This document shows, one piece after another, positions 1 through 64,000 of a stretch of 64,000 nucleotides of DNA. The first letter of the stretch is position 1. Each line of letters starts with the position of its first letter. Position numbers and translations under genes: made by a program. The stretch is from Sarcina sp. (GTDB lineage Bacteria > Bacillota > Clostridia > Clostridiales > Clostridiaceae): contig JBOGCE010000009.1 in assembly GCA_051656585.1 (NCBI GenBank), positions 49,020 through 113,019 on the forward strand, in the 5' to 3' direction. The notes under the pieces are model-generated. The model worked only from the letters and a program-made list of their open reading frames with translations. It made no database searches and was not told where the DNA came from.

Positions 1-630
1 ACGTATTCAGTAACTGATAGTGCAAATAATACTTCTACATTAGATAGAAATATAAAAGTAATAGATCCAACAGAAGTTAGTAAAGATTTTAGTTTTGACT
101 TTGAAATTACTAGTGATTGGGGATCTGGAGCTAATTACAAAATGGTATTAAAAAATAATTCAGGAAAAGATATTACAGGGGGATGGAATGTTCAACTAGA
201 TTTTGATAAAAAACTAGATTCAGCATGGAGTTGTAATTTTGTCGCTAATGGAAATAAATATACATTTACTAATCCAAGCTGGAATGATACTTGGAAAAAT
301 GGAGCAGTCATAGAAATTGCGGGAAGTTGCCAAGGTGGAATTAAAGAGGCAAAGCCAACTAATATATATGTAAATGGTGTATTAATAGATTCAGATGGCA
401 TTCCACCGATAACTCCACCAGAACCACCTATTGAACCACCAGTGGAACCGCCGGTAGAGCCACCAGTAGAACCAGAAATTCCAGACAACACAACTTGGAC
501 AGCTGGAACTAGTTACGTTCAAGGTAATATAGTATCATACAATAGGAAAAATTATAAATGTTTACAATCTCACCAATCATTAGTTGGGTGGGAGCCTAGT
601 AATGTACCAGCCCTTTGGATTTTAGCTTAA
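1..630 (+). CDS. C-terminal part of a modular carbohydrate-binding protein (Ig-like/DUF5011-type repeat end, CBM2, Pro-rich linker, CBM5/12); probably a chitinase or other glycoside hydrolase; 5'-truncated by window
   Basis: Frame +1 is open from base 1 (TYSVTDSANNTSTLDRNIKV...). CBM2-like ITSDWGSGANYKMVLKNNSG...WNVQLDF...SAWS. PPVEPPVEPP linker. CBM5/12-like WTAGTSYVQGNIVSYN..YKCLQSH...WEPSNVPALW. Confidence 0.8.
   Translation, partial: TYSVTDSANNTSTLDRNIKVIDPTEVSKDFSFDFEITSDWGSGANYKMVLKNNSGKDITGGWNVQLDFDKKLDSAWSCNFVANGNKYTFTNPSWNDTWKNGAVIEIAGSCQGGIKEAKPTNIYVNGVLIDSDGIPPITPPEPPIEPPVEPPVEPPVEPEIPDNTTWTAGTSYVQGNIVSYNRKNYKCLQSHQSLVGWEPSNVPALWILA
403..477 (+). repeat. Imperfect 12-bp tandem repeat encoding the Pro-Pro-Val/Ile-Glu linker
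   Basis: ccaccagtggaa/ccgccggtagag/ccaccagtagaa units translate to PPVE repeats. Confidence 0.8.
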
Positions 631-711
631 TTTGAGAAGATTTTTATACTTCAAATGCTAAGCATTAGGTATTAAGGGAGTTTACGTAACTAACAATCAT
701 ATAATAAAGAT

Positions 712-762
712 AAAGGACAATATATTTAAGAAAATTTATTCTTTAGTATATTGTCCTTTTAT
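712..762. terminator. Bidirectional intrinsic terminator between convergent genes
   Basis: aaaggacaatata (712-724) pairs with tatattgtccttt (747-759). Confidence 0.7.
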
Positions 763-1478
763 TATTTATTTTTTTTTATTAAATCCCGCATATCGCGTGT
801 TAATTCTTTTAATTTATTGGGGGAGGTTTGATCCACTAACACTTCAGAATAATTTTTAAGAGCAATATCAAAATTCCCAATTCTTCTATGAAGTTCACCT
901 ATTAAATAAAGAAGAGTTGTTTTTTGCATTTCATAAACAGGTAATTGCTCATTAAAATATGCTTGTTCAAAATTAGTACGAGCTTTTTCTAAAAAGATTA
1001 ACTCTGATTTTGAATCTTCTAAAAGTCTATACATCCAAGCTATCTTGATACAAATCATAGCTTTTGTGCTAGTTTTTTTATTTATAGTACTAGCAGTTAT
1101 AAGAGCTAATTTATATCGTTCTAAAGCAATATATATATCATGTATTCCAAGGAATTGTTTATGATTCCATTTAGGAGTTATATAAGCTTTTACTAATTCT
1201 TTTTGTTTTTCATGAATTTTATCAAAATCGATTTTTAGAGCTGCATATCCACAAGTAGGACATACTAAAACATCATAAAAATATGGATTTATAGTTTTAT
1301 AACGTATAAAAAAATCTGAATCTTTTTCTAAAATTCTAGTAGTTTTAGCTCTAACAGTACGAGCTTTGAAATTATTTTTACATACTGGGCAATTTATTGT
1401 TTTATCAAATAATAAGTTATATATGTCTATATTCTCAATTGAGTTAAACTTTAAATGTTCTTTGCTTATAATATTCAA
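762..1478 (-). CDS. DUF2225 family protein (two CxxC motifs, C-terminal TPR-like helices)
   Basis: CPVCKNNF and CPTCGYAA motifs; TTG start with AAAGGA RBS. Confidence 0.8.
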   Translation of the reverse strand: MNIISKEHLKFNSIENIDIYNLLFDKTINCPVCKNNFKARTVRAKTTRILEKDSDFFIRYKTINPYFYDVLVCPTCGYAALKIDFDKIHEKQKELVKAYITPKWNHKQFLGIHDIYIALERYKLALITASTINKKTSTKAMICIKIAWMYRLLEDSKSELIFLEKARTNFEQAYFNEQLPVYEMQKTTLLYLIGELHRRIGNFDIALKNYSEVLVDQTSPNKLKELTRDMRDLIKKNK

Positions 1479-1600
1479 GTTAAAACATCCTTTCTCTTGT
1501 ATAAGTAATAATAATTTAATTATCGAACTTAATTTGTTTAGTTTTATAGTTATTTTTGTTATAATTATAACTTAGATAATATATATAAGAGGGTGAGATT

Positions 1601-2389
1601 ATGGCTATGAAAAATTGGAAGCAATTTTTAACTCCATATGAGCAGGCTGTTGAAGAGCTCAAGGTAAAGTTAAGGAGTATAAGAAAAGAATATAGAAGAA
1701 AGAATGAATATTCACCAATTGAGTTTGTTACAGGAAGGGTTAAAGAAGTTTCAAGTATTTTGGAAAAAGCTAATAAGTATAATATCCCTATTGATAGAGT
1801 ACAATATGAGATGGAAGATATAGCTGGTATAAGAATAATGTGCCAATTTGTTGATGATATTGATAAAGTTATAGAACTTTTACGAGAGAGAAAAGATATG
1901 GTTATTCTTTATGAAAAGGACTATGTTAGAAATGTTAAAGAAAGTGGATATAGAAGTTATCATATAGTTATAAGATATCCGATTAATATGGCAGAAGGTC
2001 AAAGGATAATACTTGCTGAATTCCAAATAAGAACACTCGCTATGAATTTCTGGGCAACTATTGAACATTCTCTCAATTATAAATATAAAAAGAATGTTCC
2101 TGTTGATATTAAAAGCAAGTTAAAGAAAGCAGCAGATGCAGCATTTATGCTAGACGAAGAAATGTTAGAGATTAAAGATGAAATTAAAGATGCTCAAAAA
2201 TTATTTGAAGTTAAATCTGAGATAATAAGTAATGTTATGAATAGTATTTTAACTCTTATATCACTTGGTAGAGCTTCAGAAGCTTCAAGATATCAAATGT
2301 TATTAAATAAGATGATAGAAGAAAGTGAAGTGTCTGAACTTAATACACTATTACAAGATATACAAAGAGATATAGATAGATATAAATAA
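1601..2389 (+). CDS. relQ: Small alarmone synthetase / GTP pyrophosphokinase (RelQ/YjbM family)
   Basis: GRVKEVSSILEK, DIAGIRIMCQF, GYRSYH, EFQIRTLAMNFWATIEHSLNYK motifs. Confidence 0.9.
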   Translation: MAMKNWKQFLTPYEQAVEELKVKLRSIRKEYRRKNEYSPIEFVTGRVKEVSSILEKANKYNIPIDRVQYEMEDIAGIRIMCQFVDDIDKVIELLRERKDMVILYEKDYVRNVKESGYRSYHIVIRYPINMAEGQRIILAEFQIRTLAMNFWATIEHSLNYKYKKNVPVDIKSKLKKAADAAFMLDEEMLEIKDEIKDAQKLFEVKSEIISNVMNSILTLISLGRASEASRYQMLLNKMIEESEVSELNTLLQDIQRDIDRYK

Positions 2390-2392
2390 AAA

Positions 2393-2438
2393 AATGACCT
2401 ATAGTACTATATTACAGTAACATAGGTCATTAATTTTT
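2393..2438. terminator. Bidirectional intrinsic terminator
   Basis: aatgacctat (2393-2402) pairs with ataggtcatt (2422-2431), between convergent genes. Confidence 0.65.
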
Positions 2439-2444
2439 AGAGGA

Positions 2445-2780
2445 TTAGTGACATCCGCCTCCGCAGCTTCCACATCCACCTTCTGATTCAATGAAAGGTT
2501 TAAGAGCTAAACCATTTCCATCATTTTCAGCTGATGAAAGAATTTTAAATCCACCAAAATCGTCAATTAGACTTTCTTCTATTAAGAATAAGATATCGTT
2601 AACTTTTTCTTCAATATCTCCATCTAATTTTGAATCAACACTTATGTTGAAAGCAGGACCACTACATCCGTATCCAGCTAAATCTAATCTTATTGTATAT
2701 TCATCAACACCGTTTTCTTCAAGAAAACTTTTGAACTCGTTGTAAGCTTCTTCGCTCATTAAAACTTTTTTATCTTCCAT
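2445..2780 (-). CDS. HesB/IscA-like (Fe-S biogenesis-fold) protein
   Basis: IRLDLAGYGCSGPAFNISVD motif and Cys/Gly tail GGCGSCGGGCH; ATG at 2780 follows GTAGGTG RBS. Confidence 0.75.
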   Translation of the reverse strand: MEDKKVLMSEEAYNEFKSFLEENGVDEYTIRLDLAGYGCSGPAFNISVDSKLDGDIEEKVNDILFLIEESLIDDFGGFKILSSAENDGNGLALKPFIESEGGCGSCGGGCH

Positions 2781-3120
2781 TTGATACACCTACTTTTTTC
2801 TTTATATTAGTTATAAAAAATAACTAAGGTCTTCTTAATTATATAACATTGAAATATAAAATCAATAGCCCTTAACTATAAATTAGGCATTTTGTATGAT
2901 TATTTTAAAGCGAATTTCTTGATTAGAGAATTTCAGAAATATGTAATATACTTTATATAAGAGGATTTTTAAATATTAAAATACTTCTAAGTTTATTTTT
3001 TTTAGCATAATAATTAAATTTAATAAAAATTAAAAAAATTAATAAATATCTTTAATTTTTTGGGAATAAATGGTAAAATTGTTTTATTGAATTTATCAAG
3101 TATGGAGGAAAGATTAAAAC

Positions 3121-3567
3121 ATGAGTGCGAAGGTAAACAATTTAAGAAATTTAACTAAAAAAGATTTTCAAATAATTAAAGAGCTAAGTCTTCTAGGAAC
3201 TCATATAAAAAGTTATGCTAGTAAGGGATTAAATGAAAATGAAGAACAAGCCTTATTTAATCTTTTATCAAGGTGTGGAAATGAGTTTTTAGATGAAAGT
3301 GGAAATTCAGATTTTGAATATGGAATAGATTTTAAAATAATAGAACGATATAATGAATTAGTTTTTTGGGAAGTTTTAGCTAAAAAGTTAGCTGCTAGAG
3401 ATACTTTAGAAAAATTAGGTGAAGAAATAACGGAATATAATGTTGATGAATTTGAAAAAATTAAGGATTTTTATGAATTAGAATATATGAAAAAATTTCA
3501 ATTTATAAAATTTAATGATGCAGAAGAGAATATAACCAAATTTGATAGTAAATTTCTTCCTTATTAA
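3121..3567 (+). CDS. Hypothetical protein
   Basis: 148-aa ORF with GGAGG RBS; no recognised motif. Confidence 0.7.
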   Translation: MSAKVNNLRNLTKKDFQIIKELSLLGTHIKSYASKGLNENEEQALFNLLSRCGNEFLDESGNSDFEYGIDFKIIERYNELVFWEVLAKKLAARDTLEKLGEEITEYNVDEFEKIKDFYELEYMKKFQFIKFNDAEENITKFDSKFLPY

Positions 3568-3769
3568 TTTGACATAATAATTTAATAGTATTTAATTTTT
3601 TATAAAACAAAAGAAATCAATTTATAAAAAATTTACACTAAGTATGAGAAAAGGCTCTATATTTATAGTATAATGTAAAAAATATTGATAGTTATTTTTC
3701 AAATGGTATAATAAAATCTATGAATAAATATAAGCTAAAGGCAGAAATAAAAGAATAGGAGCAAATAAT

Positions 3770-4513
3770 ATGACATCATATAGTGCAGAGGTTTGTGAGA
3801 ACAAAATAAAAGAATATAAAAACTTCTTAAAGGAAGGATGTTTAGGAAATACAAAAATTCTATATGGCAAAGTTCCAAGTATTACAGATGGATATTTATA
3901 TAAAAGAAGAAAAATGCTCAAAGAATCTCCAGTAGAATTATATGTTAATGGAGAAATGCTAATGAGTTTATCTGTAAAAGAAATACAAGGAGCTACAGAA
4001 GCAATTAGAAAAGCTAAAGGAAAATGTGGTGTTTTAGGACTTGGACTTGGGTATTATGTTCAAGAAATAGCTAAAAAAGAGGAAGTTACAGAGATTATAG
4101 TATATGAAAAGAATAAAGATGTTATAGAGCTATATAATCAAAATTTTGCTACAAATAAAAAAATTAAAATTCAAAATGAAGATGGATTTGCTACTAAAAG
4201 AGAAGAATTTGATTTCTTTTTTGCTGATATCTATAGCTATAATTTAGACTGCGAAGTAGCAAAGGATTATCTAAAGTTGATGAAGTTACATAATATTTGT
4301 ATTTATACATTTTTTGGAGTGGAAAAATTTCTTTTAAGTTGTCCCTTAGAAGACTTAACAACTGTTTTTATTCCAGAAGAATGGATGGAAATGGCAAAAA
4401 GATCGTTTGATAATGTTGATAAAATTGGACAAACAAAAAATATTAAAAATTTAAGAAGAAATAAAGCATTAGAAATATTAGAATGTTTTAGACCTATTTT
4501 GAACGAGGAATAA
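3770..4513 (+). CDS. Hypothetical protein with SAM-dependent methyltransferase/spermidine-synthase-like fold
   Basis: GVLGLGLGYY glycine-rich motif, IIVYEKNKDVI acidic strand, FFFADIY strand. Confidence 0.6.
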   Translation: MTSYSAEVCENKIKEYKNFLKEGCLGNTKILYGKVPSITDGYLYKRRKMLKESPVELYVNGEMLMSLSVKEIQGATEAIRKAKGKCGVLGLGLGYYVQEIAKKEEVTEIIVYEKNKDVIELYNQNFATNKKIKIQNEDGFATKREEFDFFFADIYSYNLDCEVAKDYLKLMKLHNICIYTFFGVEKFLLSCPLEDLTTVFIPEEWMEMAKRSFDNVDKIGQTKNIKNLRRNKALEILECFRPILNEE

Positions 4514-4517
4514 TTTG

Positions 4518-4559
4518 AAAGTCATTGCTAACTTTATATAGTTGGCAGTGACTTTTTTT
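4518..4559 (+). terminator. Intrinsic terminator
   Basis: aaagtcattgctaact pairs with agttggcagtgacttt, followed by a T-run. Confidence 0.8.
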
Positions 4560-4779
4560 AGTAAGTAAAGTTATGTTATAAATATAAATTATAAATTTAA
4601 AAATAAAAAAGTTTGCTTGAAAATAGAGAGTTATAAAAGATATTAATAAGTAAAATTATATTAGGATACACACAAAAAGGTGTGTGGCACACAAAAAAGT
4701 CGGTAATTCACATAATATGAGATAGTACTTATAATAAAAGACGTAGACAGATCAAACATTAAAAAAGGAGAGAATTATA

Positions 4780-5481
4780 ATGAAAAAGACAATAATATCA
4801 ATAATTATATTGGTAATTGCAATAATATTATTAGTAGTTGCTGGTGTGATTTATTCAAAAACTCAGAATTACATACCAATAGTTAAAATGAATGTTACTT
4901 CATCTGGGGTACAAAATGGAGTTATAGATCCACAATATGGAGCAGCATCAAAAGATAAATTAGGAGCAATGCCACTTGAATCTTTACCACTTAGTTGGTC
5001 AGGAGCACCAAAAGATGCGAAATCTTATGTTGTTGAAATAACAGATAATGATACTGTTCCAGTACTTGGATTTACATGGATACATTGGTTAGCAGCTAAT
5101 ATTCCTGCTAATGTAACTTCATTACCAGCTAATGCAAGTACAACAATGGCTAAAGATATGGTACAAGGAGTTAACAGTTATGCTAATGGTGTAATGTTAA
5201 ATATGCCATCAATGAAAGGGTTCTATGTACCAAGAAATGATGCAGCACATTACGGTGGAATGGTTCCAGTAGGATTCCCACACACATATACAATAAAAGT
5301 ATTTGCATTAAACACAATGCTTAATTTACAAAATGGATATGGATATAATGATTTATATCAAGCTATGCAAGGACATATAGTTGGAGTAGGACAAATGCAA
5401 GCTGTTTATAAAGCTTCAATAGTACATTTACCAGTAAGTGAACAAAATCCAGAATATGTTAAAGCACATAACGGAAAATAA
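4780..5481 (+). CDS. Exported YbhB/YbcL (PEBP/RKIP-like) family protein
   Basis: N-terminal signal/anchor; LSWSGAPKDAKSYVVEITDND...WIHWLAANIP and YGGMVP..PHTYTIKVFAL motifs. Confidence 0.8.
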   Translation: MKKTIISIIILVIAIILLVVAGVIYSKTQNYIPIVKMNVTSSGVQNGVIDPQYGAASKDKLGAMPLESLPLSWSGAPKDAKSYVVEITDNDTVPVLGFTWIHWLAANIPANVTSLPANASTTMAKDMVQGVNSYANGVMLNMPSMKGFYVPRNDAAHYGGMVPVGFPHTYTIKVFALNTMLNLQNGYGYNDLYQAMQGHIVGVGQMQAVYKASIVHLPVSEQNPEYVKAHNGK

Positions 5482-5490
5482 TATAAATTT

Positions 5491-5527
5491 AATTCAGATA
5501 GAATGAAATTCTATCTGAATTTTTTTT
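5491..5527 (+). terminator. Intrinsic terminator
   Basis: aattcagatagaat pairs with attctatctgaatt, followed by a T-run. Confidence 0.8.
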
Positions 5528-5648
5528 GCTATATTAAATATTTTTAAATTTATGGAAATTTTGATTTTTAAAATACATATTTTACCTTTTATAGTGTATT
5601 ATTATAGGGTGAAAAGTTTTATTAATTTTATGAAGGGGATAGATTAAT

Positions 5649-6278
5649 ATGAGAGCACAAATCAAACAAGTAGCAAAAAATCAGTTGAGAGGTAGATGGG
5701 GAAGAGCAGTTTTAGCATTTTTTATAAGTACCTTAGTGACGCTTATAGGAACACTTATATTAAATTTTTTAGGTGTAGCAATAGGTATTTTAGGAGTTTT
5801 TGCATCTTTACTAATATCAGCACCTATGGGGCTGGGCTTATGCATATACACATTAAATTTCATTAATAACAAAGAAGATTTAGAAGATGTTTTTTGCGGG
5901 TTTCAAAATATGCTAAAAGTTTTAGGGGTATTAGCATTACAATCAGTAATTATTTGGGTAGGAACATTACTTTTAATTATTCCAGGAATAATAGCAGGGT
6001 TATACTTATCTCAGACAATGTTTATTTTAGCTGATAAACCAGATATTGGTGTTATTGACTGCTTAAAAGAGAGTTATAATATGATGAAAGGTCGTCTTTG
6101 GGAGTATTTTGTTCTTGAATTAAGTTTTTTAGGTTGGGCAATTCTTGCAATGATTACATTTGGAATTGGATATCTATTTTTTATTCCATATAATCAAGTA
6201 ACTTTAGGGAATTATTATTTATTAATAAAAGGTGATGGAAAAAAAGAAGATATATACGATGATGTAAATATATTTTAA
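5649..6278 (+). CDS. DUF975 family membrane protein
   Basis: K..AKNQLRGRWG start, LLIIPGII and MKGRLWEYFVLELSFLGW motifs. Confidence 0.85.
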   Translation: MRAQIKQVAKNQLRGRWGRAVLAFFISTLVTLIGTLILNFLGVAIGILGVFASLLISAPMGLGLCIYTLNFINNKEDLEDVFCGFQNMLKVLGVLALQSVIIWVGTLLLIIPGIIAGLYLSQTMFILADKPDIGVIDCLKESYNMMKGRLWEYFVLELSFLGWAILAMITFGIGYLFFIPYNQVTLGNYYLLIKGDGKKEDIYDDVNIF

Positions 6279-6280
6279 GT

Positions 6281-6308
6281 AAAAAGGAGTGCATTTGCAC
6301 TCCTTTTT
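6281..6308. terminator. Bidirectional intrinsic terminator (DUF975 / leuS)
   Basis: aaaaaggagtgca-tt-tgcactccttttt. Confidence 0.85.
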
Positions 6309-8758
6309 TATTTTACTACTATATTTACAAGTCTACCTTTGATAACTATTACTTTTACAATGTTTTTATCAGCTGTAGCTTCTTTAATTTTTTCATCTTC
6401 TAAAGCAGCTGCTTTAATAGATTCTTCATCAAGACCAGAAGCTATCATTATTTTATTTTTAATTTTACCATTAACTTGTATAGCTATTTCAACCTCATCT
6501 TTTACAAGACAAGTTGTATCAAATACAGGCCATTCTGTATTGAATACTGAGTAAGCATTTCCAAGTAAGTTCCATTGTTCTTCAGCAAAGTGAGGAGCAA
6601 ATGGAGCAAGTAATTTAATATAATCACTTATTGTATCTTTTAAGAATGAAAGATTCATTTCTTTTTCTTGTGTATATTTAGAAATAGCATTTATAAATTC
6701 CATCATTCTAGCAATTGCAGTGTTGAATTGAAGTTTATCAGCATCAGTTCCAACAGCTTTTATAGTGTTATGTCTCCAGTAGTTAAGTTCTTTTTCTACC
6801 TTATCCATAGTAGTTTTGTTGTTTTCATTTTTTTCTATAGCTTCTCTTGCTATATCAAGATTTCTTTCGATTTTTTCTACAAATCTATGAACTGATTTGA
6901 TACCATCATCACTCCAAGCACCACCTTCAACATAGGCGAAACCAAACATTAAGTACATTCTGAATACATCAGCACCATATTCTTTAATGTAATCATCAGG
7001 TGATATAGTATTTCCTTTTGATTTACTCATTTTAAGACCATCTGGACCAAGTATTAATCCTTGGTGAGTAAGTGATTTAAATGGTTCATCAAAGTTTAAA
7101 TATCCCATATCTCTTAATGCTTTAGTTACGAATCTAGCATAAAGTAAATGCATGCAAGCATGTTCAGGACCACCTACATATTTATCTACAGGAAGTAACT
7201 TATTTATTAAGTCTCTATTAAATGGTTCTTTAGAATTTTTGTTATCTGGATATCTTAAGTAATACCATGATGAGCAAACAAAAGTATCAAGAGTATCAGT
7301 TTCTCTTTTTGCTGGTTTTCCACAACAAGGACATGTAGTATTTACAAATTCTTCAGATTTTGCAAGTGGTGATTTACCATCTGGTGCAAACTCAACGTCA
7401 TATGGAAGTTTTACAGGTAAATCTTTTTCAGGAACAGGTACAGTTCCACAATCATCACAGTAGATTATTGGAATTGGTGCACCCCAGTATCTTTGTCTAG
7501 AAACTAACCAATCACGAAGTCTATAATTTACTTTTTCTTCTCCAAGATTATTTTTAGCAAGAGATTCAACTATTTTAACTTTAGCCTGAGCTGTAGTTAA
7601 TCCGTCAAATTCTCCAGAATTGATTAAGATACCATGTTCACAGAATGGTAAATCTGTATTTTCACCATTATTAGGAGAAATAACTCTTTCTATTGGTAAA
7701 TCAAATTTTTGTGCAAATGCAAAATCTCTTTCGTCATGAGCAGGTACAGCCATAACAGCTCCTGTTCCATAAGTAGCAAGTACATAGTCACCTATCCAAA
7801 TAGGAACTTCTTTTTTGCTTATAGGATGGATTGCATAAGCACCAGAGAATACTCCAGTTTTTTCTCTAGAAATAGATTGTCTTTCAATATCAGATTGTTT
7901 TTTTGCTTCTTCTTTATAGTTTTCAACAGATGCTTTGTAGGCATCAGTTGTTATTTGATCAACTAATGGATTTTCAGGTGCTAAAACTACATAAGTAACA
8001 CCACAAAGTGTATCAACTCTTGTTGTAAATACATCAAAACTTAAATCGCTATCTTTAACTTTGAAAGTAACTTGTGAACCTGTTGATTTTCCAATCCAGT
8101 GTTTTTGCATTGAAACAGTTTTTTCAGGCCAATCAAGACCATCTAATTTCTCAAGAAGTTCATCAGCATAGTTAGTTATTTTAAAGAACCATTGAGTAAG
8201 ATCTTTTTTAGTAACTTCTGAATCACATCTTTCACATGCACTATCAATAACTTGCTCATTAGCAAGAACTGTTTGACATGAAGGACACCAGTTTACAGGA
8301 GCTTTCTTTCTGTAAGCTAAGTCATTCTTTAAAAGTTCAAGGAACAACCACTGTGTCCATCTATAGTAATCTTCTGAACAAGTTACAAGTGTGTTTTCCC
8401 AGTTAAACATAGCTCCCATAGCACGAAGTTGCTCCTGCATAGTTTCTATATTTTTAAATGTAGAGTCACTTGGATGAATTCCAGTTTTTATAGCAAAGTT
8501 TTCAGCTGGAAGTCCAAATGCATCAAATCCCATAGGCTGGAATACATTATATCCCTGCATTCTTTTAAGTCTAGCCCATGAATCAACTGGTCCGTAGTTA
8601 AACCAGTGTCCAGCATGAAGTTGACTACCTGATGGATAAGAAAACATCTCTAATACATAAAGTTTTTCTTTTTCGCTATTTGGATCAAATTTATAAAGTT
8701 CAGTTTCAGTCCATTTTTTTTGCCATTTTTTATCTATGGCAGTACTATAATTTCCCAT
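6308..8758 (-). CDS. leuS: Leucine--tRNA ligase
   Basis: [18 protein letters not shown] (HIGH-like) and KMSKS motifs, editing domain; ATG at 8758 follows GGAGG RBS. Confidence 0.97.
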
Positions 8759-8788
8759 TAAAAAGCCTCCTAAATAATATAATAAATA

Positions 8789-9005
8789 AAAAAAGCCCAT
8801 CATCTCAATTAAGAGACGATGGGAATCGTGGTACCACTCTTATTAGAAAATAAAATATTATTTTCTCACTCAAATGCCATAAGGGAGCAGACCCTATGTG
8901 TTTTGCACATATGCTCGTAGGTAAGTTCATATTTTTATAACACTGTGTCACAGCAAACCACAATTCTCTGAAGATATAAAAAATACTAATACTCCTAGTC
9001 AATGC
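8789..9005 (-). promoter_or_regulatory. T-box riboswitch, Leu specifier (CUU)
   Basis: Minus strand: stem I with AGAGA/GCTGTGA elements and GAA-CTT specifier (8923-8925); T-box AGAGTGGTACCACG (8827-8840); terminator cccatcgtctc/gagatgatggg plus T-run. Confidence 0.9.
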
Positions 9006-9187
9006 TTTTCATATTTATTTGTTAATATATGAAATTATATATTATTTGTGTCTTAATAGTCAAGAAAATCTATTTAGAAAATTTGATCTATATTTTTATT
9101 CACAAATTTAAAAAAAATAGAATAAAATAAGAGTGATTAATATTAACTATAGTAAAATGAGAATTTAGCATTTATACTAAATAGTGC

Positions 9188-9215
9188 TTGACTTTATTAA
9201 TTATAATAGTATAAT
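9188..9215 (+). promoter_or_regulatory. SigA-type promoter of the aro operon leader
   Basis: TTGACT (9188-9193), 16 bp, TATAAT (9210-9215). Confidence 0.7.
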
Positions 9216-9252
9216 TAAATAAAATTGGAATTAATTTACAAAGGAGATCGTT

Positions 9253-9402
9253 ATGTTTTTAGATGTTGTTGAAAAAATATATTCATTTTTTTATAGCTTT
9301 TATTATGGCCTAAGCTTTTATTTTAGCATGGTTATATTTAGTATGAAAAAAATAATGAATTTGTATCTGATGGATTTAAAAACATATCTTACTCATAAAT
9401 AA
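9253..9402 (+). CDS. Putative Phe/Tyr-rich leader peptide of the aro operon (49 aa)
   Basis: AAGGAG RBS at 9241; MFLDVVEKIYSFFYSFYYGLSFYFSMVIFSMKKIMNLYLMDLKTYLTHK*; 10 of codons 10-24 are Phe or Tyr; below the ORF track cut-off. Confidence 0.6.
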   Translation: MFLDVVEKIYSFFYSFYYGLSFYFSMVIFSMKKIMNLYLMDLKTYLTHK

Positions 9403-9430
9403 TATTGGTAAATAAAGATTATTGTTTTAT

Positions 9431-9462
9431 AATAAGATTCATTAGTGAATCTTATTTTTTTT
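9431..9462 (+). terminator. Intrinsic terminator (putative attenuator) between the leader ORF and aroF
   Basis: aataagattca-ttag-tgaatcttatt (11-bp stem) followed by tttttt. Confidence 0.7.
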
Positions 9463-9568
9463 ATTGATTTTAATGTCAAATTGATTTCAAATCTTAACAA
9501 TAAATATATAATTGTCTGTTAGTATAGAAACTAGCGAAAAAAGGGTATTATAAAACAGGAGGGGCTAT

Positions 9569-10582
9569 ATGATAGTTATTTTAAAACCAAAAACAGAAGA
9601 AGTAGAGGTTAAAAAACTAGTCGATAAAATTCAAAGCTTAGGAGTAGACGTACAAGTGGTAAACGGAGAAGGAAAAAATATATTAGGATTAGTAGGCGAT
9701 ACAAGCAGAATTGATCCTAAAAAAATAGAGGCAAACGTAAATGTAGAAAGAGTTTGCAAAGTGCAAGAGCCTTATAAAAAGGCAAATAGAGTATTTCATC
9801 CAGAAAATTCAATATATGATATTTGTGGAAGAAAGGTTGGGGATAAGAAGTTAACTCTTATTGCTGGACCATGTTCTGTGGAAACACCAGAACAAATAAC
9901 AACAATTGCTAAGGAAGTTAAAGAAATTGGGGCAGGTTTCTTAAGAGGTGGAGCATTTAAACCAAGAACTTCGCCATATAGTTTCCAAGGATTAGAGATG
10001 GAAGGTTTAGAGCTATTAAAGCTTGCTAGAAAAGAAACAGGGCTTCCTATAGTTACAGAAATAATGTCAACAAGTATGATAGATAAGTTTGTTGATGATG
10101 TTGATGTAATTCAAGTTGGAGCTAGAAACATGCAAAACTTTGATTTATTAAAAGAACTTGGGAAGACTGATAAGCCAATTCTTTTAAAAAGAGGATTATC
10201 TGCTACAATAGAAGAATTTTTAATGTCAGCAGAATATATAATGGCAGGTGGAAATGAAAGAGTTATTCTTTGTGAAAGAGGAATTAGAACTTTTGAAACT
10301 TATACAAGAAATACTTTAGATTTAAGTGTAGTACCTGCTATTAAAAGACTAAGTCACTTACCAATAATAATAGATCCAAGTCATGCAGCAGGTATGAATT
10401 GGATGGTAGAACCATTATCAAAAGCTGCTGTAGCAGTTGGAGCGGATGGACTTATAATAGAAGTTCATAATGATCCTGATAATGCTTTATGTGACGGACA
10501 ACAATCTATAAAACCATCTGAGTATGCAAAGCTAGTTGATGATTTAAAACTTATCGCAAAAGCTGTAGATAGAGAGATATAA
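9569..10582 (+). CDS. aroF: 3-deoxy-7-phosphoheptulonate (DAHP) synthase, type I-beta with N-terminal ferredoxin-like regulatory domain
   Basis: [37 protein letters not shown] motifs. Confidence 0.95.
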
Positions 10583-11640
10583 TGAGAAAGTTAAGAGTTA
10601 ACTTAGAAGAAAGAAGTTATGATATTTTAATACAAAATAAGCTTAGACAAAATTTATCAGGGCATATAAGAGAGGTATATAATGGTAATAAAATTGCCGT
10701 TATTACAGATACAAATTTATTTTCTATTTACGGAAAGGAAATAAAAGCTAACCTTGAAGAGAATGATTTTGAAGTTAAGTTTATAGTTATAGAAGCAGGG
10801 GAGAAAAGCAAAAGCTTTTCTTCACTGCTACCTATATATAATGAACTTTTGGAATTTAAGCTTACAAGAAGTGATTTGATTTTAACTTTAGGTGGTGGTG
10901 TTGTTGGTGATTTAGGTGGTTTTGTTGCATCAACATTTTTACGTGGGGTTAATTTTATACAGATGCCTACGTCTCTTTTAGCACAAGTTGATTCTAGCGT
11001 TGGAGGTAAAGTTGGAGTAGACTTAGAGGCAGGGAAAAATTTAGTAGGAAGTTTTTATCATCCTAAAAGAGTTTTAATAGATACAGAAATGCTTAATACT
11101 CTTAGTGAAAAGTTTTTTAATGACGGACTAGGTGAAGTGATTAAATATGGCTGTATTAAGGATAAAGAATTATTTAATCTTTTAGAAGATTTTGAAAATA
11201 AAGAAGAATTAAAAGATAATATAGATGATATTATTTTTACTTGCTGTGATATAAAAAGACAGGTTGTAGAAAATGATGAAAGGGATACTGGCGAAAGAAT
11301 GCTTTTAAACTTTGGTCATACTCTTGGTCATGCAATAGAGAAGTTCTATAACTTTGAAATTTATAGTCATGGTGAAGCAGTTGCGATTGGGATGTATCAA
11401 ATTACTGCTATGAGTGAAAAAAATGGAGAAACGAAGATGGGAACTGCAAAAAGAATAAAGAGTATATTAAATAAGTATGATTTACCATTTGAATGTGATG
11501 TGATTAATGATGGTAATGAACAACTTATAGAAGCTATTAAGCTTGATAAGAAAAACTTAAATGATAGTTTAAATATAATTTTGATTAGAAGTATTGGGGA
11601 GAGTTATATATATAAAACTACTTATGAGTATTTTAAGTAA
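10582..11640 (+). CDS. aroB: 3-dehydroquinate synthase
   Basis: [38 protein letters not shown] motifs. Confidence 0.96.
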
Positions 11641-11654
11641 AGAGGGGCAAAGTG

Positions 11655-12941
11655 ATGACTGGTATAAAAATAAAAGGTAAAAAATTGGAAGGGACTGTGT
11701 CAGTTCCTCCTTCAAAAAGTATGGCACATAGAGCTGTTATATGTGCATCTCTTGCTAAAGGTGAAAGCATAATAAGTAATATAGACTTATCAGATGATAT
11801 TATTGCTACTATGGAAGCTATGAAATCTCTAGGGGCAAAGATTGATAAGATAGATAATAAAACATATAAAATAGATGGAAGTAACACATTTATGAATTTA
11901 CAAAATACAGTAATAGATTGTAATGAGTCAGGTTCTACTTTAAGATTTTTGGTTCCATTATCAATAGTTAAAGGAAATACTGTTAACTTTATTGGTAAAG
12001 GAAATCTAGGAAAAAGACCATTAGATATTTATTATGATATTTTCAAAAAGCAAGGAATAAAATATTCTTACGAAAATGATGTTTTAAATCTAAATATAAG
12101 TGGGCAGATAAAAGGAGAAATTTTCAATATTCTTGGAAATATTAGTTCTCAATTTATAAGTGGACTTATGTTTGCTTTACCTTTATTAGATAATGATTCT
12201 AAAATAATAATAACTACAGAACTTGAGTCAAAAGGATATTTAGATCTTACTTTATCTATGCTTGAAAGATTTGGTATTACTATTATAAATAATAATTATA
12301 AGGAATTTATAATATCAGGAAGACAAAAATATAAGCCATTTGATTATAGAGTAGAAGGTGATTATTCACAAGCTGCTTTTTATCTTGTAGCAGGTTTTTT
12401 AGGTAGTAAGGTTGGAATAAGAGACTTAGATCTTGAATCATTACAGGGTGATAAAGAGGCTATTGAAATTCTTGAAAATATGGGCGGAAGAATAGTTATA
12501 GAAAATAAAACTATAGGTGTTTGTAAATCGTCTGAAGAGGAATCTGTAATAGATGCATCAGGATGTCCAGATGTAATTCCTGTAATAGCAGTAGCAGCAG
12601 CACTTACAAAGGGAACAACAAAAATTATTAATGCGAAAAGACTTAGAATAAAAGAATGTGATAGACTTAGTGCAATTGCTATGGAACTTAATAAACTTGG
12701 TGCAAAAGTTTATGAATTTGAAGATAGCTTGGTAATTGAAGGTGTAGAGGTTCTAAATGGCTCAAGAGTATCAAGTCATGATGATCATAGAATAGCTATG
12801 AGTATGGCTATTGCATCAACTAAGTGTAATGGAGATATAATTTTAGATAATCCAAATTGTGTTTCAAAATCATATCCTGATTTTTGGAATGATTTTGAGA
12901 GTTTAGGAGGTGAGTTTAGTGAGTGGAACATGGGGGAATAA
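11655..12941 (+). CDS. aroA: 3-phosphoshikimate 1-carboxyvinyltransferase (EPSP synthase)
   Basis: PPSKSMAHRA, ESGSTLRF, SSQFISGL, KECDRL, DDHRIAM motifs. Confidence 0.96.
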   Translation: MTGIKIKGKKLEGTVSVPPSKSMAHRAVICASLAKGESIISNIDLSDDIIATMEAMKSLGAKIDKIDNKTYKIDGSNTFMNLQNTVIDCNESGSTLRFLVPLSIVKGNTVNFIGKGNLGKRPLDIYYDIFKKQGIKYSYENDVLNLNISGQIKGEIFNILGNISSQFISGLMFALPLLDNDSKIIITTELESKGYLDLTLSMLERFGITIINNNYKEFIISGRQKYKPFDYRVEGDYSQAAFYLVAGFLGSKVGIRDLDLESLQGDKEAIEILENMGGRIVIENKTIGVCKSSEEESVIDASGCPDVIPVIAVAAALTKGTTKIINAKRLRIKECDRLSAIAMELNKLGAKVYEFEDSLVIEGVEVLNGSRVSSHDDHRIAMSMAIASTKCNGDIILDNPNCVSKSYPDFWNDFESLGGEFSEWNMGE

Positions 12942-13998
12942 TATAGAGTTATCAATTTTTGGAGAATCTCATGGGAAGGCTATAGGTATTGTGATTAATG
13001 GTATTAAAGCTGGAACGAAGATAGATATGGAAAAAGTAGAACTAGAACTAGAAAGAAGAGCACCAGGGAGAGATAAACTTTCTACTGCAAGAAAAGAGGC
13101 TGATAAGCCTATTATTTTATCGGGAATTTTTGAAGGTATTGCAACAGGAACTCCTATTACAATGATGATAGAAAATAGTGATACAAGATCACGAGATTAT
13201 TCTAAAACTAAAGATTTAATGAGACCAGGACATGCTGATTATTCAGGGTTTGTTAGATATAATGGTTTTAATGATTACAGAGGTGGAGGACATTTTTCAG
13301 GAAGAATAACTGCACCATTAGTTTTTGCGGGGGCAATTGCAAAACAAGTTTTAGAGAGCAAAGGAATATTTATAGGTGCACATATAAAGTCAGTTGAATC
13401 TATTGAAGATTCATATTTTGATACAGTATCTTTAGACAAAGTGATTTTTGAAAATTTACTAAAAAAGGAATTACCTGTTTTAGATGATAGTAAAATAGAA
13501 TCTATTAAAGATGCAATAATGACAGCAAAAAAAGAAGCAGATTCTGTAGGTGGAGTTATAGAGACAGCAGTAATTGGATTAGAAGCTGGGGTAGGCTCAC
13601 CATTTTTTGACTCAGTAGAGAGTAAAATTGCCTCATTAGCTTTTTCAGTTCCAGCTGTTAAAGGTATAGAATTTGGTATGGGCTTTAATGTAACAAAGGT
13701 TAGAGGGTCAAAAGCAAATGATGAATATTATATACAAGATAAAAAAATAAAAGCTTATTCTAATAATAATGGAGGTATAATAGGTGGGATTACAAATGGT
13801 ATGCCTGTTATATACAGAGTTGCTATTAAGCCAACTGCGTCAATTAGCAAAGAGCAAAGAACTATTAATATAGCTAATATGGAAAATGAAACTATTAGAA
13901 TAGAAGGTAGACATGATCCTTGTATAGTTCAAAGAGCAGTAGTTGTTATAGAAGCGATAACAGCAATTGCGATATTAGAACTTTTAAGTGATAAGTAA
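12919..13998 (+). CDS. aroC: Chorismate synthase
   Basis: FGESHG, RPGHAD, GGGHFSGRITA, GRHDPC motifs; GTG at 12919 follows AGGAGG. Confidence 0.96.
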   Translation: MSGTWGNNIELSIFGESHGKAIGIVINGIKAGTKIDMEKVELELERRAPGRDKLSTARKEADKPIILSGIFEGIATGTPITMMIENSDTRSRDYSKTKDLMRPGHADYSGFVRYNGFNDYRGGGHFSGRITAPLVFAGAIAKQVLESKGIFIGAHIKSVESIEDSYFDTVSLDKVIFENLLKKELPVLDDSKIESIKDAIMTAKKEADSVGGVIETAVIGLEAGVGSPFFDSVESKIASLAFSVPAVKGIEFGMGFNVTKVRGSKANDEYYIQDKKIKAYSNNNGGIIGGITNGMPVIYRVAIKPTASISKEQRTINIANMENETIRIEGRHDPCIVQRAVVVIEAITAIAILELLSDK

Positions 13999-14037
13999 AA
14001 TATTTTTATCAAGTTGTATGATAAAGGAGAAATAGGG

Positions 14038-15153
14038 ATGAAAGATTTAAGCTATTGTAGAAAGCGAATAGATGAGATAGATGAAAAACTGATGGAACTT
14101 TTTGAAGAGAGAATGAATATAGTGGTAGATGTTGCAAGGTACAAAGCACAAAATAATTTACCTATATTTCATAAAGATAGGGAAGATGAAGTAATTAGAA
14201 AAAATGTTGATAGAATTAAAAGTAATGCATTGAAGAAACATGCTGAAAAAATGTTACATGAACTTATGGATATAAGTAAAGACTATCAATGTGAAAATAT
14301 AGGTAAAAGAGAGGCCGCTTTATCTAAAGGAAGAGAAGTTAAGTTAGGATTTCAAGGTGATTTAGGTTCTTTTGGAGAAGAGGCGTTGATTAAATATTTT
14401 GGAGAGGGCTATGAAAAAACAAATTATGAAGAATTTGAAGATATTTTTGTAGCATTGAAATTTTTTGAGATAGATTATGGTGTGTTGCCTATTGAAAATT
14501 CATCAACAGGTTCAATCACAAAAGTATATGATTTGTTAAAAAAATATAATTTCCATATAGTTGGAGAAACTCAGCTTAAAATAGAACAAAATCTTTTAGG
14601 TATAAAGGGATCAAAAATAAGTGATTTGAAAGAAATTTACTCACATAGTCAAGGCTTTGAACAAAGTAGTGAGTATTTAAAAACTCTTACAAATGTTAAA
14701 AATATACCTTATCACAACACAGCTATTAGTGCTAAATATGTGAGCGAATGTAAAGATAAGACTAAAGGTGCTATTGCAGGACTTAGAGCTGCTAAAATTT
14801 ATAATTTAGAGATTTTAAAAAGGGATATTAACAATGCAAAAGAAAATAATACAAGATTTGTGATTATAGGTAGAGATTTAGAGTCTAATGAACTTTGTGA
14901 TAAACTTACAATAGCTTTTTCTGTATTGAATAAAGCAGGGAGTTTGTATAAGCAACTAGAAGTTTTTTCAGAAAAAGGTATTAATATGATAAAGATAGAA
15001 TCTAGACCTATGGGGAATGGATCATTCAATTATTTCTTTTATGTAGATATTGATGGAAATATAGATAATATAGAAGTTAAAGAGGCTTTGGATATTATTA
15101 AAAATTCAACTGAAGATTTTAGAATATTAGGAGCATATAAAAGACAAGGATAG
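14038..15153 (+). CDS. pheA: Chorismate mutase / prephenate dehydratase
   Basis: N-terminal CM (RKRIDEIDEKL), PIENSSTG, NNTRFVI, ACT domain with IESRP. Confidence 0.93.
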   Translation: MKDLSYCRKRIDEIDEKLMELFEERMNIVVDVARYKAQNNLPIFHKDREDEVIRKNVDRIKSNALKKHAEKMLHELMDISKDYQCENIGKREAALSKGREVKLGFQGDLGSFGEEALIKYFGEGYEKTNYEEFEDIFVALKFFEIDYGVLPIENSSTGSITKVYDLLKKYNFHIVGETQLKIEQNLLGIKGSKISDLKEIYSHSQGFEQSSEYLKTLTNVKNIPYHNTAISAKYVSECKDKTKGAIAGLRAAKIYNLEILKRDINNAKENNTRFVIIGRDLESNELCDKLTIAFSVLNKAGSLYKQLEVFSEKGINMIKIESRPMGNGSFNYFFYVDIDGNIDNIEVKEALDIIKNSTEDFRILGAYKRQG

Positions 15154-15165
15154 AGGTGTTCGAAA

Positions 15166-15984
15166 GTGAAAGTTTTTGGTTTAATAGGTGAAAAGTTAGG
15201 ACACAGTTTATCTCCAAATATACATGAGGATTTATATGAGCATTTAAATATGAATGCAAAATATAATTTATTTCCTATTGATAAGGAGAATATAAAAAAT
15301 GCTGTAAGTAGTTTAAAGGTATTAGGAATTACAGGGGTTAATGTTACAATTCCATATAAAGAGATAGTGATGGAACAGTTAGATTATATATCTGATGAGG
15401 CTAAAAAAATAGGTGCTATAAATACTATTCTTATAAAAGATAATAAAACATATGGATATAACACTGATTATTATGGTTTTAAATCTATGCTAGATAAGGA
15501 TAATGTTATTATAGAAGGTAATGAATTTTATGTTTTAGGATCTGGAGGAGCAGCAAAAGCTATAATACAATGTCTTTTAGATTTTGCTGCTAGTAAAGTA
15601 GTTGTTGTATCAAGAGATAGAAGCCAAGCACAAAAAAAATTCACAGATAAAAGATTAGATTTTATAACATATGAAGATTTAAGGTTTATAAAAAAATCTT
15701 ATGCAGTAGTGAATACAACACCTTGTGGAATGTATCCTAAGATAGATACTAGCCCTATAGAAAAAGATATATTATCAAAGTTTGGACTAGCTATAGATAT
15801 AGTCTATAATCCTGAAGAAACAAAGTTTTTAAAAGACTCTAAATTAGAGGGGCTAAAAATAGTAAAAGGTCTTTATATGCTTGTTGCACAAGCTATGAAG
15901 TCAGAAGAAATATGGAATGATATTAATATTTCTAATGAAATAGAAAATAATATTTTTGAAAAGCTTGCAGTTAAATTCAGATAA
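15166..15984 (+). CDS. aroE: Shikimate dehydrogenase
   Basis: HSLSP, NVTIPYK, GAINT, NTDYYG, GSGGAA motifs. Confidence 0.95.
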   Translation: MKVFGLIGEKLGHSLSPNIHEDLYEHLNMNAKYNLFPIDKENIKNAVSSLKVLGITGVNVTIPYKEIVMEQLDYISDEAKKIGAINTILIKDNKTYGYNTDYYGFKSMLDKDNVIIEGNEFYVLGSGGAAKAIIQCLLDFAASKVVVVSRDRSQAQKKFTDKRLDFITYEDLRFIKKSYAVVNTTPCGMYPKIDTSPIEKDILSKFGLAIDIVYNPEETKFLKDSKLEGLKIVKGLYMLVAQAMKSEEIWNDINISNEIENNIFEKLAVKFR

Positions 15985-15999
15985 AGGAAGTGCTAAAGT

Positions 16000-16497
16000 A
16001 TGACTAAAGGTATAGTACTAATTGGAATGCCTGGTTGTGGTAAAACAACTCTAGGGTTTGAAGTGGCAAAAAAGCTTAATTTAAAATTTATTGATATGGA
16101 TGATTTTATAGAAAGAAGTACTAAAAAGAGTATTGTTGAAATTTTTGAAAAAGATGGAGAAGAAATATTTAGACACTATGAAACTAAAACGTGTGAAGTT
16201 TTATCTAGACTTGATAATGTTTTGATTTCTACTGGTGGTGGAGTTGTTAAAAGAGCTGAAAATATGGCATATTATGATTCTTTTACAAAAGTATTTATAA
16301 ATAGGCCTTTAGAACTTATTCTTTCAGATGTAGATATGCAGAGTAGACCTCTTTTAAAGGATGGGAAAGAAAAGCTAATAACATTGTATAGAGAAAGAAT
16401 AGATTTATATAATCAGTTTGCTGATATAATTGTAATTAATGATGGAGATATAGAAACTATAGTAGATGAAGTTATATCAAAAGTAACTAGTATGTAG
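16000..16497 (+). CDS. aroK: Shikimate kinase
   Basis: GMPGCGKTT P-loop and STGGG motif. Confidence 0.95.
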   Translation: MTKGIVLIGMPGCGKTTLGFEVAKKLNLKFIDMDDFIERSTKKSIVEIFEKDGEEIFRHYETKTCEVLSRLDNVLISTGGGVVKRAENMAYYDSFTKVFINRPLELILSDVDMQSRPLLKDGKEKLITLYRERIDLYNQFADIIVINDGDIETIVDEVISKVTSM

Positions 16498-16566
16498 CTA
16501 TGTGAAAAATTTTATAAATAGAGAAATTTTTAGTGAATTAAAATAGATAGTATAGTAGGTGAGGAT

Positions 16567-17007
16567 ATGAAGATTAAACTTATAAATGGACCTAATTTAA
16601 ATCTTTTGGGGATAAGAGAGAAGAATATTTATGGTAAAAAAGATTTTAATGATATTGTTAATGAAGTAGTTTTAGAGGGGAAAAAATTAGGGCATGAAAT
16701 AGTTAGTTTTCAGAGCAATATAGAAGGTGAAATTATAAATGAAATACATAATGCTTATTTTGATAAGTATGATGGAATTATAATTAATCCGGGTGCATAT
16801 ACACATTATAGCATTGCTATATATGATGCTTTGAAAGGTGTAGATATACCAACAGTGGAGGTTCATCTTAGTAATATTCATAAAAGGGAAGAGTTTAGAC
16901 ATAAGTCAGTAATAGCACCAGCATGTATAGGACAAATTTGTGGTTTTGGTGATTATGGATATATTTTAGGTATTAAGGCTTTAGAAAATTATATTAAAAA
17001 TAAATAA
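16567..17007 (+). CDS. aroQ: Type II 3-dehydroquinate dehydratase
   Basis: NGPNLNLLGIRE..IYG, INPGAYTHYS, EVHLSNIH motifs. Confidence 0.96.
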   Translation: MKIKLINGPNLNLLGIREKNIYGKKDFNDIVNEVVLEGKKLGHEIVSFQSNIEGEIINEIHNAYFDKYDGIIINPGAYTHYSIAIYDALKGVDIPTVEVHLSNIHKREEFRHKSVIAPACIGQICGFGDYGYILGIKALENYIKNK

Positions 17008-17046
17008 AAGAATATGTATATTCAATTAGATAAGGGGGAGTTTTTA

Positions 17047-17886
17047 ATGAATATAACATTAGTTGGACTTGGTGTCATAGGGGGCTCTATAGGTCTTAGT
17101 TTACGAGGAAAAATATATGGGGTTAATGTTTTTGGAATTGATCTTAATAGTGAAACGATAGAAAAAGCTTTTGAATTAGGTATTATAGAAGAGGGTGCTA
17201 TTAGTGATACATCTGAAGCTGATGAACTAATAAGTAGCTCTGATATTATAATTTTAAGTATTTATCCAGAAGATATAAAAATATTCATGAATAAATATAA
17301 AGATTGTTTTAAAGAAAATACAATAGTAATTGATACATCAGGTGTTAAAAACAAAGTGGTTAATTTAGAAATTCCAAAAAATGTTGATTTCGTTTTAGTT
17401 CATCCTATGGCTGGAAGAGAAAAAAAAGGAATAGAATTTGCATCAAGGAAAGTTTTCATAGGGGCAAATTTTATTATTACTAAAACGCCTAATAATAAGG
17501 ATGAAAATATAGAGCAAGTTAAATATTTAGCTCAAAAGATGGGATTTACTAATGTTGTAGAGACTACAGTTGAAACTCATGATGATATTATAGCATTTAC
17601 AAGTCAATTACCACATGCAATTGCTGTTGCCTTAGTAAATAGTGATAATTTGACTATAAATACAGGTTCTTTTACTGGGGATTCATATAAAGAAATAACT
17701 AGAATAGCAAATATAAATGAAATACTATGGAGTCAGTTATTTTTAAGTAATAAAGAAAATTTGCTTACAAAAATAGAATGTTTTGAGAAATCTCTAGATC
17801 AAATTAAAAATGCGTTAAAGAATGAGGATGAAAAAATTCTAAAAGAATTATTTGTAAATGCAGCAGAAAAAAGAAAAAAGTTATAA
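17047..17886 (+). CDS. tyrA: Prephenate dehydrogenase
   Basis: GLGVIGGS Rossmann motif, HPMAGRE, HDDIIAFTSQLPH. Confidence 0.93.
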   Translation: MNITLVGLGVIGGSIGLSLRGKIYGVNVFGIDLNSETIEKAFELGIIEEGAISDTSEADELISSSDIIILSIYPEDIKIFMNKYKDCFKENTIVIDTSGVKNKVVNLEIPKNVDFVLVHPMAGREKKGIEFASRKVFIGANFIITKTPNNKDENIEQVKYLAQKMGFTNVVETTVETHDDIIAFTSQLPHAIAVALVNSDNLTINTGSFTGDSYKEITRIANINEILWSQLFLSNKENLLTKIECFEKSLDQIKNALKNEDEKILKELFVNAAEKRKKL

Positions 17887-18094
17887 TATACAAAAAAATG
17901 CTTTAAATTCTAAAAAATCTATAATATAATATTTTTTAACAATATTTTGAAATTGTTGAGAATAGTAATTTAAATAAATATTATGCAAATATAAATATTT
18001 GATGTTAAGATTAGAAGTGGCTATAGTTTGAGAGACTATAGCCAATGGTTTCTAAAATTTATTAGAGTTTTAGTTAAAGCTAGGAGGAAATTTA

Positions 18095-18949
18095 ATGGCA
18101 ATAAAAATTATAACCGATAGTACAAGCTATATCCCAAAAGAGTACATAGACAAATATGATATAAGAATAGTTTCTCTTAATGTGATAATGGATGGTGTAA
18201 GTGAGAGAGAAGTAGAAGTTGATGACGAGGAATTTTACAGAAAACTTGCTGTTGTAGGGAAGTTTCCAACATCATCTCAACCAGCTATGGATGAATTTGA
18301 AAATACATTTTTAGATGTAGCTAAAAATGGAGATGATATTCTTGGGATATTCTTATCATCAAAAATGAGTGGAACTTATTCAACAGCACATCTTATAAAA
18401 GAGATGGTTAAGGAAAAGTATCCTAATACAAATATAGAAATTGTTGATAGTATGAATACAACTATGAGTATGGGATTTTTAGTTGTAGAAGCAGCAAAAT
18501 TAGCAACAGAAACTGATAAAAGTTTAGAAGAAATAAAAGTATATATAGAAGATATGAAAAAAAGAACGGATATTATGTTTATACCAGGTTCTTTAAATCA
18601 TTTAAAAAAAGGTGGAAGAATAGGTGCAGCATCAGCGTTAATAGGGAGTATTTTAAGGATAACTCCTATTTTACATGTTGTTGATGGATCAGTAGAAGTA
18701 TTAGATAAGATAAGAACCCATAAGAAAGCAGTAAATAAAATGTTTGAAATAGTTACTGAGTTTAAAAATAATGATAATTTAGGGGATGCTGTAGTATATC
18801 ATATTTTAAATGAAGAAGAGGCTATTCAAATGAGAGATAGACTAAAAGAAGAATTAGGAGTTGATTGCCATATAATGGATATAGGACCTATAATAGGTTT
18901 ACATGTAGGGCCTAAAAGTGTAGGAATAGCATATTACACAAAAAAATAA
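18095..18949 (+). CDS. DegV family fatty-acid-binding protein
   Basis: IITDSTS, PTSSQP, LSSKMSGTY, LKKGGRIG, HVGP motifs. Confidence 0.93.
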   Translation: MAIKIITDSTSYIPKEYIDKYDIRIVSLNVIMDGVSEREVEVDDEEFYRKLAVVGKFPTSSQPAMDEFENTFLDVAKNGDDILGIFLSSKMSGTYSTAHLIKEMVKEKYPNTNIEIVDSMNTTMSMGFLVVEAAKLATETDKSLEEIKVYIEDMKKRTDIMFIPGSLNHLKKGGRIGAASALIGSILRITPILHVVDGSVEVLDKIRTHKKAVNKMFEIVTEFKNNDNLGDAVVYHILNEEEAIQMRDRLKEELGVDCHIMDIGPIIGLHVGPKSVGIAYYTKK

Positions 18950-19155
18950 ATGAATTGTAAAAAAGTGATAAAATCAAAATTTTATCGCTTTTTTTATGTT
19001 TTAATTAAAAATAATCGAGTTTTTTATTTTTTAATTTTAATATTTAGAATTTTACTATAACAATCAATAAATGATATTATATATTAATTGATATTTATTA
19101 TTAATTAGTGTTGATAATTTTGAGGGTGTATGATATTATTTAGTTAATTAATAAA

Positions 19156-19170
19156 TGAGAATGAATTTCA
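19156..19170. promoter_or_regulatory. Possible Fur/PerR-type box upstream of the NRAMP-like gene
   Basis: TGAGAAT-G-AATTTCA, an imperfect match to the 7-1-7 TGATAAT-N-ATTATCA repeat; the region is AT-rich. Confidence 0.35.
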
Positions 19171-19221
19171 AATAAAAATGAATTGAGAAATAGATTATTA
19201 GGAACGAAAGGAATGATTTTT

Positions 19222-20484
19222 ATGGAAGCGAAAATGAAGGCCAAAGAGATAAAACCAATAAAATTAAATAGACGTAGGTGGTTAGCACTCTTAGCAACTA
19301 TAGGACCAGGATTAACAGTAATGTTAGCTGACACTGATGCTGGTTCTGTTATCACAGCAGCACAATCAGGAGCTCAATGGGGATATAAATTACTAGCATT
19401 GCAGGTTATTTTAATACCTATTCTATATTTTGTTCAGGAACTGACAAATAGACTTGGAATATCAACAGGTAAAGGACATGGTGAACTTATAAGAGATACT
19501 TTCGGAAAGTATTGGGAGTGGTTTTCAGTATTAACATTATTGGTAGCTGTTATAGGGGCATTAGTTACAGAATTTACAGGAATACTTGGTGTTGGTTTAT
19601 TATTTGGTATATCTAAATGGATTACAGTTCCATTAGCAGCAGTAGGACTTATTCTTATATCAACTCTTGGAAAGTATAAAAGAGTTGAAAAAATAGCAAT
19701 ATTAGTAGGTTTATTTGAGTTAGTATTTATAGTAGCAGCTTTTTTTGCAAAACCAGATATGCATGAGGTTGTGTCACAAATGGGTAATCAACCACTAGGA
19801 AGTGGTGCTTATTGGCTTTTAATATCAGCTAATGTTGGAGCTGTAATAATGCCTTGGATGATATTTTATCAACAAAGTGCAGTGGTAGAAAAAAAATTAA
19901 CAAAAGATAAAATTAAATTTTCAAGAATTGATACAATGATAGGATCAGTTGTAACACAAGTAATAATGGGAGCTGTATTAGTTTTAGTAGCAGCAACTAT
20001 TGGTAAGACAAATCCTAATGCACCTTTAAATAGTGTACAACAAATTGTAAATTCAATTACACCATTTGTAGGTTCATTTGCAGGAAAAACATTATTTGCA
20101 ATAGGAATGGTTGGTGCAGCTCTAATAGCTGCAATAGTAGTTTCTTTAGCGATATCATGGTCTTTAGGTGAGATGTTACAAATTCCTTGTAGCTTAGATA
20201 ACTCTTGGAAGGAAGCACCTGTTTTTTATAGTATATATACAGCTGTAGTAATAATTTCAGCTATTATAGTTTTATCAGGAATGTCATTGATACAATTAAC
20301 TATTTGGGTGGAAATATTAAATTCATTGCTTCTTCCTATAGTACTAGGATTCTTAATTGCACTTGGATTTAAAGCATTACCTAAAGAATTTGCATTAAAA
20401 TATTGGGAAAAAGTAGTTCTTATTATAATTTATGTAGCTACTTGTGGGCTTGGTATTTTAACAGCTATAAATGTATTTATCTAA
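19222..20484 (+). CDS. NRAMP-related divalent metal cation transporter
   Basis: GPG...DTDAGS (TM1), GAQWGY, GAVIMPWMIFYQQS (TM6); many TM segments. Confidence 0.85.
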   Translation: MEAKMKAKEIKPIKLNRRRWLALLATIGPGLTVMLADTDAGSVITAAQSGAQWGYKLLALQVILIPILYFVQELTNRLGISTGKGHGELIRDTFGKYWEWFSVLTLLVAVIGALVTEFTGILGVGLLFGISKWITVPLAAVGLILISTLGKYKRVEKIAILVGLFELVFIVAAFFAKPDMHEVVSQMGNQPLGSGAYWLLISANVGAVIMPWMIFYQQSAVVEKKLTKDKIKFSRIDTMIGSVVTQVIMGAVLVLVAATIGKTNPNAPLNSVQQIVNSITPFVGSFAGKTLFAIGMVGAALIAAIVVSLAISWSLGEMLQIPCSLDNSWKEAPVFYSIYTAVVIISAIIVLSGMSLIQLTIWVEILNSLLLPIVLGFLIALGFKALPKEFALKYWEKVVLIIIYVATCGLGILTAINVFI

Positions 20485-20542
20485 AAACATTAAAAATGCT
20501 TATTGTAAGTAAAAAATTACTGTACAATAAGCATTTTTAAAT

Positions 20543-21499
20543 TTATTCATCAAATACAAGTTTTTTTATTAATTTTTCTTCACCTATAGTAGTGTTTGGG
20601 AATACACTTGTTGCATTAGTTATAAAAGTTACAGGAGTAGGCATAGCAGGACTAAAGTGAGTAAGTAATAATTCTTTAACATGCCCATTTTTAGCTAAAG
20701 TTGCAGCCTCTCTGAAAGTCATATGTTTGTTTTGAATAGCTTTATTTATATCAGCATCATCTCCATATGTTCCTTCACAAATAAATAAATCACTTTTATT
20801 AATAAATGATTCTATTTCTGATATATTACGAGTGTCTGTAATATAAGATAATTTAAGACCATTTCTTTTTTCACCAAGAATTAAATCTGAAGTATATACT
20901 TTTCCATCAAATTCTATAGGATTTCCTTTTTGTAATAGTCCCCATATATTTTTAGGAACATTGTTATCTAAAGCTTTTTGTAAATTGAATTTAGGTGTTC
21001 TATTTACGATAAAACTAAACCCTATACAATCAGTAGAGTGTTCAAGAACTAAAGTATCAATTTGTAATGATTCAAATAGTTGGTCATCCTGATTTAATAA
21101 TTCTAATTCTTTATCATGTATTCCAAATTTAAATGTAGAATTTTCGGTAGCTTCTATAATATTTATTTCATAAGGTAAATAGGGTGCTATAACCCTTAAA
21201 CCGTTTATAATGGCAGTTATTCCAAGAGGACCAATAATTGTAATAGGTGTTGTTCGGCCTGAATTGCCTATTGTTGCAAGAAGGCCAGGGATACCAACAG
21301 TATGATCTCCATGACCATGTGTTATACAAATAATATCTATATTTTTAAAACCCCAACCAAGTTCTCTCATAGAAACTTGAGTTCCTTCTCCACAATCTAT
21401 TAAAATTTTTCTTCCTTTAAAATTAAGTAGTGATGCTGAAAGGTATCTATTAGGAAGTGGCATACCTCCACCAACACCAAGCATAGCTAAATCAAGCAT
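20543..21499 (-). CDS. rnz: Ribonuclease Z
   Basis: LIDCGEG, THGHGDH, TDTR, CEGTY, HMTF, HFS motifs. Confidence 0.92.
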   Translation of the reverse strand: MLDLAMLGVGGGMPLPNRYLSASLLNFKGRKILIDCGEGTQVSMRELGWGFKNIDIICITHGHGDHTVGIPGLLATIGNSGRTTPITIIGPLGITAIINGLRVIAPYLPYEINIIEATENSTFKFGIHDKELELLNQDDQLFESLQIDTLVLEHSTDCIGFSFIVNRTPKFNLQKALDNNVPKNIWGLLQKGNPIEFDGKVYTSDLILGEKRNGLKLSYITDTRNISEIESFINKSDLFICEGTYGDDADINKAIQNKHMTFREAATLAKNGHVKELLLTHFSPAMPTPVTFITNATSVFPNTTIGEEKLIKKLVFDE

Positions 21500-21681
21500 T
21501 TAAACTCACCTCATTTTTTGGTTTAGCAATTTTACTAAATTTTTATATACTATATTATACTTTAAATTAATATAATTATAAATATGGGGGAATATATCAA
21601 TGGAATGATTATTAAAAATATTTGCAATTAAGGAAGGATTTTATTATAATAAACAATATTAGTAAATAAAAATTAAAGGAA

Positions 21682-22101
21682 GTGTTTTATAAAATGTCTG
21701 AACCCGGATATGGATCGAGTATCGAGATTTCAAATTTATTAGGAGGAAACAACAAAAAAATATTAAGTTATTTGGTTGGATCATCTAGTAATGAGTCAAA
21801 TATTAGAGGGAATATGATAAGTAATTTCTTGAATAAATTTAAATTATCAGCAAAAAATTTATTAGTAGCATTTACTGATGAAAGTATACTTTTTAGTGAG
21901 CTAGAAAAAGGTAATAGTCTAGATAGAAATTCTATTTTATCATATAAGCAGATAAAAAAATTTAATTATTATACAAAAAGTAGTAATTTAGAAATAATAA
22001 CAGATACAAATAATAAGTATTTTATTAAGGTATCAAGATATGATTTAGAACAGAGTGTTAAATGTTTAAGTAAGGCATTTGAACTAAAATATATAGATTA
22101 A
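21682..22101 (+). CDS. Hypothetical protein (possibly PH-like fold); the start may be ATG 21694
   Basis: 139-aa ORF; LLVAFTDESILF resembles a bacterial PH-domain strand. Confidence 0.55.
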   Translation: MFYKMSEPGYGSSIEISNLLGGNNKKILSYLVGSSSNESNIRGNMISNFLNKFKLSAKNLLVAFTDESILFSELEKGNSLDRNSILSYKQIKKFNYYTKSSNLEIITDTNNKYFIKVSRYDLEQSVKCLSKAFELKYID

Positions 22102-22236
22102 AATTAAGAAAACTATGCAAAAAAAGCTTTTTATTTAGAAAGTTTTAATGATTTTGCATAGTTTTTATTTTTTTTATAATTGTTTTAGAGAACTTACGCA
22201 ATTGTCATAATCTTTGGAAATAAAGGCTTTTAGGCA

Positions 22237-22265
22237 TTGACTATATTGTAATAACTAGATATAAT
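22237..22265 (+). promoter_or_regulatory. Near-consensus SigA promoter with no downstream CDS
   Basis: TTGACT, 17 bp, TATAAT. Confidence 0.7.
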
Positions 22266-22271
22266 GAAAGA

Positions 22272-22447
22272 GTAAACTTATCGGTTAGAAAGAGAACTAA
22301 TGAGTTTTATGAGAATATCTTATTAAATATACATTAAGAAGTAAATTTATAGGCTTGTGTATTTTGAGGATAAATTTCGTATAATAATGTTTTTTGAGAA
22401 AATTATATCAACAAAGGACTATGTGTAACCACATAGTCCTACTTTTT
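22272..22447 (+). ncRNA. Candidate small RNA (about 175 nt)
   Basis: Lies between that promoter and a + strand terminator; two predicted internal hairpins; no RBS-supported ORF. Confidence 0.4.
22416..22447 (+). terminator. Intrinsic terminator (better T-run on + strand; may also serve the CYTH gene)
   Basis: aggactatgtg-taac-cacatagtcct followed by acttttt. Confidence 0.75.
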
Positions 22448-22450
22448 ATA

Positions 22451-23014
22451 TTATAATCCTTTTCCCTTTTTGTTAGGACTAAATCCTCTTTCTTCAAGAA
22501 TTTGATATATAGTTTTAGATGTAGTATCTTCTATTGTGTATCCAAGAAGGCTAACAATTTCATTTAGTTCATCTTCAGAAGTTGTTTCAATTTCTATATA
22601 TGGAAAAGGGCAAAAATTCTTATCGTTTATATCAATTTCAATAAGAGAGTTTTTGTATTTATAGCTTTCTCTATATTTTTTTATGGATTCTTGCAGTTCA
22701 AGACCAAGAGACTTAAAAATGTTAGCACCCATAGAACCATTTTCTATGATTGTTTCATTTTCTTCCATTACTTTAAATTTATCTTGAGATAACATTTTTT
22801 TTGTTGTCATAAAATAAATAGTTTTATTGTTTAATAAGTCTTCTACGGTTCTGATTCTAGCATAACCTTTTTTATTTAATAATTGTCTATCTGGGAAATC
22901 ATAGATATCATTAATTTGATTTTCTTTTTTTACATTTATTGCTGAAATTTTTGTACATATATTTCGTATAACATCTATATCTATATCCATAATTCTAGTT
23001 TCAAATTCTTGCAT
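22451..23014 (-). CDS. CYTH-domain protein (class IV adenylate cyclase-like)
   Basis: N-terminal EFETR (ExExK-like), YARIR, KKYRESY and PYIEIE motifs. Confidence 0.85.
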   Translation of the reverse strand: MQEFETRIMDIDIDVIRNICTKISAINVKKENQINDIYDFPDRQLLNKKGYARIRTVEDLLNNKTIYFMTTKKMLSQDKFKVMEENETIIENGSMGANIFKSLGLELQESIKKYRESYKYKNSLIEIDINDKNFCPFPYIEIETTSEDELNEIVSLLGYTIEDTTSKTIYQILEERGFSPNKKGKGL

Positions 23015-23330
23015 TCATAAAACCTCCAAATTTAAGTGATATTATTATTATAAAGCTTTATATTATATAATTCAAAATTACGAGATGACGGATAAATATT
23101 GTAGATGTAAGAGTGATAAGAAAATGGATATCTGATAATTTTACTGAGTGGAGTGATATATTGATAATATAGGCTTTGAATTTGATTTATATTATAAGAT
23201 TATATGTGCATACAAAATATTTATTTTAAGATTAAATGAATGTTAATTGTTTAATATATTTATAAATAAAACATAAAATATAAAGTGTTAAGTATTTAAA
23301 GATACTTTTAAAATCAAAGGAGGAAAAATA

Positions 23331-23990
23331 ATGAAAGATATTATAATGGAGTCATTAGACTTTAGACATGCTTGTAAAGAGTTTGATAATACTAAGCAAA
23401 TAAGTGATGAGGATTTTAATTTAATTTTAGAATCAGGAAGACTTGCACCAAGTTCAATGGGGCTTGAGCCTTGGAAGTTTATTGTTATAGATAATCAACA
23501 ATATAAAGATGAATTAGGAGCAGCATCATGGGGAGGAAGAAGACAAATTCCTTCATGCAGCAAGTTTGTTGTTATATTAACTAGAAATGGAAAATCTCTT
23601 AAGTATGATTCAAAATATATAGACCATTTATTGAGAGACGTTAAACAAGTTCCTGAAGAAATAGGTGTTCAAATTAAAACTACATTGAAAAACTTAGAAA
23701 GAGAAAGATTTGATATAGAAAACAGAGATGATCTTATATTAATGTATTCAAACACACAAAGTCATATGGCACTTATGAATATGATGTATACAGCAGCACT
23801 TTTAAAAATAGATTCATGTGCTATAGGTGGATATGATGAAAAAACTTTAGAGAATATTCTTATTAAAGAAGGAATGCTTGATAAATCTGAATTTGAGATA
23901 GGAACAACAGTTGCTTTTGGTTATAGAAAAGATGAGCCAAGAGCTAAGACAAGACAATCATTTGAAGATGTAGTAAGTGTAATTAAATAA
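23331..23990 (+). CDS. NAD(P)H-dependent nitroreductase family protein
   Basis: FRHACKEF, LAPSSMGLEPWKF, IDSCAIGG motifs. Confidence 0.92.
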   Translation: MKDIIMESLDFRHACKEFDNTKQISDEDFNLILESGRLAPSSMGLEPWKFIVIDNQQYKDELGAASWGGRRQIPSCSKFVVILTRNGKSLKYDSKYIDHLLRDVKQVPEEIGVQIKTTLKNLERERFDIENRDDLILMYSNTQSHMALMNMMYTAALLKIDSCAIGGYDEKTLENILIKEGMLDKSEFEIGTTVAFGYRKDEPRAKTRQSFEDVVSVIK

Positions 23991-24072
23991 TATAAAAGAC
24001 TTTATAAAATATTCAAATTTTTAAGATAATATTTTATAGAGAACAATAACAAAAGATGAAGGAGAATATATT

Positions 24073-24741
24073 ATGAAACTTAATAGAAAAGATGTAATAG
24101 ATATTTTTAATTTTAGATTTGCAACAAAGGAATTTAATGGAAATATAATTCCTAAGGAAGATATGGAAGTAATAGCTGATACAGCAAGATTGTCACCAAG
24201 TTCATTTGGTCTAGAGCCATGGAAGTTCTTAGTTGTAGAAAATAAGGAATTAATGAAAGAGATAGCAGAAGTTTCTTGGGGATTCCAAAGACAAGTTGAT
24301 ACAACAAGTCATATAATCATTGCATTAACAAGAGCTGGAAAGCATGTTAAATATGATGCTGAATACTTACATGATTTATGGATAAATAATAAAGGTGTAT
24401 CTGAGGAGTTTTTTGCAGGATTAAAACCAATTCTTGCTCAGTTTCAAATAGAAAATTTAGATGCTGATAATACAGATAAATTATTACTTGAATGGTCAAA
24501 AAGACAAACTTATATAGCACTTGGTAATATGATGACAGGTGCAGCTATGCTTGGTATAGATTCATGTGCTATAGAAGGATTTGATAAAGCAAAAGTTGAA
24601 GAAATATTAGTTAAGAAAGGTTTATTAGATAAAGAAAACTTTGATTTAACATATTTTGTTGCTTTTGGATATAGAGCAGAATCACCAAAAAGAGAAAAAG
24701 CTAGACTTTCAGCTGATGAAGTTATAGAATGGGTTAAATAA
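24073..24741 (+). CDS. NAD(P)H-dependent nitroreductase family protein (tandem paralog)
   Basis: FRFATKEF, LSPSSFGLEPWKF, IDSCAIEG motifs. Confidence 0.92.
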   Translation: MKLNRKDVIDIFNFRFATKEFNGNIIPKEDMEVIADTARLSPSSFGLEPWKFLVVENKELMKEIAEVSWGFQRQVDTTSHIIIALTRAGKHVKYDAEYLHDLWINNKGVSEEFFAGLKPILAQFQIENLDADNTDKLLLEWSKRQTYIALGNMMTGAAMLGIDSCAIEGFDKAKVEEILVKKGLLDKENFDLTYFVAFGYRAESPKREKARLSADEVIEWVK

Positions 24742-25012
24742 AAAAATAGATAGTAAATTATAATTGCTTTAAAAAGCTGTATTGTAAAGGAGGAGATTCT
24801 TTATAATACAGCTTTTATTTTATAAAAAATAATTATTAAAACTATATTTACTTGGTAATAATAAATTATATAATCTTATTTAGTTAAAAGAAAATTTACA
24901 AAATATACCTTTTTAAACGTTTACTTTTGGTAGTTCGATATAGTATAATTTATTTAAGGTAAAAAATGGTATTAAATAAAAGGGTATATAAATATATTGT
25001 GAGAGGTGTTTT

Positions 25013-25162
25013 ATGGAGAATTTAGTTAATAATGTAGAGTTTGTAGAATGGTTAAATGAAAGAATGAAGGTGTCTGTTGAACATCAAGATGAGGCAACAC
25101 TACAAAAGCTTTATGGTGATTATCAAAGAGAACAAGAATATGATGTAAAGCTTGGTTTCTAA
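25013..25162 (+). CDS. Small hypothetical protein (49 aa)
   Basis: GAGAGG RBS; MENLVNNVEFVEWLNERMKVSVEHQDEATLQKLYGDYQREQEYDVKLGF*; followed by a terminator; not in the ORF track. Confidence 0.65.
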   Translation: MENLVNNVEFVEWLNERMKVSVEHQDEATLQKLYGDYQREQEYDVKLGF

Positions 25163-25177
25163 AATCAATATTATATA

Positions 25178-25215
25178 AAATAAATGAGGTGCATTTGAAT
25201 GCACCTCATTTATTT
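25178..25215. terminator. Bidirectional intrinsic terminator
   Basis: aaataaatgaggtgcatt pairs with aatgcacctcatttattt. Confidence 0.8.
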
Positions 25216-26633
25216 TATTCCTCTAAAACTTTTATAGTATCTTCAACATCATTTCTTGAGCCGACAAGTACTAATATATCACCTTTATTAAGAATACTAT
25301 CTCCATTTGGAATGATTTCTGTATCATTTCTAATATAAGAAAAGATTCTACAATTCTTTTTAAATGTACAATTTTTTAGAGGTTTATTTTCAAAATCTGC
25401 ATTATTTAAAATAAGTTCTCTCACTATAATTTCATTACTAACAGGAACTTTTTGTTTATCTTCAGAAGGCATAAGTTTTTCAAAGATAATTGGGAAGATA
25501 ATACAAGATGCTATTGTTGTAATAATAAATGCTGAGTAATCAGAATTTGTTATAAATCCAAATTTAAAAGCAAGCTCGGCTGCAACTATAACTATACTAA
25601 GTTGAGCTGAAAGGATAGTAGATGATGCCATTGCTTTTTTGACACCAAATTTTTTTATCAATAATAAAGATGGAATAAGTTTTACTAAGAAGAAAATTAT
25701 TAATAATATTATAGCTTTAAAGATTACGCTAGGATTATCTAAAACCACTCGAAGGTCTACTTTTACACCTACCATTATAAAGAATATTGGAATTAAGAAT
25801 CCGTAACCAATAATATTTAATTGATGTGAAATTTCTTCTTTTGCTTTTCCTGTTAATAGCGAGAATATCATTCCAGCAAGGAAAGCTCCTAAAACAATCT
25901 CAGTATTAAGTTGCTGTGCGACAACAACTAGAATTAATATAAGTGCAAAAGCAGCTCTAACAATTAAATGTATATTTTTAAAAGATGGAACTGTAAGGTC
26001 GTGTCTTTTAAGAAATATTTTTGAGACTATATAAGCAATAGCTGCAAATAAGAATATCAATGTAAATTCAAAGCTTTTAAATGTAAGTCCATTTTCTGAA
26101 ATTGAAAAAATAACTGTAGTACCAAGTATAGATGTAAATTGACATATTATACTGAAAGTTAACAGTATTTGACCAAGTTCAGTGGTTAATAAATTTTTTG
26201 CTTTTAATATAGGCCCAACAAGTCCAGCAGCAGCAGCTAAAAATATGAAGGCGATTAAAGAATATCCTTTTGTTATTCCTATTAAATTCCGCCCAAAATA
26301 TGTAAGTCCAAGTGCCGTTAAGAATGATATTATAAGCATTAAAAGTGGTAATTTTATAATAGAACTACCGCCTTTTTTCGGTTTGAGATCATCAAAATTA
26401 ACTTCAAGACCGATTAGAAACATTAAATAGGCAAGTCCAAGATTTGATAAAAATAATATTGATACATCAGAATGAACAATATTAAGAAACGTTTTTCCTA
26501 CAATAATTCCTATTATAATTTCTCCTACTTGAAATGGTATTTTTAACCTTTTAAGTTTCGTAACTAAAAAAGGTGTGATAAATGCTATTACTGTAATTAT
26601 TAGTAATGAACTGTAGTTGAATTTATTTGGCAT
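25215..26633 (-). CDS. Cation:proton antiporter (CPA2) with C-terminal TrkA-C/RCK-C domain
   Basis: GEIIIGIIVG, LMFLIGLE, LGAFLAG, FLIPIFFIMVG; C-terminal IIPNGDSILNKGDILVLVG. Confidence 0.88.
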   Translation of the reverse strand: MPNKFNYSSLLIITVIAFITPFLVTKLKRLKIPFQVGEIIIGIIVGKTFLNIVHSDVSILFLSNLGLAYLMFLIGLEVNFDDLKPKKGGSSIIKLPLLMLIISFLTALGLTYFGRNLIGITKGYSLIAFIFLAAAAGLVGPILKAKNLLTTELGQILLTFSIICQFTSILGTTVIFSISENGLTFKSFEFTLIFLFAAIAYIVSKIFLKRHDLTVPSFKNIHLIVRAAFALILILVVVAQQLNTEIVLGAFLAGMIFSLLTGKAKEEISHQLNIIGYGFLIPIFFIMVGVKVDLRVVLDNPSVIFKAIILLIIFFLVKLIPSLLLIKKFGVKKAMASSTILSAQLSIVIVAAELAFKFGFITNSDYSAFIITTIASCIIFPIIFEKLMPSEDKQKVPVSNEIIVRELILNNADFENKPLKNCTFKKNCRIFSYIRNDTEIIPNGDSILNKGDILVLVGSRNDVEDTIKVLEE

Positions 26634-26853
26634 TAATCAACACTCCTTATTTGAATTTGTATATATAGAATATACTATTAAAACCATATTTTATCAATTT
26701 CATAAATTTGAGAGATTTCTAGTAATTTTAATAAATAATCGAGTTATTTGTTGATAATAGTTTATTTGAAAGAATAAATGAAAGTTATTAAGCTAAAATA
26801 AACTTAATTTATAATTTGAAAATTACAAATTTCTTAAATTTTGGAATAAATGG

Positions 26854-26913
26854 TTGAAAATGTTTGATTACAAATGTAAACTTTAAACATAAATAAAGAT
26901 TACAGTTGTAATC
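26854..26913 (+). promoter_or_regulatory. Promoter of the blaI-like gene with two BlaI/MecI-type operators
   Basis: TTGAAA-17-TAAACT (26854-26882); palindromes TTACA-AA-TGTAA (26868-26879) and GATTACA-GT-TGTAATC (26898-26913). Confidence 0.8.
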
Positions 26914-26922
26914 AAAGGAGGG

Positions 26923-27309
26923 GTGATTATTAATAAGTTGCCAAAAATTTCGGATGCGGAATGGGAAGTATTAAATATAATATGGAACAATCCCAAAATT
27001 TCAGCCGCTAATATTGAAATAATTCTTGGAAAAAAAGAGATTTGGAAGTTTAGTACTATAAAAACTTTGATTAATAGGCTTTTAAAAAAAGAGGTTATTT
27101 CTTATGAAAAAGCAGGCAAAGAATATTTATATTATGCAGTAATTGAAAAGGATAAGTGCATAGTGGAAGAAAGTAAAACTTTTATTGATAAGGTATTTGG
27201 AGGATCTATAAATTCTATGTTATTGAATTTTGTGAAATCTGAAAAATTAACGAATGAAGAAATTAAAGATTTGAGAGATTTGCTAGATAAAGAGTTAGAG
27301 GAGAGATAA
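26923..27309 (+). CDS. BlaI/MecI/CopY family transcriptional repressor
   Basis: ISDAEWEVLNIIW, TIKTLINRLLKK, FIDKVFGGS, LTNEEIKDLRDLL motifs. Confidence 0.93.
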   Translation: MIINKLPKISDAEWEVLNIIWNNPKISAANIEIILGKKEIWKFSTIKTLINRLLKKEVISYEKAGKEYLYYAVIEKDKCIVEESKTFIDKVFGGSINSMLLNFVKSEKLTNEEIKDLRDLLDKELEER

Positions 27310-27328
27310 ATATTTAGGAGGCAAAATT

Positions 27329-28696
27329 ATGATTTTTAATTTTGTTTTAGAGTCAACGGTAATAGGAAGTCTAATATTTCTTCTTATTAGTATTTTACAG
27401 AAAATTTTGAAGGATAAAATCACACCAGTTTTTTTCTATTATTTATGGTCAGTAATTTTTGTGAAATTTTTAATTCCATTAGATATAAAGAGTAATTTTA
27501 GTATAGAAAAAATAATAAAAGGATGGAATTTTCAAGAACAAGTAACTGTAGAAGCTATACCAATTATTATTAATAATGCTACTATTATGGAGCAAAATAT
27601 TTTTAGAAATAATATTTCTTGGAATAAAATTTGGTTAATAGGAGTTTGTATTGTTGCCTGTTGTTATCTAATAAAATATTTGTTTTTGCAGAAAGAAATT
27701 AGTAGATGTAAAAAAGTTAATGAGAGAAATATTCTAGAAATTTTAACAAGACTTAAGGGCGAGTTGTCTATAAGTAGAAATATAGAATTACTTGAATCTA
27801 ATTTTATTAGTTCACCAGCAATTACTGGGTTTTGGAAACCAAAAATTTTGCTACCAAAAGATTTTTATAAAAAGACTTCTAGAGGTAGTCTAGAGTTAGT
27901 TTTCACACATGAATTAATGCATTTAAAATATGGAGATATAATAATAAATTTATTTTTAGAGGTTATAAAAATTCTTTATTTTTTTAATCCATTGATATAT
28001 ATAATCGCTAAAAAAATTAGAAGTGATTGTGAAGTTGCTTGTGATTATAGAGTTTTGAAATATATAGGAAAAGATTATTGCAAAAGCTATGGAAATGTCC
28101 TAATAAAATTAGCAAGTGATACAAAAATTAATTCAAAATTTGAGTTTGGGTTTAATGCTATGGAGAATAAAAGGGAATTAGAAAGGAGAATAATTATGAT
28201 AGGTAAAAATACTAAATTTGGTAAAAAACAAGTTATTGCAGGAATAAGTACTTTAATTTTAGTTGGGGCTGTAGGACTTACTACGTATGCTGATGATAAA
28301 GACACTAAAAAAACAAATGGAAATAAGGGTGAGATAGAGGTGTTAACAGGGGATAATGGAAGTACTGATTTGAATAATGAAAAGTTAGTGGATAAGTCGG
28401 CTATTGTTAAAATTGACAATCAAACGGGAAAAGTACTGGCAGTTGATTCAATAACTAATAAAAGTAATAAGGGAACATTAAATCTCGAAAGTGGAGTTAC
28501 AATAATAACAGATGAAAATTCTTCTAATATGTCTATCGAGGATGTTAAAAGACAATTAGAAGTTATGCTGAAAGAATCAGGAAGAGAAGGAAAGATTGAA
28601 AATTTAGTTAAGAATAAGAATAACTTTACGTATGATATTATAAAAAATGATGGGACTGTAATTAAAGAAGAAGTTGCTATTATAAGTCTAAATTAA
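27329..28696 (+). CDS. BlaR1/MecR1-type M56 metallopeptidase sensor-transducer with non-penicillin-binding C-terminal domain
   Basis: SSPAITG, HELMH (HExxH), EVACD, LERRII, then a TM segment and about 145 aa with no SxxK PBP domain. Confidence 0.88.
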   Translation: MIFNFVLESTVIGSLIFLLISILQKILKDKITPVFFYYLWSVIFVKFLIPLDIKSNFSIEKIIKGWNFQEQVTVEAIPIIINNATIMEQNIFRNNISWNKIWLIGVCIVACCYLIKYLFLQKEISRCKKVNERNILEILTRLKGELSISRNIELLESNFISSPAITGFWKPKILLPKDFYKKTSRGSLELVFTHELMHLKYGDIIINLFLEVIKILYFFNPLIYIIAKKIRSDCEVACDYRVLKYIGKDYCKSYGNVLIKLASDTKINSKFEFGFNAMENKRELERRIIMIGKNTKFGKKQVIAGISTLILVGAVGLTTYADDKDTKKTNGNKGEIEVLTGDNGSTDLNNEKLVDKSAIVKIDNQTGKVLAVDSITNKSNKGTLNLESGVTIITDENSSNMSIEDVKRQLEVMLKESGREGKIENLVKNKNNFTYDIIKNDGTVIKEEVAIISLN

Positions 28697-28816
28697 ATTG
28701 AGGAGCTTCTTGAAGTTCTAGTTTTTTTAGGGGATGTAATGAGTAAGTTCATATAGTAAAAAATAAAAATATAGATAAAAAGCTACAAAGTTAAAAATAA
28801 GCTTTGTAGCTTTTGA

Positions 28817-29386
28817 CTATGATAATTTCTTTAAGAAAAATTTAGCGATTTTAGATTTACCTTCTAGACTATCTTCAAAAGCTTTTTTTGATAGTTCTAC
28901 AGTTTCTTTTGCAAAATTATCAAAGAAAGCAGGACGCTCTAATATAGCATCTTCCATCTTTATATTATGTTTTTCAAGTTCTGCAGTAAGTCTGTCATAT
29001 GTATCAATTAGAAGATTCATTCTATCAGTTGTTACAACAAAAGCACTAGGACACATTCTTTGTATTGTTTTTTCATAAGTATTTGAATGATTCATAACAA
29101 TATATGCACCGTTGACAAGATATACTCTCATAGATTTAATCATACCAGTGTTGTATACATACATATGAGAAATAAAGTTTTTGGGAACATAAGTATTGTT
29201 TATGAAGAACCAATTTTTTGATTCATAGAATGAAAGCATTCCTATAGAAACTTTTCTAAAGTCTTCTTCATCAATCATTTGAGAAACAAGTTTTTGTTTC
29301 AACCCAAGTGTGTCAGTTATTGATGTAGCTTCGAGTTTGTTAGTCAAACTAAAAGAACCTTTAGCGTCTGGTTGTTTTATAATCAT
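28817..29386 (-). CDS. Hypothetical protein
   Basis: 189-aa ORF with AAGGA RBS; no recognised motif. Confidence 0.7.
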   Translation of the reverse strand: MIIKQPDAKGSFSLTNKLEATSITDTLGLKQKLVSQMIDEEDFRKVSIGMLSFYESKNWFFINNTYVPKNFISHMYVYNTGMIKSMRVYLVNGAYIVMNHSNTYEKTIQRMCPSAFVVTTDRMNLLIDTYDRLTAELEKHNIKMEDAILERPAFFDNFAKETVELSKKAFEDSLEGKSKIAKFFLKKLS

Positions 29387-29527
29387 GTTATCATATCCTT
29401 TCTTCTGTAGTTAAATTTGTCTATCAATAGATAGCGCTTATAATATTATAGCATTTTAGATAGCAAATAAAAAAACAAAAAGATTATTATATATAAGTAT
29501 TATTGACAAAATTAAATTATATTCTTA

Positions 29528-29830
29528 TTAAAAGTGAAAAAATTTTTCAGTATGAACTTTATGTTTTACATGAGTAAATTTATTTGATTTTCTTTCACTA
29601 AATCTTTCAAGATTTTCTTTTATATCTCTAAGTGTTTCAAGATTTTTATTAGCATTAAAAGCATTATATTCTAATGAAGTTTCTATTGCTATTCTACTGT
29701 TACTTCTTTGAAGTAAGTTGTTTGTTAATTTTAGTCCAGCAGAACTAATTGTCAAAGTTAATATAGATATTAGAATTAGTTTTACAATTTTACGCATTCT
29801 AATATTTGATTTTAGGTACGATAAATTCAT
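29528..29830 (-). CDS. Small hypothetical protein with N-terminal hydrophobic segment
   Basis: AAGGAGG RBS; IVKLILISILTLTISSAGL. Confidence 0.65.
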   Translation of the reverse strand: MNLSYLKSNIRMRKIVKLILISILTLTISSAGLKLTNNLLQRSNSRIAIETSLEYNAFNANKNLETLRDIKENLERFSERKSNKFTHVKHKVHTEKFFHF

Positions 29831-30293
29831 ATGGACCTCCTTAAATTATGTAATGCTTAATTAAAAGTTTAAATAAAACTTGTTTTAAGTGAGTTTAAGT
29901 TTACTAAATGGATATGAGATTTGAATGTGTGAAAAATGAAAACTACATGAAAGGTATGTGAGTATAAAATATATTTTTAAAAATAATATATAGAATACTC
30001 TATTTAAAGTATGAAAATGTTTAAATTTTAAGTGTGCTTTACTAAATAGGTGATATTTTTGATAAAATAAGCTTAAATAGTCCTTAAAATTTAGAAATAG
30101 TCTAGAAAGTATTTAAATATAAAAATTATGTATAAAACGTGTACATGGCAATTTATTGAATTTAGTAGTAAGATTTAACCATAAAAGTTTTATATGAATT
30201 GTAAGGAGTTTTATAATTTACATAAAAAATATGGATAAACAATTTTTGATATTAAAAAGTTGTTTTAGAGAAATATTGGAAGGAGTTTTTGTA

Positions 30294-30716
30294 ATGGGAG
30301 TTCTACCTAAAAGTTTAGAAAATGATGAAATTTTAGATTTTATTGAACAACAATTAGAATCGAAATTTAAAGTGAAAGAAAATAATAATGATATATGTGA
30401 GAATAAATTAGATAAAGTGAAGGCATCTATAGTATATTCTTTACAAAGATTAGAAGGTTTTCCACCTAAATATTGTTCAGAGCATAGTTTAGATGAATTA
30501 AAAAACAGATTACCTATTTTGACTGCAGGAGCTAGTAATGATTTTGTAGAAATTTTACAATATGCTTTATATTGTGGTGGGTATAAAAATATTAAATTCA
30601 CAAGAGTTTTTGATGAATCTACACAAAAAGCAGTTCTTCATTTTAATATGGAGCATAACATAAGTAAAACTAGTATTGTAATTCCTAAATTTTGGGGCGT
30701 TTTACTTGAAATATAA
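30294..30716 (+). CDS. Protein with degenerate peptidoglycan-binding (PG_binding_1-like) domain
   Basis: LPILTAGASNDFVEILQYALYCGGY...FDESTQKAVLHFN...I..FWGVL follows the PG_binding_1 helix pattern; ATG 30294 follows GGAAGGAG. Confidence 0.6.
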   Translation: MGVLPKSLENDEILDFIEQQLESKFKVKENNNDICENKLDKVKASIVYSLQRLEGFPPKYCSEHSLDELKNRLPILTAGASNDFVEILQYALYCGGYKNIKFTRVFDESTQKAVLHFNMEHNISKTSIVIPKFWGVLLEI

Positions 30717-30801
30717 TGTATAATCAAAGAACATAAAATAAACCCTATAGAATAGACACTCAAATCAAAAGTGTTTATCTATAGGGTGTTTTTGTGTGTG
30801 T

Positions 30802-32130
30802 TTAGTTTACAAGATTATGTTTTTTCTTCATATAAGCATATATAGGTACACCTAGCATAATTAATAAGAAACCATATAAAACAGTTTGAGCACCAGATGC
30901 ATATATAGCCCAAATACAGAATATAAATCCTAAACTAGGTCTTATAAGTGACGCTATTTTTTTACCAAGACTTTTATCTTTTAAGTCTATTACAAGCATC
31001 ATTTCAGCAAGTGTTGATACTGCATAGACAGGTAAATATGATAAAGTGGAAAGTAATACTATAAAGTTGTAAGCCCCATTTAAACCTTTAAAGAAATTTA
31101 GTAACAGTAAAAGGTTTATACAAATAGCTCCTATTATTAATGCAACGTGAGGAGTATTGTATTTTGGGTGAAGCTTTGAAAAGAATTGAGGAAATAATTT
31201 ATCTTTTCCAGCAGCATAAGCAGCTCTACCAGTTGCTAACAGCCAAAGGATTGATGATCCACAAATACTTAAAGCTATTCCTATATTTATATAAAGTAAA
31301 GATTTCTGTCCTAGAACCATAGCCATAATTTGTGATAATGGATCTAAACTATTAGCAAGTGCTGTTTGTTTCATAGCACCAACAGAAAGTACAGAAATTA
31401 CTATATAGAAGAAAAGTGCAAGTCCTATTCCTATGATTGTACTAAGTCTAACATTTCTTTTAGGGTTTTTAATTTCACCTGAAGCAACTGTTGCTACTTC
31501 TACACCTTCAAAAGCCCAAAATGTTACGGCTGCTGCCATTGGTATAGTTTTTATTCCTCCACCTTGAGGGAATAAAGGTCCTATGTTGTTTACATCAAAA
31601 ACTCCAGATGCTAGTATTATGAATAATATTAATATTATTAATTTAAGAGCTATTAAGACAGCTCCAACAGTTCCAGCTGATTTAGCTCCTCTAATATTGA
31701 TGTATGTAAAAATCCATATTATTGCTGTGCATAGTAAAAAACCGATTAGAGGGTTAGCGTTTAAAATAGGAAATACACCGCTAAGATACTTTAAAATAAC
31801 TATGAATAATGTAGCGTTACCTATCCAACATCCATTCCAATAAAGCCAAGCTGTCATGAAGCCCATAAAACTACCAAAACTTTTTCTTGAATATTCTACA
31901 ACTCCACCACTTACAGGCATTTTTGAGCCAAGGTTAGCGAAGGTTAATGCTAATATTACAGCTCCTATTCCAGTTAAAATCCATGCTGAAATACTAGCTC
32001 CAGCTCCTGTAACTTGTGCTAATTGAGATGGTATTACAAAGATACCAGCACCGATTATGTTACTGAATACAAGAGCTATGGCTATCGTTAGTCCAATTTC
32101 TTTTTTAAGCCCTTTATTTTTCTTTTCCAT
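30802..32130 (-). CDS. APC family amino acid permease/antiporter
   Basis: NIIGAGIF, SGG..EY, FWAFEGVE motifs; about 12 TM segments. Confidence 0.9.
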   Translation of the reverse strand: MEKKNKGLKKEIGLTIAIALVFSNIIGAGIFVIPSQLAQVTGAGASISAWILTGIGAVILALTFANLGSKMPVSGGVVEYSRKSFGSFMGFMTAWLYWNGCWIGNATLFIVILKYLSGVFPILNANPLIGFLLCTAIIWIFTYINIRGAKSAGTVGAVLIALKLIILILFIILASGVFDVNNIGPLFPQGGGIKTIPMAAAVTFWAFEGVEVATVASGEIKNPKRNVRLSTIIGIGLALFFYIVISVLSVGAMKQTALANSLDPLSQIMAMVLGQKSLLYINIGIALSICGSSILWLLATGRAAYAAGKDKLFPQFFSKLHPKYNTPHVALIIGAICINLLLLLNFFKGLNGAYNFIVLLSTLSYLPVYAVSTLAEMMLVIDLKDKSLGKKIASLIRPSLGFIFCIWAIYASGAQTVLYGFLLIMLGVPIYAYMKKKHNLVN

Positions 32131-32309
32131 TTTATCAACCCTCCAAAAAAGAATTATCTTTTATCTTTTGTTATATTTAAAATTTTATTCATAATTTAAT
32201 ATAGTGATAGTTTAACACTTTATCATACTAAAGTAAAGCGGAAATTTAATTTGAAGATAGTATAATAAAAATATAAAGTAATAAAAGATTTTTATTTTAA
32301 AAATATATG

Positions 32310-32340
32310 TTGACATTCACGTTGCGAAATAGTCTAAACT
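32310..32340 (+). promoter_or_regulatory. MerR-type promoter with 19-bp spacer
   Basis: TTGACA (32310-32315), 19 bp containing CACGTTGCG, TAAACT (32335-32340). Confidence 0.75.
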
Positions 32341-32363
32341 CTTTATTGAAGGGAGATATTATA

Positions 32364-33122
32364 ATGGAATATACAATAAAAAAATTAGCAGAACTTGCGG
32401 GAGTTAGTACTAGAACTCTTAGATATTATGATGAAATTAATTTATTGAAGCCAAGTAAAATAAATTCATCAGGATATAGAATTTATAGTCAAGCAGAAAT
32501 AAATATTTTAGAAGAGATTATGTTTTATAAAGAACTAGAAGTCCCTTTAGAAGAAATTAAAAGGCTGTTAGGAGATAATGATTATAGACGAGATGAGTGT
32601 TTAAAGATACATTATAAGCAATTGTTAGAGAAGAAAAAACATATAGAAAATTTGATTGAAGCTATAGAGCGAACTATGGCAAATGATAAAGGAGAGATAA
32701 AAATGAGTAATAAGGATAAGTTTGAAGTTTTTAAGAAAAATAAAATAGCTGAAAATGAAAAGTTTTATGGAAAAGAAGCAAGAAATTTATATGGAGATGA
32801 GAAGGTAGATAAGTCAAATAATAAATTTTTGAATTTGAGACAGGAGGATTTTGATAAAATGAATATGGTAGAATCAAAGTTATTTTTATTATTAGAAAAA
32901 GTTAATATGAATCAAGATATAAATAGTGCTGAAGCAAAAGAAATATTTAATTTGCATAAAGAATGGTTAAGTTTTACTATACGTTATAGTAAAAATGTTC
33001 ATGTAGGTATTGCTAAGATGTACACGTTAGATGAGAGATTTACAAAATATTATGATGATAAAAGTGGAAAAGGAGCGACTAAGGTTCTGGAAGCTATTGT
33101 TGAAAAATATGCCTATATATAA
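32364..33122 (+). CDS. MerR family regulator with TipAS-like C-terminal domain (Mta/TipA type)
   Basis: LAELAGVSTRTLRYYDEI, SGYRIY; C-terminal HKEWL...YTLDERFTKYYD. Confidence 0.92.
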   Translation: MEYTIKKLAELAGVSTRTLRYYDEINLLKPSKINSSGYRIYSQAEINILEEIMFYKELEVPLEEIKRLLGDNDYRRDECLKIHYKQLLEKKKHIENLIEAIERTMANDKGEIKMSNKDKFEVFKKNKIAENEKFYGKEARNLYGDEKVDKSNNKFLNLRQEDFDKMNMVESKLFLLLEKVNMNQDINSAEAKEIFNLHKEWLSFTIRYSKNVHVGIAKMYTLDERFTKYYDDKSGKGATKVLEAIVEKYAYI

Positions 33123-33309
33123 TATTGAAAAAATATTTTAGTCCTTATAAGATGGTCTTTTTAGATAAAGGCATATTTTGAGTTTGTGTTTATAAACTAT
33201 AAACTAATCAGAGGATAAGAATGAATATAAAATAATTCTGAGATTGTTAAAATAAGTGCTATTTGATAAAATATAAGCTGAGACTTTAGAGAGAAGGGGA
33301 TTTTAAATA

Positions 33310-34350
33310 ATGGAATATGTTAACGATATTAGTATTATAGATGCAGTAATTCACATAGTTGATAGTAATAATGACGAACCACTTTTAAATAATTATAAAT
33401 TAGAACTTACAGATGAAATATATAAATTTTTATACAAACATGTAGAGAAATGTTTCAAAGATGAAGAATTAAGATATGCAGTTTTTAATAAAGAGAGAAG
33501 AATAGTTAAGGATTTAGCACAAGATTTTCTAAATGGTGTGGAAACAGATATAGTAGCAGTATCTAAAGAATTTGCACAACAATTATTTTATATAATGAGA
33601 GCTAATAGTAGTATTCCTAGCTGTGACTTAATAACTGTATATATGACTACAGATCAAGGACCTATGCTTGGAATATTAAAAATGGATTATGTAAAAAACT
33701 TTACTCATAGCGTAGATTTTATAGAAGATATGCTTGGAATAGCAATAGTAGAACAACAAGCAGGTCTTCCATCAGCAGGTCAAAAGGTTCAAAAATGTGC
33801 GTTTATTAGACCTATAAAAGAAGATCAAGAGGTTGATCTTATGGTTATAGATAAACAAAGAAGAACTAAAGAAGGGGAAGATTTTGGTGCTGAGTATTTT
33901 GTAGATCATTATCTTGGATGTACTGTTGTAGCAAATGAGAGAGATATGACAAAAAGCTTTATGAAAGCGGCTGAAAATTGGGCAAGAACTAACGTTGTAG
34001 ATGATGCAGCTAAGGCTGTTGAAGTAAGAAAAGTTATTAAATCAAAACTTAAAGAAGAAGATGTTATCAATGTTGATGAAATAGCTAGAGAAGCTTTTAA
34101 GGAAGAACCAGATGTTCAAAGAAGTTTTAATGATTATATGGAATCACAAGGTGTTGAAAGAGATGTTGTGATAGATAAATCTTTTGTGGAGAAAAAGCTT
34201 AAAAAGGTTAGACTAAATGTTGATAAAGAAATTGATATTTATTTAGCTGATGAAGCTTATAATGATAATGATAAGTTTGAGATTGTAAGAAATGGTGATG
34301 GTACTATTAATATAGTAATTAAAAAAGTTAAGAATTATATTGAAAAATAG
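33310..34350 (+). CDS. Nucleoid-associated protein (NdpA/YejK-like, 37-kDa family)
   Basis: AVIHIVD, IPSCDL, ILKMDY, QKCAFI, FVDHYLGC pattern typical of clostridial members. Confidence 0.8.
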   Translation: MEYVNDISIIDAVIHIVDSNNDEPLLNNYKLELTDEIYKFLYKHVEKCFKDEELRYAVFNKERRIVKDLAQDFLNGVETDIVAVSKEFAQQLFYIMRANSSIPSCDLITVYMTTDQGPMLGILKMDYVKNFTHSVDFIEDMLGIAIVEQQAGLPSAGQKVQKCAFIRPIKEDQEVDLMVIDKQRRTKEGEDFGAEYFVDHYLGCTVVANERDMTKSFMKAAENWARTNVVDDAAKAVEVRKVIKSKLKEEDVINVDEIAREAFKEEPDVQRSFNDYMESQGVERDVVIDKSFVEKKLKKVRLNVDKEIDIYLADEAYNDNDKFEIVRNGDGTINIVIKKVKNYIEK

Positions 34351-34439
34351 ATAAAAAATTTTTTTGAAAAATTTTATTTTAATTGTAGCATATTTAGTTG
34401 TATTAGAGTATAGTATATATCAACAAGGAAAAAATAAAA

Positions 34440-34808
34440 TCTTAGAGTGAAGATAGTAATCATAAGGAAAATATTTCAGCGAGCTACAGACTGGTGAAAA
34501 GGTAGTAATATTGATTGTGATGAATGGGTTCATTAGATGCGAAGGGGAAATGCAAAAAGTATCCTAAGCCCTGTCCTCAGGTTACAGAGGTAGAATATCG
34601 AATAAGTTGATTAGATAATTTTTTGAAAAGTGTCTAAATATTTTATTCCGTATTTGAAGCAATGAGTTTAGCTTGTGATGAAGTTTTATCATATATATTT
34701 AAAAGTAATTTTTGATATAATAGGATATTTACATAGTCAGAAGATATTAAATTTGGGTGGCAACACGGTATTATCGTCCCATATAGGGAGATAGTACCGT
34801 TTTTTTTA
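34440..34808 (+). promoter_or_regulatory. T-box riboswitch, Trp specifier (UGG)
   Basis: Stem I with AGCGAG/CTGGTGAA and GAA-TGG (34525-34527); T-box GGGTGGCAACACGG (34755-34768); terminator ggtattatc..ccc/ggg..gatagtacc plus T-run. Confidence 0.9.
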
Positions 34809-34883
34809 TTCTAAATTACTCAAACTAGTATTTCTAAGATTAACAATCCTTGAATTTTAATTAAAAAATTGGAGGTATTTATT

Positions 34884-36059
34884 ATGACTGGTTATTTTGG
34901 TGAATTTGGAGGACAATATGTTCCAGAACCTGTACAAAAAGCATTAGCAGAACTTGAAAGGGCTTATAATGAGTATAAAGATGATAAAAATTTTAGAGAT
35001 GAGTATGAGTATTATTTAAAACAATATGTAGGAAGACCTTCACCTTTGTATTTTGCACAAAGATTAACTGAAAAAATCGGTGGGGGAAAAATTTATTTAA
35101 AAAGAGAAGATTTAAATCACACAGGAGCACACAAAATTAATAATGTTATTGGTCAAATTTTACTTGCAAAAAGAATGGGAAAACACAAAGTTATTGCAGA
35201 AACAGGCGCTGGACAGCATGGAGTTGCAACTGCTACAGTAGCAGCACTTATGGGGTTAGAGTGTGATGTATATATGGGAGAAATGGATACTCAAAGACAA
35301 GCTTTAAATGTTTTTAAAATGGAACTTTTAGGTGCGAAGGTCATTGCTGTAAAAGAAGGAACACGAAGCTTAAAAGAAGCAGTTGATGCTGCACTTATGG
35401 CATATGTAAATGAGGTTGAATCTAGTTTTTATGTTTTAGGGTCAGCAGTTGGACCACATCCATATCCTACAATAGTTAAAGATTTCCAAAGTGTTATAAG
35501 TAAGGAGATACATGAGCAAATTTTAGAACAAGAAGATAAACTTCCTGATACGGTTATAGCATGTGTAGGTGGTGGAAGTAATGCTATTGGAGCTTTTGCA
35601 GAGTTTTTAGATAAGCCAGAAGTAAAGCTTATAGGAGTAGAGGCAGCAGGACATGGAATAGAGACAAATATGCATGCAGCGACAATAACATTAGGACAAG
35701 AAGCTATAGTGCATGGCATGAAAACTATTTGTATTGTTGATGAAGATGGAGAAGCTAAGGAAGTGTATTCAATTTCAGCAGGATTAGATTATCCAGGAGT
35801 AGGGCCAGAACATGCTAATTTATATAAATCTGGTAGAGCTGAATATCATTATATTACAGATGCAGAAGCTGTTGATGCATTTAAAGAGCTAACAGAACTT
35901 GAAGGTATTATTCCAGCTATAGAAAGTTCTCATGCAATAGCCTATGTTATGAAATATGCTAAAAGTGCACCAAAAGATGAAATTATAGTAGTTAATTTAT
36001 CAGGTCGTGGAGATAAGGATGTAGATCAAATCAAAAATTATTTGAAGAATAAAAAATAA
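34884..36059 (+). CDS. trpB: Tryptophan synthase beta chain (stand-alone)
   Basis: [16 protein letters not shown] (PLP lysine), [42 protein letters not shown]. Confidence 0.96.
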
Positions 36060-36190
36060 TATTATAAGTACTATATTTTGGAGATGTTTTATACAGGTCT
36101 AAATATACTATCGGAACTTAATTTTTGCTTAAGAAGAGGATTAGATTATATAAAATATTTTACAGGGAATATTTTACCTTGTCTTATTTT

Positions 36191-37066
36191 TTAGTAATTA
36201 AAATAGGACAAGGTGAATTTTTGGAATTTCTCTAAGAGGTTTGTAAGTTTTTTATTTTCATTCCAAGATAAACTAATTAATCTTTTTGAGAAATCTTCTT
36301 CAATTTTTATTTTTGTAGGATTTAAAATTCTATTTTCATCCCACCAATATGCAGGCATAAATGCTATGCCAAAATTATCTATGACAAGCTTAGAAATAAC
36401 TTCTATATCGTTGCTTTCAAACATTATTTTAGGTGAAAAACCAGCTTTATTACATAATAATTTTAATGAATTTTGAAAGTTATAATCGTTAGTTAGTGAA
36501 ATGAAATTTTCAGTTTCTAAGTCTTGTATTTTGATTTTTTTTGCACTTGCTAGGTGGTGTGTAGGAGATACAGCTAAAAAAATTTTTTCTTCTTTTATTA
36601 TAAGTGATTTTAAACCTTCTTTATAAAGAGGAGGAGTAGTAATTGCAAAATCAATAAGTCCTTTTTCTAAATGGGTTTCAAGATCTGTTGATGATAGTTG
36701 AAATAATTGGAATTTAATTTCAGGGTAGATTTCTAAAAATGCTTTAAATAAATTAGGTAATAATCTAGTTGTAGTTGCACCAACACGAATTGTTTTATTT
36801 TCGAGTCCTTGTTTTTCTTTAAGTTCTTCTTTAGCATTTTCTAATTCTAAAAAAATTTTTTCTACTCTTTTTAGAAAGAGGGAACCATAGCTATTAAGCT
36901 TTATATCTCTTCCTTGTCTATCAAAAAGTTTAACATTTAAGTCATTTTCAAGTCTAGTAATAGTTCTACTAAGTGATGGCTGTGAAATATGTAGTTCATT
37001 TGCAGCTTTTGTTATATGTTCTAGTTCGGCTACTTTTTTAAAGTATTCTAATTGTAATAATTCCAT
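36191..37066 (-). CDS. LysR family transcriptional regulator
   Basis: ITKAANELHISQPSLSRTITRLE..LFDRQGR HTH. Confidence 0.95.
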   Translation of the reverse strand: MELLQLEYFKKVAELEHITKAANELHISQPSLSRTITRLENDLNVKLFDRQGRDIKLNSYGSLFLKRVEKIFLELENAKEELKEKQGLENKTIRVGATTTRLLPNLFKAFLEIYPEIKFQLFQLSSTDLETHLEKGLIDFAITTPPLYKEGLKSLIIKEEKIFLAVSPTHHLASAKKIKIQDLETENFISLTNDYNFQNSLKLLCNKAGFSPKIMFESNDIEVISKLVIDNFGIAFMPAYWWDENRILNPTKIKIEEDFSKRLISLSWNENKKLTNLLEKFQKFTLSYFNY

Positions 37067-37147
37067 TGAAATTCTCCTTATATCTCGTAAATAAATTTTT
37101 AAAGATTGACTCTCATTTTATATTATAAAGAAAATAATAAAAAATAG

Positions 37148-37163
37148 ATACCTTTAAAGGTAT
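37148..37163. promoter_or_regulatory. Putative LysR recognition site in the divergent intergenic region
   Basis: Perfect palindrome ATACCTTTAAAGGTAT containing T-N11-A. Confidence 0.6.
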
Positions 37164-37272
37164 TAATTAATAACAATTTATGTATTAGAAGTTATTAAAT
37201 AATAAAAGTATAATTGACTTAAAGAAGCAATTAAGTGTTTAAAACATTTGATATTATTAAGGAAGTGAATTT

Positions 37273-38445
37273 ATGAAATATATATTATTTATTATAGCAA
37301 TAATGACTTTAAGTACTAATTTACCAGCACCTCTTTTTCCTGTGTATCAAGCACAGTTTAATTTAAATAATTTTGATATTACTTTATTATTTGCTATTTA
37401 TACAGCATGTATGTTACCAAGCTTATTAATTTCAACATCTTTAGTAGCTAAATATGGAGCTAAAAAGATAATGAATAGTGCTATTATTCTAGCGATTATA
37501 TCATCTGTTATTTTTATTTTTGCAAAGAATATAGAAATGTTATATTTAGCTAGAGCAGTAGAAGGTCTCGGCATTGGAATCTTTATGGGAACAAGTAATG
37601 GTTTATTATTGAAACACACAGAAAATACACATAAAGCAATGGCATTGTCTAGTATGATAACATTATTGGGATTTGGGCTTGGACCTGCAATGTCAGGGTT
37701 TATAGCTGAATATTCTAGTGTGAAACCATATGTTTTACCATATATATGTTTATTTATATTATTATTATTAGCTATAGTCTCATTATTTAAAGTAAAAGAA
37801 GCAAAAGAAAGTTTTGATAGAAATACTAAAATAAAATTTAAACTTGGGTTACCTTCAAATGGGAAAATAGAATTTTTGACTTTTATATGCCCAGCTATAT
37901 TTGTGATGTTAGCTCTTAATGGAATAGTTATTTCATTAGTTCCAATATATGTACATTCAATTTTAAAATCAAGTAATCTTTCATTTTCAGGGATTTTACT
38001 TTTGATATTTTTAGGTGGTGGATGTATAGTTCAAATAATAAATAGACCTAAAGATAAAACTAAAAGAGTACAGTTAGGATTAGCATTGTTACTTTTAGGA
38101 ACATGGTTTATGATTTTAGCAGGATTAGAGGTTAATATGTTGTTGTTATTTATAGGAATGATTATTTTAGCATTAGGAAATGGATTCACTTTCCAAGCTA
38201 CTATGCAAATGGCAGGTAGTTTAGGAAGTAAAGAAGAAAGTACATCTATAATATCAACTTATTATGTTGCAGGATATGTAGGAATGGCGATACCAACTAT
38301 TGGAATAGGACTTTTAGCAACTTATTTAGGACTTATGGTTGCATTAAGTATTTTTGGAGTTATTATAACTGTAATTGGTTTAGTTTTAATAATTAATCCA
38401 TATATAAATAGAATATTAGAAAATAAAAAAAGAGATTTTGCATAA
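37273..38445 (+). CDS. MFS transporter
   Basis: NLPAPLFPVYQ, LARAVEGLGIG, GFGLGP motifs; about 12 TM segments. Confidence 0.88.
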   Translation: MKYILFIIAIMTLSTNLPAPLFPVYQAQFNLNNFDITLLFAIYTACMLPSLLISTSLVAKYGAKKIMNSAIILAIISSVIFIFAKNIEMLYLARAVEGLGIGIFMGTSNGLLLKHTENTHKAMALSSMITLLGFGLGPAMSGFIAEYSSVKPYVLPYICLFILLLLAIVSLFKVKEAKESFDRNTKIKFKLGLPSNGKIEFLTFICPAIFVMLALNGIVISLVPIYVHSILKSSNLSFSGILLLIFLGGGCIVQIINRPKDKTKRVQLGLALLLLGTWFMILAGLEVNMLLLFIGMIILALGNGFTFQATMQMAGSLGSKEESTSIISTYYVAGYVGMAIPTIGIGLLATYLGLMVALSIFGVIITVIGLVLIINPYINRILENKKRDFA

Positions 38446-38466
38446 TACAAAATCTCTTTATATAAA

Positions 38467-39399
38467 TTAGTTCATTCCGTTTTCTGAACCTAAGATATTA
38501 TCAATTTTACCTTCAACTAACTCTTTGATAGCTGTTCTTGCAGCACCAAGATAAGCTCTTGGATCGAATACTTCTGGTTTTGTTCCGAAAGTTTCTCTGA
38601 TAGCAGCTGTCATAGCAAGTCTGATATCTGTATCCATGTTTATTTTACAAACAGCCATTGATGAAGCTTTTCTTAACATGTCTACTGGAATACCTTTAGC
38701 GTTAGCTATGTTTCCACCAAATTCGTTACATTTAGCAACTGTGTTAGCGTCAACAGCTGAAGCACCATGTAATACTATTGGGAATCCAGGTAATCTTTGT
38801 TGGATTTCTTCTAATATTTCGAATTTTAATTCTGGTTTAGCATCTGGTGGGAACTTAACAGCTCCATGAGATGTTCCGATAGCGATAGCTAATGAGTCAA
38901 CTCCTGTTTCGTTAACAAATCTTACAGCTTCGTCTGGGTTTGTGTATATGTGAGAATCAGCAACAACGTCATCTTCAACACCAGCAAGAACTCCAAGTTC
39001 AGCTTCTACAACAACTCCTCTAGCGTGAGCGTATTCAACAACTTCTTTTGTTAATCTGATGTTTTCTTCGAAATCATAGTGTGATCCATCAAACATTACT
39101 GATGTGAATCCAGCAGCTATAACTTTTTTAACAGCGTCTAAATCTGGACCGTGATCTAAGTGTAATGCGATATCTAATCCTGATTCTTCAGCAGCTAATT
39201 TAGCCATTGCAACTAAATATTCAGCTCCTGCATATTTGATAGCTCCTGTTGAACATTGAAGAATAACAGGTGAGTTTTTAGCTTTACAAGCTTCAACTAT
39301 TCCTTGAATAATCTCCATGTCGTTTATGTTGAAGGCTCCGATTGAGTATCCACCTTCATAGGCTTTTTTAAACATTTCTTTTGTAGTAACTAATGCCAT
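38467..39399 (-). CDS. fba: Class II fructose-1,6-bisphosphate aldolase
   Basis: GAFNINDME, LHLDHG, VEAELG, AIGTSHG, VLHGAS, KINMDTD; codon usage typical of a highly expressed gene. Confidence 0.95.
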   Translation of the reverse strand: MALVTTKEMFKKAYEGGYSIGAFNINDMEIIQGIVEACKAKNSPVILQCSTGAIKYAGAEYLVAMAKLAAEESGLDIALHLDHGPDLDAVKKVIAAGFTSVMFDGSHYDFEENIRLTKEVVEYAHARGVVVEAELGVLAGVEDDVVADSHIYTNPDEAVRFVNETGVDSLAIAIGTSHGAVKFPPDAKPELKFEILEEIQQRLPGFPIVLHGASAVDANTVAKCNEFGGNIANAKGIPVDMLRKASSMAVCKINMDTDIRLAMTAAIRETFGTKPEVFDPRAYLGAARTAIKELVEGKIDNILGSENGMN

Positions 39400-39526
39400 T
39401 GTTTGTACCACCTTTCATATATATATCAAGGGTCTTTTTATGACCCACTGGGACTTCATCCCTTCTTGTCTACATTATACAGTAATTTTCATTAGAATAC
39501 TAGTAGTAGATGTAATAATATTGAAT

Positions 39527-39946
39527 TTACATTATATTTTTGATAGATACTTTCTGTAACTGCAAAATTTTGTGAGTTTGTAATTTTAAGGATGTTAAAG
39601 TTGCTGATATTTCACCAATATCTTTAGATGTTATATAACATGATAATTTAGAAGTTTCAATTTCTAAAAAATCTAGATATTCGTGAGTTAAATAAATAGA
39701 AAGAAAATTATAACGAGCTGTTATAAAATCTTTAAGATCTAAACTTTTATTATATAAATCATTCCAATTTTCAGAAGAAGAATTAGAGGAAAGTGTGTTT
39801 AAATCATTTTCTATTGAAGTGATTTTTTCAGAAACAGCATTAAAAGAAACTTTTAAATAATTATCGGCAACAACTACAAAGGAAAATATTGCTAAAAATA
39901 TAAAAATAGCTATAATTGATTTATTAAAAATTTTTTCAAGTAACAT
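39527..39946 (-). CDS. DUF4363 family protein
   Basis: N-terminal TM segment, NW..L, LTHEYLDFLE pattern; adjacent to DUF421. Confidence 0.7.
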   Translation of the reverse strand: MLLEKIFNKSIIAIFIFLAIFSFVVVADNYLKVSFNAVSEKITSIENDLNTLSSNSSSENWNDLYNKSLDLKDFITARYNFLSIYLTHEYLDFLEIETSKLSCYITSKDIGEISATLTSLKLQTHKILQLQKVSIKNIM

Positions 39947-40592
39947 ATTCCCATCCCTTTAAACTTTCCTTTTTTTGTATTAGAAGATTTTCTTCAGAGT
40001 TATAAATAACAATAATTAAGTCATCTAATGAATAGGGTGTTATTTTAGAAGTTAGCCAGTCTCTATTTTTATTTATAATATTTAAATTTTTTTCAGATAT
40101 TTTACCATCAAATAATAATACTAATGGTAAAGTTTTATCTGTATCATTTTTAGTTTTTGTAAAAAATGAAAATTTTCCGTTATTTTCTAATATACCGAGT
40201 TCTATATCTTCAATGTGCAAAATATTGCTTTCACGAATTGCTTCCATTAAATCTGAAATAGCTAAGTTTTGCTCTTTTATAGCTTTTAAATTTAAAATTC
40301 CATTTTCTATTAAAATAATAGGTCTGCCATCTAAAATATTTCTTATTAGAGGGAAACGAACCTGTAATTCTATTAGTAAAACTTTTACTAATAAAAGGGT
40401 GATTAAGGGTATAATACCTAAAAGTAATGGCAGTCTTGTGTCTTGCATAGGGAGTGAGGCAAGATCAGATAACATCATTGTAACGGCTAATTCATAAGGT
40501 TGCATTTCTCCTAATTGTCTTTTACCCATTAATCTAATTGAAATTATTACTGTGAAATATAAAATAATAGTTCGAATAAAAATAATAAACAT
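39936..40592 (-). CDS. DUF421 (YetF-like) membrane protein
   Basis: RLMGKRQLGEMQPYEL, GRPIILIENG, LENNGKFS motifs; real start ATG 40592 follows GAGGTG. Confidence 0.88.
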   Translation of the reverse strand: MFIIFIRTIILYFTVIISIRLMGKRQLGEMQPYELAVTMMLSDLASLPMQDTRLPLLLGIIPLITLLLVKVLLIELQVRFPLIRNILDGRPIILIENGILNLKAIKEQNLAISDLMEAIRESNILHIEDIELGILENNGKFSFFTKTKNDTDKTLPLVLLFDGKISEKNLNIINKNRDWLTSKITPYSLDDLIIVIYNSEENLLIQKKESLKGWEYVT

Positions 40593-40719
40593 AAAACACC
40601 TCTTAACAATAGTTTTGGTTAAGTATAAATATTTATTCTTAAATTTTGCTAAATTAGGATACTTTTTAGTTCGATATTTATAGTATAGAGTGAGGAATTT
40701 TATTTGAGGGGCGAAGTTT

Positions 40720-42372
40720 ATGAGCATATCTATAGTTATAAATGAAAAAAAACAAAAACTTAATGAAGAGATAAGGTTCGGAGAATTACTTAGTAAGCAG
40801 GAATTATATGGTGGAGTGCCCATAGTTTTAGCAAAGCAAAATAATATATATTATGAATTAAATGAATATATAGAAAATGATGGAGAAGTTGAGTTTATTG
40901 ATATATCGACTAAAATAGGTATGGATGCTTATAAGAGAACAGCACAATTCATATTTATAAAAGCAACATTAGATATTTTTAAGGATGCTAAAATATCTAT
41001 AGAACATTCTATAAATAAAGGGATATATGGTGAAATCTATAAAGATACTCCTCTTACAGAAAAAGAACTTTTAATGATAAAGGAAAGAATGATTGAGATT
41101 AGAGATTCTGATATTATTATAGAAAAAATTAGAGTAACTAAAGAGGAAGCAAAGAGTGTATTTGTAAATTATAAAATGGATGATAAAATACGATTGTTAA
41201 ATTATGTTGAAAGTGAAAATTTGAAGTTGTACAAGATAGAAGATAGATATGATTATTTTTATGGAGATATGGCATATTCAACTGGGGTTTTAAAGACCTT
41301 TGACTTATTGTATTATAATACTGGTTTTATTATTAGACTTCCTAGGACAAAGAAACCTAATACTTTACCTGTATTTTATGAACAAAGAAACTTATATGGA
41401 GTTTTTAAAGAAACTGCAAAGTGGTTAAGTATTTTAGGAATTAAAGATGTTGGAGCTTTAAATAAAAAAATAGCAGAAGATGACTATAATAATGTAATAA
41501 GAGTTTCAGAAGCACTTCATGAAAAAAAAATAGCATATATAGCAGATAGGGTATTACAAAATAACGAGTGCAAGTTAATTCTTGTTGCAGGACCATCTTC
41601 ATCAGGAAAAACAACTTTTACTAAAAGACTTGCTGTCCAATTACAGGTAAATGGATTGAAGCCAGTTATGATTTCTTTAGATGATTACTTTTTAAGTAGA
41701 GATCAAACTCCGTTAGATGAAGAAGGAAAACCAGATTTTGAATGTTTAGGTGCATTAGATTTAGAATTGTTTCATAGGCAATTAAAAGATTTATTAGATG
41801 GAAAAGAAACAGAAATTCCTACTTTTAATTTTAAAAAAGGAAGTAGAGAGTGGCTTGGAAATAAAATTAAATTAAATGCTGATAATGTCTTGCTAATAGA
41901 AGGGATACATGGACTAAATCCAAAACTTACAAGTAATATAGATGAGAAATATAAATTTAAGGTTTATATATCAGCACTTACACAATTAAATTTAGATAAT
42001 CACAATAAAATTTCTACTACAGATGTTAGAAAGATAAGAAGAATAGTTAGAGATGCCTTATCAAGAGGATATGATGCTGAAAAAACTTTAAGTATGTGGC
42101 CATCTATAAAGAGGGGCGAAGAAAATAATATATTTGTTTTTCAAGAAAATTCAGATGTAATGTTTAATTCTACTTTAGTTTATGAACTTTCTGTACTTAA
42201 AAATTTAGCTTTAAAAGAGCTTAATAAAATAGATGAAAATAGCGAGGTGTATTTTGAAGCAAAAAGATTAAAAACTTTTTTAGATTTTTTTGAAGCAATA
42301 GAATTTGATGATGTGCCTAAAAATTCTATTTTAAAAGAGTTTATAGGTGGAAGCTGTTTTTATAAATATTAA
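40720..42372 (+). CDS. Uridine kinase-like nucleoside kinase with N-terminal ThrRS-like domain
   Basis: AGPSSSGKTT P-loop, SLDDYF, IEGIHGLNP, RRIVRD motifs. Confidence 0.88.
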   Translation: MSISIVINEKKQKLNEEIRFGELLSKQELYGGVPIVLAKQNNIYYELNEYIENDGEVEFIDISTKIGMDAYKRTAQFIFIKATLDIFKDAKISIEHSINKGIYGEIYKDTPLTEKELLMIKERMIEIRDSDIIIEKIRVTKEEAKSVFVNYKMDDKIRLLNYVESENLKLYKIEDRYDYFYGDMAYSTGVLKTFDLLYYNTGFIIRLPRTKKPNTLPVFYEQRNLYGVFKETAKWLSILGIKDVGALNKKIAEDDYNNVIRVSEALHEKKIAYIADRVLQNNECKLILVAGPSSSGKTTFTKRLAVQLQVNGLKPVMISLDDYFLSRDQTPLDEEGKPDFECLGALDLELFHRQLKDLLDGKETEIPTFNFKKGSREWLGNKIKLNADNVLLIEGIHGLNPKLTSNIDEKYKFKVYISALTQLNLDNHNKISTTDVRKIRRIVRDALSRGYDAEKTLSMWPSIKRGEENNIFVFQENSDVMFNSTLVYELSVLKNLALKELNKIDENSEVYFEAKRLKTFLDFFEAIEFDDVPKNSILKEFIGGSCFYKY

Positions 42373-42588
42373 AAATAGAAGTTTATTTTAATGAAAAAAA
42401 GTGACTATACTATAACAGTTTAAGCTGTTATGGCATAGTCACTTTTTAAAATTTGTTTGAGAGCTAGTGTTTCTAATACACTCTCTGATATAAAAGATGA
42501 GAATATTAGAAACACATGCTTTTAAACTTAGATAAGTATAAGTTAATATTCAAATAGTTTAGAAGTTCTATTTGAATTAAGTTTATTC

Positions 42589-43494
42589 TTATTTTCTTGA
42601 TAATGAAAATCCTTTAGTTGTAGTTTGTTTAGAACGGAATAGTACTATAAGTACAGCCGCAACTATGATACAGACATATCCAATTATATTTGTAGCAGAT
42701 GGAAGTTTTCCAAATACAAGGAAACCAAGTATCGCTGAGAATATAACATCTGTATATCTGAATACAGCGATGTCTCTAGCTGGTGCATATTTGTAAGCAA
42801 GAATTATAGTGAATTCAACTACAATATAACAAAGACCTGCTAATACAAGATAAATTACTGTATGTAGTGGTAATGGTTTATAGAAATATATCATAAATGG
42901 TAATAGTATAACTGATGATAAGAAGTTATAGAAGAATACAAGAGTAACAGGATCACATTTGTCTCCTAGATATCTCATAGTTACACTATCTCCACCATTC
43001 ATAGCTGCACCTGCTATAGCAGCTAATGCTGGAACTAAAGCAAATTTCGCACCATGCGGATTGACAACGAAGAATGCTCCTATAAAAGCTAAAACAACTA
43101 ATAAAACTTGCCACAATTTAACTTTTTCTCCAAGGAATATATAACTGAAAATGATTACAAAGAATATGCTTAAATCTTGTAAAATAGTAGCATTAGGTAC
43201 TAATAAATATTGTAATGCGTATAGGTTTAAACATATACCAACTATTCCAAATAGTGTACGAAGTGAAAGACCAAGAAGGTTCTTTCGATTCCCTGTATAT
43301 TTTGTTTTATCTTTAAAACCGTATTTGACAGCCATATATATGAATGCAAATAAAGCTGCAATAGAATTTCTATATACAACCTTTTCAGCTACAGGCATAT
43401 GCCCTGCCTTCTTTAAAAGTACGGTCATAACTGATAATGAGAATGCGAATAATATCATAAATATTATTCCTTTTTTAGTATCGCTTTTGTACAT
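42589..43494 (-). CDS. DMT/EamA family transporter
   Basis: Two EamA repeats, about 10 TM segments; FLGEK and AYKYAPA motifs. Confidence 0.9.
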   Translation of the reverse strand: MYKSDTKKGIIFMILFAFSLSVMTVLLKKAGHMPVAEKVVYRNSIAALFAFIYMAVKYGFKDKTKYTGNRKNLLGLSLRTLFGIVGICLNLYALQYLLVPNATILQDLSIFFVIIFSYIFLGEKVKLWQVLLVVLAFIGAFFVVNPHGAKFALVPALAAIAGAAMNGGDSVTMRYLGDKCDPVTLVFFYNFLSSVILLPFMIYFYKPLPLHTVIYLVLAGLCYIVVEFTIILAYKYAPARDIAVFRYTDVIFSAILGFLVFGKLPSATNIIGYVCIIVAAVLIVLFRSKQTTTKGFSLSRK

Positions 43495-43558
43495 AACAAA
43501 TTACTTCCTTTCCTGTTTACTCTAACCGAGTATATCAGAATTTTCAGAATTCTAAAAA

Positions 43559-43573
43559 TTATCATTTTGATAA
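43559..43573. promoter_or_regulatory. Putative enhancer (UAS) for the sigma-54 activator
   Basis: TTATCATTTTGATAA, the reverse complement of the TTATCAAAATGATAA seen at 50633 and 59866. Confidence 0.65.
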
Positions 43574-43750
43574 ATTGAGAAAAAAATATGATAATTTTTT
43601 CACAACGTAAAAATTTAGGAAATAAAGTTCTTTTAAATGCTTAAAAATTTAATACTAAAAAAAAATTAATAATATTAATTGTATGCAAAAAAGGCTGAAT
43701 TTTTATAAAAAATATATGAAAACCTTTTATTACCAATTTTTGTATTGTTT

Positions 43751-43765
43751 TGGCGAGAGAATTGC
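43751..43765 (+). promoter_or_regulatory. Sigma-54 (-24/-12) promoter of the molybdenum hydroxylase operon
   Basis: TGGCGAGAGAATTGC; GG and GC are separated by exactly 10 nt. Confidence 0.75.
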
Positions 43766-43830
43766 GTGGTAATATGGCATGGAATAAATTGAGGAAATTT
43801 ATTCCATTGGATGGAAAAGGAGGAGATATT

Positions 43831-44634
43831 ATGTTCACAGTAAAGGAGTATGCAAAGCCTAAATCTTTAGATGAAGCTTATGAATTATTACAAAAGAACA
43901 AAAAAAATACAATAATAGGTGGTCTTTTATGGCTTAGAATGAGTGATAGAATGATAAATACAGCAATTGATTTATCAGACCTAGAGTTGAATAAAATTGA
44001 GGAAACAGAAAATGAATTTGAAATAGGTGCAATGGTAACATTAAGAGATTTAGAAGTAAATGAAAAATTAAATGAAGAATTTAATAATGTTTTTAAGCAT
44101 GCTACTGAACATATAGTTGGAGTTCAATTTAGGAATTTAGCGACTGTTGGTGGAAGTATTTATTCAAGATTTGGATTTTCAGATATTTTAACAAGCTTTT
44201 TAGCTTTAGATAGTTATGTGGTATTACATAAGGCAGGTAAGATGTCTATGGTAGAGTTTGCTAAATCAGAGTATACAAAAGATATAGTAGAAAAAATTAT
44301 TATAAAGAAAGATAAATCAAGAATTTGTTATTTAACTCAAAGACTTTCAGAAACTGATATACCTTTACTTGCTTTAGCAGCTAGTAAATCAGAAACAGGA
44401 TGGAAAATTTCAGTTGGTGCAAGACCTCATAAGGCAAAACTTGCAACAGAAACAGCTAAAATTTTATCTAATAAGCCAGATTCTAAGGAGATAGAGGTTG
44501 CTGGTGAAAGTTTATTAAAAGAATTAGATTTTGGTTCTAATATGAGAGCTTCAAAAGAATATAGAGAAATAATTGTTAAGGTTCTACTTAGAAGAGCAAT
44601 AGAGACAGTTGAAGGAGGCTATTATGATAACTAA
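43831..44634 (+). CDS. Molybdenum hydroxylase FAD-binding subunit (YgfM/XdhB-like)
   Basis: PKSLDEA, IIGGLLWL, IGAMVTL, QFRNLATVGGS motifs. Confidence 0.9.
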   Translation: MFTVKEYAKPKSLDEAYELLQKNKKNTIIGGLLWLRMSDRMINTAIDLSDLELNKIEETENEFEIGAMVTLRDLEVNEKLNEEFNNVFKHATEHIVGVQFRNLATVGGSIYSRFGFSDILTSFLALDSYVVLHKAGKMSMVEFAKSEYTKDIVEKIIIKKDKSRICYLTQRLSETDIPLLALAASKSETGWKISVGARPHKAKLATETAKILSNKPDSKEIEVAGESLLKELDFGSNMRASKEYREIIVKVLLRRAIETVEGGYYDN

Positions 44635-45082
44635 AATGTGGATTAATGGAAGGTTATATAACGAAGAAATTGAGAATGATAAAGTTTTATTAGACTTTTT
44701 AAGAGAAAAAGGATATTTGAGTGTAAAAAGAGGGTGTAATACAACTAATTGTGGTTTATGTACAGTTTGGGCAGATGAAAAACCAATTTTATCATGTTCA
44801 AGACTTGCAGTTCAAATGGGTGGTAAACATATTACAACTCTTGAAGGTCTTCAAAAAGAAGCAAAAGAATTTGCAGAGTTTTTATCAGCAGAAGGAGCAG
44901 AACAATGTGGATTCTGTAGCCCTGGGTTTGTTATGAATGTTTTAGCTATGGTAAAAGAATTAAATAATCCTACAGAAGAAGAAATTAGGAGTTATTTAGC
45001 AGGGAATTTATGTAGATGTACAGGATATATGGGTCAACTTAGAGCAGTTAAGAAATTCTTAACACAAAAGGAGGCGCAGTAA
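44624..45082 (+). CDS. Molybdenum hydroxylase 2x[2Fe-2S] subunit (XdhC-like)
   Basis: GCNTTNCGLC, QCGFCSPG, NLCRCTGY motifs. Confidence 0.93.
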   Translation: MITKMWINGRLYNEEIENDKVLLDFLREKGYLSVKRGCNTTNCGLCTVWADEKPILSCSRLAVQMGGKHITTLEGLQKEAKEFAEFLSAEGAEQCGFCSPGFVMNVLAMVKELNNPTEEEIRSYLAGNLCRCTGYMGQLRAVKKFLTQKEAQ

Positions 45083-45084
45083 CA

Positions 45085-47370
45085 ATGAAAGTAGTAAATC
45101 AAAGTAAACCTAAAGTAGATTCAATTCCATTAATTACAGGTAAACCAGTATATACAAATGATTTAGTACCGGCAAATGCTCTTATAGTAAAAGTTTTAAG
45201 AGCAAAAGTTGCTCATGCTAACATAGTAGATATTAATACTACTATAGCTGAAAAAGTACCAGGAATTGAATGTATTTTAACTTATGAAGATGTTCCAAAA
45301 ACTAGATTTATGGTTGCAGGTCAATCATATCCAGAGCCAACTCCTTATGATAGATTAATTTTAGATAAGAAGGTTAGACATGTTGGACAAGCTGTTGCTA
45401 TAGTAGCAGGTATAGATGAAAAAGCAGTAAATAAAGCGCTTAAGCTTATAAAAATAAAGTATGATATATTACCAGCTATTTTAGATGCCAAAGATGCTAT
45501 TGATAATCCAACTATAATACATGATGAAGATGATTATTTTTCTAATTTCGATTTAGGACAAGATCCAAAAAGAAATATTTGTTCTAAAGGAGATATGAAA
45601 AAAGGTGATGTTGAAGAGGTATTTAAGAAATGTGATATTGTTTTAGAAGAAACTTATCATACAAAAGCTAATGCACAAGCAATGATGGAAACAATGAGAA
45701 CATATACTCATTATGACTGCTACGGAAGATTAGTTATAGTTAGTGCAACTCAAATTCCTTTTCATGTTAGAAGAATATTAGCTAGAGCGTTAGAAATTCC
45801 AAAATCAAAAATTAGAGTAATAAAACCTCGTATAGGTGGAGGCTTTGGAGCTAAACAAACAGTAGCATCTGAAATTTATCCAGCAATAGTTACTTTAAAG
45901 ACAGGAAAACCAGCTAAAATTTGTTATAGTAGAACTGATACTTTTGTTGATACAACAAGTAGACATGGTATGGATGTTACAGTTAAGTTAGGAGCAGATA
46001 AAGATGGTACTTTAAGAGCTATGAAAATTTATGCATTATCTAATACTGGTGCATATAGCGAGCATGGTTCAACAGTTGTAGGACTTGTTGGAGTAAAAGC
46101 TTTAGCTGTTTATAATAGACTAGAAGCTTATGATTTTAGTTATGATGTTGTCTATACAAATACAATGTCAGCAGGTGCTTTTAGAGGATATGGAGCAACA
46201 CAAGGATTTTTTGCAGTTGAATCAATAATCAATGAACTTGCAGCTAAAATTAGTATGGATCCAACAGTTATAAGAGAGAAAAATATTGTTAAGCAAGGTG
46301 AATATCTACCAGCTTATCATGGAGAAACTCTTAATAGCTGTCATTTAGATAAATGTCTTGCTAAGGCAAAAGAATTATTTAAATGGGATGAGAAATATCC
46401 AAGTAGAGATTTAGGCAATGGAAAGGTAAGAGCAGTTGGTGCTGCTGTAACAATGCAGGGATCAGGTATAGAACATTTAGATAAGGCTTCTGTTGAAATT
46501 AAACTTGGAGACGGTGGTTTTTATCAATTGATGCTTGGTTCATCTGATATGGGAACAGGTTCAGATACTATTTTTGCACAGATGGCAGCAGAATGTTTAA
46601 ATTGTTCTTTTGAAAATATCACTGTAAGTGGTGTTGATACTGATATGTCACCTTACGATAAAGGCTCATATGCTTCAAGTACAACTTATGTAACAGGTAT
46701 GGCAGTTATAAAAACTTGTGAAGAAATGAAAAAACGTATTTGTATAGAAGGATCAAAAGAATTAGAATTAAAACCAGAAGAAGTTGAATTTGATGGTGAA
46801 TTTATAAAAGCTATAGATAGTGATAAAAAAATATCACTAGAAGATTTAGCTGAAAGATTATTAGTTGGAGATAAACAAAGTATAGTTGTTTCAATTTCAC
46901 ATTCAAGCCCAGTTTCACCTCCACCGTTTATGGCAGGACTTGTTGAAATTGAACTAGATAAAGAAACAGGAAAGGTTTCAATTGTAGATTATGTTGCAGT
47001 AGTTGATTGTGGAACAGTAATTAACCCTGCACTTGCGAGAATACAAGCTGAGGGTGGTCTTGTTCAAGGTATAGGAATGGCTTTATTTGAAGATATTCAA
47101 TATAATGAGGTCGGTAGAATGATGAATGATACATTTATGCAATATAAAATTCCAACAAGACTTGATATGGGAAATATAAGAGTTGAATTTGATAGTAGTT
47201 ATGAACCAACAGGACCATTTGGTGCAAAATCAATTGGAGAAGTTGTTATTAATACTCCAGCTCCAGCCATAGCTAATGCTATATATAATGCTGTAGGAGT
47301 AAATATTAGAAGTTTACCAATGACAGCTGAAAAAGTATTAATGGCAAAGTATGAAAATATGAATAAATAA
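45085..47370 (+). CDS. Molybdenum hydroxylase molybdopterin-binding subunit (XdhD-like)
   Basis: RIGGGFGAK, GAFRGYG, SYAS, GAKSIGE motifs; the PEPTPYDR segment resembles E. coli XdhD (from memory). Confidence 0.92.
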   Translation: MKVVNQSKPKVDSIPLITGKPVYTNDLVPANALIVKVLRAKVAHANIVDINTTIAEKVPGIECILTYEDVPKTRFMVAGQSYPEPTPYDRLILDKKVRHVGQAVAIVAGIDEKAVNKALKLIKIKYDILPAILDAKDAIDNPTIIHDEDDYFSNFDLGQDPKRNICSKGDMKKGDVEEVFKKCDIVLEETYHTKANAQAMMETMRTYTHYDCYGRLVIVSATQIPFHVRRILARALEIPKSKIRVIKPRIGGGFGAKQTVASEIYPAIVTLKTGKPAKICYSRTDTFVDTTSRHGMDVTVKLGADKDGTLRAMKIYALSNTGAYSEHGSTVVGLVGVKALAVYNRLEAYDFSYDVVYTNTMSAGAFRGYGATQGFFAVESIINELAAKISMDPTVIREKNIVKQGEYLPAYHGETLNSCHLDKCLAKAKELFKWDEKYPSRDLGNGKVRAVGAAVTMQGSGIEHLDKASVEIKLGDGGFYQLMLGSSDMGTGSDTIFAQMAAECLNCSFENITVSGVDTDMSPYDKGSYASSTTYVTGMAVIKTCEEMKKRICIEGSKELELKPEEVEFDGEFIKAIDSDKKISLEDLAERLLVGDKQSIVVSISHSSPVSPPPFMAGLVEIELDKETGKVSIVDYVAVVDCGTVINPALARIQAEGGLVQGIGMALFEDIQYNEVGRMMNDTFMQYKIPTRLDMGNIRVEFDSSYEPTGPFGAKSIGEVVINTPAPAIANAIYNAVGVNIRSLPMTAEKVLMAKYENMNK

Positions 47371-47393
47371 ACTTATTTAGAGTTTAAAAAATA

Positions 47394-47443
47394 AAGAGCT
47401 GTTGCATTAGCAATTAAATTTTGCTAGTGACAGCTCTTTTTAT
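47394..47443 (+). terminator. Intrinsic terminator
   Basis: aaagagctgttgcattagca pairs with tgctagtgacagctcttt, followed by a T-run. Confidence 0.75.
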
Positions 47444-47824
47444 TTTAAAAAACTAGCTATCAGATAAAAAAATTATTGGTGAGAATATAGAGAGAGTTCT
47501 TTAGTTTTTTTGTTTATTAGAGATAAGGTAATCAAAATGTCTTTAGTTTAATATAAAGAAAATATAGAATTGTTATTTTATTTTAATATTTAATACTACA
47601 TTTCGTACATAATTGAATTTATGGAAAAAATTCGAAGTTCAAATTAAGATAAAAGATTTTTTGATAAATTGTTTTAAATATAGCAAATAAAAATTCTATT
47701 TATAGATAGTAATGGAATTTTATAGAATAATGTCTTAATTGAATTTATTAGAAATTTAGTATTAAAAGACTCTATAATATAAATGTTGTTATTAAAAGTT
47801 AAATGTGAAGGAGTTGTTGATTTT

Positions 47825-49564
47825 ATGAATGCAGATATAGAATTCTCTTTATTAAAACAAGTTCAACCATATGTTATAAAATATGCTAATGTTATATCAG
47901 AAGTTTTAAATGTTAACATTGAAATTGTTGATAGAAATTTAGTAAGAATTGCAGGTACAGGTGCTTATAGTTCAAAAATTGATGAATCTAGTGAAGGAAT
48001 GTCATATAAAAAAGTTTTAGAGTCAGGAATGTATAATGTGATTTTAGAACCTAGAGATGATGAGTGCTGTATTAATTGTAAACTTAGAAGTTCATGTAAA
48101 GAGTTTTTAGAATTAGCGACACCCATATTTTATGATGAGCAAATAATAGGAATTATAGGTCTTGTTTGTTCAAATCAAGAGCAAAAAGATATTATTTTAA
48201 AAAATGTTAAAGAAAATTTGAGATTTTTAGATAATATAGCAGAACTTATACAGTCTAAAATATATGAAGAATTTAGTATTAAAAATGAATCACAATTCTT
48301 GATGATAATTGATAAATTTATGAATAGCGTTGAAACTGGCGTAATAGTGTTAGACAATGAGAATAAAATACATAGTTTAAATGAAGTAGCATTAAAGCAA
48401 TTATTAATTAATGATTCTATTTATGGAAATAAACAAGATATAAAATCACAGGAATTTAATACTAGTGAATATAATGGATTTGAAATACCGATGAATCTTG
48501 GTAAATATAAAAGTATTTTTATTTTTAATACTAAAGAACTTAAAAAAGCTTATTTGTTAGATAGTCCAAGCTCTATGGAGAGAGTGGGAATTGATAGAAT
48601 TGTTGGAGAGTCAAAAGCAGTCAAGAGCATGAAAAATAAGGCTAAAAAAATAGCTAATTCCATATCTACAGTATTAATAACTGGTGAAAGTGGAACTGGT
48701 AAAGAGGTTTTAGCTAGAGCTATACATGAATCTAGTGATAGAAAAGATAAACCATTTATAGCAATAAACTGTGCAGCGATACCTGAAAGCTTATTAGAAA
48801 GTGAACTTTTAGGATATGCAAAAGGTGCATTTAGTGGTGCTAATCCACAGGGTAAAATGGGAAAATTTGAACTTGCAAATCATGGTGTTATTTTTCTTGA
48901 CGAAATAGGAGATATGCCTCTTAATTTACAAGCAAAAATTTTAAGGGTTATACAAGAAAGACAATGTATTAGAATTGGGTCTAATAAACTTATAGATTTA
49001 GATATAAGAATAATAGCAGCTACTAATAAGAATTTAAAAAAATTAGTAGAAGAGAAGAAATTTAGAGAAGATTTATATTATAGATTAAATGTAATTCCGA
49101 TAAAAAGTCCACCTCTAAGAGAGCGTGAAGGCGATATAGAGTATCTAGTAAAAGCATTAGTTGAAAAGTATAATAAGATACTACACACTAATAAAAAAGA
49201 TATAACTTTAGATGCTTTAGAAAAGATGAAGAATTATAATTGGCCAGGAAATGTAAGAGAACTTGAAAATTGTATAGAATATATGCTTAATATTTCTATG
49301 GATTCAGAGATAATAGACGTAGATTCTTTACCAGATGACGTAGTTGGATATGAGACTACAAAAATGAATAATAATTTATTAAATATAGAAGATGAACTTA
49401 CTTTAGAGGATTTAGAAAAAAAATATATAATGCTTATGGTTGATAAATATGGATGTGATCTTAAAGCTAAAAAAATAATATCAGATAAATTAGGTATAGG
49501 GATAGCAACCCTATATAGAAAAATGGAAAAACAAAAAATAATAAGTAAAGAAACACACTGCTAA
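47825..49564 (+). CDS. Sigma-54-dependent transcriptional activator (YgeV-like; GAF/PAS, AAA+, Fis HTH)
   Basis: GESGTGKE, GAFSGA, FLDEIGDM, NWPGNVRELEN, LGIGIATLYRK. Confidence 0.93.
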   Translation: MNADIEFSLLKQVQPYVIKYANVISEVLNVNIEIVDRNLVRIAGTGAYSSKIDESSEGMSYKKVLESGMYNVILEPRDDECCINCKLRSSCKEFLELATPIFYDEQIIGIIGLVCSNQEQKDIILKNVKENLRFLDNIAELIQSKIYEEFSIKNESQFLMIIDKFMNSVETGVIVLDNENKIHSLNEVALKQLLINDSIYGNKQDIKSQEFNTSEYNGFEIPMNLGKYKSIFIFNTKELKKAYLLDSPSSMERVGIDRIVGESKAVKSMKNKAKKIANSISTVLITGESGTGKEVLARAIHESSDRKDKPFIAINCAAIPESLLESELLGYAKGAFSGANPQGKMGKFELANHGVIFLDEIGDMPLNLQAKILRVIQERQCIRIGSNKLIDLDIRIIAATNKNLKKLVEEKKFREDLYYRLNVIPIKSPPLREREGDIEYLVKALVEKYNKILHTNKKDITLDALEKMKNYNWPGNVRELENCIEYMLNISMDSEIIDVDSLPDDVVGYETTKMNNNLLNIEDELTLEDLEKKYIMLMVDKYGCDLKAKKIISDKLGIGIATLYRKMEKQKIISKETHC

Positions 49565-49726
49565 CAATTAGCAGTGTGTTTCTTTATTAACTGAATTTTA
49601 AAGTAATATTGTTTATCTATATAAAATATTTTTATGATTACAAATTACAGTTTAGTAGAAAAGTTAGTATTTTTTAGATAAGAGAAATATAGTATTAAAA
49701 GATCAATTGTATTTTTATAGAATTTA

Positions 49727-49754
49727 TTGACATAAAAAGGCAAAAATGTATAAT
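49727..49754 (+). promoter_or_regulatory. Consensus SigA promoter
   Basis: TTGACA, 16 bp, TATAAT. Confidence 0.75.
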
Positions 49755-49785
49755 TAAGGTGATATGATTTCGAAGGGGAATAATT

Positions 49786-50305
49786 ATGTTAAAAAAAATT
49801 TTTTATTGTAAGTCTAATTTTTATAGGAATTGTATTTGGTGGGAGTCAAAAAGTATTTGCAACTGAATTGGTTGAAGAAAAAGCAGAAAAAATATTATAT
49901 TCTGCACATTTATATGATTTTAATGGAAATTATATAAATAAGTGGCTTAATACAACTAAAAATGGAGCATTTAATGCTATAGATCCAAAATACAAAGGAA
50001 CTGTTAATAAGACTAATCTTTCAGGTTACGGAACTGTTGAGGGAATTGCATTAGAGGGTGTTAGAATTGATTTTACACAAGATCGTTATGTTTTGAGTTA
50101 TGATGGTGGATATAAAAATCCTAATTTTGTAAAAGTAGTTCAAAAAATATTATATAAAAGAGGACATAATATTGGTTCAACAGGAGCAGATGGGGTTTTT
50201 GGCTATAGAACAGAGCAGGCTGTTATAGCTTTCCAGAAAGCAAATGGGTTGAGTGCAGATGGAATAGTTGGAAAAAGAACATACTATAGTCTAGCAACTA
50301 TCTGA
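49786..50305 (+). pseudogene. Secreted peptidoglycan-binding-domain protein with a +1 frameshift in the signal-peptide homopolymer
   Basis: ATG 49786 with AAGGGG RBS stops at 49866 as sequenced; removing one base from A8T6 (49791-49804) gives MLKKFFIVSLIFIGIVFGGSQKVFA in frame with ORF 49868-50305, which ends in DGVFG..T..AV.AFQKANGLSADGIVG. Confidence 0.75.
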
Positions 50306-50632
50306 TTAAATTGTTTTTAGTTCTTTTCATATTTGGCATTTTTATTTGTAGTGTAAGTATAATTCCATGTAATAATGTAGTTAATAAAATAGAGATGTTT
50401 AAATAAATATATTTTTTGAAAATAAACAGTACTAACATGCTTTATGTTGGTGTTGTTTTTATTTGTAGTATATTTAAATGAAAATTTTACAATTCAAGAG
50501 TTTTGATAGTTTTTTTAGAATTTCATTTTCTTTTTTTAGGTAGTGATTAAATTATAGTTGTGAAATTTATATCAAAAAATTATAAAAATGTTATTTATAT
50601 GATAAAGTGGCATTAATACTAGTGTTTAGAGG

Positions 50633-50666
50633 TTATCAAAATGATAATAAGCTATCAAAATGATAA
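50633..50666. promoter_or_regulatory. Tandem putative enhancer sites (UAS)
   Basis: TTATCAAAATGATAA (50633-50647) and CTATCAAAATGATAA (50652-50666). Confidence 0.7.
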
Positions 50667-50757
50667 AATTTTAGCTGAGGAAGTTAGTTGTTTATTCATA
50701 AATTACATTATTTATACATAACTATAAGTTTTTTTCGCTTTTTTCTAAGTGAGGAGT

Positions 50758-50772
50758 TGGCATGTATATTGC
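50758..50772 (+). promoter_or_regulatory. Sigma-54 (-24/-12) promoter of the dpaL operon
   Basis: TGGCATGTATATTGC. Confidence 0.85.
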
Positions 50773-50827
50773 TAATTATATAAGTGTCAGTTGGATAAAC
50801 GATTATTGTAGAAGGAGAGATAGGATT

Positions 50828-52042
50828 ATGGAAAAAATTCAATGGAAAGCTAACACTATGAAACCTGGTGATAAAGAAGCTTCTATTTCTTTTTTAAGTA
50901 AAAAAGAGGTTAGTAAAGCTAGAAGATTTCACGAAAGTATAGATGGATACAAAGAAACACCTTTAGTTAAGTTAGATAACTTAGCAAAACATATAGGGAT
51001 TAAAGGATTATATGTTAAAGATGAATCATATAGATTTGGATTAAATGCTTTTAAAGTTCTTGGAGGATCATATTCAATGGGTAGATACCTTGCTATGAAA
51101 CTTGGAAAAGAAAATGAAGAAGTTTTATATCCAGAAATAGTATCAAAAGAAACAAAAGTAAAACTAGGTGATGTTACTTTCTATACAGCTACAGATGGTA
51201 ACCATGGAAGAGGAGTTGCTTGGACTGCAAATAAATTAAATCAAAAATCAGTAGTTTTAATGCCAAAAGGTTCTTCACTTACAAGACTTAATAACATTAA
51301 AGCAGAAGGTGCTGATGCTTCAATCACTGACTTAAATTATGATGATGCAGTAAGATTAGCAGCTAAACAAGCTGACGAAAACAATGGAGTAATGGTTCAA
51401 GATACAGCATGGGAAGGATATGTAGATATTCCAACTCATATTATGCAAGGTTACGGAACAATGGCTTTAGAAGCTATGGACCAACTTGAAGGATATGGAG
51501 TAAAAAGACCAACTCACATATTTATACAAGCAGGAGTAGGTTCATTAGCAGGTGCTGTTCAGGGAGTATTTGCTAGTGAATTTGAGGAGTGTCCTATAAC
51601 AACAGTTGTAGAGGCAAATTTAGCTGATTGTTATTATAAATCAGCAGTAGCAAATGATGGAAAAGCAAGATTTGTTGGAGGAGATATGCAAACAGTAATG
51701 GCTGGACTTGCATGTGGAGAGCCAAATATTATAGGATTTGAAGTTCTTAAAAATTATGCTAAGTGCTTTATATCTGCACCTGACTGGGTATCAACAAAAG
51801 GAATGAGAATACTTGGAGCACCTGTAAAAGGTGATAATCAAGTTATATCAGGAGAATCAGGAGCTGTTACAACAGGGGTTGTTTTTGAAATAATGACAAA
51901 TCCTGCACTTGCTGATTTAAGAAAAGAGTTAAAACTTGATGAAAACTCAGAAGTACTTGTATTTAGTACAGAAGGAGATACAGACCCAGAGAAATATAAA
52001 GAGATAGTTTGGAACGGATTAATAACAGAGTACGATAAATAA
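50828..52042 (+). CDS. dpaL: Diaminopropionate ammonia-lyase (YgeX)
   Basis: KDESYRFGLNAFKVLG, ATDGNHGRG, VQDTAW, QAGVG, MAGLACGEP, SGESGA. Confidence 0.95.
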   Translation: MEKIQWKANTMKPGDKEASISFLSKKEVSKARRFHESIDGYKETPLVKLDNLAKHIGIKGLYVKDESYRFGLNAFKVLGGSYSMGRYLAMKLGKENEEVLYPEIVSKETKVKLGDVTFYTATDGNHGRGVAWTANKLNQKSVVLMPKGSSLTRLNNIKAEGADASITDLNYDDAVRLAAKQADENNGVMVQDTAWEGYVDIPTHIMQGYGTMALEAMDQLEGYGVKRPTHIFIQAGVGSLAGAVQGVFASEFEECPITTVVEANLADCYYKSAVANDGKARFVGGDMQTVMAGLACGEPNIIGFEVLKNYAKCFISAPDWVSTKGMRILGAPVKGDNQVISGESGAVTTGVVFEIMTNPALADLRKELKLDENSEVLVFSTEGDTDPEKYKEIVWNGLITEYDK

Positions 52043-52104
52043 TTTTAATTTAAACGAATTTTAAAAATGTAATTTTAGAATAAGATTTTTGGAGGCGGAA
52101 AGTT

Positions 52105-53292
52105 ATGTTAAATCAAAAAAGAAAAGATGAAGTAGTAGATATTTGTAGAGAATTAATTAGTCATTATAGTCTTTCAGGTCAAGAAGATGGTGTTGTTAAG
52201 TCAATGAAAGCTAGATTTGAAAAAATGGGATTTGATGATGTTCAAGTAGATAAATATGGTAATGTAATAGGACATATCAAAGGAAATAAACCAGGTAAAA
52301 AAATATTATTAGATGGTCATATTGATGTAGTACCAGTTCCTGATAAAACAAAATGGTCACATGATCCATTTGCTGGAGAAATAGTAGATGGAAAAATATA
52401 TGGAAGAGGAACATCTGATATGAAAGGTCAAGTAAGTGCTATGCTTGCAGCTGCAGCTTACTTTGCTGAAGACACAAAAAAAGATTTCGCTGGAGATATA
52501 TATGTAGCTGGTGTTTGTGAAGAAGAATTATTTGAAGGTGTAACAGCTAGAGAAATTAGTAAAAATATCAAACCTGACTATGTTGTAATCGGTGAAAGTT
52601 CAGAATTAAACTTAAAAATTGGACAAAGAGGTAGAGCAGAAGTTGTTGTTGAAACATATGGTAGACCAGCTCACTCAGCTAACCCAGAAAAAGGAATAAA
52701 TGCTGTTTATAAAATGTCTAAATTCATAGAAAGAATACAAGAAATTCAACCTGTAGTTCATCCAGAATTAGGAAAAGGAATACTTGTTTTAACAGATATT
52801 AAATCATCACCATATCCAGGTGCTTCAGTAGTTCCAGATTATTGTAAAGCAACTTTTGATAGAAGACTTGTAGTTGGAGAAACTCCAGAATCAGTTCTTG
52901 CACCAGTTCAAAAAATTGCTGAAGAATTAATGGCTGCTGATCCAGAAATGAAAATTAAAGTTTCATACTCACATGGTAAAGAAACTTGTTATACAGGAGA
53001 AACTGTAGAAGCTGAAAGATTCTTCCCAGCTTGGTTATACAATAAAGATGATGAGTTTGTACAACTTGCATTAAAAGGACTTAAATCAGCAGGAATAGAT
53101 CCAGAAATAACAGTTTACTCATTCTGTACAAATGGTTCACATTACGCAGGAGAAGCTGGAATTCAAACAATAGGATTTGGTCCATCAAGAGAAAACTTAG
53201 CTCACACAATAGATGAACATATAGAAGTAGCTCAATTACAAAAAGGTGTAGAAGGATATTACGGTATCTTAAAATCAGTTTATAACAAATAA
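52105..53292 (+). CDS. ygeY: YgeY family M20 hydrolase
   Basis: DGHID, GRGTSDMKG, EEL, GRPAHS, FCTNGSH, HTIDE motifs; directly follows dpaL. Confidence 0.88.
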   Translation: MLNQKRKDEVVDICRELISHYSLSGQEDGVVKSMKARFEKMGFDDVQVDKYGNVIGHIKGNKPGKKILLDGHIDVVPVPDKTKWSHDPFAGEIVDGKIYGRGTSDMKGQVSAMLAAAAYFAEDTKKDFAGDIYVAGVCEEELFEGVTAREISKNIKPDYVVIGESSELNLKIGQRGRAEVVVETYGRPAHSANPEKGINAVYKMSKFIERIQEIQPVVHPELGKGILVLTDIKSSPYPGASVVPDYCKATFDRRLVVGETPESVLAPVQKIAEELMAADPEMKIKVSYSHGKETCYTGETVEAERFFPAWLYNKDDEFVQLALKGLKSAGIDPEITVYSFCTNGSHYAGEAGIQTIGFGPSRENLAHTIDEHIEVAQLQKGVEGYYGILKSVYNK

Positions 53293-53309
53293 TTAGGAGA
53301 TGAATTTAT

Positions 53310-54896
53310 ATGAAAACATTAATCAAGCATGGATTAATAGTGGATGGTCTTTTAAATAAGCCATATAAATCAGAGCTTCTAATTGAAGATGGTAAAATAG
53401 CAAAAATTACCGAACTAATAGAAGATGAAGTTGATGAAATTATTGATGCTAAGGGCAGAGTTGTCTGCCCAGGCTTCATCGATACACATAGTCACTCAGA
53501 TTTAATGATGCTAGTAAATCCTTATAATGAAATTAAAATTAGACAAGGAATTACAACTGAAGTTTTAGGTCAAGATGGTATATCTATGGCTCCACTTCCA
53601 AAAGAATTTATAAGTCCTTGGAGAAAGAATATTGCTGGTCTAGATGGTGAAACAGATGATATAGATTGGGAATATGAAACAACAGATAATTATTTAAGTA
53701 TGATGGAAAAAGGTGGAGTAAGTATTAACGAAAGTTACTTAGTTCCACATGGAAATGTAAGAATGGAAGCTATGGGACTAGTTGATGAACCTGCTACTGA
53801 CGAACAAATCCAAAAAATGTGTGAAATTACTGAAAGAGAAATGTTAGCAGGAGCTTATGGTTTATCAAGTGGATTAATATATATTCCATGTGCATATTCA
53901 AAAACACAAGAATTAATAGAAATGTGTAAAGTAGTAGCTAAATATGATGGTGTATTCGTTGTTCACCAAAGAAGTGAAGCTGATACTATTGTAAGTTCTA
54001 TGGAAGAAATATTAAGAATAGGAAGAGAGTCTGGCGTTAAAATACATTTTTCACACTTTAAAGTTTGTGGAAAACAAAACTGGAAATACATTCCTGATAT
54101 GGAGAGATTACTTGATGAAGGTGAAAAACAAGGTCTTAAAATAAGTTATGACCAATATCCATATGCAGCAGGAAGCACAATGCTAGGTGTTATTCTTCCA
54201 CCATGGGCACATGATGGTGGAACAGACAAGTTAATGGAAAGATTAGCTGATGAAGAGTGTAGACGCAGAATGAAGGAAGATATGGCCAACGGTATACCAG
54301 GTTGGGATAATTTCGTTCAATTTGCAGGAATAGATCAAATATTAGTTACTAGTGTTAGAACAGAAAAAAATCAAGATGTTATAGGTAAAAGTCTTGAAGA
54401 GATAGGAAAAATGAGAGGAAAAGATCCTCTAGATGCAACATTTGATTTATTACATGATGAAGAAAATGCAGTAGGAATGGTTGATTTCTACGGATTAGAA
54501 GAACATGTAATTAAATTCTTATCAAGACCAGAACAAAATGTTTGTACAGATGGTCTTCTTGCTGGGAAACCACATCCAAGAGCTTATGGTTCATTCCCAA
54601 GAGTACTTGGAAGATATGTTAGAGAACAAAAAGTTCTTACTCTTGAGCAAGCTATTCATAAAATGACTAAAAAAGCAGCAGACGCTATGGCTATCAAAGA
54701 TAGAGGTAGCCTAGAAATTGGAAAAGCAGCAGATATAGTTATTTTTAATCAGGATACTGTAATAGACAAAGGTACATTTGTAGATTCAACACAATATCCT
54801 GAAGGAATAGATTTTGTTATGGTAAATGGTCAATTAGTACTTGAAGAGGGTGAATGTAGAAAAATTACACCAGGTAAAGTGCTAAGAAGAAAATAA
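53310..54896 (+). CDS. N-acyl-D-amino-acid deacylase-like amidohydrolase
   Basis: PGFIDTHSHSD, GQDGIS, HQRSE, DQYPY.AGST, HPRAYGSFPRVLG. Confidence 0.88.
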   Translation: MKTLIKHGLIVDGLLNKPYKSELLIEDGKIAKITELIEDEVDEIIDAKGRVVCPGFIDTHSHSDLMMLVNPYNEIKIRQGITTEVLGQDGISMAPLPKEFISPWRKNIAGLDGETDDIDWEYETTDNYLSMMEKGGVSINESYLVPHGNVRMEAMGLVDEPATDEQIQKMCEITEREMLAGAYGLSSGLIYIPCAYSKTQELIEMCKVVAKYDGVFVVHQRSEADTIVSSMEEILRIGRESGVKIHFSHFKVCGKQNWKYIPDMERLLDEGEKQGLKISYDQYPYAAGSTMLGVILPPWAHDGGTDKLMERLADEECRRRMKEDMANGIPGWDNFVQFAGIDQILVTSVRTEKNQDVIGKSLEEIGKMRGKDPLDATFDLLHDEENAVGMVDFYGLEEHVIKFLSRPEQNVCTDGLLAGKPHPRAYGSFPRVLGRYVREQKVLTLEQAIHKMTKKAADAMAIKDRGSLEIGKAADIVIFNQDTVIDKGTFVDSTQYPEGIDFVMVNGQLVLEEGECRKITPGKVLRRK

Positions 54897-54971
54897 TCAC
54901 AGTTATAGTTAGTTTGTTAATTTTTTAAAAATTAAAATATATATTCGTTGTAAAAATAGGAGGTACCAGTT

Positions 54972-56063
54972 ATGGCAAATTTAAAAGTTAATATATTAGG
55001 AATGGAATTTAGAAATCCAGTTATGACAGCAGCAGGTCCAGGAGCTAAAGATGCAGATTTAATTCTTAAAGCTGTAGAACTTGGTGTTGGAGGAATTTGT
55101 ACAAAAACAGTTTCAGAAAAAGCAGCAGATGTACCAAGACCATGTATGGCAAAAACAAATAGTGGTTTCTTAAACACTGAGTTATGGTCAGAGTTAACAG
55201 TTGAGCATTGGGTTAAAAATGAGTATCCAAGAATTAAGGCAGCTGGACTTCCAGTTATAGTTAGTATGGGATACACAGCAGATCAGATTGCTAAAGTTGC
55301 ACCACTTGTTAAACCTTATGCAGATGCAGTTGAACTTTCAACTCACTATGTTGGTACAGATGTACAACCTATCGTTGATGCTATGAAAGCAGCTAAAGCA
55401 GCTTTAGATTGTCCAGTATTTATGAAAATGAGTCCACATACAGATATTCACGTTATCGCTAAAGCTTTAGAAGATGCTGGTGCAGATGGACTTGTTATGA
55501 TTAACTCATTTGGACCTTGTATGGCAATTGATACTGAAACAGGACTTCCAATAATGGGTAGTAAAACAGGATATGGTTGGTTATCAGGTTCACCAATAAG
55601 ACCTCTTGCTATAAGAAACATATATGATGCTTCAAGAGCTATTAAAATTCCAATAATAGGTGTTGGAGGAGTTACTTGTGGTAGAGATGCAGCAGAAATG
55701 ATGATGGCTGGAGCTTCAGCAGTACAAGTTTGTACAGAAGCTATCTTAAAAGGACCAGGAATTTATAAAAAAATTGCTGATGAGTTAAATGAATTCTTAG
55801 ATTCACATGGATATAAAGATGTAAATGAAATTGTAGGTTTAGCTCATAAAATGGATTCACAAAGAACATTTAAAACAGAAAAAAGAGAAATACCTACAAT
55901 AGATCATGATAAATGTATTAAATGTAAAATTTGTATAACAAGTTGCGTATATGATGCAATTTCAATAACAGATAAATTAGAAATAGATGCAGATAAATGT
56001 TTCGAATGTGGTTTATGTGTTACAAGATGCCCAAAAAGCGCTTTAGAGCTTCCTTACAAATAG
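54972..56063 (+). CDS. DHODH/dihydropyrimidine-dehydrogenase-fold FMN protein with C-terminal 2x[4Fe-4S] ferredoxin domain
   Basis: AAGP, KTV, KMSP, INS, GWLSG, IIGVGG, AGASAVQ; CIKCKICITSC and CFECGLCVTRCP. Confidence 0.85.
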   Translation: MANLKVNILGMEFRNPVMTAAGPGAKDADLILKAVELGVGGICTKTVSEKAADVPRPCMAKTNSGFLNTELWSELTVEHWVKNEYPRIKAAGLPVIVSMGYTADQIAKVAPLVKPYADAVELSTHYVGTDVQPIVDAMKAAKAALDCPVFMKMSPHTDIHVIAKALEDAGADGLVMINSFGPCMAIDTETGLPIMGSKTGYGWLSGSPIRPLAIRNIYDASRAIKIPIIGVGGVTCGRDAAEMMMAGASAVQVCTEAILKGPGIYKKIADELNEFLDSHGYKDVNEIVGLAHKMDSQRTFKTEKREIPTIDHDKCIKCKICITSCVYDAISITDKLEIDADKCFECGLCVTRCPKSALELPYK

Positions 56064-56169
56064 GATGTTTTATATAAAATAAAAAATGATAGTAACGTTC
56101 TTTAAAAGCAAGCTTATAGCTTCCTTTTAAAGAATGTTTATTATAAATATTTCAATGGAGGAATTCGTA

Positions 56170-56553
56170 ATGAAAGATATAATAAATACAACAAAGGCAC
56201 CTGGAGCTATAGGACCTTATTCACAAGCTACAGGAGTAGGAAGATTAGTTTTCGTATCAGGACAACTTCCTATAGATATGGCTACTGGTGAATTAGTTAA
56301 CGAAATTAAAGGAGCAACTAAAGCATCATTAGATAATGTTAAAGCTATCTTAGAAGAAGCTGGAACATCAATGGATAATGTTTTAAAAACAACAGTTCTT
56401 TTAAAAGATATTAACGATTTTGCAGCAGTAAATGAAGTTTATGGACAATACTTTACTAAAGACTGTCCAGCAAGAGCTTGTTTCGCAGTAGGAAAACTTC
56501 CTAAAGATGCGTTAGTAGAAATCGAAGTTATTGCTTGTAGAGAAAAACACTAA
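56170..56553 (+). CDS. ridA: RidA family enamine/imine deaminase
   Basis: [32 protein letters not shown]. Confidence 0.93.
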
Positions 56554-56620
56554 TTTTTATTTGAAATTAGACTTATTTTTAGATTACTTTTAACCTTATA
56601 ATTGTTAATCTTTTTATATG

Positions 56621-56934
56621 AAGGGAGGGACATACATTAGCCCTTTCTTGAAAGGGATACAACTAGTGTATGGGTGCACGTATGTGTGGTTTAGAAGAAA
56701 TTAAATTTAGTAGATATGGTAATTTTCTAATCTACCAGCATTTTTATCTGCAATTGCTGTAGTTGAAAAATAGCTGAAGATTAGGAAAGTTAATATCGAT
56801 TTCGGTATTGTGATTTAAAATTATTAAATTTTTAAATCAATATCATAGTTACTAAATAAAAGATACAATTTAAAGTTTTAAATCAAATACTGATTGAAGT
56901 ATATAAATGACTTTCCTAAAAATAATTTTAGGAG
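56621..56934 (+). ncRNA. Candidate structured cis-regulatory leader of the PnuC-like gene
   Basis: Mutually exclusive pairings 56723-56733/56779-56789, 56781-56790/56910-56919 and 56914-56921/56926-56933 (the last occludes the SD). Confidence 0.45.
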
Positions 56935-56943
56935 ATGGAATTT

Positions 56944-57771
56944 ATGTTTAATTGGTTTAAAAAATTTACACCGTTTCAAAAATGGTTTTTTTGTGTATTT
57001 TTAGTTGGAGCAATTGTGTCACTTTTTCTTCCGTTGGCAACGGGAGCTTCATGGGCAACTGTATTTGAATTTACAGCTGTGTTAGGAATATTATCTACAA
57101 TATCAGGAATATTAAACTCTATATATGTTTGTAGAGCAGAAATTATTTTATATTTTTGGTGGGGAGCAAACACAGTGTTTTTTGGAATACAATGTATACC
57201 AGAACATTTATATTCAACTTTTTTCTTAAATATAGTTATAGTTTTACCAATAATAGTTTGGGGATACTATAAATGGCGTAAAGATATTAAGAAAGCTCAA
57301 GAAATTGGAGAAATGAAAGAAGATGACACAGTACAAATAAGAAAATTTAATGCAAAACAATGGGTTTTAGCAGCTGTTATTTTTATAGTAGCATGGGCTG
57401 CTTATTGCGTATTCGCAATATACTTCCCAGATATTGTAGCTCTATTTGGAATAAAAATCCCTATGGATGCTAACTTTATTTTAGATTCTCTTATTGCAGT
57501 AGGAACAGCTTATGCAGTAATATTAACAGGTACTCGTAATGTAGAAAACTGGTATTTCTGGTTTATTGTTAACATTGTAGGTATAGGTTTATTCTTAGAT
57601 CAACTTATAAAATCAATAGTTGCTGGTAATATGAGTATCATGCAATTAGGTGGTGTAATTATGTATGTTCAATACTTAGTATCTAATATATATGGATATT
57701 GGTGTTGGCTTAATCTTAGAAAGAAACAAAAAGGCAAAGGTAAACAAGGCGATAAACAAGTTGCAGCTTAA
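56944..57771 (+). CDS. PnuC-family (nicotinamide riboside transporter-like) membrane transporter
   Basis: Trp-rich TM segments; LY...L, GYYKW, LDSL and ENWYFW motifs; ATG 56944 fits the AGGAG spacing. Confidence 0.8.
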   Translation: MFNWFKKFTPFQKWFFCVFLVGAIVSLFLPLATGASWATVFEFTAVLGILSTISGILNSIYVCRAEIILYFWWGANTVFFGIQCIPEHLYSTFFLNIVIVLPIIVWGYYKWRKDIKKAQEIGEMKEDDTVQIRKFNAKQWVLAAVIFIVAWAAYCVFAIYFPDIVALFGIKIPMDANFILDSLIAVGTAYAVILTGTRNVENWYFWFIVNIVGIGLFLDQLIKSIVAGNMSIMQLGGVIMYVQYLVSNIYGYWCWLNLRKKQKGKGKQGDKQVAA

Positions 57772-57778
57772 TAAAAAT

Positions 57779-57810
57779 TCTATAGTGTAATTTTAAAATT
57801 ACACTATAGA
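57779..57810. terminator. Perfect 32-bp palindrome after the PnuC-like gene (probable terminator)
   Basis: tctatagtgtaattttaaaattacactataga. Confidence 0.65.
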
Positions 57811-58061
57811 ATTAAAGATAACAATAAAAAAATAAGTTTTAATTTTATAAATTTTCATTTTAATTCTAAAATTTATAGCAAAGGGAGGGACTTGTCTTTG
57901 AGAATGTTCCGATCCTAAACCGCGTAATCTTTATTTGTTTTAGAAACAACTTATAGTTTTGAAATCATTTCTTGAAGTTATACAAGTAAATTATTAAAAT
58001 CTAAGTTTCTCATTTTTAAAAATAACGGTTTACCATCAGGAGTTGAAGACAGGGGTGCTAA

Positions 58062-58361
58062 ATGAGTGGTTTACATGAATTTGGAACAATAATAAATGCT
58101 ATAGGAGGAATTCTATTAGCATATGGATATTTACCACATATCTATGATCTTATCAAAACTAAGAAAAAAGGCTCTAACAGCTTACAATACTGGGTTATTA
58201 TGACCTTTGGTATTTTCTGTATATCTATAAATATGTTTATTCAAGGAATACCGTTAGTTCAACAAATTACACAAATATTTAACGTTGGATTAGCATTTAT
58301 TTCAACAGTAGTATTAATTTACTATATTGCAAAAGAGAAAAGAACTTTAGCGAATAAATAA
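58062..58361 (+). CDS. PQ-loop/SemiSWEET-like half-size transporter
   Basis: Three TM segments; YLPHIYDLIKTK...SLQYW. Confidence 0.8.
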   Translation: MSGLHEFGTIINAIGGILLAYGYLPHIYDLIKTKKKGSNSLQYWVIMTFGIFCISINMFIQGIPLVQQITQIFNVGLAFISTVVLIYYIAKEKRTLANK

Positions 58362-58391
58362 TATTTACTTAGATAGAAGGAGTTGAATATA

Positions 58392-58682
58392 ATGGGATTA
58401 GATACAATAGGTAATATCGCACAGTTTTTGGGAAGTGCAGTATTAGTTTATTCATACTTTCCACAAATATATAAATTGTTTAAAAGTAAAAATGCTAGTG
58501 GGATGAATCTTCAATTTTGGACTATACTTACTATAGGGTTAACTTGCATAGCAATAAACTTAAGTATTGTAGGTGTTCAATGGTTCATACAATTTACTCA
58601 ATGGTTTAACGTAATATTAGCATTTATTGTTTTAGTATTAAGTATTAAATATAAAGGCATGGCTAAAAGAGCTGCCAATTAA
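58392..58682 (+). CDS. PQ-loop/SemiSWEET-like half-size transporter (paralog)
   Basis: Three TM segments; YFPQIYKLFKSKNASGMNLQFW; ATG 58392 follows AAGGAG. Confidence 0.85.
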   Translation: MGLDTIGNIAQFLGSAVLVYSYFPQIYKLFKSKNASGMNLQFWTILTIGLTCIAINLSIVGVQWFIQFTQWFNVILAFIVLVLSIKYKGMAKRAAN

Positions 58683-58804
58683 TTTATAAATAAACTAGAT
58701 GAATTTAAATAAAATATTGATTTTATTTAATTAAAACATATAAAGTTTATTAATATTTATATGTTTTAAGATAAGAGGCATATTTAACCTCGTTATCTGT
58801 AAGG

Positions 58805-58850
58805 AAAAAATACTCAAACCTTAAGTTTTCTTAGGTTCGAGTATTTTTTC
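58805..58850. terminator. Intrinsic terminator after the PQ-loop pair
   Basis: aaaaaatactcaaacc..aag pairs with ctt..ggttcgagtatttttt. Confidence 0.7.
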
Positions 58851-58941
58851 TATAAAATAAGAGTAAATTAGATGAAATTTAAATTGATAGTTTTGGATGA
58901 TTTATGCCTTAGTTAAAAAGTCAAACAGGGAGATGAATGTT

Positions 58942-59754
58942 ATGCAAAGATTTGATAGAAAATTAGTAATAGTAAGAGGCGGAGGAGATATAGCTACAGG
59001 GGTTATACAAAAATTAAAACGTGCTGGATTTAATGTAGTTGTATTAGAAAGCTCTAAACCTAGTAGTATTCGAAGAAATGTTTGTCTAAGTGAAGCTATT
59101 TATAATGGTGAAGCTAAGGTAGAAGATATTAAAGCTATAAGGGTTAATGATATTAATCATGTGAATGATGTATTAAATCATGGTGATATAGCTATGTTAG
59201 TAGATGAAACAGGTGAATGTATTAAATATCTTAGAGGTATAGCAGTTATTGATGCTATATTAGCTAAAAAAAATATAGGTACTAATAGGGCTATGGCACC
59301 AATTACCATAGGACTAGGACCAGGATTTGAAGCAGGAGAAGATGTTGATATTGTTGTTGAAACAATGAGAGGGCATAATCTTGGAAGACTTATTTTCAAT
59401 GGTTTTGCTAAAGAAAATACAGGAGTTCCTGGTGCTATAGCAGGAGTTGCTGAAGATAGAGTAATTTATAGTGAAGCAGATGGGATTTTCAAAGGTATTA
59501 AGAAAATTGGAGATATTGTAAAAGCAGGTGAAGTTATAGCAACAGTTAGTGGATATGACGTTAAATCTAAAATTGATGGAGTCTTAAGAGGTCTTATAAG
59601 AGATGATTTTGAGGTTACTAAGGGATTTAAGATTGCTGACGTAGATCCAAGACTTGCAGAAAAAGAAAATTGTGATACTATATCAGATAAGGCTAGAGCT
59701 GTTGGTGGAGCTACATTAGAAGCTCTTATGATAATGTTAGAAAAATTAAAATAA
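58942..59754 (+). CDS. yqeB: Selenium-dependent molybdenum hydroxylase accessory protein (YqeB/EF2563 family)
   Basis: VRGGGDIATG, IDAILAK, LGPGF, ETMRGH.LG, GVLRGL, DVDPR, SDKARAVGG. Confidence 0.92.
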   Translation: MQRFDRKLVIVRGGGDIATGVIQKLKRAGFNVVVLESSKPSSIRRNVCLSEAIYNGEAKVEDIKAIRVNDINHVNDVLNHGDIAMLVDETGECIKYLRGIAVIDAILAKKNIGTNRAMAPITIGLGPGFEAGEDVDIVVETMRGHNLGRLIFNGFAKENTGVPGAIAGVAEDRVIYSEADGIFKGIKKIGDIVKAGEVIATVSGYDVKSKIDGVLRGLIRDDFEVTKGFKIADVDPRLAEKENCDTISDKARAVGGATLEALMIMLEKLK

Positions 59755-59860
59755 AATTGAATTATATGTAAGAAGTTTGAGTTTAATAAGAATAATTTAG
59801 CTTATCAATCTGATAAGCTGTTATAAAACTTCTTAAAACATTAAAAAAACAAGGTTTGAA

Positions 59861-59900
59861 GGGTATTATCAAAATGATAATACCCTTTTCATATTGATAA
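59861..59900. promoter_or_regulatory. Tandem putative enhancer sites (UAS)
   Basis: GGGTATTATCAAAATGATAATACCC (59861-59885) and TTTTCATATTGATAA (59886-59900); a further TTATCAATCTGATAA at 59802-59816. Confidence 0.7.
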
Positions 59901-59979
59901 ACACTTGTAAATTTTTACTTAAAATACTATGAGATGTGCAAAAAATGTGACAACTTTTATAGTTTTTAAAGATTTTAGT

Positions 59980-59994
59980 TGGCATATTAATTGC
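59980..59994 (+). promoter_or_regulatory. Sigma-54 (-24/-12) promoter of the ssnA operon
   Basis: TGGCATATTAATTGC. Confidence 0.85.
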
Positions 59995-60095
59995 TAGTAA
60001 TATAAAAAGATAGAAATAGTTATGTTGTTAAGAAAACGTATTACATAGAACTATTATCAATAATATAAGGAAGTTAAGCTATAGGAGGTTTTAAG

Positions 60096-61424
60096 ATGAT
60101 TATTGTAGGAAATGGAACACTAGTTGCAAGAGATGGAAAAAATACATTTTTAGAAAATGGTGCAGTTGTAATTGACGGAACTAAAATACTTGAGGTTGGA
60201 AATACTGAGGAGTTAAAGGGCAAATATCCAAATGCTGAATTTATAAATGCAGATGGAAATCTTATTATGCCAGGTCTTATAAATGCTCACCATCATATAT
60301 ATAGTGCATTTGCTAGAGGAATAATGTTAAACAATCCGCCAGCGACATGTTTTACAGATATATTAAAAAATATGTGGTGGAAAATAGATAAAAAATTAAC
60401 ACTTGAAGATGTTAAATATAGTGGTTATGCAACAATGATTGATTGTGTTAAAAAAGGTGTGACAACTATATTTGATCACCATGCTAGTCCACATGCTGTT
60501 GAAGGAAGCTTATTCACACTTGCTGATGTAGCTAAAGAAGTAGGACTTAGAGCTTCTTTATGTTATGAAACATCAGATAGAGATGGAGAGGCAATTGCTG
60601 ACGCAGGAATTAAGGAAAATGTAGATTTTATAAAATATGCTATGAAAGATGATTCAAAAATGCTAAATGGAATGTTTGGTATGCATGCACAATTTACTTT
60701 AAGTGATAAAACTATGGAAAAATCAGTTGCAGCAATGCAAGGTCTTGATGCAGGATATCACGTACATGCAGCTGAAGGTATAGAAGATTTACAAGCATGC
60801 CTTAAAGATCATGGAAAAAGAGTAATTGAAAGATTAATGGATTTTGATATTCTTGGAGAAAAAACTTTAGCTGTTCATGGTATTCATATTAATTCAAGAG
60901 AAATGGATATTTTAAAAGATACTAACACAACAGTAGTTAATAACCCAGAATCAAATATGGGAAATGCTGTAGGTTGTGCTCCTACTATGGAAATGATGAA
61001 AAGAGGAATTAATGTAGGTCTTGGTACAGATGGTTACACAAGTGATATGTTTGAGTCAATGAAAGTTGGAAATATAATTCATAAACATAATTTATGTGAT
61101 TCAAATGTAGCATGGGGAGAAATTCCAACTATGTTCTTCGAAAATAATAAATCTATTGCCACAAATCATTTTGGTACAAAGATTGGTTCTTTAGAAAAAG
61201 GAGCTGTTGCGGACGTAATTGTTGTGGAATATGATCCATTAACACCTATGTGTGCTGATAATATAGATGGACATTTATTATTTGGTGTAGATGGAAATAG
61301 TACATTAACAACTATTATTAATGGTAACGTTGTTATGAAAAATAGAGTTTTAGTAAATATAGATGAAAAAGCTATGATGAGAAAATGTAGAGAAGTTTCA
61401 GGTAAACTTTGGACTAAATTTTAA
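60096..61424 (+). CDS. ssnA: SsnA-family amidohydrolase
   Basis: PGLINAHHHIYSAFARG, DHHAS, HAQFT, HAAEG, NPESNMGN, LGTDG. Confidence 0.92.
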   Translation: MIIVGNGTLVARDGKNTFLENGAVVIDGTKILEVGNTEELKGKYPNAEFINADGNLIMPGLINAHHHIYSAFARGIMLNNPPATCFTDILKNMWWKIDKKLTLEDVKYSGYATMIDCVKKGVTTIFDHHASPHAVEGSLFTLADVAKEVGLRASLCYETSDRDGEAIADAGIKENVDFIKYAMKDDSKMLNGMFGMHAQFTLSDKTMEKSVAAMQGLDAGYHVHAAEGIEDLQACLKDHGKRVIERLMDFDILGEKTLAVHGIHINSREMDILKDTNTTVVNNPESNMGNAVGCAPTMEMMKRGINVGLGTDGYTSDMFESMKVGNIIHKHNLCDSNVAWGEIPTMFFENNKSIATNHFGTKIGSLEKGAVADVIVVEYDPLTPMCADNIDGHLLFGVDGNSTLTTIINGNVVMKNRVLVNIDEKAMMRKCREVSGKLWTKF

Positions 61425-61452
61425 TCAATAATTGAAACTAGGAGTGATTTCA

Positions 61453-62850
61453 ATGGGAACTATATTAACTAGGGGAAAATTAGTTAATGCTGATAAAACT
61501 ATAGAGAGTGATATTCGTTTTGAAAATGGCGTTATTACTGAAATAGGGAATAATATTGTAAGAAGAGATAATGACGAAGTAATAGATGTTAATGGTTCTT
61601 ATATTATTCCGGGGGGAATTGATACACACACACACTTTGACTTAGACACAGGTGCAATGTTAACAGCAGATGACTTTAAGACAGGAAGTAAAGCAGCTAT
61701 TTGTGGTGGAACAACAATGATTATGGATTTTGCAACACAAGATAAAGGTGGAACTTTAGAAGATGCATTAGAAGTTTGGCATAAAAAAGCTGATGGTGTT
61801 TCATTCTGTGATTATGGTTTCCATATGGCTATTACAGATTGGAATGAAAGAACTTCAGAGTCAATGCAAACAATGGTTGATGAAGGTGTAAGTTCATTTA
61901 AGATGTATATGGCATATAAAGGAACTTTGCAAGTTAATGATTCAGAAATATATGAAGGTCTAAAAAGAAGTACAGAAGTTGGCGGAATTATAGGTTTCCA
62001 TTGTGAAAATGGAGATTTAGTTGTTGAGAAAGTAAGCGAACTAAAAAAAGAAGGGTTATTAGAACCTAAATATCATCCACTTTCAAGACCTAGTATTTTA
62101 GAAGAGGAAGCTATTTCTAGAGTTACTAAGATAGCTGAATTTGCAAAAGCACCTTTATATATTGTTCATTTGAGTAGTGAATTAGGATATAAAGAAGCTA
62201 TAAGAGCTAGAAATGCTGGAGTAGAAATCTACTTAGAAACTTGTCCACAATATTTATTATTAGATGACAGTAAGTATGAGCCAACATGGGGAGATCCTTT
62301 TAATGGAGCTAAATATGTAATGTCACCACCACTTAGAAAGACAAGTGATAACGAAGCTTTATGGAAAGGCCTTCAAAATGGTGATATAGAGATTACAGGA
62401 ACAGACCATTGTTCATTTAATTATGAAGGACAAAAAACACAAGGAAAACATGACTTTAGTAAAATTCCAAATGGTGCACCAGGAGTTGAACATAGAATGC
62501 TTACAATGTATCAATCTGGAGTTGCAGAAAATAAAATTTCTATAAATAAATATGTTGATCTTACATCAACAAAAGCAGCTAAATTATTTGGAATGTATCC
62601 AAGAAAAGGTGTAATTGAATGTGGTAGTGATGCTGATTTAGTAGTTTTAAATCCTAATAAATCATTTGTTATTACAGCAGAAAATCAGCATCAAAATGTT
62701 GATTATACACCATATGAAGGATTTAAAGTTGATGCAAATATAGATTATGTTTTTCTTGGCGGAGAAAAAGTTGTTGAAAATAATGAGCTAAATCTTGATG
62801 AAGCTAAAGGTAAATATATTAAGAGAAATGCGTTTAAAGGAGAGTGTTAG
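61453..62850 (+). CDS. hydA: Dihydropyrimidinase / D-hydantoinase (HyuA-like)
   Basis: PGGIDTHTH, SSFKMYMAY, HCENG, VHLS, MSPPLR, GTDHCSF, PNGAPG. Confidence 0.92.
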   Translation: MGTILTRGKLVNADKTIESDIRFENGVITEIGNNIVRRDNDEVIDVNGSYIIPGGIDTHTHFDLDTGAMLTADDFKTGSKAAICGGTTMIMDFATQDKGGTLEDALEVWHKKADGVSFCDYGFHMAITDWNERTSESMQTMVDEGVSSFKMYMAYKGTLQVNDSEIYEGLKRSTEVGGIIGFHCENGDLVVEKVSELKKEGLLEPKYHPLSRPSILEEEAISRVTKIAEFAKAPLYIVHLSSELGYKEAIRARNAGVEIYLETCPQYLLLDDSKYEPTWGDPFNGAKYVMSPPLRKTSDNEALWKGLQNGDIEITGTDHCSFNYEGQKTQGKHDFSKIPNGAPGVEHRMLTMYQSGVAENKISINKYVDLTSTKAAKLFGMYPRKGVIECGSDADLVVLNPNKSFVITAENQHQNVDYTPYEGFKVDANIDYVFLGGEKVVENNELNLDEAKGKYIKRNAFKGEC

Positions 62851-62853
62851 AGA

Positions 62854-64000
62854 ATGTATGAGTTTATTTTAAATGGAAAAAAAGTAAGTTCAGAAGAAAA
62901 TGAAAAATTACTTCATTTTTTAAGAGATAAGCAAGGTATAAAGTCAATTAAAAATGGTTGTGATGAAGGGGCTTGTGGAGCTTGTACACTATTAATAGAC
63001 GGTGTAGCTACAAAAGCTTGTGTCCAACCTCTTGAGAAGGTTCAAGGTAAAACAGTAACAACTATAGAAGGATTTACTGAAAGAGAAAAAGAAGTATTTG
63101 CATATGCTTTTACAGAAGCAGGAGCAGTACAATGTGGATTCTGTATACCAGGGATGGTTATAGCAGCAAAAAGTTTATTCAATAAAGAATTAAATCCATC
63201 AAAAGATGATGTGAAAAAAGCTTTAAGAGGTAATATTTGCAGATGTACAGGATATGTAAAAATAGAAGAAGCTATAATGCTTGCAGCAAAATTGTTTAGA
63301 GAAGATATAGCAGTTCCAAAAAGAGTATGTAAAGGTCTTGTTGGAGAAAATACTCATAAGGTTGATGCAGAAGCTAAAACATTAGGAACAGCAACATATG
63401 CAGATGATCTATATTTTGATGGAATGTTATATGGTGGTGCTTTAAGACCAGAACATGCTAGAGAGTTAGTTAAGAAAATAGATATTTCTAAAGCTGTAGC
63501 TATGGATGGAGTAGAAGCTGTAGTATTAGCTAAAGATGTTCCTGGAGATAGAATTCTTGGACACTTAAAACAGGATTGGCCAGCTTTAATAGCAGAGGGT
63601 GAAGAAACAAGATATGTTGGAGATGCCTTAGCATTAGTTGCAGCTAGAGATAAGAAAACTTTAAAAGAAGCGTTAGCAGCTATAGTGGTTGAAGCAGATA
63701 GGTTAGAGCCTGTTACTGAAATTGAAGACGCAATGAAAGAAGATGCACCTAAAATACATGCTGACGGTAATCTTTTAGCTCATGAAAAATTGAATTTTGG
63801 AGATGCTGATAAAGCAATTAAAGAATCAAAATATGTTTATGAGGAAGATTTTGTAGTTCCTCCAACAGAACATGCTTTTATGGAACCAGAAGCAGCGGTA
63901 GCAAGATATGAAGATGGAATATTAACTGTTTATACAGGTGGACAAGGTATTTATGATGAAGTTCATGAAGTAGGAAAATTATTAGGATTAAGTCCTAAAG
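62854..64000 (+). CDS. xdh: Selenium-dependent xanthine dehydrogenase-type molybdenum hydroxylase (fused 2Fe-2S + Mo domains); 3'-truncated by window
   Basis: Open to the window end and absent from the ORF track: MYEFILNGK...KNGCDEGACGAC...QCGFCIPG...NICRCTGY...YADDL...HAFMEPE. Confidence 0.9.
   Translation, partial: MYEFILNGKKVSSEENEKLLHFLRDKQGIKSIKNGCDEGACGACTLLIDGVATKACVQPLEKVQGKTVTTIEGFTEREKEVFAYAFTEAGAVQCGFCIPGMVIAAKSLFNKELNPSKDDVKKALRGNICRCTGYVKIEEAIMLAAKLFREDIAVPKRVCKGLVGENTHKVDAEAKTLGTATYADDLYFDGMLYGGALRPEHARELVKKIDISKAVAMDGVEAVVLAKDVPGDRILGHLKQDWPALIAEGEETRYVGDALALVAARDKKTLKEALAAIVVEADRLEPVTEIEDAMKEDAPKIHADGNLLAHEKLNFGDADKAIKESKYVYEEDFVVPPTEHAFMEPEAAVARYEDGILTVYTGGQGIYDEVHEVGKLLGLSPK

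What the first reader, a model, noticed from the sequence alone, without database searches (positions are those of the whole stretch)
9188..9462. Phe/Tyr leader-peptide attenuator candidate in front of a nine-gene clostridial aro-pheA-tyrA operon
Seen: a SigA promoter (9188-9215), then an AAGGAG RBS and a 49-codon ORF (9253-9402). Codons 10-24 (YSFFYSFYYGLSFYF) are 10/15 Phe or Tyr; the ORF has 7 Phe, 7 Tyr and 0 Trp. An 11-bp terminator with a T-run (9431-9462) lies about 105 nt before aroF. ATCTTA (9386-9391), near the ORF stop, is complementary to TAAGAT (9433-9438) in the terminator's left arm. A ribosome stalled at the F/Y codons would leave that segment free to act as an antiterminator, while a ribosome reaching the stop would cover it. 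No T-box motif is present. Established: ribosome-mediated attenuation is the Proteobacterial pheA/trp mechanism, whereas Firmicutes mostly use T-boxes, as leuS and trpB do in this window. Inference: one leader reads both Phe- and Tyr-tRNA charging, matching an operon that ends in pheA and tyrA with no trp branch. Caveat: U-rich DNA produces TTT/TAT codons easily, and the antiterminator helix is only 6 bp.
Basis: partly seen in the sequence, partly recalled or inferred. Interest (0 to 1): 0.82.

Follow-up and report, generated by a model that had tools for sequence, protein, structure and literature searches.

The report
Aromatic leader-peptide attenuator before aroF
A short upstream reading frame packed with phenylalanine and tyrosine codons, followed by a terminator hairpin, sits in front of the aromatic amino-acid operon and recurs in many Firmicutes, so it is most likely a ribosome-sensed on/off switch: a known kind of switch, but a family I could not find described.

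Summary

Homologous F/Y(/W)-rich leader ORFs with a downstream terminator precede aroF in 23 of 80 orthologous loci (Clostridiaceae, Sedimentibacter, Pelosinus, Megasphaera). A gene-blind metagenome pattern scan found 15 more, all directly upstream of aroF or pheA-aroF. A profile search found 78 clusters at 90% identity (181 representatives at 50%), all unnamed.

The proposed 6-bp antiterminator is wrong. The conserved one is CUGAUGGAUUU (9367-9377) pairing with AAGAUUCAUUAG (9434-9445). It has compensatory changes across the family, and its 5' arm occurs in all three reading frames.

Most likely mechanism: a ribosome stalled at the F/Y codons leaves this arm free, giving read-through. A ribosome that translates on removes it, giving termination.

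Precedents exist: Corynebacterium glutamicum aroF leader (F-Y-F), the Acholeplasma uORFC-13-1 candidate, and E. coli pheL. It is therefore a new member of a known kind.

One feature is unexplained: non-aromatic residues are deeply conserved (consensus YFYFSWGFYFSAGYFC). No experiment exists.

The parts
9188..9215 (+). Sigma-70-type promoter P1 (TTGACT-16-TATAAT) of the leader and aro operon
   Evidence: 11 of 12 matches. Both hexamers are invariant in the six closest relatives while the spacer varies.
9241..9246 (+). Shine-Dalgarno AAGGAG of the leader ORF
   Evidence: An SD-like core 5-11 nt before the ATG is present in 32 of 39 family members.
9253..9402 (+). Leader ORF, 49 codons plus stop
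   Evidence: Homologous ORFs lie upstream of aroF in 23 of 80 genome loci, 15 metagenome loci and 3 sampled profile hits.
9280..9324 (+). Regulatory F/Y codon cluster (codons 10-24, YSFFYSFYYGLSFYF); one more Phe at codon 29 (9337-9339)
   Evidence: The core is conserved with synonymous and F<->Y substitutions.
9346..9352 (+). A-run (Lys-Lys codons) after the cluster; it pairs with the terminator 3' arm and U-tract in the predicted extended antiterminator
   Evidence: A comparable A-run (KK) is present in many but not all members.
9352..9363 (+). Segment 2a (ATAATGAATTTG), a second copy of the antiterminator arm, seen only in the window and L001
   Evidence: duplex with segment 3 is -8.5 kcal/mol.
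9367..9377 (+). Segment 2b, the conserved antiterminator 5' arm (CTGATGGATTT); family motif (C/U)UAAUGAG
   Evidence: -10.5 kcal/mol. Covariation is shown. The motif occurs in all three frames relative to the ORF.
9379..9428 (+).
   Evidence: Seen only in the window clade; no covariation test was possible.
9431..9456 (+). Intrinsic terminator hairpin (5' arm 9431-9441, loop 9442-9445, 3' arm 9446-9456). The antiterminator 3' arm (9435-9445) overlaps its 5' arm and loop.
   Evidence: A hairpin plus T-run is present in 39 of 39 family leaders.
9455..9462 (+). T8 tract of the terminator
9569..17886 (+). Regulated operon aroF-aroB-aroA-aroC-pheA(CM-PDT-ACT)-aroE-aroK-aroQ-tyrA; aroF SD AGGAGG at 9557-9562
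   Evidence: No promoter-like site lies between 9463 and 9568.

Best explanation
This is a ribosome-mediated (leader-peptide) transcription attenuator that sets aro-pheA-tyrA operon expression according to the supply of charged tRNA-Phe and tRNA-Tyr.

Transcription starts at P1 (9188-9215) and a ribosome initiates on the leader ORF at 9253. Three outcomes follow.

1. Phe and Tyr plentiful. The ribosome runs through the F/Y cluster and over segment 2 (9352-9377) towards the stop at 9400. Segment 2 cannot pair with segment 3, so the hairpin 9431-9456 plus T8 forms. Transcription ends 106 nt before aroF.
2. Either charged tRNA scarce. The ribosome stalls within codons 10-24 (9280-9324), at least 40 nt upstream of segment 2b. 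Segment 2b then pairs with the terminator's 5' arm and loop (9435-9445) as soon as these are made. The terminator cannot form and RNA polymerase reads into aroF.
3. No ribosome. For this window the naked leader is predicted to terminate, because segment 2 pairs with the start of the ORF.

Shown here: all sequence elements; conservation of the ORF, frame, aromatic codons and terminator; strict linkage to aroF; covariation of the 2:3 helix.

Inferred: stalling, the tRNA-charging signal, and the actual effect on read-through.
For: Linkage to aroF
- 23 of 80 aroF-anchored loci from distant Firmicutes carry a homologous SD+ATG ORF with an aromatic core and a terminator.
- A scan that used only the peptide-coding pattern found 15 further family ORFs. 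All 15 lie directly upstream of aroF (14) or pheA-aroF (1).
- Three profile-search hits sampled from named genomes also lie directly upstream of an FXD-type DAHP synthase, with unrelated upstream neighbours.

Evidence that the ORF is translated and selected for its aromatic core
- Core codons change synonymously or F<->Y. The N-terminus and tail vary freely.
- L001 (99% AroF identity) has a +1 frameshift that rewrites the last 16 residues.

Antiterminator
- On 21 leaders, 79.7% of cells are paired against 27-46% in slid registers.
- Four pairs show compensatory changes.
- The covariation score is 0.296 against 0.170 in shuffles, reached by 0 of 500 shuffles.
- Members with unrelated terminators have matching unrelated arms, for example L015 at -18.3 kcal/mol, ranked best among 39 leaders.
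- The arm motif occurs in all three reading frames, 11/6/3, so it is an RNA constraint.
- The arm is always inside the ORF or overlapped by its stop.

Folding
- Window: P(antiterminator) is 0.75-0.85 when RNA is free from 9300-9340. P(terminator) is about 1 for the naked leader and when free RNA starts at 9350 or later.
- Family snapshots: the terminator 5' arm is pre-paired at 0.63 with a stalled ribosome, against 0.42 with the ribosome at the stop (p=5e-5) and 0.54 in shuffled controls (p=0.007).

Context
- Relatives L012 and L021 have a T-box in the same place, so this position is a regulatory slot.
- No promoter-like site lies between the terminator and aroF.
- A premature termination event in the aroF 5' UTR of C. 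difficile, with no known riboregulator, has been reported (PMC8237595).
Against: - There are no experimental data for this or any family member. I could not check whether the C. difficile leader belongs to the family.
- The RNA is AU-rich, and folding z-scores against shuffles are weak (-2.0 and -0.1).
- Single-sequence duplex energies are only about 1-2 sd better than shuffled or foreign leaders.
- In most family members the terminator dominates at equilibrium whatever the 5' truncation, so kinetic control must be assumed.
- No anti-antiterminator is conserved across the family.
- In this window the stop codon lies about 30 nt beyond segment 2b. A ribosome parked at the stop would not physically cover the arm.
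- The mini-alignment used for covariation was anchored on motifs I chose.
- Non-aromatic residues are conserved more than codon sensing requires.
- Transcription and translation are reported to be poorly coupled in at least Bacillus subtilis (my own knowledge; not checked here). That would demand polymerase pausing, which is not shown here.
Confidence: 0.8

Rival explanations
1. Sequence-specific nascent-peptide arrest. The conserved peptide (YFYFSWGFYFSAGYFC) stalls the ribosome through the exit tunnel, possibly in response to free Phe/Tyr or another ligand as TnaC does with Trp. Hungry codons would not be the main signal. The RNA switch downstream would be the same.
For: Ser, Gly, Ala, Cys and Trp positions are conserved across Clostridia, Negativicutes, Cellulosilyticum and Hydrogenoanaerobacterium, while the third codon positions of Ala and Gly vary. 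That points to amino-acid-level selection, which codon sensing does not need.
Against: F and Y interchange freely and their ratio drifts: Tyr-rich in Sedimentibacter, L026 and L036. The window's own clade has lost W and the SAGYFC motif yet keeps the aromatic codons. With 10 of 15 aromatic codons, the cluster is what classical attenuators look like. No known arrest motif was recognised by eye.
Confidence: 0.08
2. An RNA-only element, such as a riboswitch or a protein-binding leader. The U-rich conserved core would be the ligand- or protein-binding site and the ORF would be incidental.
For: Nucleotide conservation of the core is high (TTTTATTTTAGC). Ser is always AGC or AGT. Segment 2 is clearly constrained at the RNA level.
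Against: SD, ATG and reading frame are conserved in 32-39 of 39 members. Core substitutions are synonymous or F<->Y. No stable conserved structure was found in the core. No Rfam family matches. UAG triplets are too sparse for TRAP-type binding (by inspection).
Confidence: 0.05
3. An independent small hydrophobic protein gene with its own promoter and terminator. aroF would then be transcribed separately.
For: The ORF has its own promoter, SD and terminator. Gene callers in public data predict it as a 'hypothetical protein'. A promoter-like site at 9405-9433 lies inside the leader.
Against: The only conserved neighbour is aroF, always downstream on the same strand. No promoter-like site lies between the terminator and aroF. 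The C-terminal third tolerates frameshifts and variable stops. The terminator's 5' arm covaries with a segment inside the ORF.
Confidence: 0.04
4. A chance ORF in U-rich intergenic DNA next to an ordinary terminator.
For: The DNA is 19% GC, so TTT and TAT codons are cheap. Fold z-scores are weak.
Against: The cluster has about 0.8% probability by composition. It is conserved far beyond neutral expectation in lineages whose AroF is only 55-70% identical.
Confidence: 0.01

Closest known systems
Corynebacterium glutamicum aroF leader peptide (Phe-Tyr-Phe motif; Mentz et al. 2013, PMC4046766). From my memory it was later named aroR by Neshat et al. 2014; I did not read that paper here.
   Same: A short leader ORF directly upstream of a DAHP synthase gene. 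It contains both Phe and Tyr codons and is interpreted as a ribosome-mediated attenuator that reads both amino acids.
   Different: It is from Actinobacteria and has only a three-codon F-Y-F motif in a very short peptide. The family here is 32-70 aa, has 8-10 aromatic codons, and has a conserved non-aromatic scaffold. Sequence relatedness was not tested because I had no C. glutamicum sequence.
uORFC-13-1 motif (Brewer et al. 2021, RNA Biol, PMC8632094)
   Same: A candidate uORF with promoter, RBS, Phe codons and an adjacent terminator, found exclusively upstream of aroF in a Firmicutes-related lineage.
   Different: It is reported only from Acholeplasma and environmental sequences (24 examples) and is described as coding at least one Phe. 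The Acholeplasmatales aroF loci fetched here (L024, L027, L030) have an upstream gene ending 22-69 nt before aroF and no member of the present family. Identity of the two motifs could not be tested.
E. coli pheL-pheA and pheM-pheST attenuators (Rfam Phe_leader; pheL reviewed in PMC3082878)
   Same: The logic is the same: hungry aromatic codons in a leader ORF decide between antiterminator and terminator.
   Different: They are Phe only, about 15 codons, and have the classical 1:2 / 2:3 / 3:4 structure with the stop before segment 2. There is no Rfam match here. In this family segment 2 lies inside the ORF and no conserved 1:2 helix was found.
T-box leaders of aro genes in Firmicutes
   Same: Same regulatory slot and same signal (tRNA charging). 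Relatives L012 (Hathewaya proteolytica) and L021 have a T-box before aroF. This genome uses T-boxes for leuS and a TrpB-like gene.
   Different: A T-box binds uncharged tRNA directly and reads one specifier codon without translation. Here no T-box is present, and two or three amino acids can be read at once.
Ribosome-mediated transcription attenuation in Bacillus subtilis (bmrB-bmrCD, PMC4191407; vmlR, PMC9226507; listed)
   Same: These show that leader-ORF translation can control an intrinsic terminator in Firmicutes.
   Different: They sense antibiotic-stalled ribosomes, not amino-acid supply.

Membership tests
Leader-peptide (ribosome-mediated) transcription attenuators, as a class | A short ORF with SD and start codon in the 5' leader of a biosynthetic operon | tested here: met
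   AAGGAG plus ATG at 9241-9255. The same holds in 32-39 of 39 relatives.
Leader-peptide (ribosome-mediated) transcription attenuators, as a class | Clustered codons for the end-product amino acid(s) | tested here: met
   10 of 15 F/Y codons; about 0.8% by chance; conserved across the family. The operon makes Phe and Tyr.
Leader-peptide (ribosome-mediated) transcription attenuators, as a class | An intrinsic terminator between the leader ORF and the first structural gene | tested here: met
   Hairpin 9431-9456 plus T8. Present in 39 of 39 family members.
Leader-peptide (ribosome-mediated) transcription attenuators, as a class | An antiterminator helix mutually exclusive with the terminator, with its 5' arm within reach of the translating or terminating ribosome | tested here: met
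   9367-9377 pairs with 9435-9445. Covariation is shown. The arm lies inside the ORF or overlaps its stop in all members examined.
Leader-peptide (ribosome-mediated) transcription attenuators, as a class | An anti-antiterminator (1:2) pairing that gives termination without translation | tested here: inconclusive
   Predicted for the window: the naked leader gives P(terminator)=1.0. The same is seen in a few relatives, but not as a family-wide feature.
Leader-peptide (ribosome-mediated) transcription attenuators, as a class | Read-through depends on leader translation and on aminoacyl-tRNA supply | not testable with these tools
   This needs reporter, term-seq or Ribo-seq experiments.
Rfam leader families (Phe_leader, leu/phe leader, and the Trp, His, Thr and Leu leaders) | A match to the covariance model | tested here: not met
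   No hit in 9000-9600 at E<=10 apart from one chance viral pseudoknot. No hits on eight related loci at the gathering score.
T-box riboswitch (RF00230) | Specifier loop plus the T-box sequence, i.e. a covariance-model match | tested here: not met
   The only T-boxes in the window are at 8809-9011 (minus strand) and 34434-34784 (plus strand).
uORFC-13-1 (Acholeplasma aroF uORF candidate) | A match to the published consensus sequence and structure | not testable with these tools
   The consensus is not available here, and Rfam 15 gave no hit on the Acholeplasmatales locus L024. Only the description could be compared.
Corynebacterium aroF (aroR) leader | Sequence homology of the leader peptide and RNA | not tested
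   I had no C. glutamicum sequence. Only the functional analogy comes from PMC4046766.
Regulatory nascent-chain arrest peptides (TnaC, SecM, Erm leaders) | A conserved peptide sequence required for stalling, independent of codon choice | tested here: inconclusive
   Non-aromatic residues are conserved with synonymous variation, which is compatible. Stalling itself cannot be tested here.

The most novel reading that the evidence does not exclude
The leader would be more than a string of hungry codons. It would be a deeply conserved arrest or sensor peptide (YFYFSWG-FYFSAG-YFC) whose Ser, Gly, Ala, Cys and Trp scaffold acts in the ribosome tunnel. It might tune or gate stalling, possibly in response to free aromatic amino acids. 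It might also trap frameshifted ribosomes through the out-of-frame UAGs created by the invariant UUU-AGC junctions. That would make it a new class of amino-acid-sensing nascent peptide, shared by Clostridia and Negativicutes.
Probability: 0.1. Interest if true: 0.85.

Novelty: new member of a known kind. Interest (0 to 1): 0.55.

Why it matters
Amino-acid biosynthesis in Firmicutes is usually described as controlled by T-boxes, riboswitches or RNA-binding proteins. Leader-peptide attenuation is treated as mainly a proteobacterial and actinobacterial device.

This window carries one member of a widespread small-ORF family. It has at least 181 representatives at 50% identity and is unnamed in every source consulted. 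It is absent from Rfam 15 and matches no Pfam-A model. It appears to give Clostridia, Tissierellales and Negativicutes a single switch that reads Phe and Tyr together, and Trp too in most members, at the entry to the shikimate pathway.

It matters in four ways.
- It would let these 32-70-aa 'hypothetical proteins' be annotated correctly.
- It offers a candidate explanation for the unexplained premature termination seen upstream of aroF in C. difficile, if that leader proves homologous.
- It gives a natural test case for how ribosome-mediated attenuation works in lineages where transcription and translation may be poorly coupled.
- Removing the leader is an obvious lever for aromatic-compound production in anaerobes.

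Tried and rejected
It is only -3.8 kcal/mol, is not conserved in L002-L005, and is predicted to sit inside a linker hairpin instead.
- Rfam at gathering score and at E<=10 on the leader, and at gathering score on eight related loci. Nothing was found except T-boxes elsewhere. Pfam on the peptide also found nothing.
- A conserved 1:2 anti-antiterminator. The window's TCATT is not conserved, and the family snapshot test shows no difference between naked and stalled states.
- Equilibrium switching as a general family property. It holds for about 8 of 39 leaders (the window, L004, L006/L007, L008, L013, L020, L128). Elsewhere the terminator always wins, so kinetic control must be assumed.
- TRAP-like (G/U)AG repeats. 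They are too few and too widely spaced (inspection).
- A promoter between the terminator and aroF. No site passes the scan. By my own count on the sequence, TTGATT at 9481 has 18-20-nt spacing to poor -10 candidates.
- The gene-blind metagenome pattern was noisy. About 100 of the 120 loci returned were unrelated F/S-rich repeats or coding regions.
- Fetching the C. difficile aroF leader. No collection at hand holds it, and the paper's supplements are not held.
- Two literature searches returned only irrelevant papers or an error.
Full report
**1. Observation.**
- Promoter-like TTGACT-16-TATAAT lies at 9188-9215 (11 of 12 matches).
- AAGGAG lies at 9241-9246, and an ATG ORF runs 9253-9402. It encodes MFLDVVEKIYSFFYSFYYGLSFYFSMVIFSMKKIMNLYLMDLKTYLTHK (7 Phe, 7 Tyr, no Trp; codons 10-24 are 10/15 F or Y).
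- The hairpin AATAAGATTCA-TTAG-TGAATCTTATT lies at 9431-9456 and runs into T8 (9455-9462), 106 nt before aroF.
- The nine downstream ORFs are aroF (FXD-type DAHP synthase), aroB, aroA, aroC, pheA (CM-PDT-ACT), aroE, aroK, aroQ and tyrA.
- Upstream and divergent is leuS with a T-box at 8809-9011.
- Rfam finds nothing in the leader even at E<=10. Pfam finds nothing in the peptide.
- AroF is 99% identical to that of a 'Sarcina sp.' MAG.

**2. Chance.** The window is 28.7% GC and the intergenic region 18.9% GC.
- Only two stop-free 15-codon windows with 10 or more F/Y exist in all six frames of the 64 kb.
- A sequence with the intergenic composition produces one in about 0.8% of trials.
- This is suggestive but not decisive. 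The fold energies of this AU-rich RNA are not remarkable either (z = -2.0 and -0.1).

**3. Conservation, which is the decisive evidence.**
- I fetched 80 aroF loci from one genome per species.
  - In 23 of them a short ORF with an SD and ATG, an aromatic core and a downstream hairpin plus T-run lies just upstream of aroF.
  - They include Clostridium mediterraneense, C. massiliamazoniense, other Clostridiaceae, Sedimentibacter, Pelosinus, Megasphaera and further Bacillota. AroF identity falls to about 55-60%.
- I then searched metagenome contigs with nothing but a degenerate pattern for the peptide core.
  - Most hits were noise. The 15 that were short ORFs of this family all sit directly upstream of aroF (14) or pheA-aroF (1).
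- A profile of the peptides found 78 clusters at 90% identity, all 'hypothetical protein' or unnamed and without Pfam domains.
  - It found 181 representatives at 50% identity among 1.84 billion proteins. Nearly all are 32-70 aa and match from residue 1.
- Three hits from named genomes (Hydrogenoanaerobacterium saccharovorans, Cellulosilyticum sp., Clostridium grantii) again lie directly upstream of an FXD-type DAHP synthase, with unrelated upstream neighbours.
- Two relatives, Hathewaya proteolytica L012 and a Sedimentibacter MAG L021, have a T-box in the same slot.

**4. The ORF is read as codons.**
- Among the six closest sequences, the core changes by synonymous substitutions (TAT/TAC, CTA/TTA, GTT/GTC, AGT/AGC), F<->Y, or Ser/Gly/Asn swaps. 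The N-terminal codons and everything after the Lys-Lys codons vary freely.
- L001, whose AroF is 99% identical, has one extra A in the A-run. This rewrites the last 16 residues, yet the ORF ends 3 nt from the window's stop.
- F and Y interchange throughout the family and the ratio drifts. It is Tyr-rich in Sedimentibacter, L026 and L036. A separate Phe-only leader occurs in Desulfobacterales.
- This is the signature of a regulatory leader, not of a functional small protein.

**5. RNA switch.** All 39 leaders examined have a hairpin plus T-run.
- The segment that best pairs with the terminator's 5' arm and loop lies at a conserved distance, usually 100-126 nt from the start codon.
- In most members it is (C/U)UAAUGAG pairing with CUCAUUAG.
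- In the window it is CUGAUGGAUUU (9367-9377) pairing with AAGAUUCAUUAG (9434-9445): 11 pairs including three G-U, -10.5 kcal/mol, against -9.2 for the terminator hairpin.
- I built a 21-sequence alignment anchored on the two motifs.
  - 79.7% of cells pair, against 27-46% in slid registers.
  - Four pairs show compensatory changes: A-U/G-C at the AUGA(A/G)U:A(U/C)UCAU position, A-U/C-G in Megasphaera, and U-A/C-G in Pelosinus.
  - The covariation score is 0.296 against 0.170, reached by 0 of 500 shuffles.
- Members with unrelated terminators carry matching unrelated arms. Examples are L015 GGAAAGCCCGUUA:GGAUGGGCUUUCA, L006 AAGAGCC:GGCUCU and L142 GGAGAACCUUU:AAGAGGUUCUU.
- The arm motif falls in all three reading frames relative to the ORF (11, 6 and 3 cases). 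It encodes L-M-x or x-N-E, or contains the stop codon. It is therefore conserved as RNA.
- It is always inside the ORF or overlapped by the stop.

**6. Window-specific behaviour.**
- Partition-function folding predicts the terminator with probability about 1 for the naked leader, because segment 2 pairs with the start of the ORF.
- The antiterminator has probability 0.75-0.85 when the RNA is free only from 9300-9340, which mimics a ribosome stalled in the F/Y cluster.
- The terminator returns to about 1 once free RNA starts at 9350 or later.
- The extended antiterminator uses the A-run (9346-9352) and a second arm copy (9352-9363) against the 3' arm and U-tract.
- This three-state behaviour is what a classical attenuator shows, but it rests on nearest-neighbour energies of AU-rich helices.
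- At equilibrium, only about 8 of 39 family members behave this way.
- In co-transcriptional snapshots, taken before the 3' arm exists, the terminator's 5' arm is pre-paired more often with a ribosome stalled at the cluster (0.63). The values are 0.42 with a ribosome at the stop (p=5e-5) and 0.54 with shuffled upstream RNA (p=0.007). Naked RNA does not differ from stalled RNA.

**7. Mechanism.** The best-supported reading is a leader-peptide transcription attenuator.
- Ribosomes slowed at Phe or Tyr codons leave segment 2 free to capture the terminator's 5' arm, so the aro operon is transcribed.
- Ribosomes that run on through segment 2 let the terminator form.
- Shown: the parts, their conservation, their linkage to aroF, and covariation of the antiterminator.
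- Inferred: stalling, the signal, and the effect on transcription.
- A peculiarity of this window (and L001 and L004) is that a 1-nt indel has moved the stop about 30 nt past segment 2b. The terminating ribosome would then sit between segments 2 and 3 rather than on segment 2.

**8. Comparison with what is known.** The kind is known.
- E. coli pheL and pheM are the classical examples.
- C. glutamicum has an aroF leader peptide with Phe-Tyr-Phe (PMC4046766).
- The Breaker laboratory described uORFC-13-1, an aroF uORF candidate confined to Acholeplasma (PMC8632094).
- Ribosome-mediated transcription attenuation operates in B. subtilis for antibiotic sensing.
- A premature termination event with no known riboregulator was mapped in the aroF 5' UTR of C. 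difficile (PMC8237595). I could not obtain that sequence.
- The present family matches no Rfam model. I found no description of it in six relevant full-text searches.
- I therefore file it as a new member of a known kind.

**9. What remains odd.**
- The peptide is far better conserved than a string of hungry codons needs to be: YFYFSWG(Y)FYFSAGYFC(C)KK from Clostridium to Megasphaera, with varying third positions in the Ala and Gly codons.
- Ser is always AGC or AGT after a T-ending codon, which places a UAG in another frame.
- The window's clade is a divergent member: Trp is replaced by Leu, and SAGYFC by SMVIFS.
- A role for the nascent chain, a frameshift trap, or simply constraints on peptide solubility are all open.

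**10. Limits.**
- There are no experimental data.
- The metagenome members were selected by a core pattern, so their core conservation is by construction, although their genomic context is not.
- The covariation alignment was motif-anchored.
- The sequences are related, so shuffle statistics overstate independence.
- Thermodynamic predictions in 19% GC RNA are soft.

Noticed in passing
window 9405-9433 (+): A promoter-like TTGGTA-17-TATAAT lies inside the leader, with its -10 abutting the terminator's 5' arm. Both hexamers and the 17-nt spacing are invariant in the window and L001-L005 while the spacer sequence varies. It is seen only in this clade (7 of 39 leaders against 1.1 expected). A transcript started there would lack the terminator's 5' arm, giving unattenuated basal aro expression.
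   Followed up: partly
window 9481-9499 (+): The conserved block TTGATTTCAAATCTTAACA lies between the terminator and aroF in the window and L001-L003. It contains the inverted repeat GATTT-C-AAATC. Its role is unknown; it could be an operator or an RNA element.
   Followed up: no
window 9221-9240 (+): The 5' UTR block AAATTGGAATTAATTTACA, just downstream of the -10, is invariant in the six closest relatives but is not seen in more distant family members.
   Followed up: no
window 34434-34784 (+): A second T-box below the Rfam gathering score (63 bits, E=2e-11, unusually long at 351 nt) precedes a 396-aa PALP enzyme (TrpB-like) at 34869-36059. The Trp branch therefore seems to be T-box-controlled, while the leader here has no Trp codon.
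   Followed up: partly
L052, L056-L058, L062, L064-L066, L069, L071-L074 (about 100-400 nt upstream of aroF at 3001, or of the match start given): Desulfobacterales aroF loci carry a different, Phe-only leader ORF that ends ...F(I/N)FGRFFFFRSVHPV*. This looks like a separate conserved leader-peptide family.
   Followed up: no
L012:2667-2931 and L021 (about 100-350 nt upstream of aroF): Hathewaya proteolytica and a Sedimentibacter MAG have a T-box in front of aroF where their relatives have the leader peptide. The two tRNA-charging sensors appear to be interchangeable in evolution.
   Followed up: partly
L026, L034, L036, L037, L038 (upstream of aroF): These loci carry variant aromatic leaders, for example MVNSSFNNLNCIYYYYLGYYYSKGNLLCN and MDNQSNLTNCTYYSYYYPGYWSGQFVVQLNKM. 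L026 and L036 use the same UAAUG(A/G)G:CUCAUUA antiterminator/terminator pairing. Atopococcus (Lactobacillales, L037) has ...IFYFSFYFSN.
   Followed up: partly
window 9343-9364 versus L001: The window and L001 carry a tandem second copy of the antiterminator arm (ATAATGAATTTG). They differ by one A in the A7/A8 run, which shifts the leader frame. Homopolymer length variation therefore changes the leader's C-terminus without moving its stop by more than 3 nt.
   Followed up: partly

Follow-up and report, generated by a model that had tools for sequence, protein, structure and literature searches.

Gene content of the locus

The window, that is, the whole 64-kb stretch of DNA analyzed, contains on its forward strand the gene order xdhBCA-EBP-dpaL-ygeY-uacY-uacX-ridA...yqeB-ssnA-hyuA-xdhD, where EBP stands for a sigma-54 enhancer-binding protein. 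The xdh-type molybdenum hydroxylase operon (43831-47370, + strand; Pfam FAD_binding_5, Fer2_2 and MoCoBD_1/2) encodes an FAD subunit (43831-44634), a 2Fe-2S subunit (44609-45082) and a molybdenum subunit (45085-47370); its top NCBIfam match was XdhA, with a score under the cut-off of that model. The dpaL/ygeX-ygeY-uacY-uacX-ridA operon (50828-56553, + strand; NCBIfam TIGR03528 and NF009555 above cut-offs, Pfam for the other genes) consists of dpaL/ygeX (50828-52042), ygeY (52105-53292), the genes of a UacY-type D-aminoacylase-like amidohydrolase (53310-54896) and of a UacX-type reductase of DHO_dh+Fer4 architecture (54972-56063), and ridA (56134-56553), the names UacX and UacY being taken from PMC12507026. 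Further downstream are yqeB (58897-59754, + strand), encoding a selenium-dependent molybdenum cofactor maturation protein (TIGR03309, 354 bits vs. a cut-off of 220), and the ssnA-hyuA-xdhD-like operon (60096-64000, + strand; NF005540 and TIGR02033 above cut-offs, translation of 62851-64000). The latter comprises ssnA (60096-61424), the gene of a hyuA-type D-hydantoinase (61432-62850) and that of an XdhD-like fused 2Fe-2S/Mo hydroxylase, which begins at 62854 and runs past the window end. NCBIfam equivalog matches above the cut-off were obtained for dpaL, YgeY, SsnA, D-hydantoinase and YqeB.

The reductive uric-acid cluster of the C. difficile type encodes SsnA, XdhD, UacX (PF01180), HyuA, UacY (PF07969), YgeY and YgeX (Li et al., 2025; PMC12507026). 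All seven genes are present between 50828 and the window end, and by family assignment the genes discussed below as regulatory targets are those of this pathway. Gout and hyperuricaemia lend current interest to the anaerobic breakdown of urate by bacteria of the gut; the enzymes of the pathway were worked out in 2023-2025, and its control is still a matter of computational prediction only.

The encoded activator

The gene at 47825-49564 (+ strand) encodes a DioR/YgeV homologue of 579 aa, identified by Pfam and homology. The preliminary description of this DNA had placed a YgeV-like enhancer-binding protein here, in the middle of the locus, and the product is indeed a full-length homologue with the sigma-54 interaction domain (PF00158, Sigma54_activat, E=1.4e-71, plus AAA_lid_14). 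It is 48% identical to the C. botulinum/C. sporogenes protein P0077 over residues 8-575 (98% coverage, sensor domain included); with E. coli YgeV it shares 39% identity over the full length. Its N-terminal part carries a CxxCx5C motif, found in YgeV as well. The loop reads GAFSGA, as in C. botulinum DioR, a variant accepted as functional by Nie et al. (PMC6615313). Pfam HTH_8 stayed under the threshold for this protein; its C-terminal helix LGIGIATLYRK equals that of homologues with PF02954 matches, is identical in the C. botulinum/C. sporogenes DioR and in YgeV, and was found in 93 of 120 homologues.

Sigma-54 promoters and upstream palindromes

Promoters were scored against the Clostridiales consensus TTGGCAT-N5-TTGCT, with the spacing GG-N10-GC. 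Those of the dpaL operon (TTGGCATGTATATTGCT, 50757-50773, + strand) and the ssnA operon (TTGGCATATTAATTGCT, 59979-59995, + strand) match it perfectly. The third, TTGGCGAGAGAATTGCG (43750-43766, + strand), with the xdh start codon 65 bp downstream, has the correct spacing and 3 mismatches; since the same level is attained at 13 other places in the window, it should be regarded, on sequence alone, as a weak member. Three correctly spaced -24/-12 elements had been described initially: the spacing stands for all of them, and the one before xdh (originally put at 43751) proved to be much weaker than its counterparts.

Upstream of these promoters lies the palindrome TTATCA-N3-TGATAA. Four exact copies occur in the window (43559, 50633, 59802 and 59866) vs. 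0.02 expected, and none of 100 dinucleotide-preserving shuffles of the window reached at least four. Two more copies, at 50652 (CTATCA...) and 59886 (TTTTCA...), deviate by one mismatch; the only further match of this quality in the 64 kb is at 26691, the chance expectation being 1.19. These six copies, exact or with a single mismatch, are all located 94-192 bp upstream of the three GG-N10-GC elements, which bears out the preliminary description as regards both the presence of the motif at all three promoters and its coordinates. The sharing of one 15-mer or its reverse complement by the three regions was likewise confirmed: TTATCAAAATGATAA, present at 50633 and 59866, is the reverse complement of TTATCATTTTGATAA at 43559.

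In the dpaL operon, the predicted upstream activating sequence (UAS) is a tandem (50633-50666) of an exact copy (50633-50647) and a one-mismatch copy (50652-50666), 19 bp apart; the same pair, equally spaced, is present in the related locus L012. The ssnA operon has three copies (59802-59900), of which 59802-59816 and 59866-59880 are exact and 59886-59900 has one mismatch; they are spaced by 64 and then 20 bp, so that the 19-20 bp reported earlier for tandem copies holds for both pairs, and the three-site pattern recurs in four other loci (L011, L016, L017 and L018). The xdh operon has one full site with exact half-sites (TTATCATTTTGATAA, 43559-43573), kept in L001 with changes in the spacer only, and a lone right half-site TGATAA (43589-43594, within 43580-43594) 21 bp past it. 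A full site and a half-site are similarly arranged in L002, at 6160 and 6179.

This leaner arrangement raises the question of whether the activator, even if it binds the motif, controls the dpaL and ssnA operons only, xdh being transcribed mainly from another promoter with its full site weak or auxiliary. The three mismatches of the 43750 promoter would fit this, as would the single full site with a half-site, which is the farthest (186 bp), and a sigma-70-like TTGATA-17-GATAAT at 43567-43595 that overlaps the UAS. However, L001 carries TTGGCGAGAAAATTGCT at the position equivalent to the 43750 promoter, so that TTGGCGAG...TTGC is kept; in L002 and L014, the orthologues of the xdh operon are preceded by sigma-54-type promoters with the same motif, GG-N10-GC plus motif is found before E. 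coli xdhA too, and E. coli xdhABC was reported to be sigma-54 dependent (PMC10602906). We therefore consider an xdh operon outside this control unlikely.

The pnuC-like gene, the PQ-loop genes and yqeB have neither a UAS nor a sigma-54 promoter detectable in the locus (for yqeB, no promoter of its own appeared in the scan of the window), which makes the boundaries of the regulon uncertain. No Rfam family was matched in 40000-64000, and hence there is no riboswitch alternative for the control of these genes. The scan for sigma-70 promoters and terminators gave fewer promoter-like sites than were found in shuffled sequences and is thus uninformative on operon limits, except for the hairpins seen 3' of the EBP gene, of the ORF at 49868-50305 and of pnuC. 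Sampled words of the sequence were present at 7-11% in two metatranscriptomes; otherwise the organism is represented by metagenome contigs only.

Conservation of the motif in related loci

Related loci were gathered by a homologous-protein search with the EBP, followed by retrieval of the contigs encoding the proteins found; a contig scan with the single EBP sequence had yielded two relevant loci (L001 and L002), the other eight being generic AAA+ matches. Palindromes were counted, without priming by the motif, from -300 to -40 of 14 sigma-54 promoter matches in 10 related loci. The motif came first: TTATC-N5-GATAA was present in 12 of the 14 regions and TTATCA-N3-TGATAA in 10, the runner-up reaching 4. 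In the 243 kb of these ten loci, all 23 exact copies fall within the promoter regions of the loci themselves, the motif being essentially confined to sequence upstream of sigma-54 promoters; 19 are followed by a sigma-54-like promoter at a distance of 100-300 bp, and the remaining four can be accounted for, being at a locus end (two), 357 bp upstream (one) and before an EBP gene (one). A sharp matrix was obtained from 35 sites, whose spacings fall into two groups, 17-21 bp and 54-78 bp, and whose centres precede the GG of the sigma-54 promoters by 63-352 bp. The extended consensus reads wwTTATCAwwwTGATAAww.

With a genome as AT-rich as this one (28.7% G+C), in which two-mismatch variants of the motif are common (22 in the window), it might be supposed that the copies are chance palindromes or the remains of a promoter cassette that had been duplicated. 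The excess of exact copies over the shuffles contradicts the former, and comparison of the three UAS/promoter regions found no longer repeat linking them, as the latter would require. Moreover, in loci with EBPs of 48-71% identity the half-sites have been retained, whereas spacers and flanks have diverged. Together with the palindrome ranking and the localization of the copies in the 243 kb, this led us to reject both variants of the explanation, the probability of which we regard as negligible.

A second possibility is that the palindrome is the operator of a Fur-family metalloregulator (Fur/PerR-like) or of another repressor encoded elsewhere. The Fur box is TGATAAT-N-ATTATCA, and the PerR box of B. 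subtilis is TTATAAT-N-ATTATAA (7-1-7). In 7-1-7 notation, 11 of the 14 positions of TTATCAw-w-wTGATAA agree with the PerR box, and metal control would be plausible for a pathway whose enzymes contain Fe-S, Mo and Se. Yet the best matches in the three regions have 3-4 mismatches of 14 to the Fur box and 3 to the PerR box, and it is at C5 and G11 that the motif departs from the latter; among its specific bases these two are the best conserved (each in 31 of 35 sites). The sites form tandem arrays 63-352 bp ahead of sigma-54 promoters rather than overlapping a -35/-10 region; furthermore, the motif co-occurs, in Bacillota and E. coli, with an EBP gene of shared recognition helix. A Fur/PerR box was rejected on account of the mismatches, the C5/G11 deviation, the enhancer-like location and the tandem architecture, and a repressor operator of this kind is very improbable.

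Proposed mode of regulation

We propose that TTATCA-N3-TGATAA is the UAS of the DioR/YgeV-type EBP encoded in the locus, which would bind it as dimers via its putative C-terminal Fis-type HTH; we put the probability of this reading at about 0.85. The same assignment had been suggested in the preliminary description, and the regulator homology, the nature of the targets and the ten-locus palindrome ranking all argue for it computationally. The AAA+ hexamer would be nucleated at two or three dimer sites per -24/-12 promoter, located 60-350 bp ahead of it, with the proximal pair separated by about two helical turns and a distal site beyond it. The N-terminal domain would sense a signal, presumably urate, xanthine or an intermediate of the pathway, whereupon the hexamer would loop to sigma-54 RNA polymerase and open the promoter. 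As a result, xanthine dehydrogenase would be induced together with XdhD, UacX, SsnA, HyuA, YgeY, UacY and YgeX. The three-operon urate/purine regulon claimed at the outset is thus supported within the window, where the targets are uric-acid and purine catabolic genes, and the claim should be limited to the window. In E. coli, ygeV is reported to be required for anaerobic urate consumption (Iwadate and Kato, 2019, as referred to in a citing paper).

Relation to the predicted DioR regulon

The motif and the regulon of DioR were predicted independently, by computation, for other clostridia by Nie, Dong and Yang (2019, BMC Genomics 20:565; PMC6615313), whose Table S3 lists the same DioR 19-mers before dpaL, ygeW-ygfK-ssnA-ygeY, yqeC-yqeB-xdhC and xdhABC. 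The suggestion that the operator might be unpublished, made initially with no consensus at hand, therefore fails: the DioR UAS consensus is given in that paper. The window shares with the published regulon the EBP family (48% full-length identity to the C. botulinum/C. sporogenes protein), 19-bp sites such as ATTTATCAAAGTGATAAGT and TATTATCATTTTGATAATA, an equal promoter consensus, several sites per promoter and the targets dpaL, ssnA, ygeY, xdh and yqeB. L011, the locus encoding P0077, is ordered yqeC-...-fepDCB, EBP, dpaL-pbuX-pyrC, ygeW-ygfK-ssnA, as published for DioR, and includes the promoter/UAS strings given in that paper, TTGGCATAAATATTGCTTA, ATTTATCAATAGGATAATT, TTGGCATATTTATTGCTTC and ATTTATCATTTTAATAATA. 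In contrast to the published cases, the host of the window is a Sarcina/Clostridium-like fish-gut bacterium, the gene order differs, and the scan gave yqeB no separate sigma-54 promoter; the function, given as 'unknown' in PMC6615313, belongs to a pathway solved since. C. difficile and C. ljungdahlii use the variant TTCTCA-N3-TGAGAA.

The window is, in sum, a sound but ordinary further instance of the already predicted DioR regulon and reveals no new kind of regulation. As an added instance of the predicted operator it is very clean, and this operator would cover the complete C. difficile-type pathway plus xanthine dehydrogenase. In the literature searched, DioR is termed 'uncharacterized' and no experimental test of its binding was found; a 2024 paper on C. 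difficile links it to purine metabolism, and a 2025 survey of sigma-54 regulons (PMC12316311) does not mention purine genes. The practical value of the present sites is modest: they offer well-defined probes with which binding by this activator family could first be tested.

Comparison with other systems

NtrC/NifA/FhlA-type activators bind, as HTH dimers, to inverted-repeat UAS that are placed in tandem with a spacing of about two turns, 80-200 bp upstream of GG-N10-GC. Tandem inverted repeats upstream of such a promoter are found in the window as well, although the motif is of a distinct sequence class, not TGT-N10-12-ACA; the tandem-site architecture is also described in PMC6615313, where Nie et al. 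count DioR with the groups whose motifs they call 'distinct'. The regulator is a one-component protein with a Cys-rich N-terminal domain and no phosphorylated receiver. In B. subtilis, PucR co-induces xanthine dehydrogenase and urate-degrading genes; it is not a sigma-54 EBP, and the pathway is oxidative. The physiological role is the same, whereas the PucR box is unrelated to our motif and regulator type and pathway differ. The role of PucR in purine catabolism is cited in PMC12507026 (ref. 16).

The E. coli cluster of YgeV (IsrR), xdhA-ygeV-ygeW...ygfK-ssnA...uacT, has the same enzyme set, recognition helix and CxxCx5C motif, and copies of the palindrome before xdhA, ygeW, ygfK and uacT, each followed at 133-214 bp by a -24/-12-like element. 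It differs in that an exact site is found at ygfK only, the -12 elements are poor, and YgfK and YgeW/YqeA stand in place of UacX and UacY. It seems to us somewhat more probable than its opposite that one operator serves the whole YgeV/DioR family across phyla and that the three-site layout represents three dimers templating one hexamer. The recurrent arrangement of a distal site and, 54-78 bp on, a pair 17-21 bp apart would then mean three DNA-bound dimers per hexamer. No YgeV operator was found in the literature searched, and YgeV would gain its first candidate binding sites.

Some details of the E. coli K-12 sequence may be added, as they suggest that a binding test is feasible in the most tractable host. 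Before ygfK, the exact TTATCATAATGATAA is located 174 bp upstream of the -24/-12-like TGGCAA-N5-GTGC. The other copies are degenerate, with 2 mismatches each: TTATCACATTGATTT precedes xdhA, and an identical 15-mer, ATATCAATATGAGAA, precedes both ygeW and uacT.

Genes, operons and sigma-54 promoters

Judged by family searches and translation of the window's end, operon 1 encodes a xanthine-dehydrogenase-type enzyme of three subunits (FAD, 2Fe-2S, Mo) and is followed by the gene of a sigma-54 enhancer-binding protein (EBP, 47825-49564). Operon 2 comprises dpaL/ygeX, ygeY and genes of a D-aminoacylase-like amidohydrolase, a DHO_dh+2x[4Fe-4S] reductase and RidA; after it come genes for a PnuC-like transporter and two small PQ-loop-like membrane proteins, and yqeB. 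Operon 3 contains ssnA, a D-hydantoinase gene (hyuA type) and the gene of an XdhD-like fused Fe-S/Mo hydroxylase, cut by the window end. According to the pathway gene definitions of Li et al., 2025 (PMC12507026), the locus is predicted to encode the complete reductive uric-acid pathway in its C. difficile-type variant, with UacX in place of YgfK and UacY in place of YgeW/YqeA. The host is a Sarcina/Clostridium-like bacterium found in fish-gut metagenomes.

Scanning of the whole window with the Clostridiales consensus TTGGCAT-N5-TTGCT revealed two perfect matches, 50757 and 59979, both correctly oriented and located 55-100 bp ahead of dpaL and ssnA. As to the third -24/-12 promoter proposed in the preliminary description (43750, TTGGCGAGAGAATTGCG), it keeps the invariant GG-N10-GC spacing but has three mismatches, a level reached at 13 other places in the window. 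We consider this putative promoter credible, since it is placed 65 bp ahead of the xdh start codon, has a conserved counterpart (TTGGCGAGAAAATTGCT) in the close relative L001, and in the orthologous xdh operons of the more distant loci L002 and L014 the motif is likewise followed by a sigma-54-type promoter. A milder alternative is that the xdh operon may be sigma-54 dependent only weakly or partly.

The proposed activator motif in the window

The palindrome TTATCA-N3-TGATAA does lie upstream of all three promoters, as had been noticed from the sequence. The whole 64-kb window contains four exact copies (43559, 50633, 59802 and 59866) against an expectation of 0.02, and none of 100 dinucleotide-preserving shuffles reached four. 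Allowing one mismatch adds three copies, namely 50652, 59886 and a lone match at 26691, the latter being in line with chance (expectation at one mismatch, 1.19). Because the G+C content of the genome is 28.7%, two-mismatch variants are common (22 in the window), and a copy is informative only with one mismatch or none. One and the same 15-mer stands at 50633 and 59866, with its reverse complement at 43559, and the tandem copies are spaced by 19 and 20 bp, both in agreement with the preliminary description; the xdh region has one full site and a right half-site 21 bp downstream. Comparison of the three motif regions revealed no longer repeat common to them, so the copies are separate, short elements, and an origin from a duplicated repeat cassette is refuted.

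A perfect palindrome of 21 bp, AGCTTATCAATCTGATAAGCT (59799-59819), has the distal ssnA site as its core; it lies 45 bp past the yqeB stop codon and was flagged on the minus strand by a terminator scan. Directly adjoining the xdh activator site is AATTTTCAGAATTCT (43539-43553), similar to the CodY box, AATTTTCWGAAAATT, but for three mismatches; its counterpart in L001 is AATTTTGAAAATTCT.

Comparison across related loci

Loci around EBP homologues of 48-71% identity were gathered from Sarcina-like MAGs, the C. botulinum group, C. thailandense, Tissierella and a Peptostreptococcaceae isolate. In the motif search upstream of orthologous operons, an unprimed enumeration of all 5-/6-mer palindromes (gaps 0-8) at -300 to -40 of 14 sigma-54 promoter hits (at most one mismatch) ranked TTATC-N5-GATAA first, in 12/14 regions; TTATCA-N3-TGATAA was present in ten and the next unrelated palindrome in four. 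Among the 23 exact copies in 243 kb, 19 sit 100-300 bp upstream of a sigma-54-like promoter; the remaining four comprise two copies at a locus end that truncates the ssnA promoter, one copy 357 bp upstream of a promoter and one ahead of an EBP gene. The shuffle counts, the ranking and this localization refute a chance origin of the copies.

The matrix built from 35 sites, each with at most one mismatch, reads wwTTATCAwwwTGATAAww (C5 and G11 in 31/35 each), the site centres being 63-352 bp from the GG of the promoter. Successive sites are either 17-21 bp (10 pairs) or 54-78 bp (9 pairs) apart, which gives two spacing classes. Three sites are found at 7 of 16 promoters, in six cases as a distal site followed by a proximal pair with a distal gap of 54-70 bp (the sixth, on L011, a C. 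botulinum/C. sporogenes locus, has 56 bp); at the L011 dpaL promoter, a two-mismatch copy bridges the 78-bp gap. By analogy with established NtrC-type mechanisms, three DNA-bound dimers would template one AAA+ hexamer, for which a three-site layout is as expected.

A Fur-family box, an alternative raised in the preliminary description, is not an absurd reading, as the motif, taken as 7-1-7, matches the PerR box consensus at 11/14 positions. However, it is precisely at the conserved C5/G11 that the motif departs from that box, and even the best matches to the Fur and PerR boxes within the three regions have 3-4 mismatches. The EBP is also favoured over the Fur family by the enhancer-like placing of the sites, their tandem phasing and their strict coupling to an EBP whose helix is invariant. 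The earlier proposal that the motif is the predicted site of the EBP is further supported by the unprimed enumeration, the localization and regulator homology, and we estimate the probability that the EBP binds TTATCA-N3-TGATAA at about 0.85.

The regulator and published DioR sites

The EBP (579 aa, loop sequence GAFSGA) gave matches to the sigma-54 interaction domain (E=1.4e-71) and the AAA lid in the family search, and is YgeV-like as described before, with 39% identity to E. coli YgeV; its identity to P0077, the EBP encoded in L011, is 48% over the whole length. Pfam HTH_8 was below threshold on the window EBP itself. YgeV and 93 of the 120 best homologues share its recognition helix, LGIGIATLYRK, without any change. 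All 120 and YgeV also have an N-terminal CxxCx(4-6)C motif, represented in the window EBP by CINCKLRSSC (CxxCx5C; residues 82-91, 48068-48097) in the N-terminal sensor domain; this motif may serve in metal, Fe-S or redox sensing.

Although the preliminary description knew of no published consensus, Nie, Dong & Yang (2019; PMC6615313), who reconstructed the sigma-54 regulons of 57 Clostridiales, list predicted sites of DioR, a regulator of 'unknown' function, in Table S3: those for C. botulinum, C. sporogenes and C. tetani include ATTTATCAAAGTGATAAGT, ATTTATCATAATGATAAGG and TATTATCATTTTGATAATA, and the entries of C. difficile and C. ljungdahlii show a TTCTCA-N3-TGAGAA variant. Four published strings recur verbatim in L011, hence the window EBP is a homologue of the published DioR. 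A C. difficile study (2024; PMC11448449) calls DioR 'uncharacterized', its regulon pointing to a role in purine and pyrimidine metabolism. No experimental binding study of the DioR motif was found in the literature searched. The window is a new instance of a regulon already described by computational prediction, and the functional link to purines has been voiced before.

In L015 (8192-10001 and 11760), a 57%-identical EBP paralogue is encoded between a xanthine/uracil permease gene with a sigma-54-like promoter (TTGGCGTAGCAATTGCT) and a PQ-loop pair. There, an exact copy of the motif (9856) closely precedes the EBP gene itself, a hint that some lineages may have autoregulation of the kind published for C. 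difficile dioR.

The motif in Escherichia coli

In 44 kb of E. coli K-12 (NC_000913.3, 2996000-3040000), exact TTATCATAATGATAA is found at 3015789 (L020:190-204), 174 bp upstream of a -24/-12-like TGGCAA-N5-GTGC before ygfK. The same 15-mer, ATATCAATATGAGAA, is present in the ygeV-ygeW and ygfT-uacT intergenic regions, ahead of ygeW and uacT; TTATCAAACTGAAGA also lies upstream of ygeW, and TTATCACATTGATTT, a two-mismatch copy, is 133 bp ahead of CTGGCGTAAATCTTGCC upstream of xdhA. Apart from the ygfK site, these copies are at 3005941, 3005970 and 3000102 (L019) and 3031159 (L021). Matches with at most two mismatches number eight vs 1.4 in shuffles, five of them within the four intergenic regions ahead of ygfK, ygeW, uacT and xdhA, whose operons make up the 'YgeV iModulon'. 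Given these copies and the identical recognition helix, the motif is a candidate YgeV operator; no statement of such an operator was found in the literature searched, whose coverage was incomplete.

Other features of the locus

The PnuC-like nicotinamide-mononucleotide transporter gene (56935-57771), followed by a strong hairpin (57776-57813), lies inside the locus and is missing from the same position in L012-L014. The two adjacent membrane-protein genes (58062-58361 and 58383-58682; ~99 aa each), whose orthologues show weak PQ-loop matches, are kept beside uricolytic genes in relatives (L012 17841-18456, L013 18118-18731, L014 19960-20595, L015 11956-12583), in L015 directly 3' of the EBP paralogue and a sigma-54-like promoter; together they may make up a transporter of the pathway, a SemiSWEET-like heterodimer. 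Inserted between the EBP gene and dpaL is a 145-aa ORF (49868-50305) with a perfect sigma-70 promoter, TTGACA-16-TATAAT (49727-49754), in front of it and a hairpin (50424-50458) behind it; both promoter and ORF appear unrelated to the regulon. The C-terminus of the ORF product, judged by eye, resembles a peptidoglycan-binding repeat.

Follow-up and report, generated by a model that had tools for sequence, protein, structure and literature searches.

The leader of a PnuC-like transporter gene (pnuC) in 64,000 nt of Sarcina sp. DNA (hereafter the window; G+C = 28.7%) is, judged from its own sequence and those of its relatives, a real and conserved RNA switch able to hide or expose the pnuC Shine-Dalgarno (SD) sequence. 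We propose, with moderate confidence, that it is an ermC-like translational attenuator driven by a leader ORF, which is in turn headed by a start module; this module is an uncatalogued RNA family, absent from Rfam 15. The helices of the leader go beyond chance, their layout recurs in relatives, hairpin P1 of the module covaries, and the leader ORF is kept open.

The surrounding region is an anaerobic purine-catabolism cluster of gut Clostridium/Sarcina. Peptidase M20, amidohydrolase, DHODH-like flavoprotein and RidA genes precede the PnuC-like gene, and two 99-aa PQ-loop genes, a gene for a 285-aa protein and SsnA-like amidohydrolase genes follow it. MAGs of Sarcina sp. carry an annotation of a PnuC-like protein with identical sequence, and the sequencing runs holding the window are fish-gut DNA metagenomes only, with no RNA-seq runs among them. 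The features of the gene and of the switch in its leader are as follows.

56682..56762, plus strand: leader ORF of 26 codons, MCGLEEIKFSRYGNFLIYQHFYLQLL*, starting at the module AUG
56723..56733, plus strand: segment A, ttttctaatct, the anti-B element inside the leader ORF (codons 14-18), 11 bp with B
56778..56793, plus strand: segment B, SD-like (AGAUUAGGAAAGUUAA) with no ORF behind it, pairing with A or C
56910..56921, plus strand: segment C, the anti-SD arm, which forms an SD hairpin in 5/5 leaders by differing sequences
56926..56939, plus strand: PnuC ribosome-binding site, with UUUUAGGA as the 3' arm of the masking hairpin and AGGAGAUGAU as the extended SD
56944..57771, plus strand: PnuC-like transporter gene, 275 aa from ATG 56944 (Pfam NMN_transporter, E = 2.7e-24)

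The ATG at 56944, nine bases past AGGAG, is a plausible start codon for the PnuC-like gene; the ATG at 56935 was ruled out as the pnuC start because it abuts the SD. The string RGGAGAUGAU precedes the start codon in all five PnuC-like genes (window 56930-56946, L001, L003, L007 and L010). It constitutes an extended SD with a single mismatch to the complement of the 16S tail, and it also makes an ATG that lies in frame three codons before the real pnuC start and that gene callers choose (ORF 56935). Directly after the pnuC stop codon is a perfect 17-bp palindromic hairpin (57776-57813), which likely acts as a terminator between pnuC and the transcription unit of the PQ-loop genes.

The four mutually exclusive helices described in a first-pass annotation of this DNA are all present, with one base to correct: A pairs with agattaggaaa at 56778-56788 (11 bp, one G.U) and not at 56779-56789. 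The B core, ttaggaaagt (56781-56790), pairs perfectly over 10 bp with actttcctaa of C (56910-56919), and tcctaaaa of C (56914-56921) pairs with ttttagga (56926-56933), by which AGGA of the SD AGGAG (56930-56934) is covered. The 353-nt leader folds at -93.7 kcal/mol vs -61.9 +/- 5.1 in shuffles (z = -6.2, 0/100 as good), and its minimum-energy fold in the window contains both A:B and the C:SD hairpin. Of all upstream sequence, C pairs best with B (-14.9 kcal/mol, reached by 0/300 dinucleotide shuffles), and inside the leader ORF B pairs best with A, in the window and likewise in L003, L007 and L010. Some of the B/C complementarity comes from composition alone, the two segments being SD-like and anti-SD-like. 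When the leader ORF was masked in folding, the C:SD hairpin persisted in the window with no shift to B:C, so switching would have to be kinetic. No intrinsic terminator was predicted in the leader. B was also considered as a true ribosome-binding site and dropped, there being no conserved start codon after it.

We compared the leader with those of the only four further clusters of PnuC-like proteins that we found, at 88% (L001), 60% (L003-6), 55% (L007-9) and 52% (L010) identity. All four adjoin xanthine dehydrogenase (XDH), adenine deaminase or the same RidA operon, and every PnuC-like and PQ-loop relative found lies inside a purine-catabolism cluster. This constant company of purine enzymes suggests that the substrate of the PnuC-like protein is a purine or nucleoside and not nicotinamide riboside; in none of the loci did NAD-salvage genes turn up near it. 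The leaders of the relatives are 330-800 nt long, and the comparison comprises about four independent PnuC-type leaders. In a partner scan, C was defined solely as the SD-pairing arm and its best upstream partner was then sought. That partner was the homologous SD-like B in 5/5 leaders, and the fraction of shuffles reaching the B:C pairing was 0.000 in the window, 0.010 in L001, 0.017 in L007, 0.15 in L010 and 0.20 in L003, i.e., significant in three of the five and weaker in L003 and L010. The C:SD hairpin is found in all five leaders, as is an A element inside the leader ORF, where the best partner of B sits mid-ORF or later; A:B in L001 is no better than shuffles (0.66). The distance from B to C ranges from 120 to 400 nt, reaching about 400 nt in L007 and L010. 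L003, in which B overlaps the stop codon of the leader ORF, fits the relay poorly.

The covariation on which the first-pass reading hinged is present in these leaders, which retain the SD-masking hairpin, the SD-like B and the A element with compensating changes. B is retained in L007 and L010 with the sequence UAGGAGGAAGUUUAAU and in L001 with AGAUUAGGAGAGUUUAA. One B:C pair goes from A-U to G-C between the window and L001, by A-to-G in B and U-to-C in C, and A:B is still paired through G.U. The central claim of that annotation, a switch-like leader able to mask or free the PnuC SD, is thus borne out by helices that beat chance and by a layout recurring in four relatives' leaders.

The order of genes around these leaders differs among relatives: pnuC, adenine deaminase, PQ1-PQ2 in L003 (4978-7472); XDH, PQ1-PQ2, leader, pnuC in L010 (2412-3046); and pnuC then XDH, beside a transposase, in L007 (5589-8819). 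Upstream of the module, L007 (3235-3320) and L010 (3135-3218) have a perfect SD (AAAGGAGGTGA) followed by an ATG-TAA start-stop mini-ORF, and they share a covarying hairpin (TCTAAC...GTTAGA in L007, TTCTAACG...CGTTAGAA in L010), which implies that in these species the transcript begins well upstream of the module.

The leader ORF is preceded by GGGUG in the window, and the module AUG opens an ORF in all five PnuC-type leaders (26, 26, 38, 32 and 44 codons). The probability of such openness by chance, with about 11% of triplets being stops, is 0.056, 0.009, 0.023 and 0.008 in the four distinct leaders, the product being about 1e-7, although two of them, L007 and L010, are related. Each leader ORF runs through 25-43 sense codons before its stop, and stops appear in the other two frames after 2-31 codons. 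By these figures the leader ORF is conserved as an open frame; it is probably translated, and its translation would open A:B. The peptides are common only in M-(C/S)-G, and no conserved arrest peptide was recognisable among the five. Since A lies inside a conserved-open ORF, the immediate input to the relay would be translation of the ORF and not a ligand acting on A.

In ermC-type attenuation, segment 2 is set free when a ribosome occupies segment 1, and it then draws segment 3 off the SD. The elements of such a system can be read in the pnuC leader: a leader ORF with an initiation region and four exclusive segments, with A inside the ORF and the SD in segment 4. We propose that the module sets how often ribosomes initiate on the leader ORF (56682-56762). 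With the ORF untranslated, A would pair with B, leaving C free to fold on the pnuC SD, and pnuC would be silent. Ribosomes translating or pausing in the ORF would cover A and free B to pair with C, so that the SD would be exposed and pnuC translated. As in the ermC and cat attenuators, a short leader ORF has its own start region and includes segment 1 (A), the 1:2 and 3:4 helices hide a downstream SD that 2:3 frees, and control is translational, not by termination. The pnuC leader differs from them in lacking a conserved arrest peptide (M-(C/S)-G only) and any antibiotic link, in its B-to-C distance of 120-400 nt and in the purine-catabolism genes concerned; moreover, the start of its leader ORF is embedded in a conserved module, and the module is more likely to be the regulated step. 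Translational attenuation is the better model for the pnuC leader, whose relay would add to it a module-headed leader ORF.

The start module heads all five PnuC leaders and consists of a 5' flank, hairpin P1 and then GGUGC, 3-4 nt and AUG-NGY-GG. The window has two copies, the second overlying the ATG that starts the first PQ-loop gene.

56620..56630, plus strand: module 5' flank, GAAGGGAGGGA, with two invariant GGG tracts, nearly invariant in 14 copies
56631..56672, plus strand: hairpin P1, CATACATTAG (56631-56640) with CTAGTGTATG (56663-56672), enclosing an inner hairpin CCCTTT/AAAGGG
56673..56689, plus strand: module 3' flank, GGTGC, ACGT, ATG (56682, the leader ORF start) and TGT GG
57880..58069, plus strand: second module copy, with flank at 57880-90, P1 at 57891-99 with 58045-53, GGTGC at 58054-58 and ATG at 58062

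The 11-mer of the 5' flank recurs at 57880-57890 in the second copy, and GGUGY-N3-4-AUG-NGY-GG is invariant in intact copies. Because the interiors differ so much that MAFFT could not align whole modules, P1 was tested on trimmed sequences, made of the flanks plus 9 nt from either end of the intervening sequence. Across 14 copies, two of them minimal, 99.2% of cells are paired and 7/9 pairs have changed on both sides; 0/500 shuffles match this, and slid controls are 41-64% paired. The interior of P1 ranges from a 14-nt loop to 140 nt. In the minimal copies (L021 and L022), P1 is a plain stem of 8-9 bp with a short loop, the other copies having 40-140 nt inside, and the core of the module is therefore the two flanks and P1. 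P1 takes the place of the upstream helix acatac/gtatgt proposed in the first-pass annotation: the leader ORF has its start codon within gtatgt (56680-56685), and acatac/gtatgt is at most an alternative pairing.

A further eight lineages (L011, L012, L015, L017, L019, L021, L022 and L025) have the module on the PQ-loop start codon, so that about ten lineages overall have PQ-loop start codons bearing it; the type of Clostridium massiliamazoniense, a cultured species, is among the lineages with a PQ-type module. The leader ORFs of L007 and L010 start with MSGLH, as the PQ-loop protein does, which suggests that the module and the first codons of the PQ-loop gene were copied together; we propose that it came from the adjacent PQ-loop gene to the front of pnuC. 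A covariance-model search of the window and 12 homologous loci yielded no further copies, and a strict-pattern scan of the JGI metagenome collection returned a single chance match without P1 (L024), which indicates that the motif is rare there.

The long PQ-type copies (57880-58064 and those of L011, L012, L015, L017, L019 and L025) have an extra domain in P1, AUGUUCYGAUCCUARGCC ... GGUUUAYYAUUAGG, which neither the minimal nor the PnuC-type copies have. Covariation is uninformative either way, the helices of the domain being almost invariable; it could be an added sensor domain. A PurBox-like DNA site was also considered in the PQ leader and dropped because it is missing from the minimal copies.

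Two PQ copies have decayed, at L014 2890-3003 (L014 being close to L012) and L010 2290-2415. The G's of the 5' flank, of the 3' flank and of the codon-3 GG have been lost or damaged together in both, and one of the two also lacks the G of codon 2. All four G tracts are degraded in L014, where P1 is broken, and three of four in the PQ copy of L010, where a 7-bp stem remains. Covariance-model scores are 10-13 bits for the decayed copies and 45-72 bits for intact copies matched in one piece. The module has decayed as a unit in these two lineages. The proteins of the genes with a decayed module start with MNCLHEF and MSNIQQF and not with MSGLHEF, and the sole intact module of L010 is the one before the PnuC leader ORF.

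We regard the module as a putative regulated initiation site that probably answers a purine-related signal. Candidates for what it senses are a purine-related ligand, the ribosome (through SD mimicry) or a protein, and, of a purine-related ligand and a purely constitutive role, the former is somewhat likelier. An alternative to the attenuator is a classical metabolite riboswitch, in which purine or nucleoside binding by an aptamer (within about 56620-56745) would directly decide A:B, the ORF being incidental. In its favour, the 5' module is conserved and structured, the SD-masking part is a clear expression platform and the setting is purine catabolism. However, we scanned it with the 4227 models of Rfam 15 (cmscan) and obtained no match for it at the gathering score and none even at E <= 10 in 56400-58200; 10 homologous loci likewise gave none at E <= 1, in keeping with the earlier description of the leader as unclassified. 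The stretch from the module to A conserves only the open frame in distant leaders, the conserved part in L021 and L022 amounts to two G-rich flanks and a plain hairpin, and neither a junction nor a pocket-forming Watson-Crick structure is evident in these two copies, the 5' flank being without a cis partner. We therefore consider a metabolite riboswitch unlikely.

The leader is like the NAD+-II (pnuC motif), TPP and FMN riboswitches in being a structured leader that stands before a Pnu-family transporter and acts on the ribosome-binding site, but it differs from them in conserved sequence and architecture, and none of these models matched it. With the purine (guanine/adenine/xanthine) riboswitches (RF00167) and the NMT1 motif it shares a purine-metabolism setting and possibly a purine-related ligand, but it has neither a three-way junction nor, at any threshold, a model match. 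The fragments GATATGG and TCTACC, previously read as purine-riboswitch-like, lie inside the leader ORF, with no match to the purine-riboswitch model at E <= 10. The riboswitch reading of the first-pass annotation thus survives as a conserved SD-masking switch; its purine-riboswitch fragments are unsupported, and the leader-ORF relay is preferred. A literature search for a riboswitch tied to PQ-loop or purine-catabolism genes returned nothing relevant.

The purine-rich flanks bring in a second alternative, that the module handles ribosomes constitutively. Nine nucleotides of the 5' flank, GAAGGGAGG, are complementary to CCUCCUUUC, the 16S 3' tail, with one G.U and with no start codon at SD spacing, and GGA before P1 and GGUG after it give GGAGGUG if read across the base of the helix. 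Such SD-like flanks suggest a STAB-SD-like or hairpin-bridged SD element, which would recruit the 30S subunit and thereby stabilise the mRNA or boost initiation, with the helices only coupling pnuC to the ORF or reflecting AT-rich noise. A predicted promoter (TTTATA-17-TAAAAT) that ends at 57872, just before the second module, would make the PQ copy 5'-terminal on its transcript, and known STAB-SD elements bind the 30S subunit and block RNase J1 (PMC4113751). The module resembles the cry3A STAB-SD and the bridged SD of phage T4 genes 25 and 38 in having an upstream SD-like purine tract without its own start codon and a hairpin between tract and AUG that would restore normal spacing. It differs from them in its second SD-like tract (GGUG) after the hairpin, in the conserved G-Y-GG after the AUG, in its restriction to two transporter gene families and in its decay as a unit. 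In L003, moreover, the 5' flank variant GAGGGCAGGGA breaks the continuous SD complementarity and keeps the two GGG tracts, and the invariant G-Y-GG after the AUG, for which an SD role has no explanation, is lost with the flanks in decayed copies; taken together, these two observations fit a role of the G tracts' own better than an SD role. The module of L007 and L010 is not at the 5' end, conserved leader sequence lying upstream of it, and a constant input would give no reason for an elaborate A/B/C relay. A constitutive role is, in our judgment, rather unlikely, though less so than a metabolite riboswitch.

The action of the G tracts might be mediated by a protein, by a ligand pocket or by a quadruplex. 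A trans-acting factor, either an RNA-binding protein of a purine regulon or a small RNA, could bind the G-rich flanks held together by P1 and so control the embedded AUG. Conserved single-stranded purine tracts with no conserved cis partner found for the 5' flank, a variable hairpin interior of the sort typical of protein-bound hairpins and the restriction of the module to one gene cluster are all compatible with such a factor. Yet no candidate gene for an RNA-binding protein was seen beside the module in any locus, and the tracts are unlike the known site patterns of TRAP, CsrA and PyrR; we consider a trans-acting factor quite improbable.

The most speculative reading of the module, and a very improbable one, is a natural RNA G-quadruplex switch. 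The pattern GGG-N1-2-GGG-[P1]-GGG(U)G-N8-10-G-Y-GG is invariant in intact copies, the fourth tract being GG or a bulged G-Y-GG. The tracts of the quadruplex would be GGG, GGG, GGG(U)G and G-Y-GG, of which the last two flank the SD and the AUG. A tetrad stack that has P1 for a loop, and also a bulge or a missing guanine, would bury the start site, and a planar purine of the pathway (guanine, xanthine or urate) could stack on it or fill the vacancy, tuning translation of the purine transporters. A quadruplex would account for invariance being limited to the G tracts and the helix base, for the retention of two GGG runs in L003 via paired substitutions and for the loss of the G's of codons 2-3 along with the flanks in decayed copies. 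A literature search for a natural G-quadruplex riboswitch returned nothing relevant.

If the proposed attenuator is correct, the start module represents a new cis-regulatory RNA family absent from Rfam 15, and the leader has an unusual two-stage design, in which a sensor-like start module acts through a leader ORF and an ermC-like four-segment relay on a distant ribosome-binding site. It would also be an example of a regulatory start region copied from one gene and rewired to another. The shared module would mark two unstudied transporter families, the PnuC-like carrier and the paired half-size PQ-loop proteins, as co-regulated in the anaerobic purine/urate breakdown of gut Clostridiaceae, a pathway of current interest for host urate levels. 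The minimal module, at about 60 nt, is small enough for direct biochemistry.

Elsewhere in the window, a T-box leader unrelated to the pnuC leader (Rfam RF00230, 131 bits) lies at 8809-9011 on the minus strand, upstream of an 831-aa ORF at 6308-8803 on the same strand.
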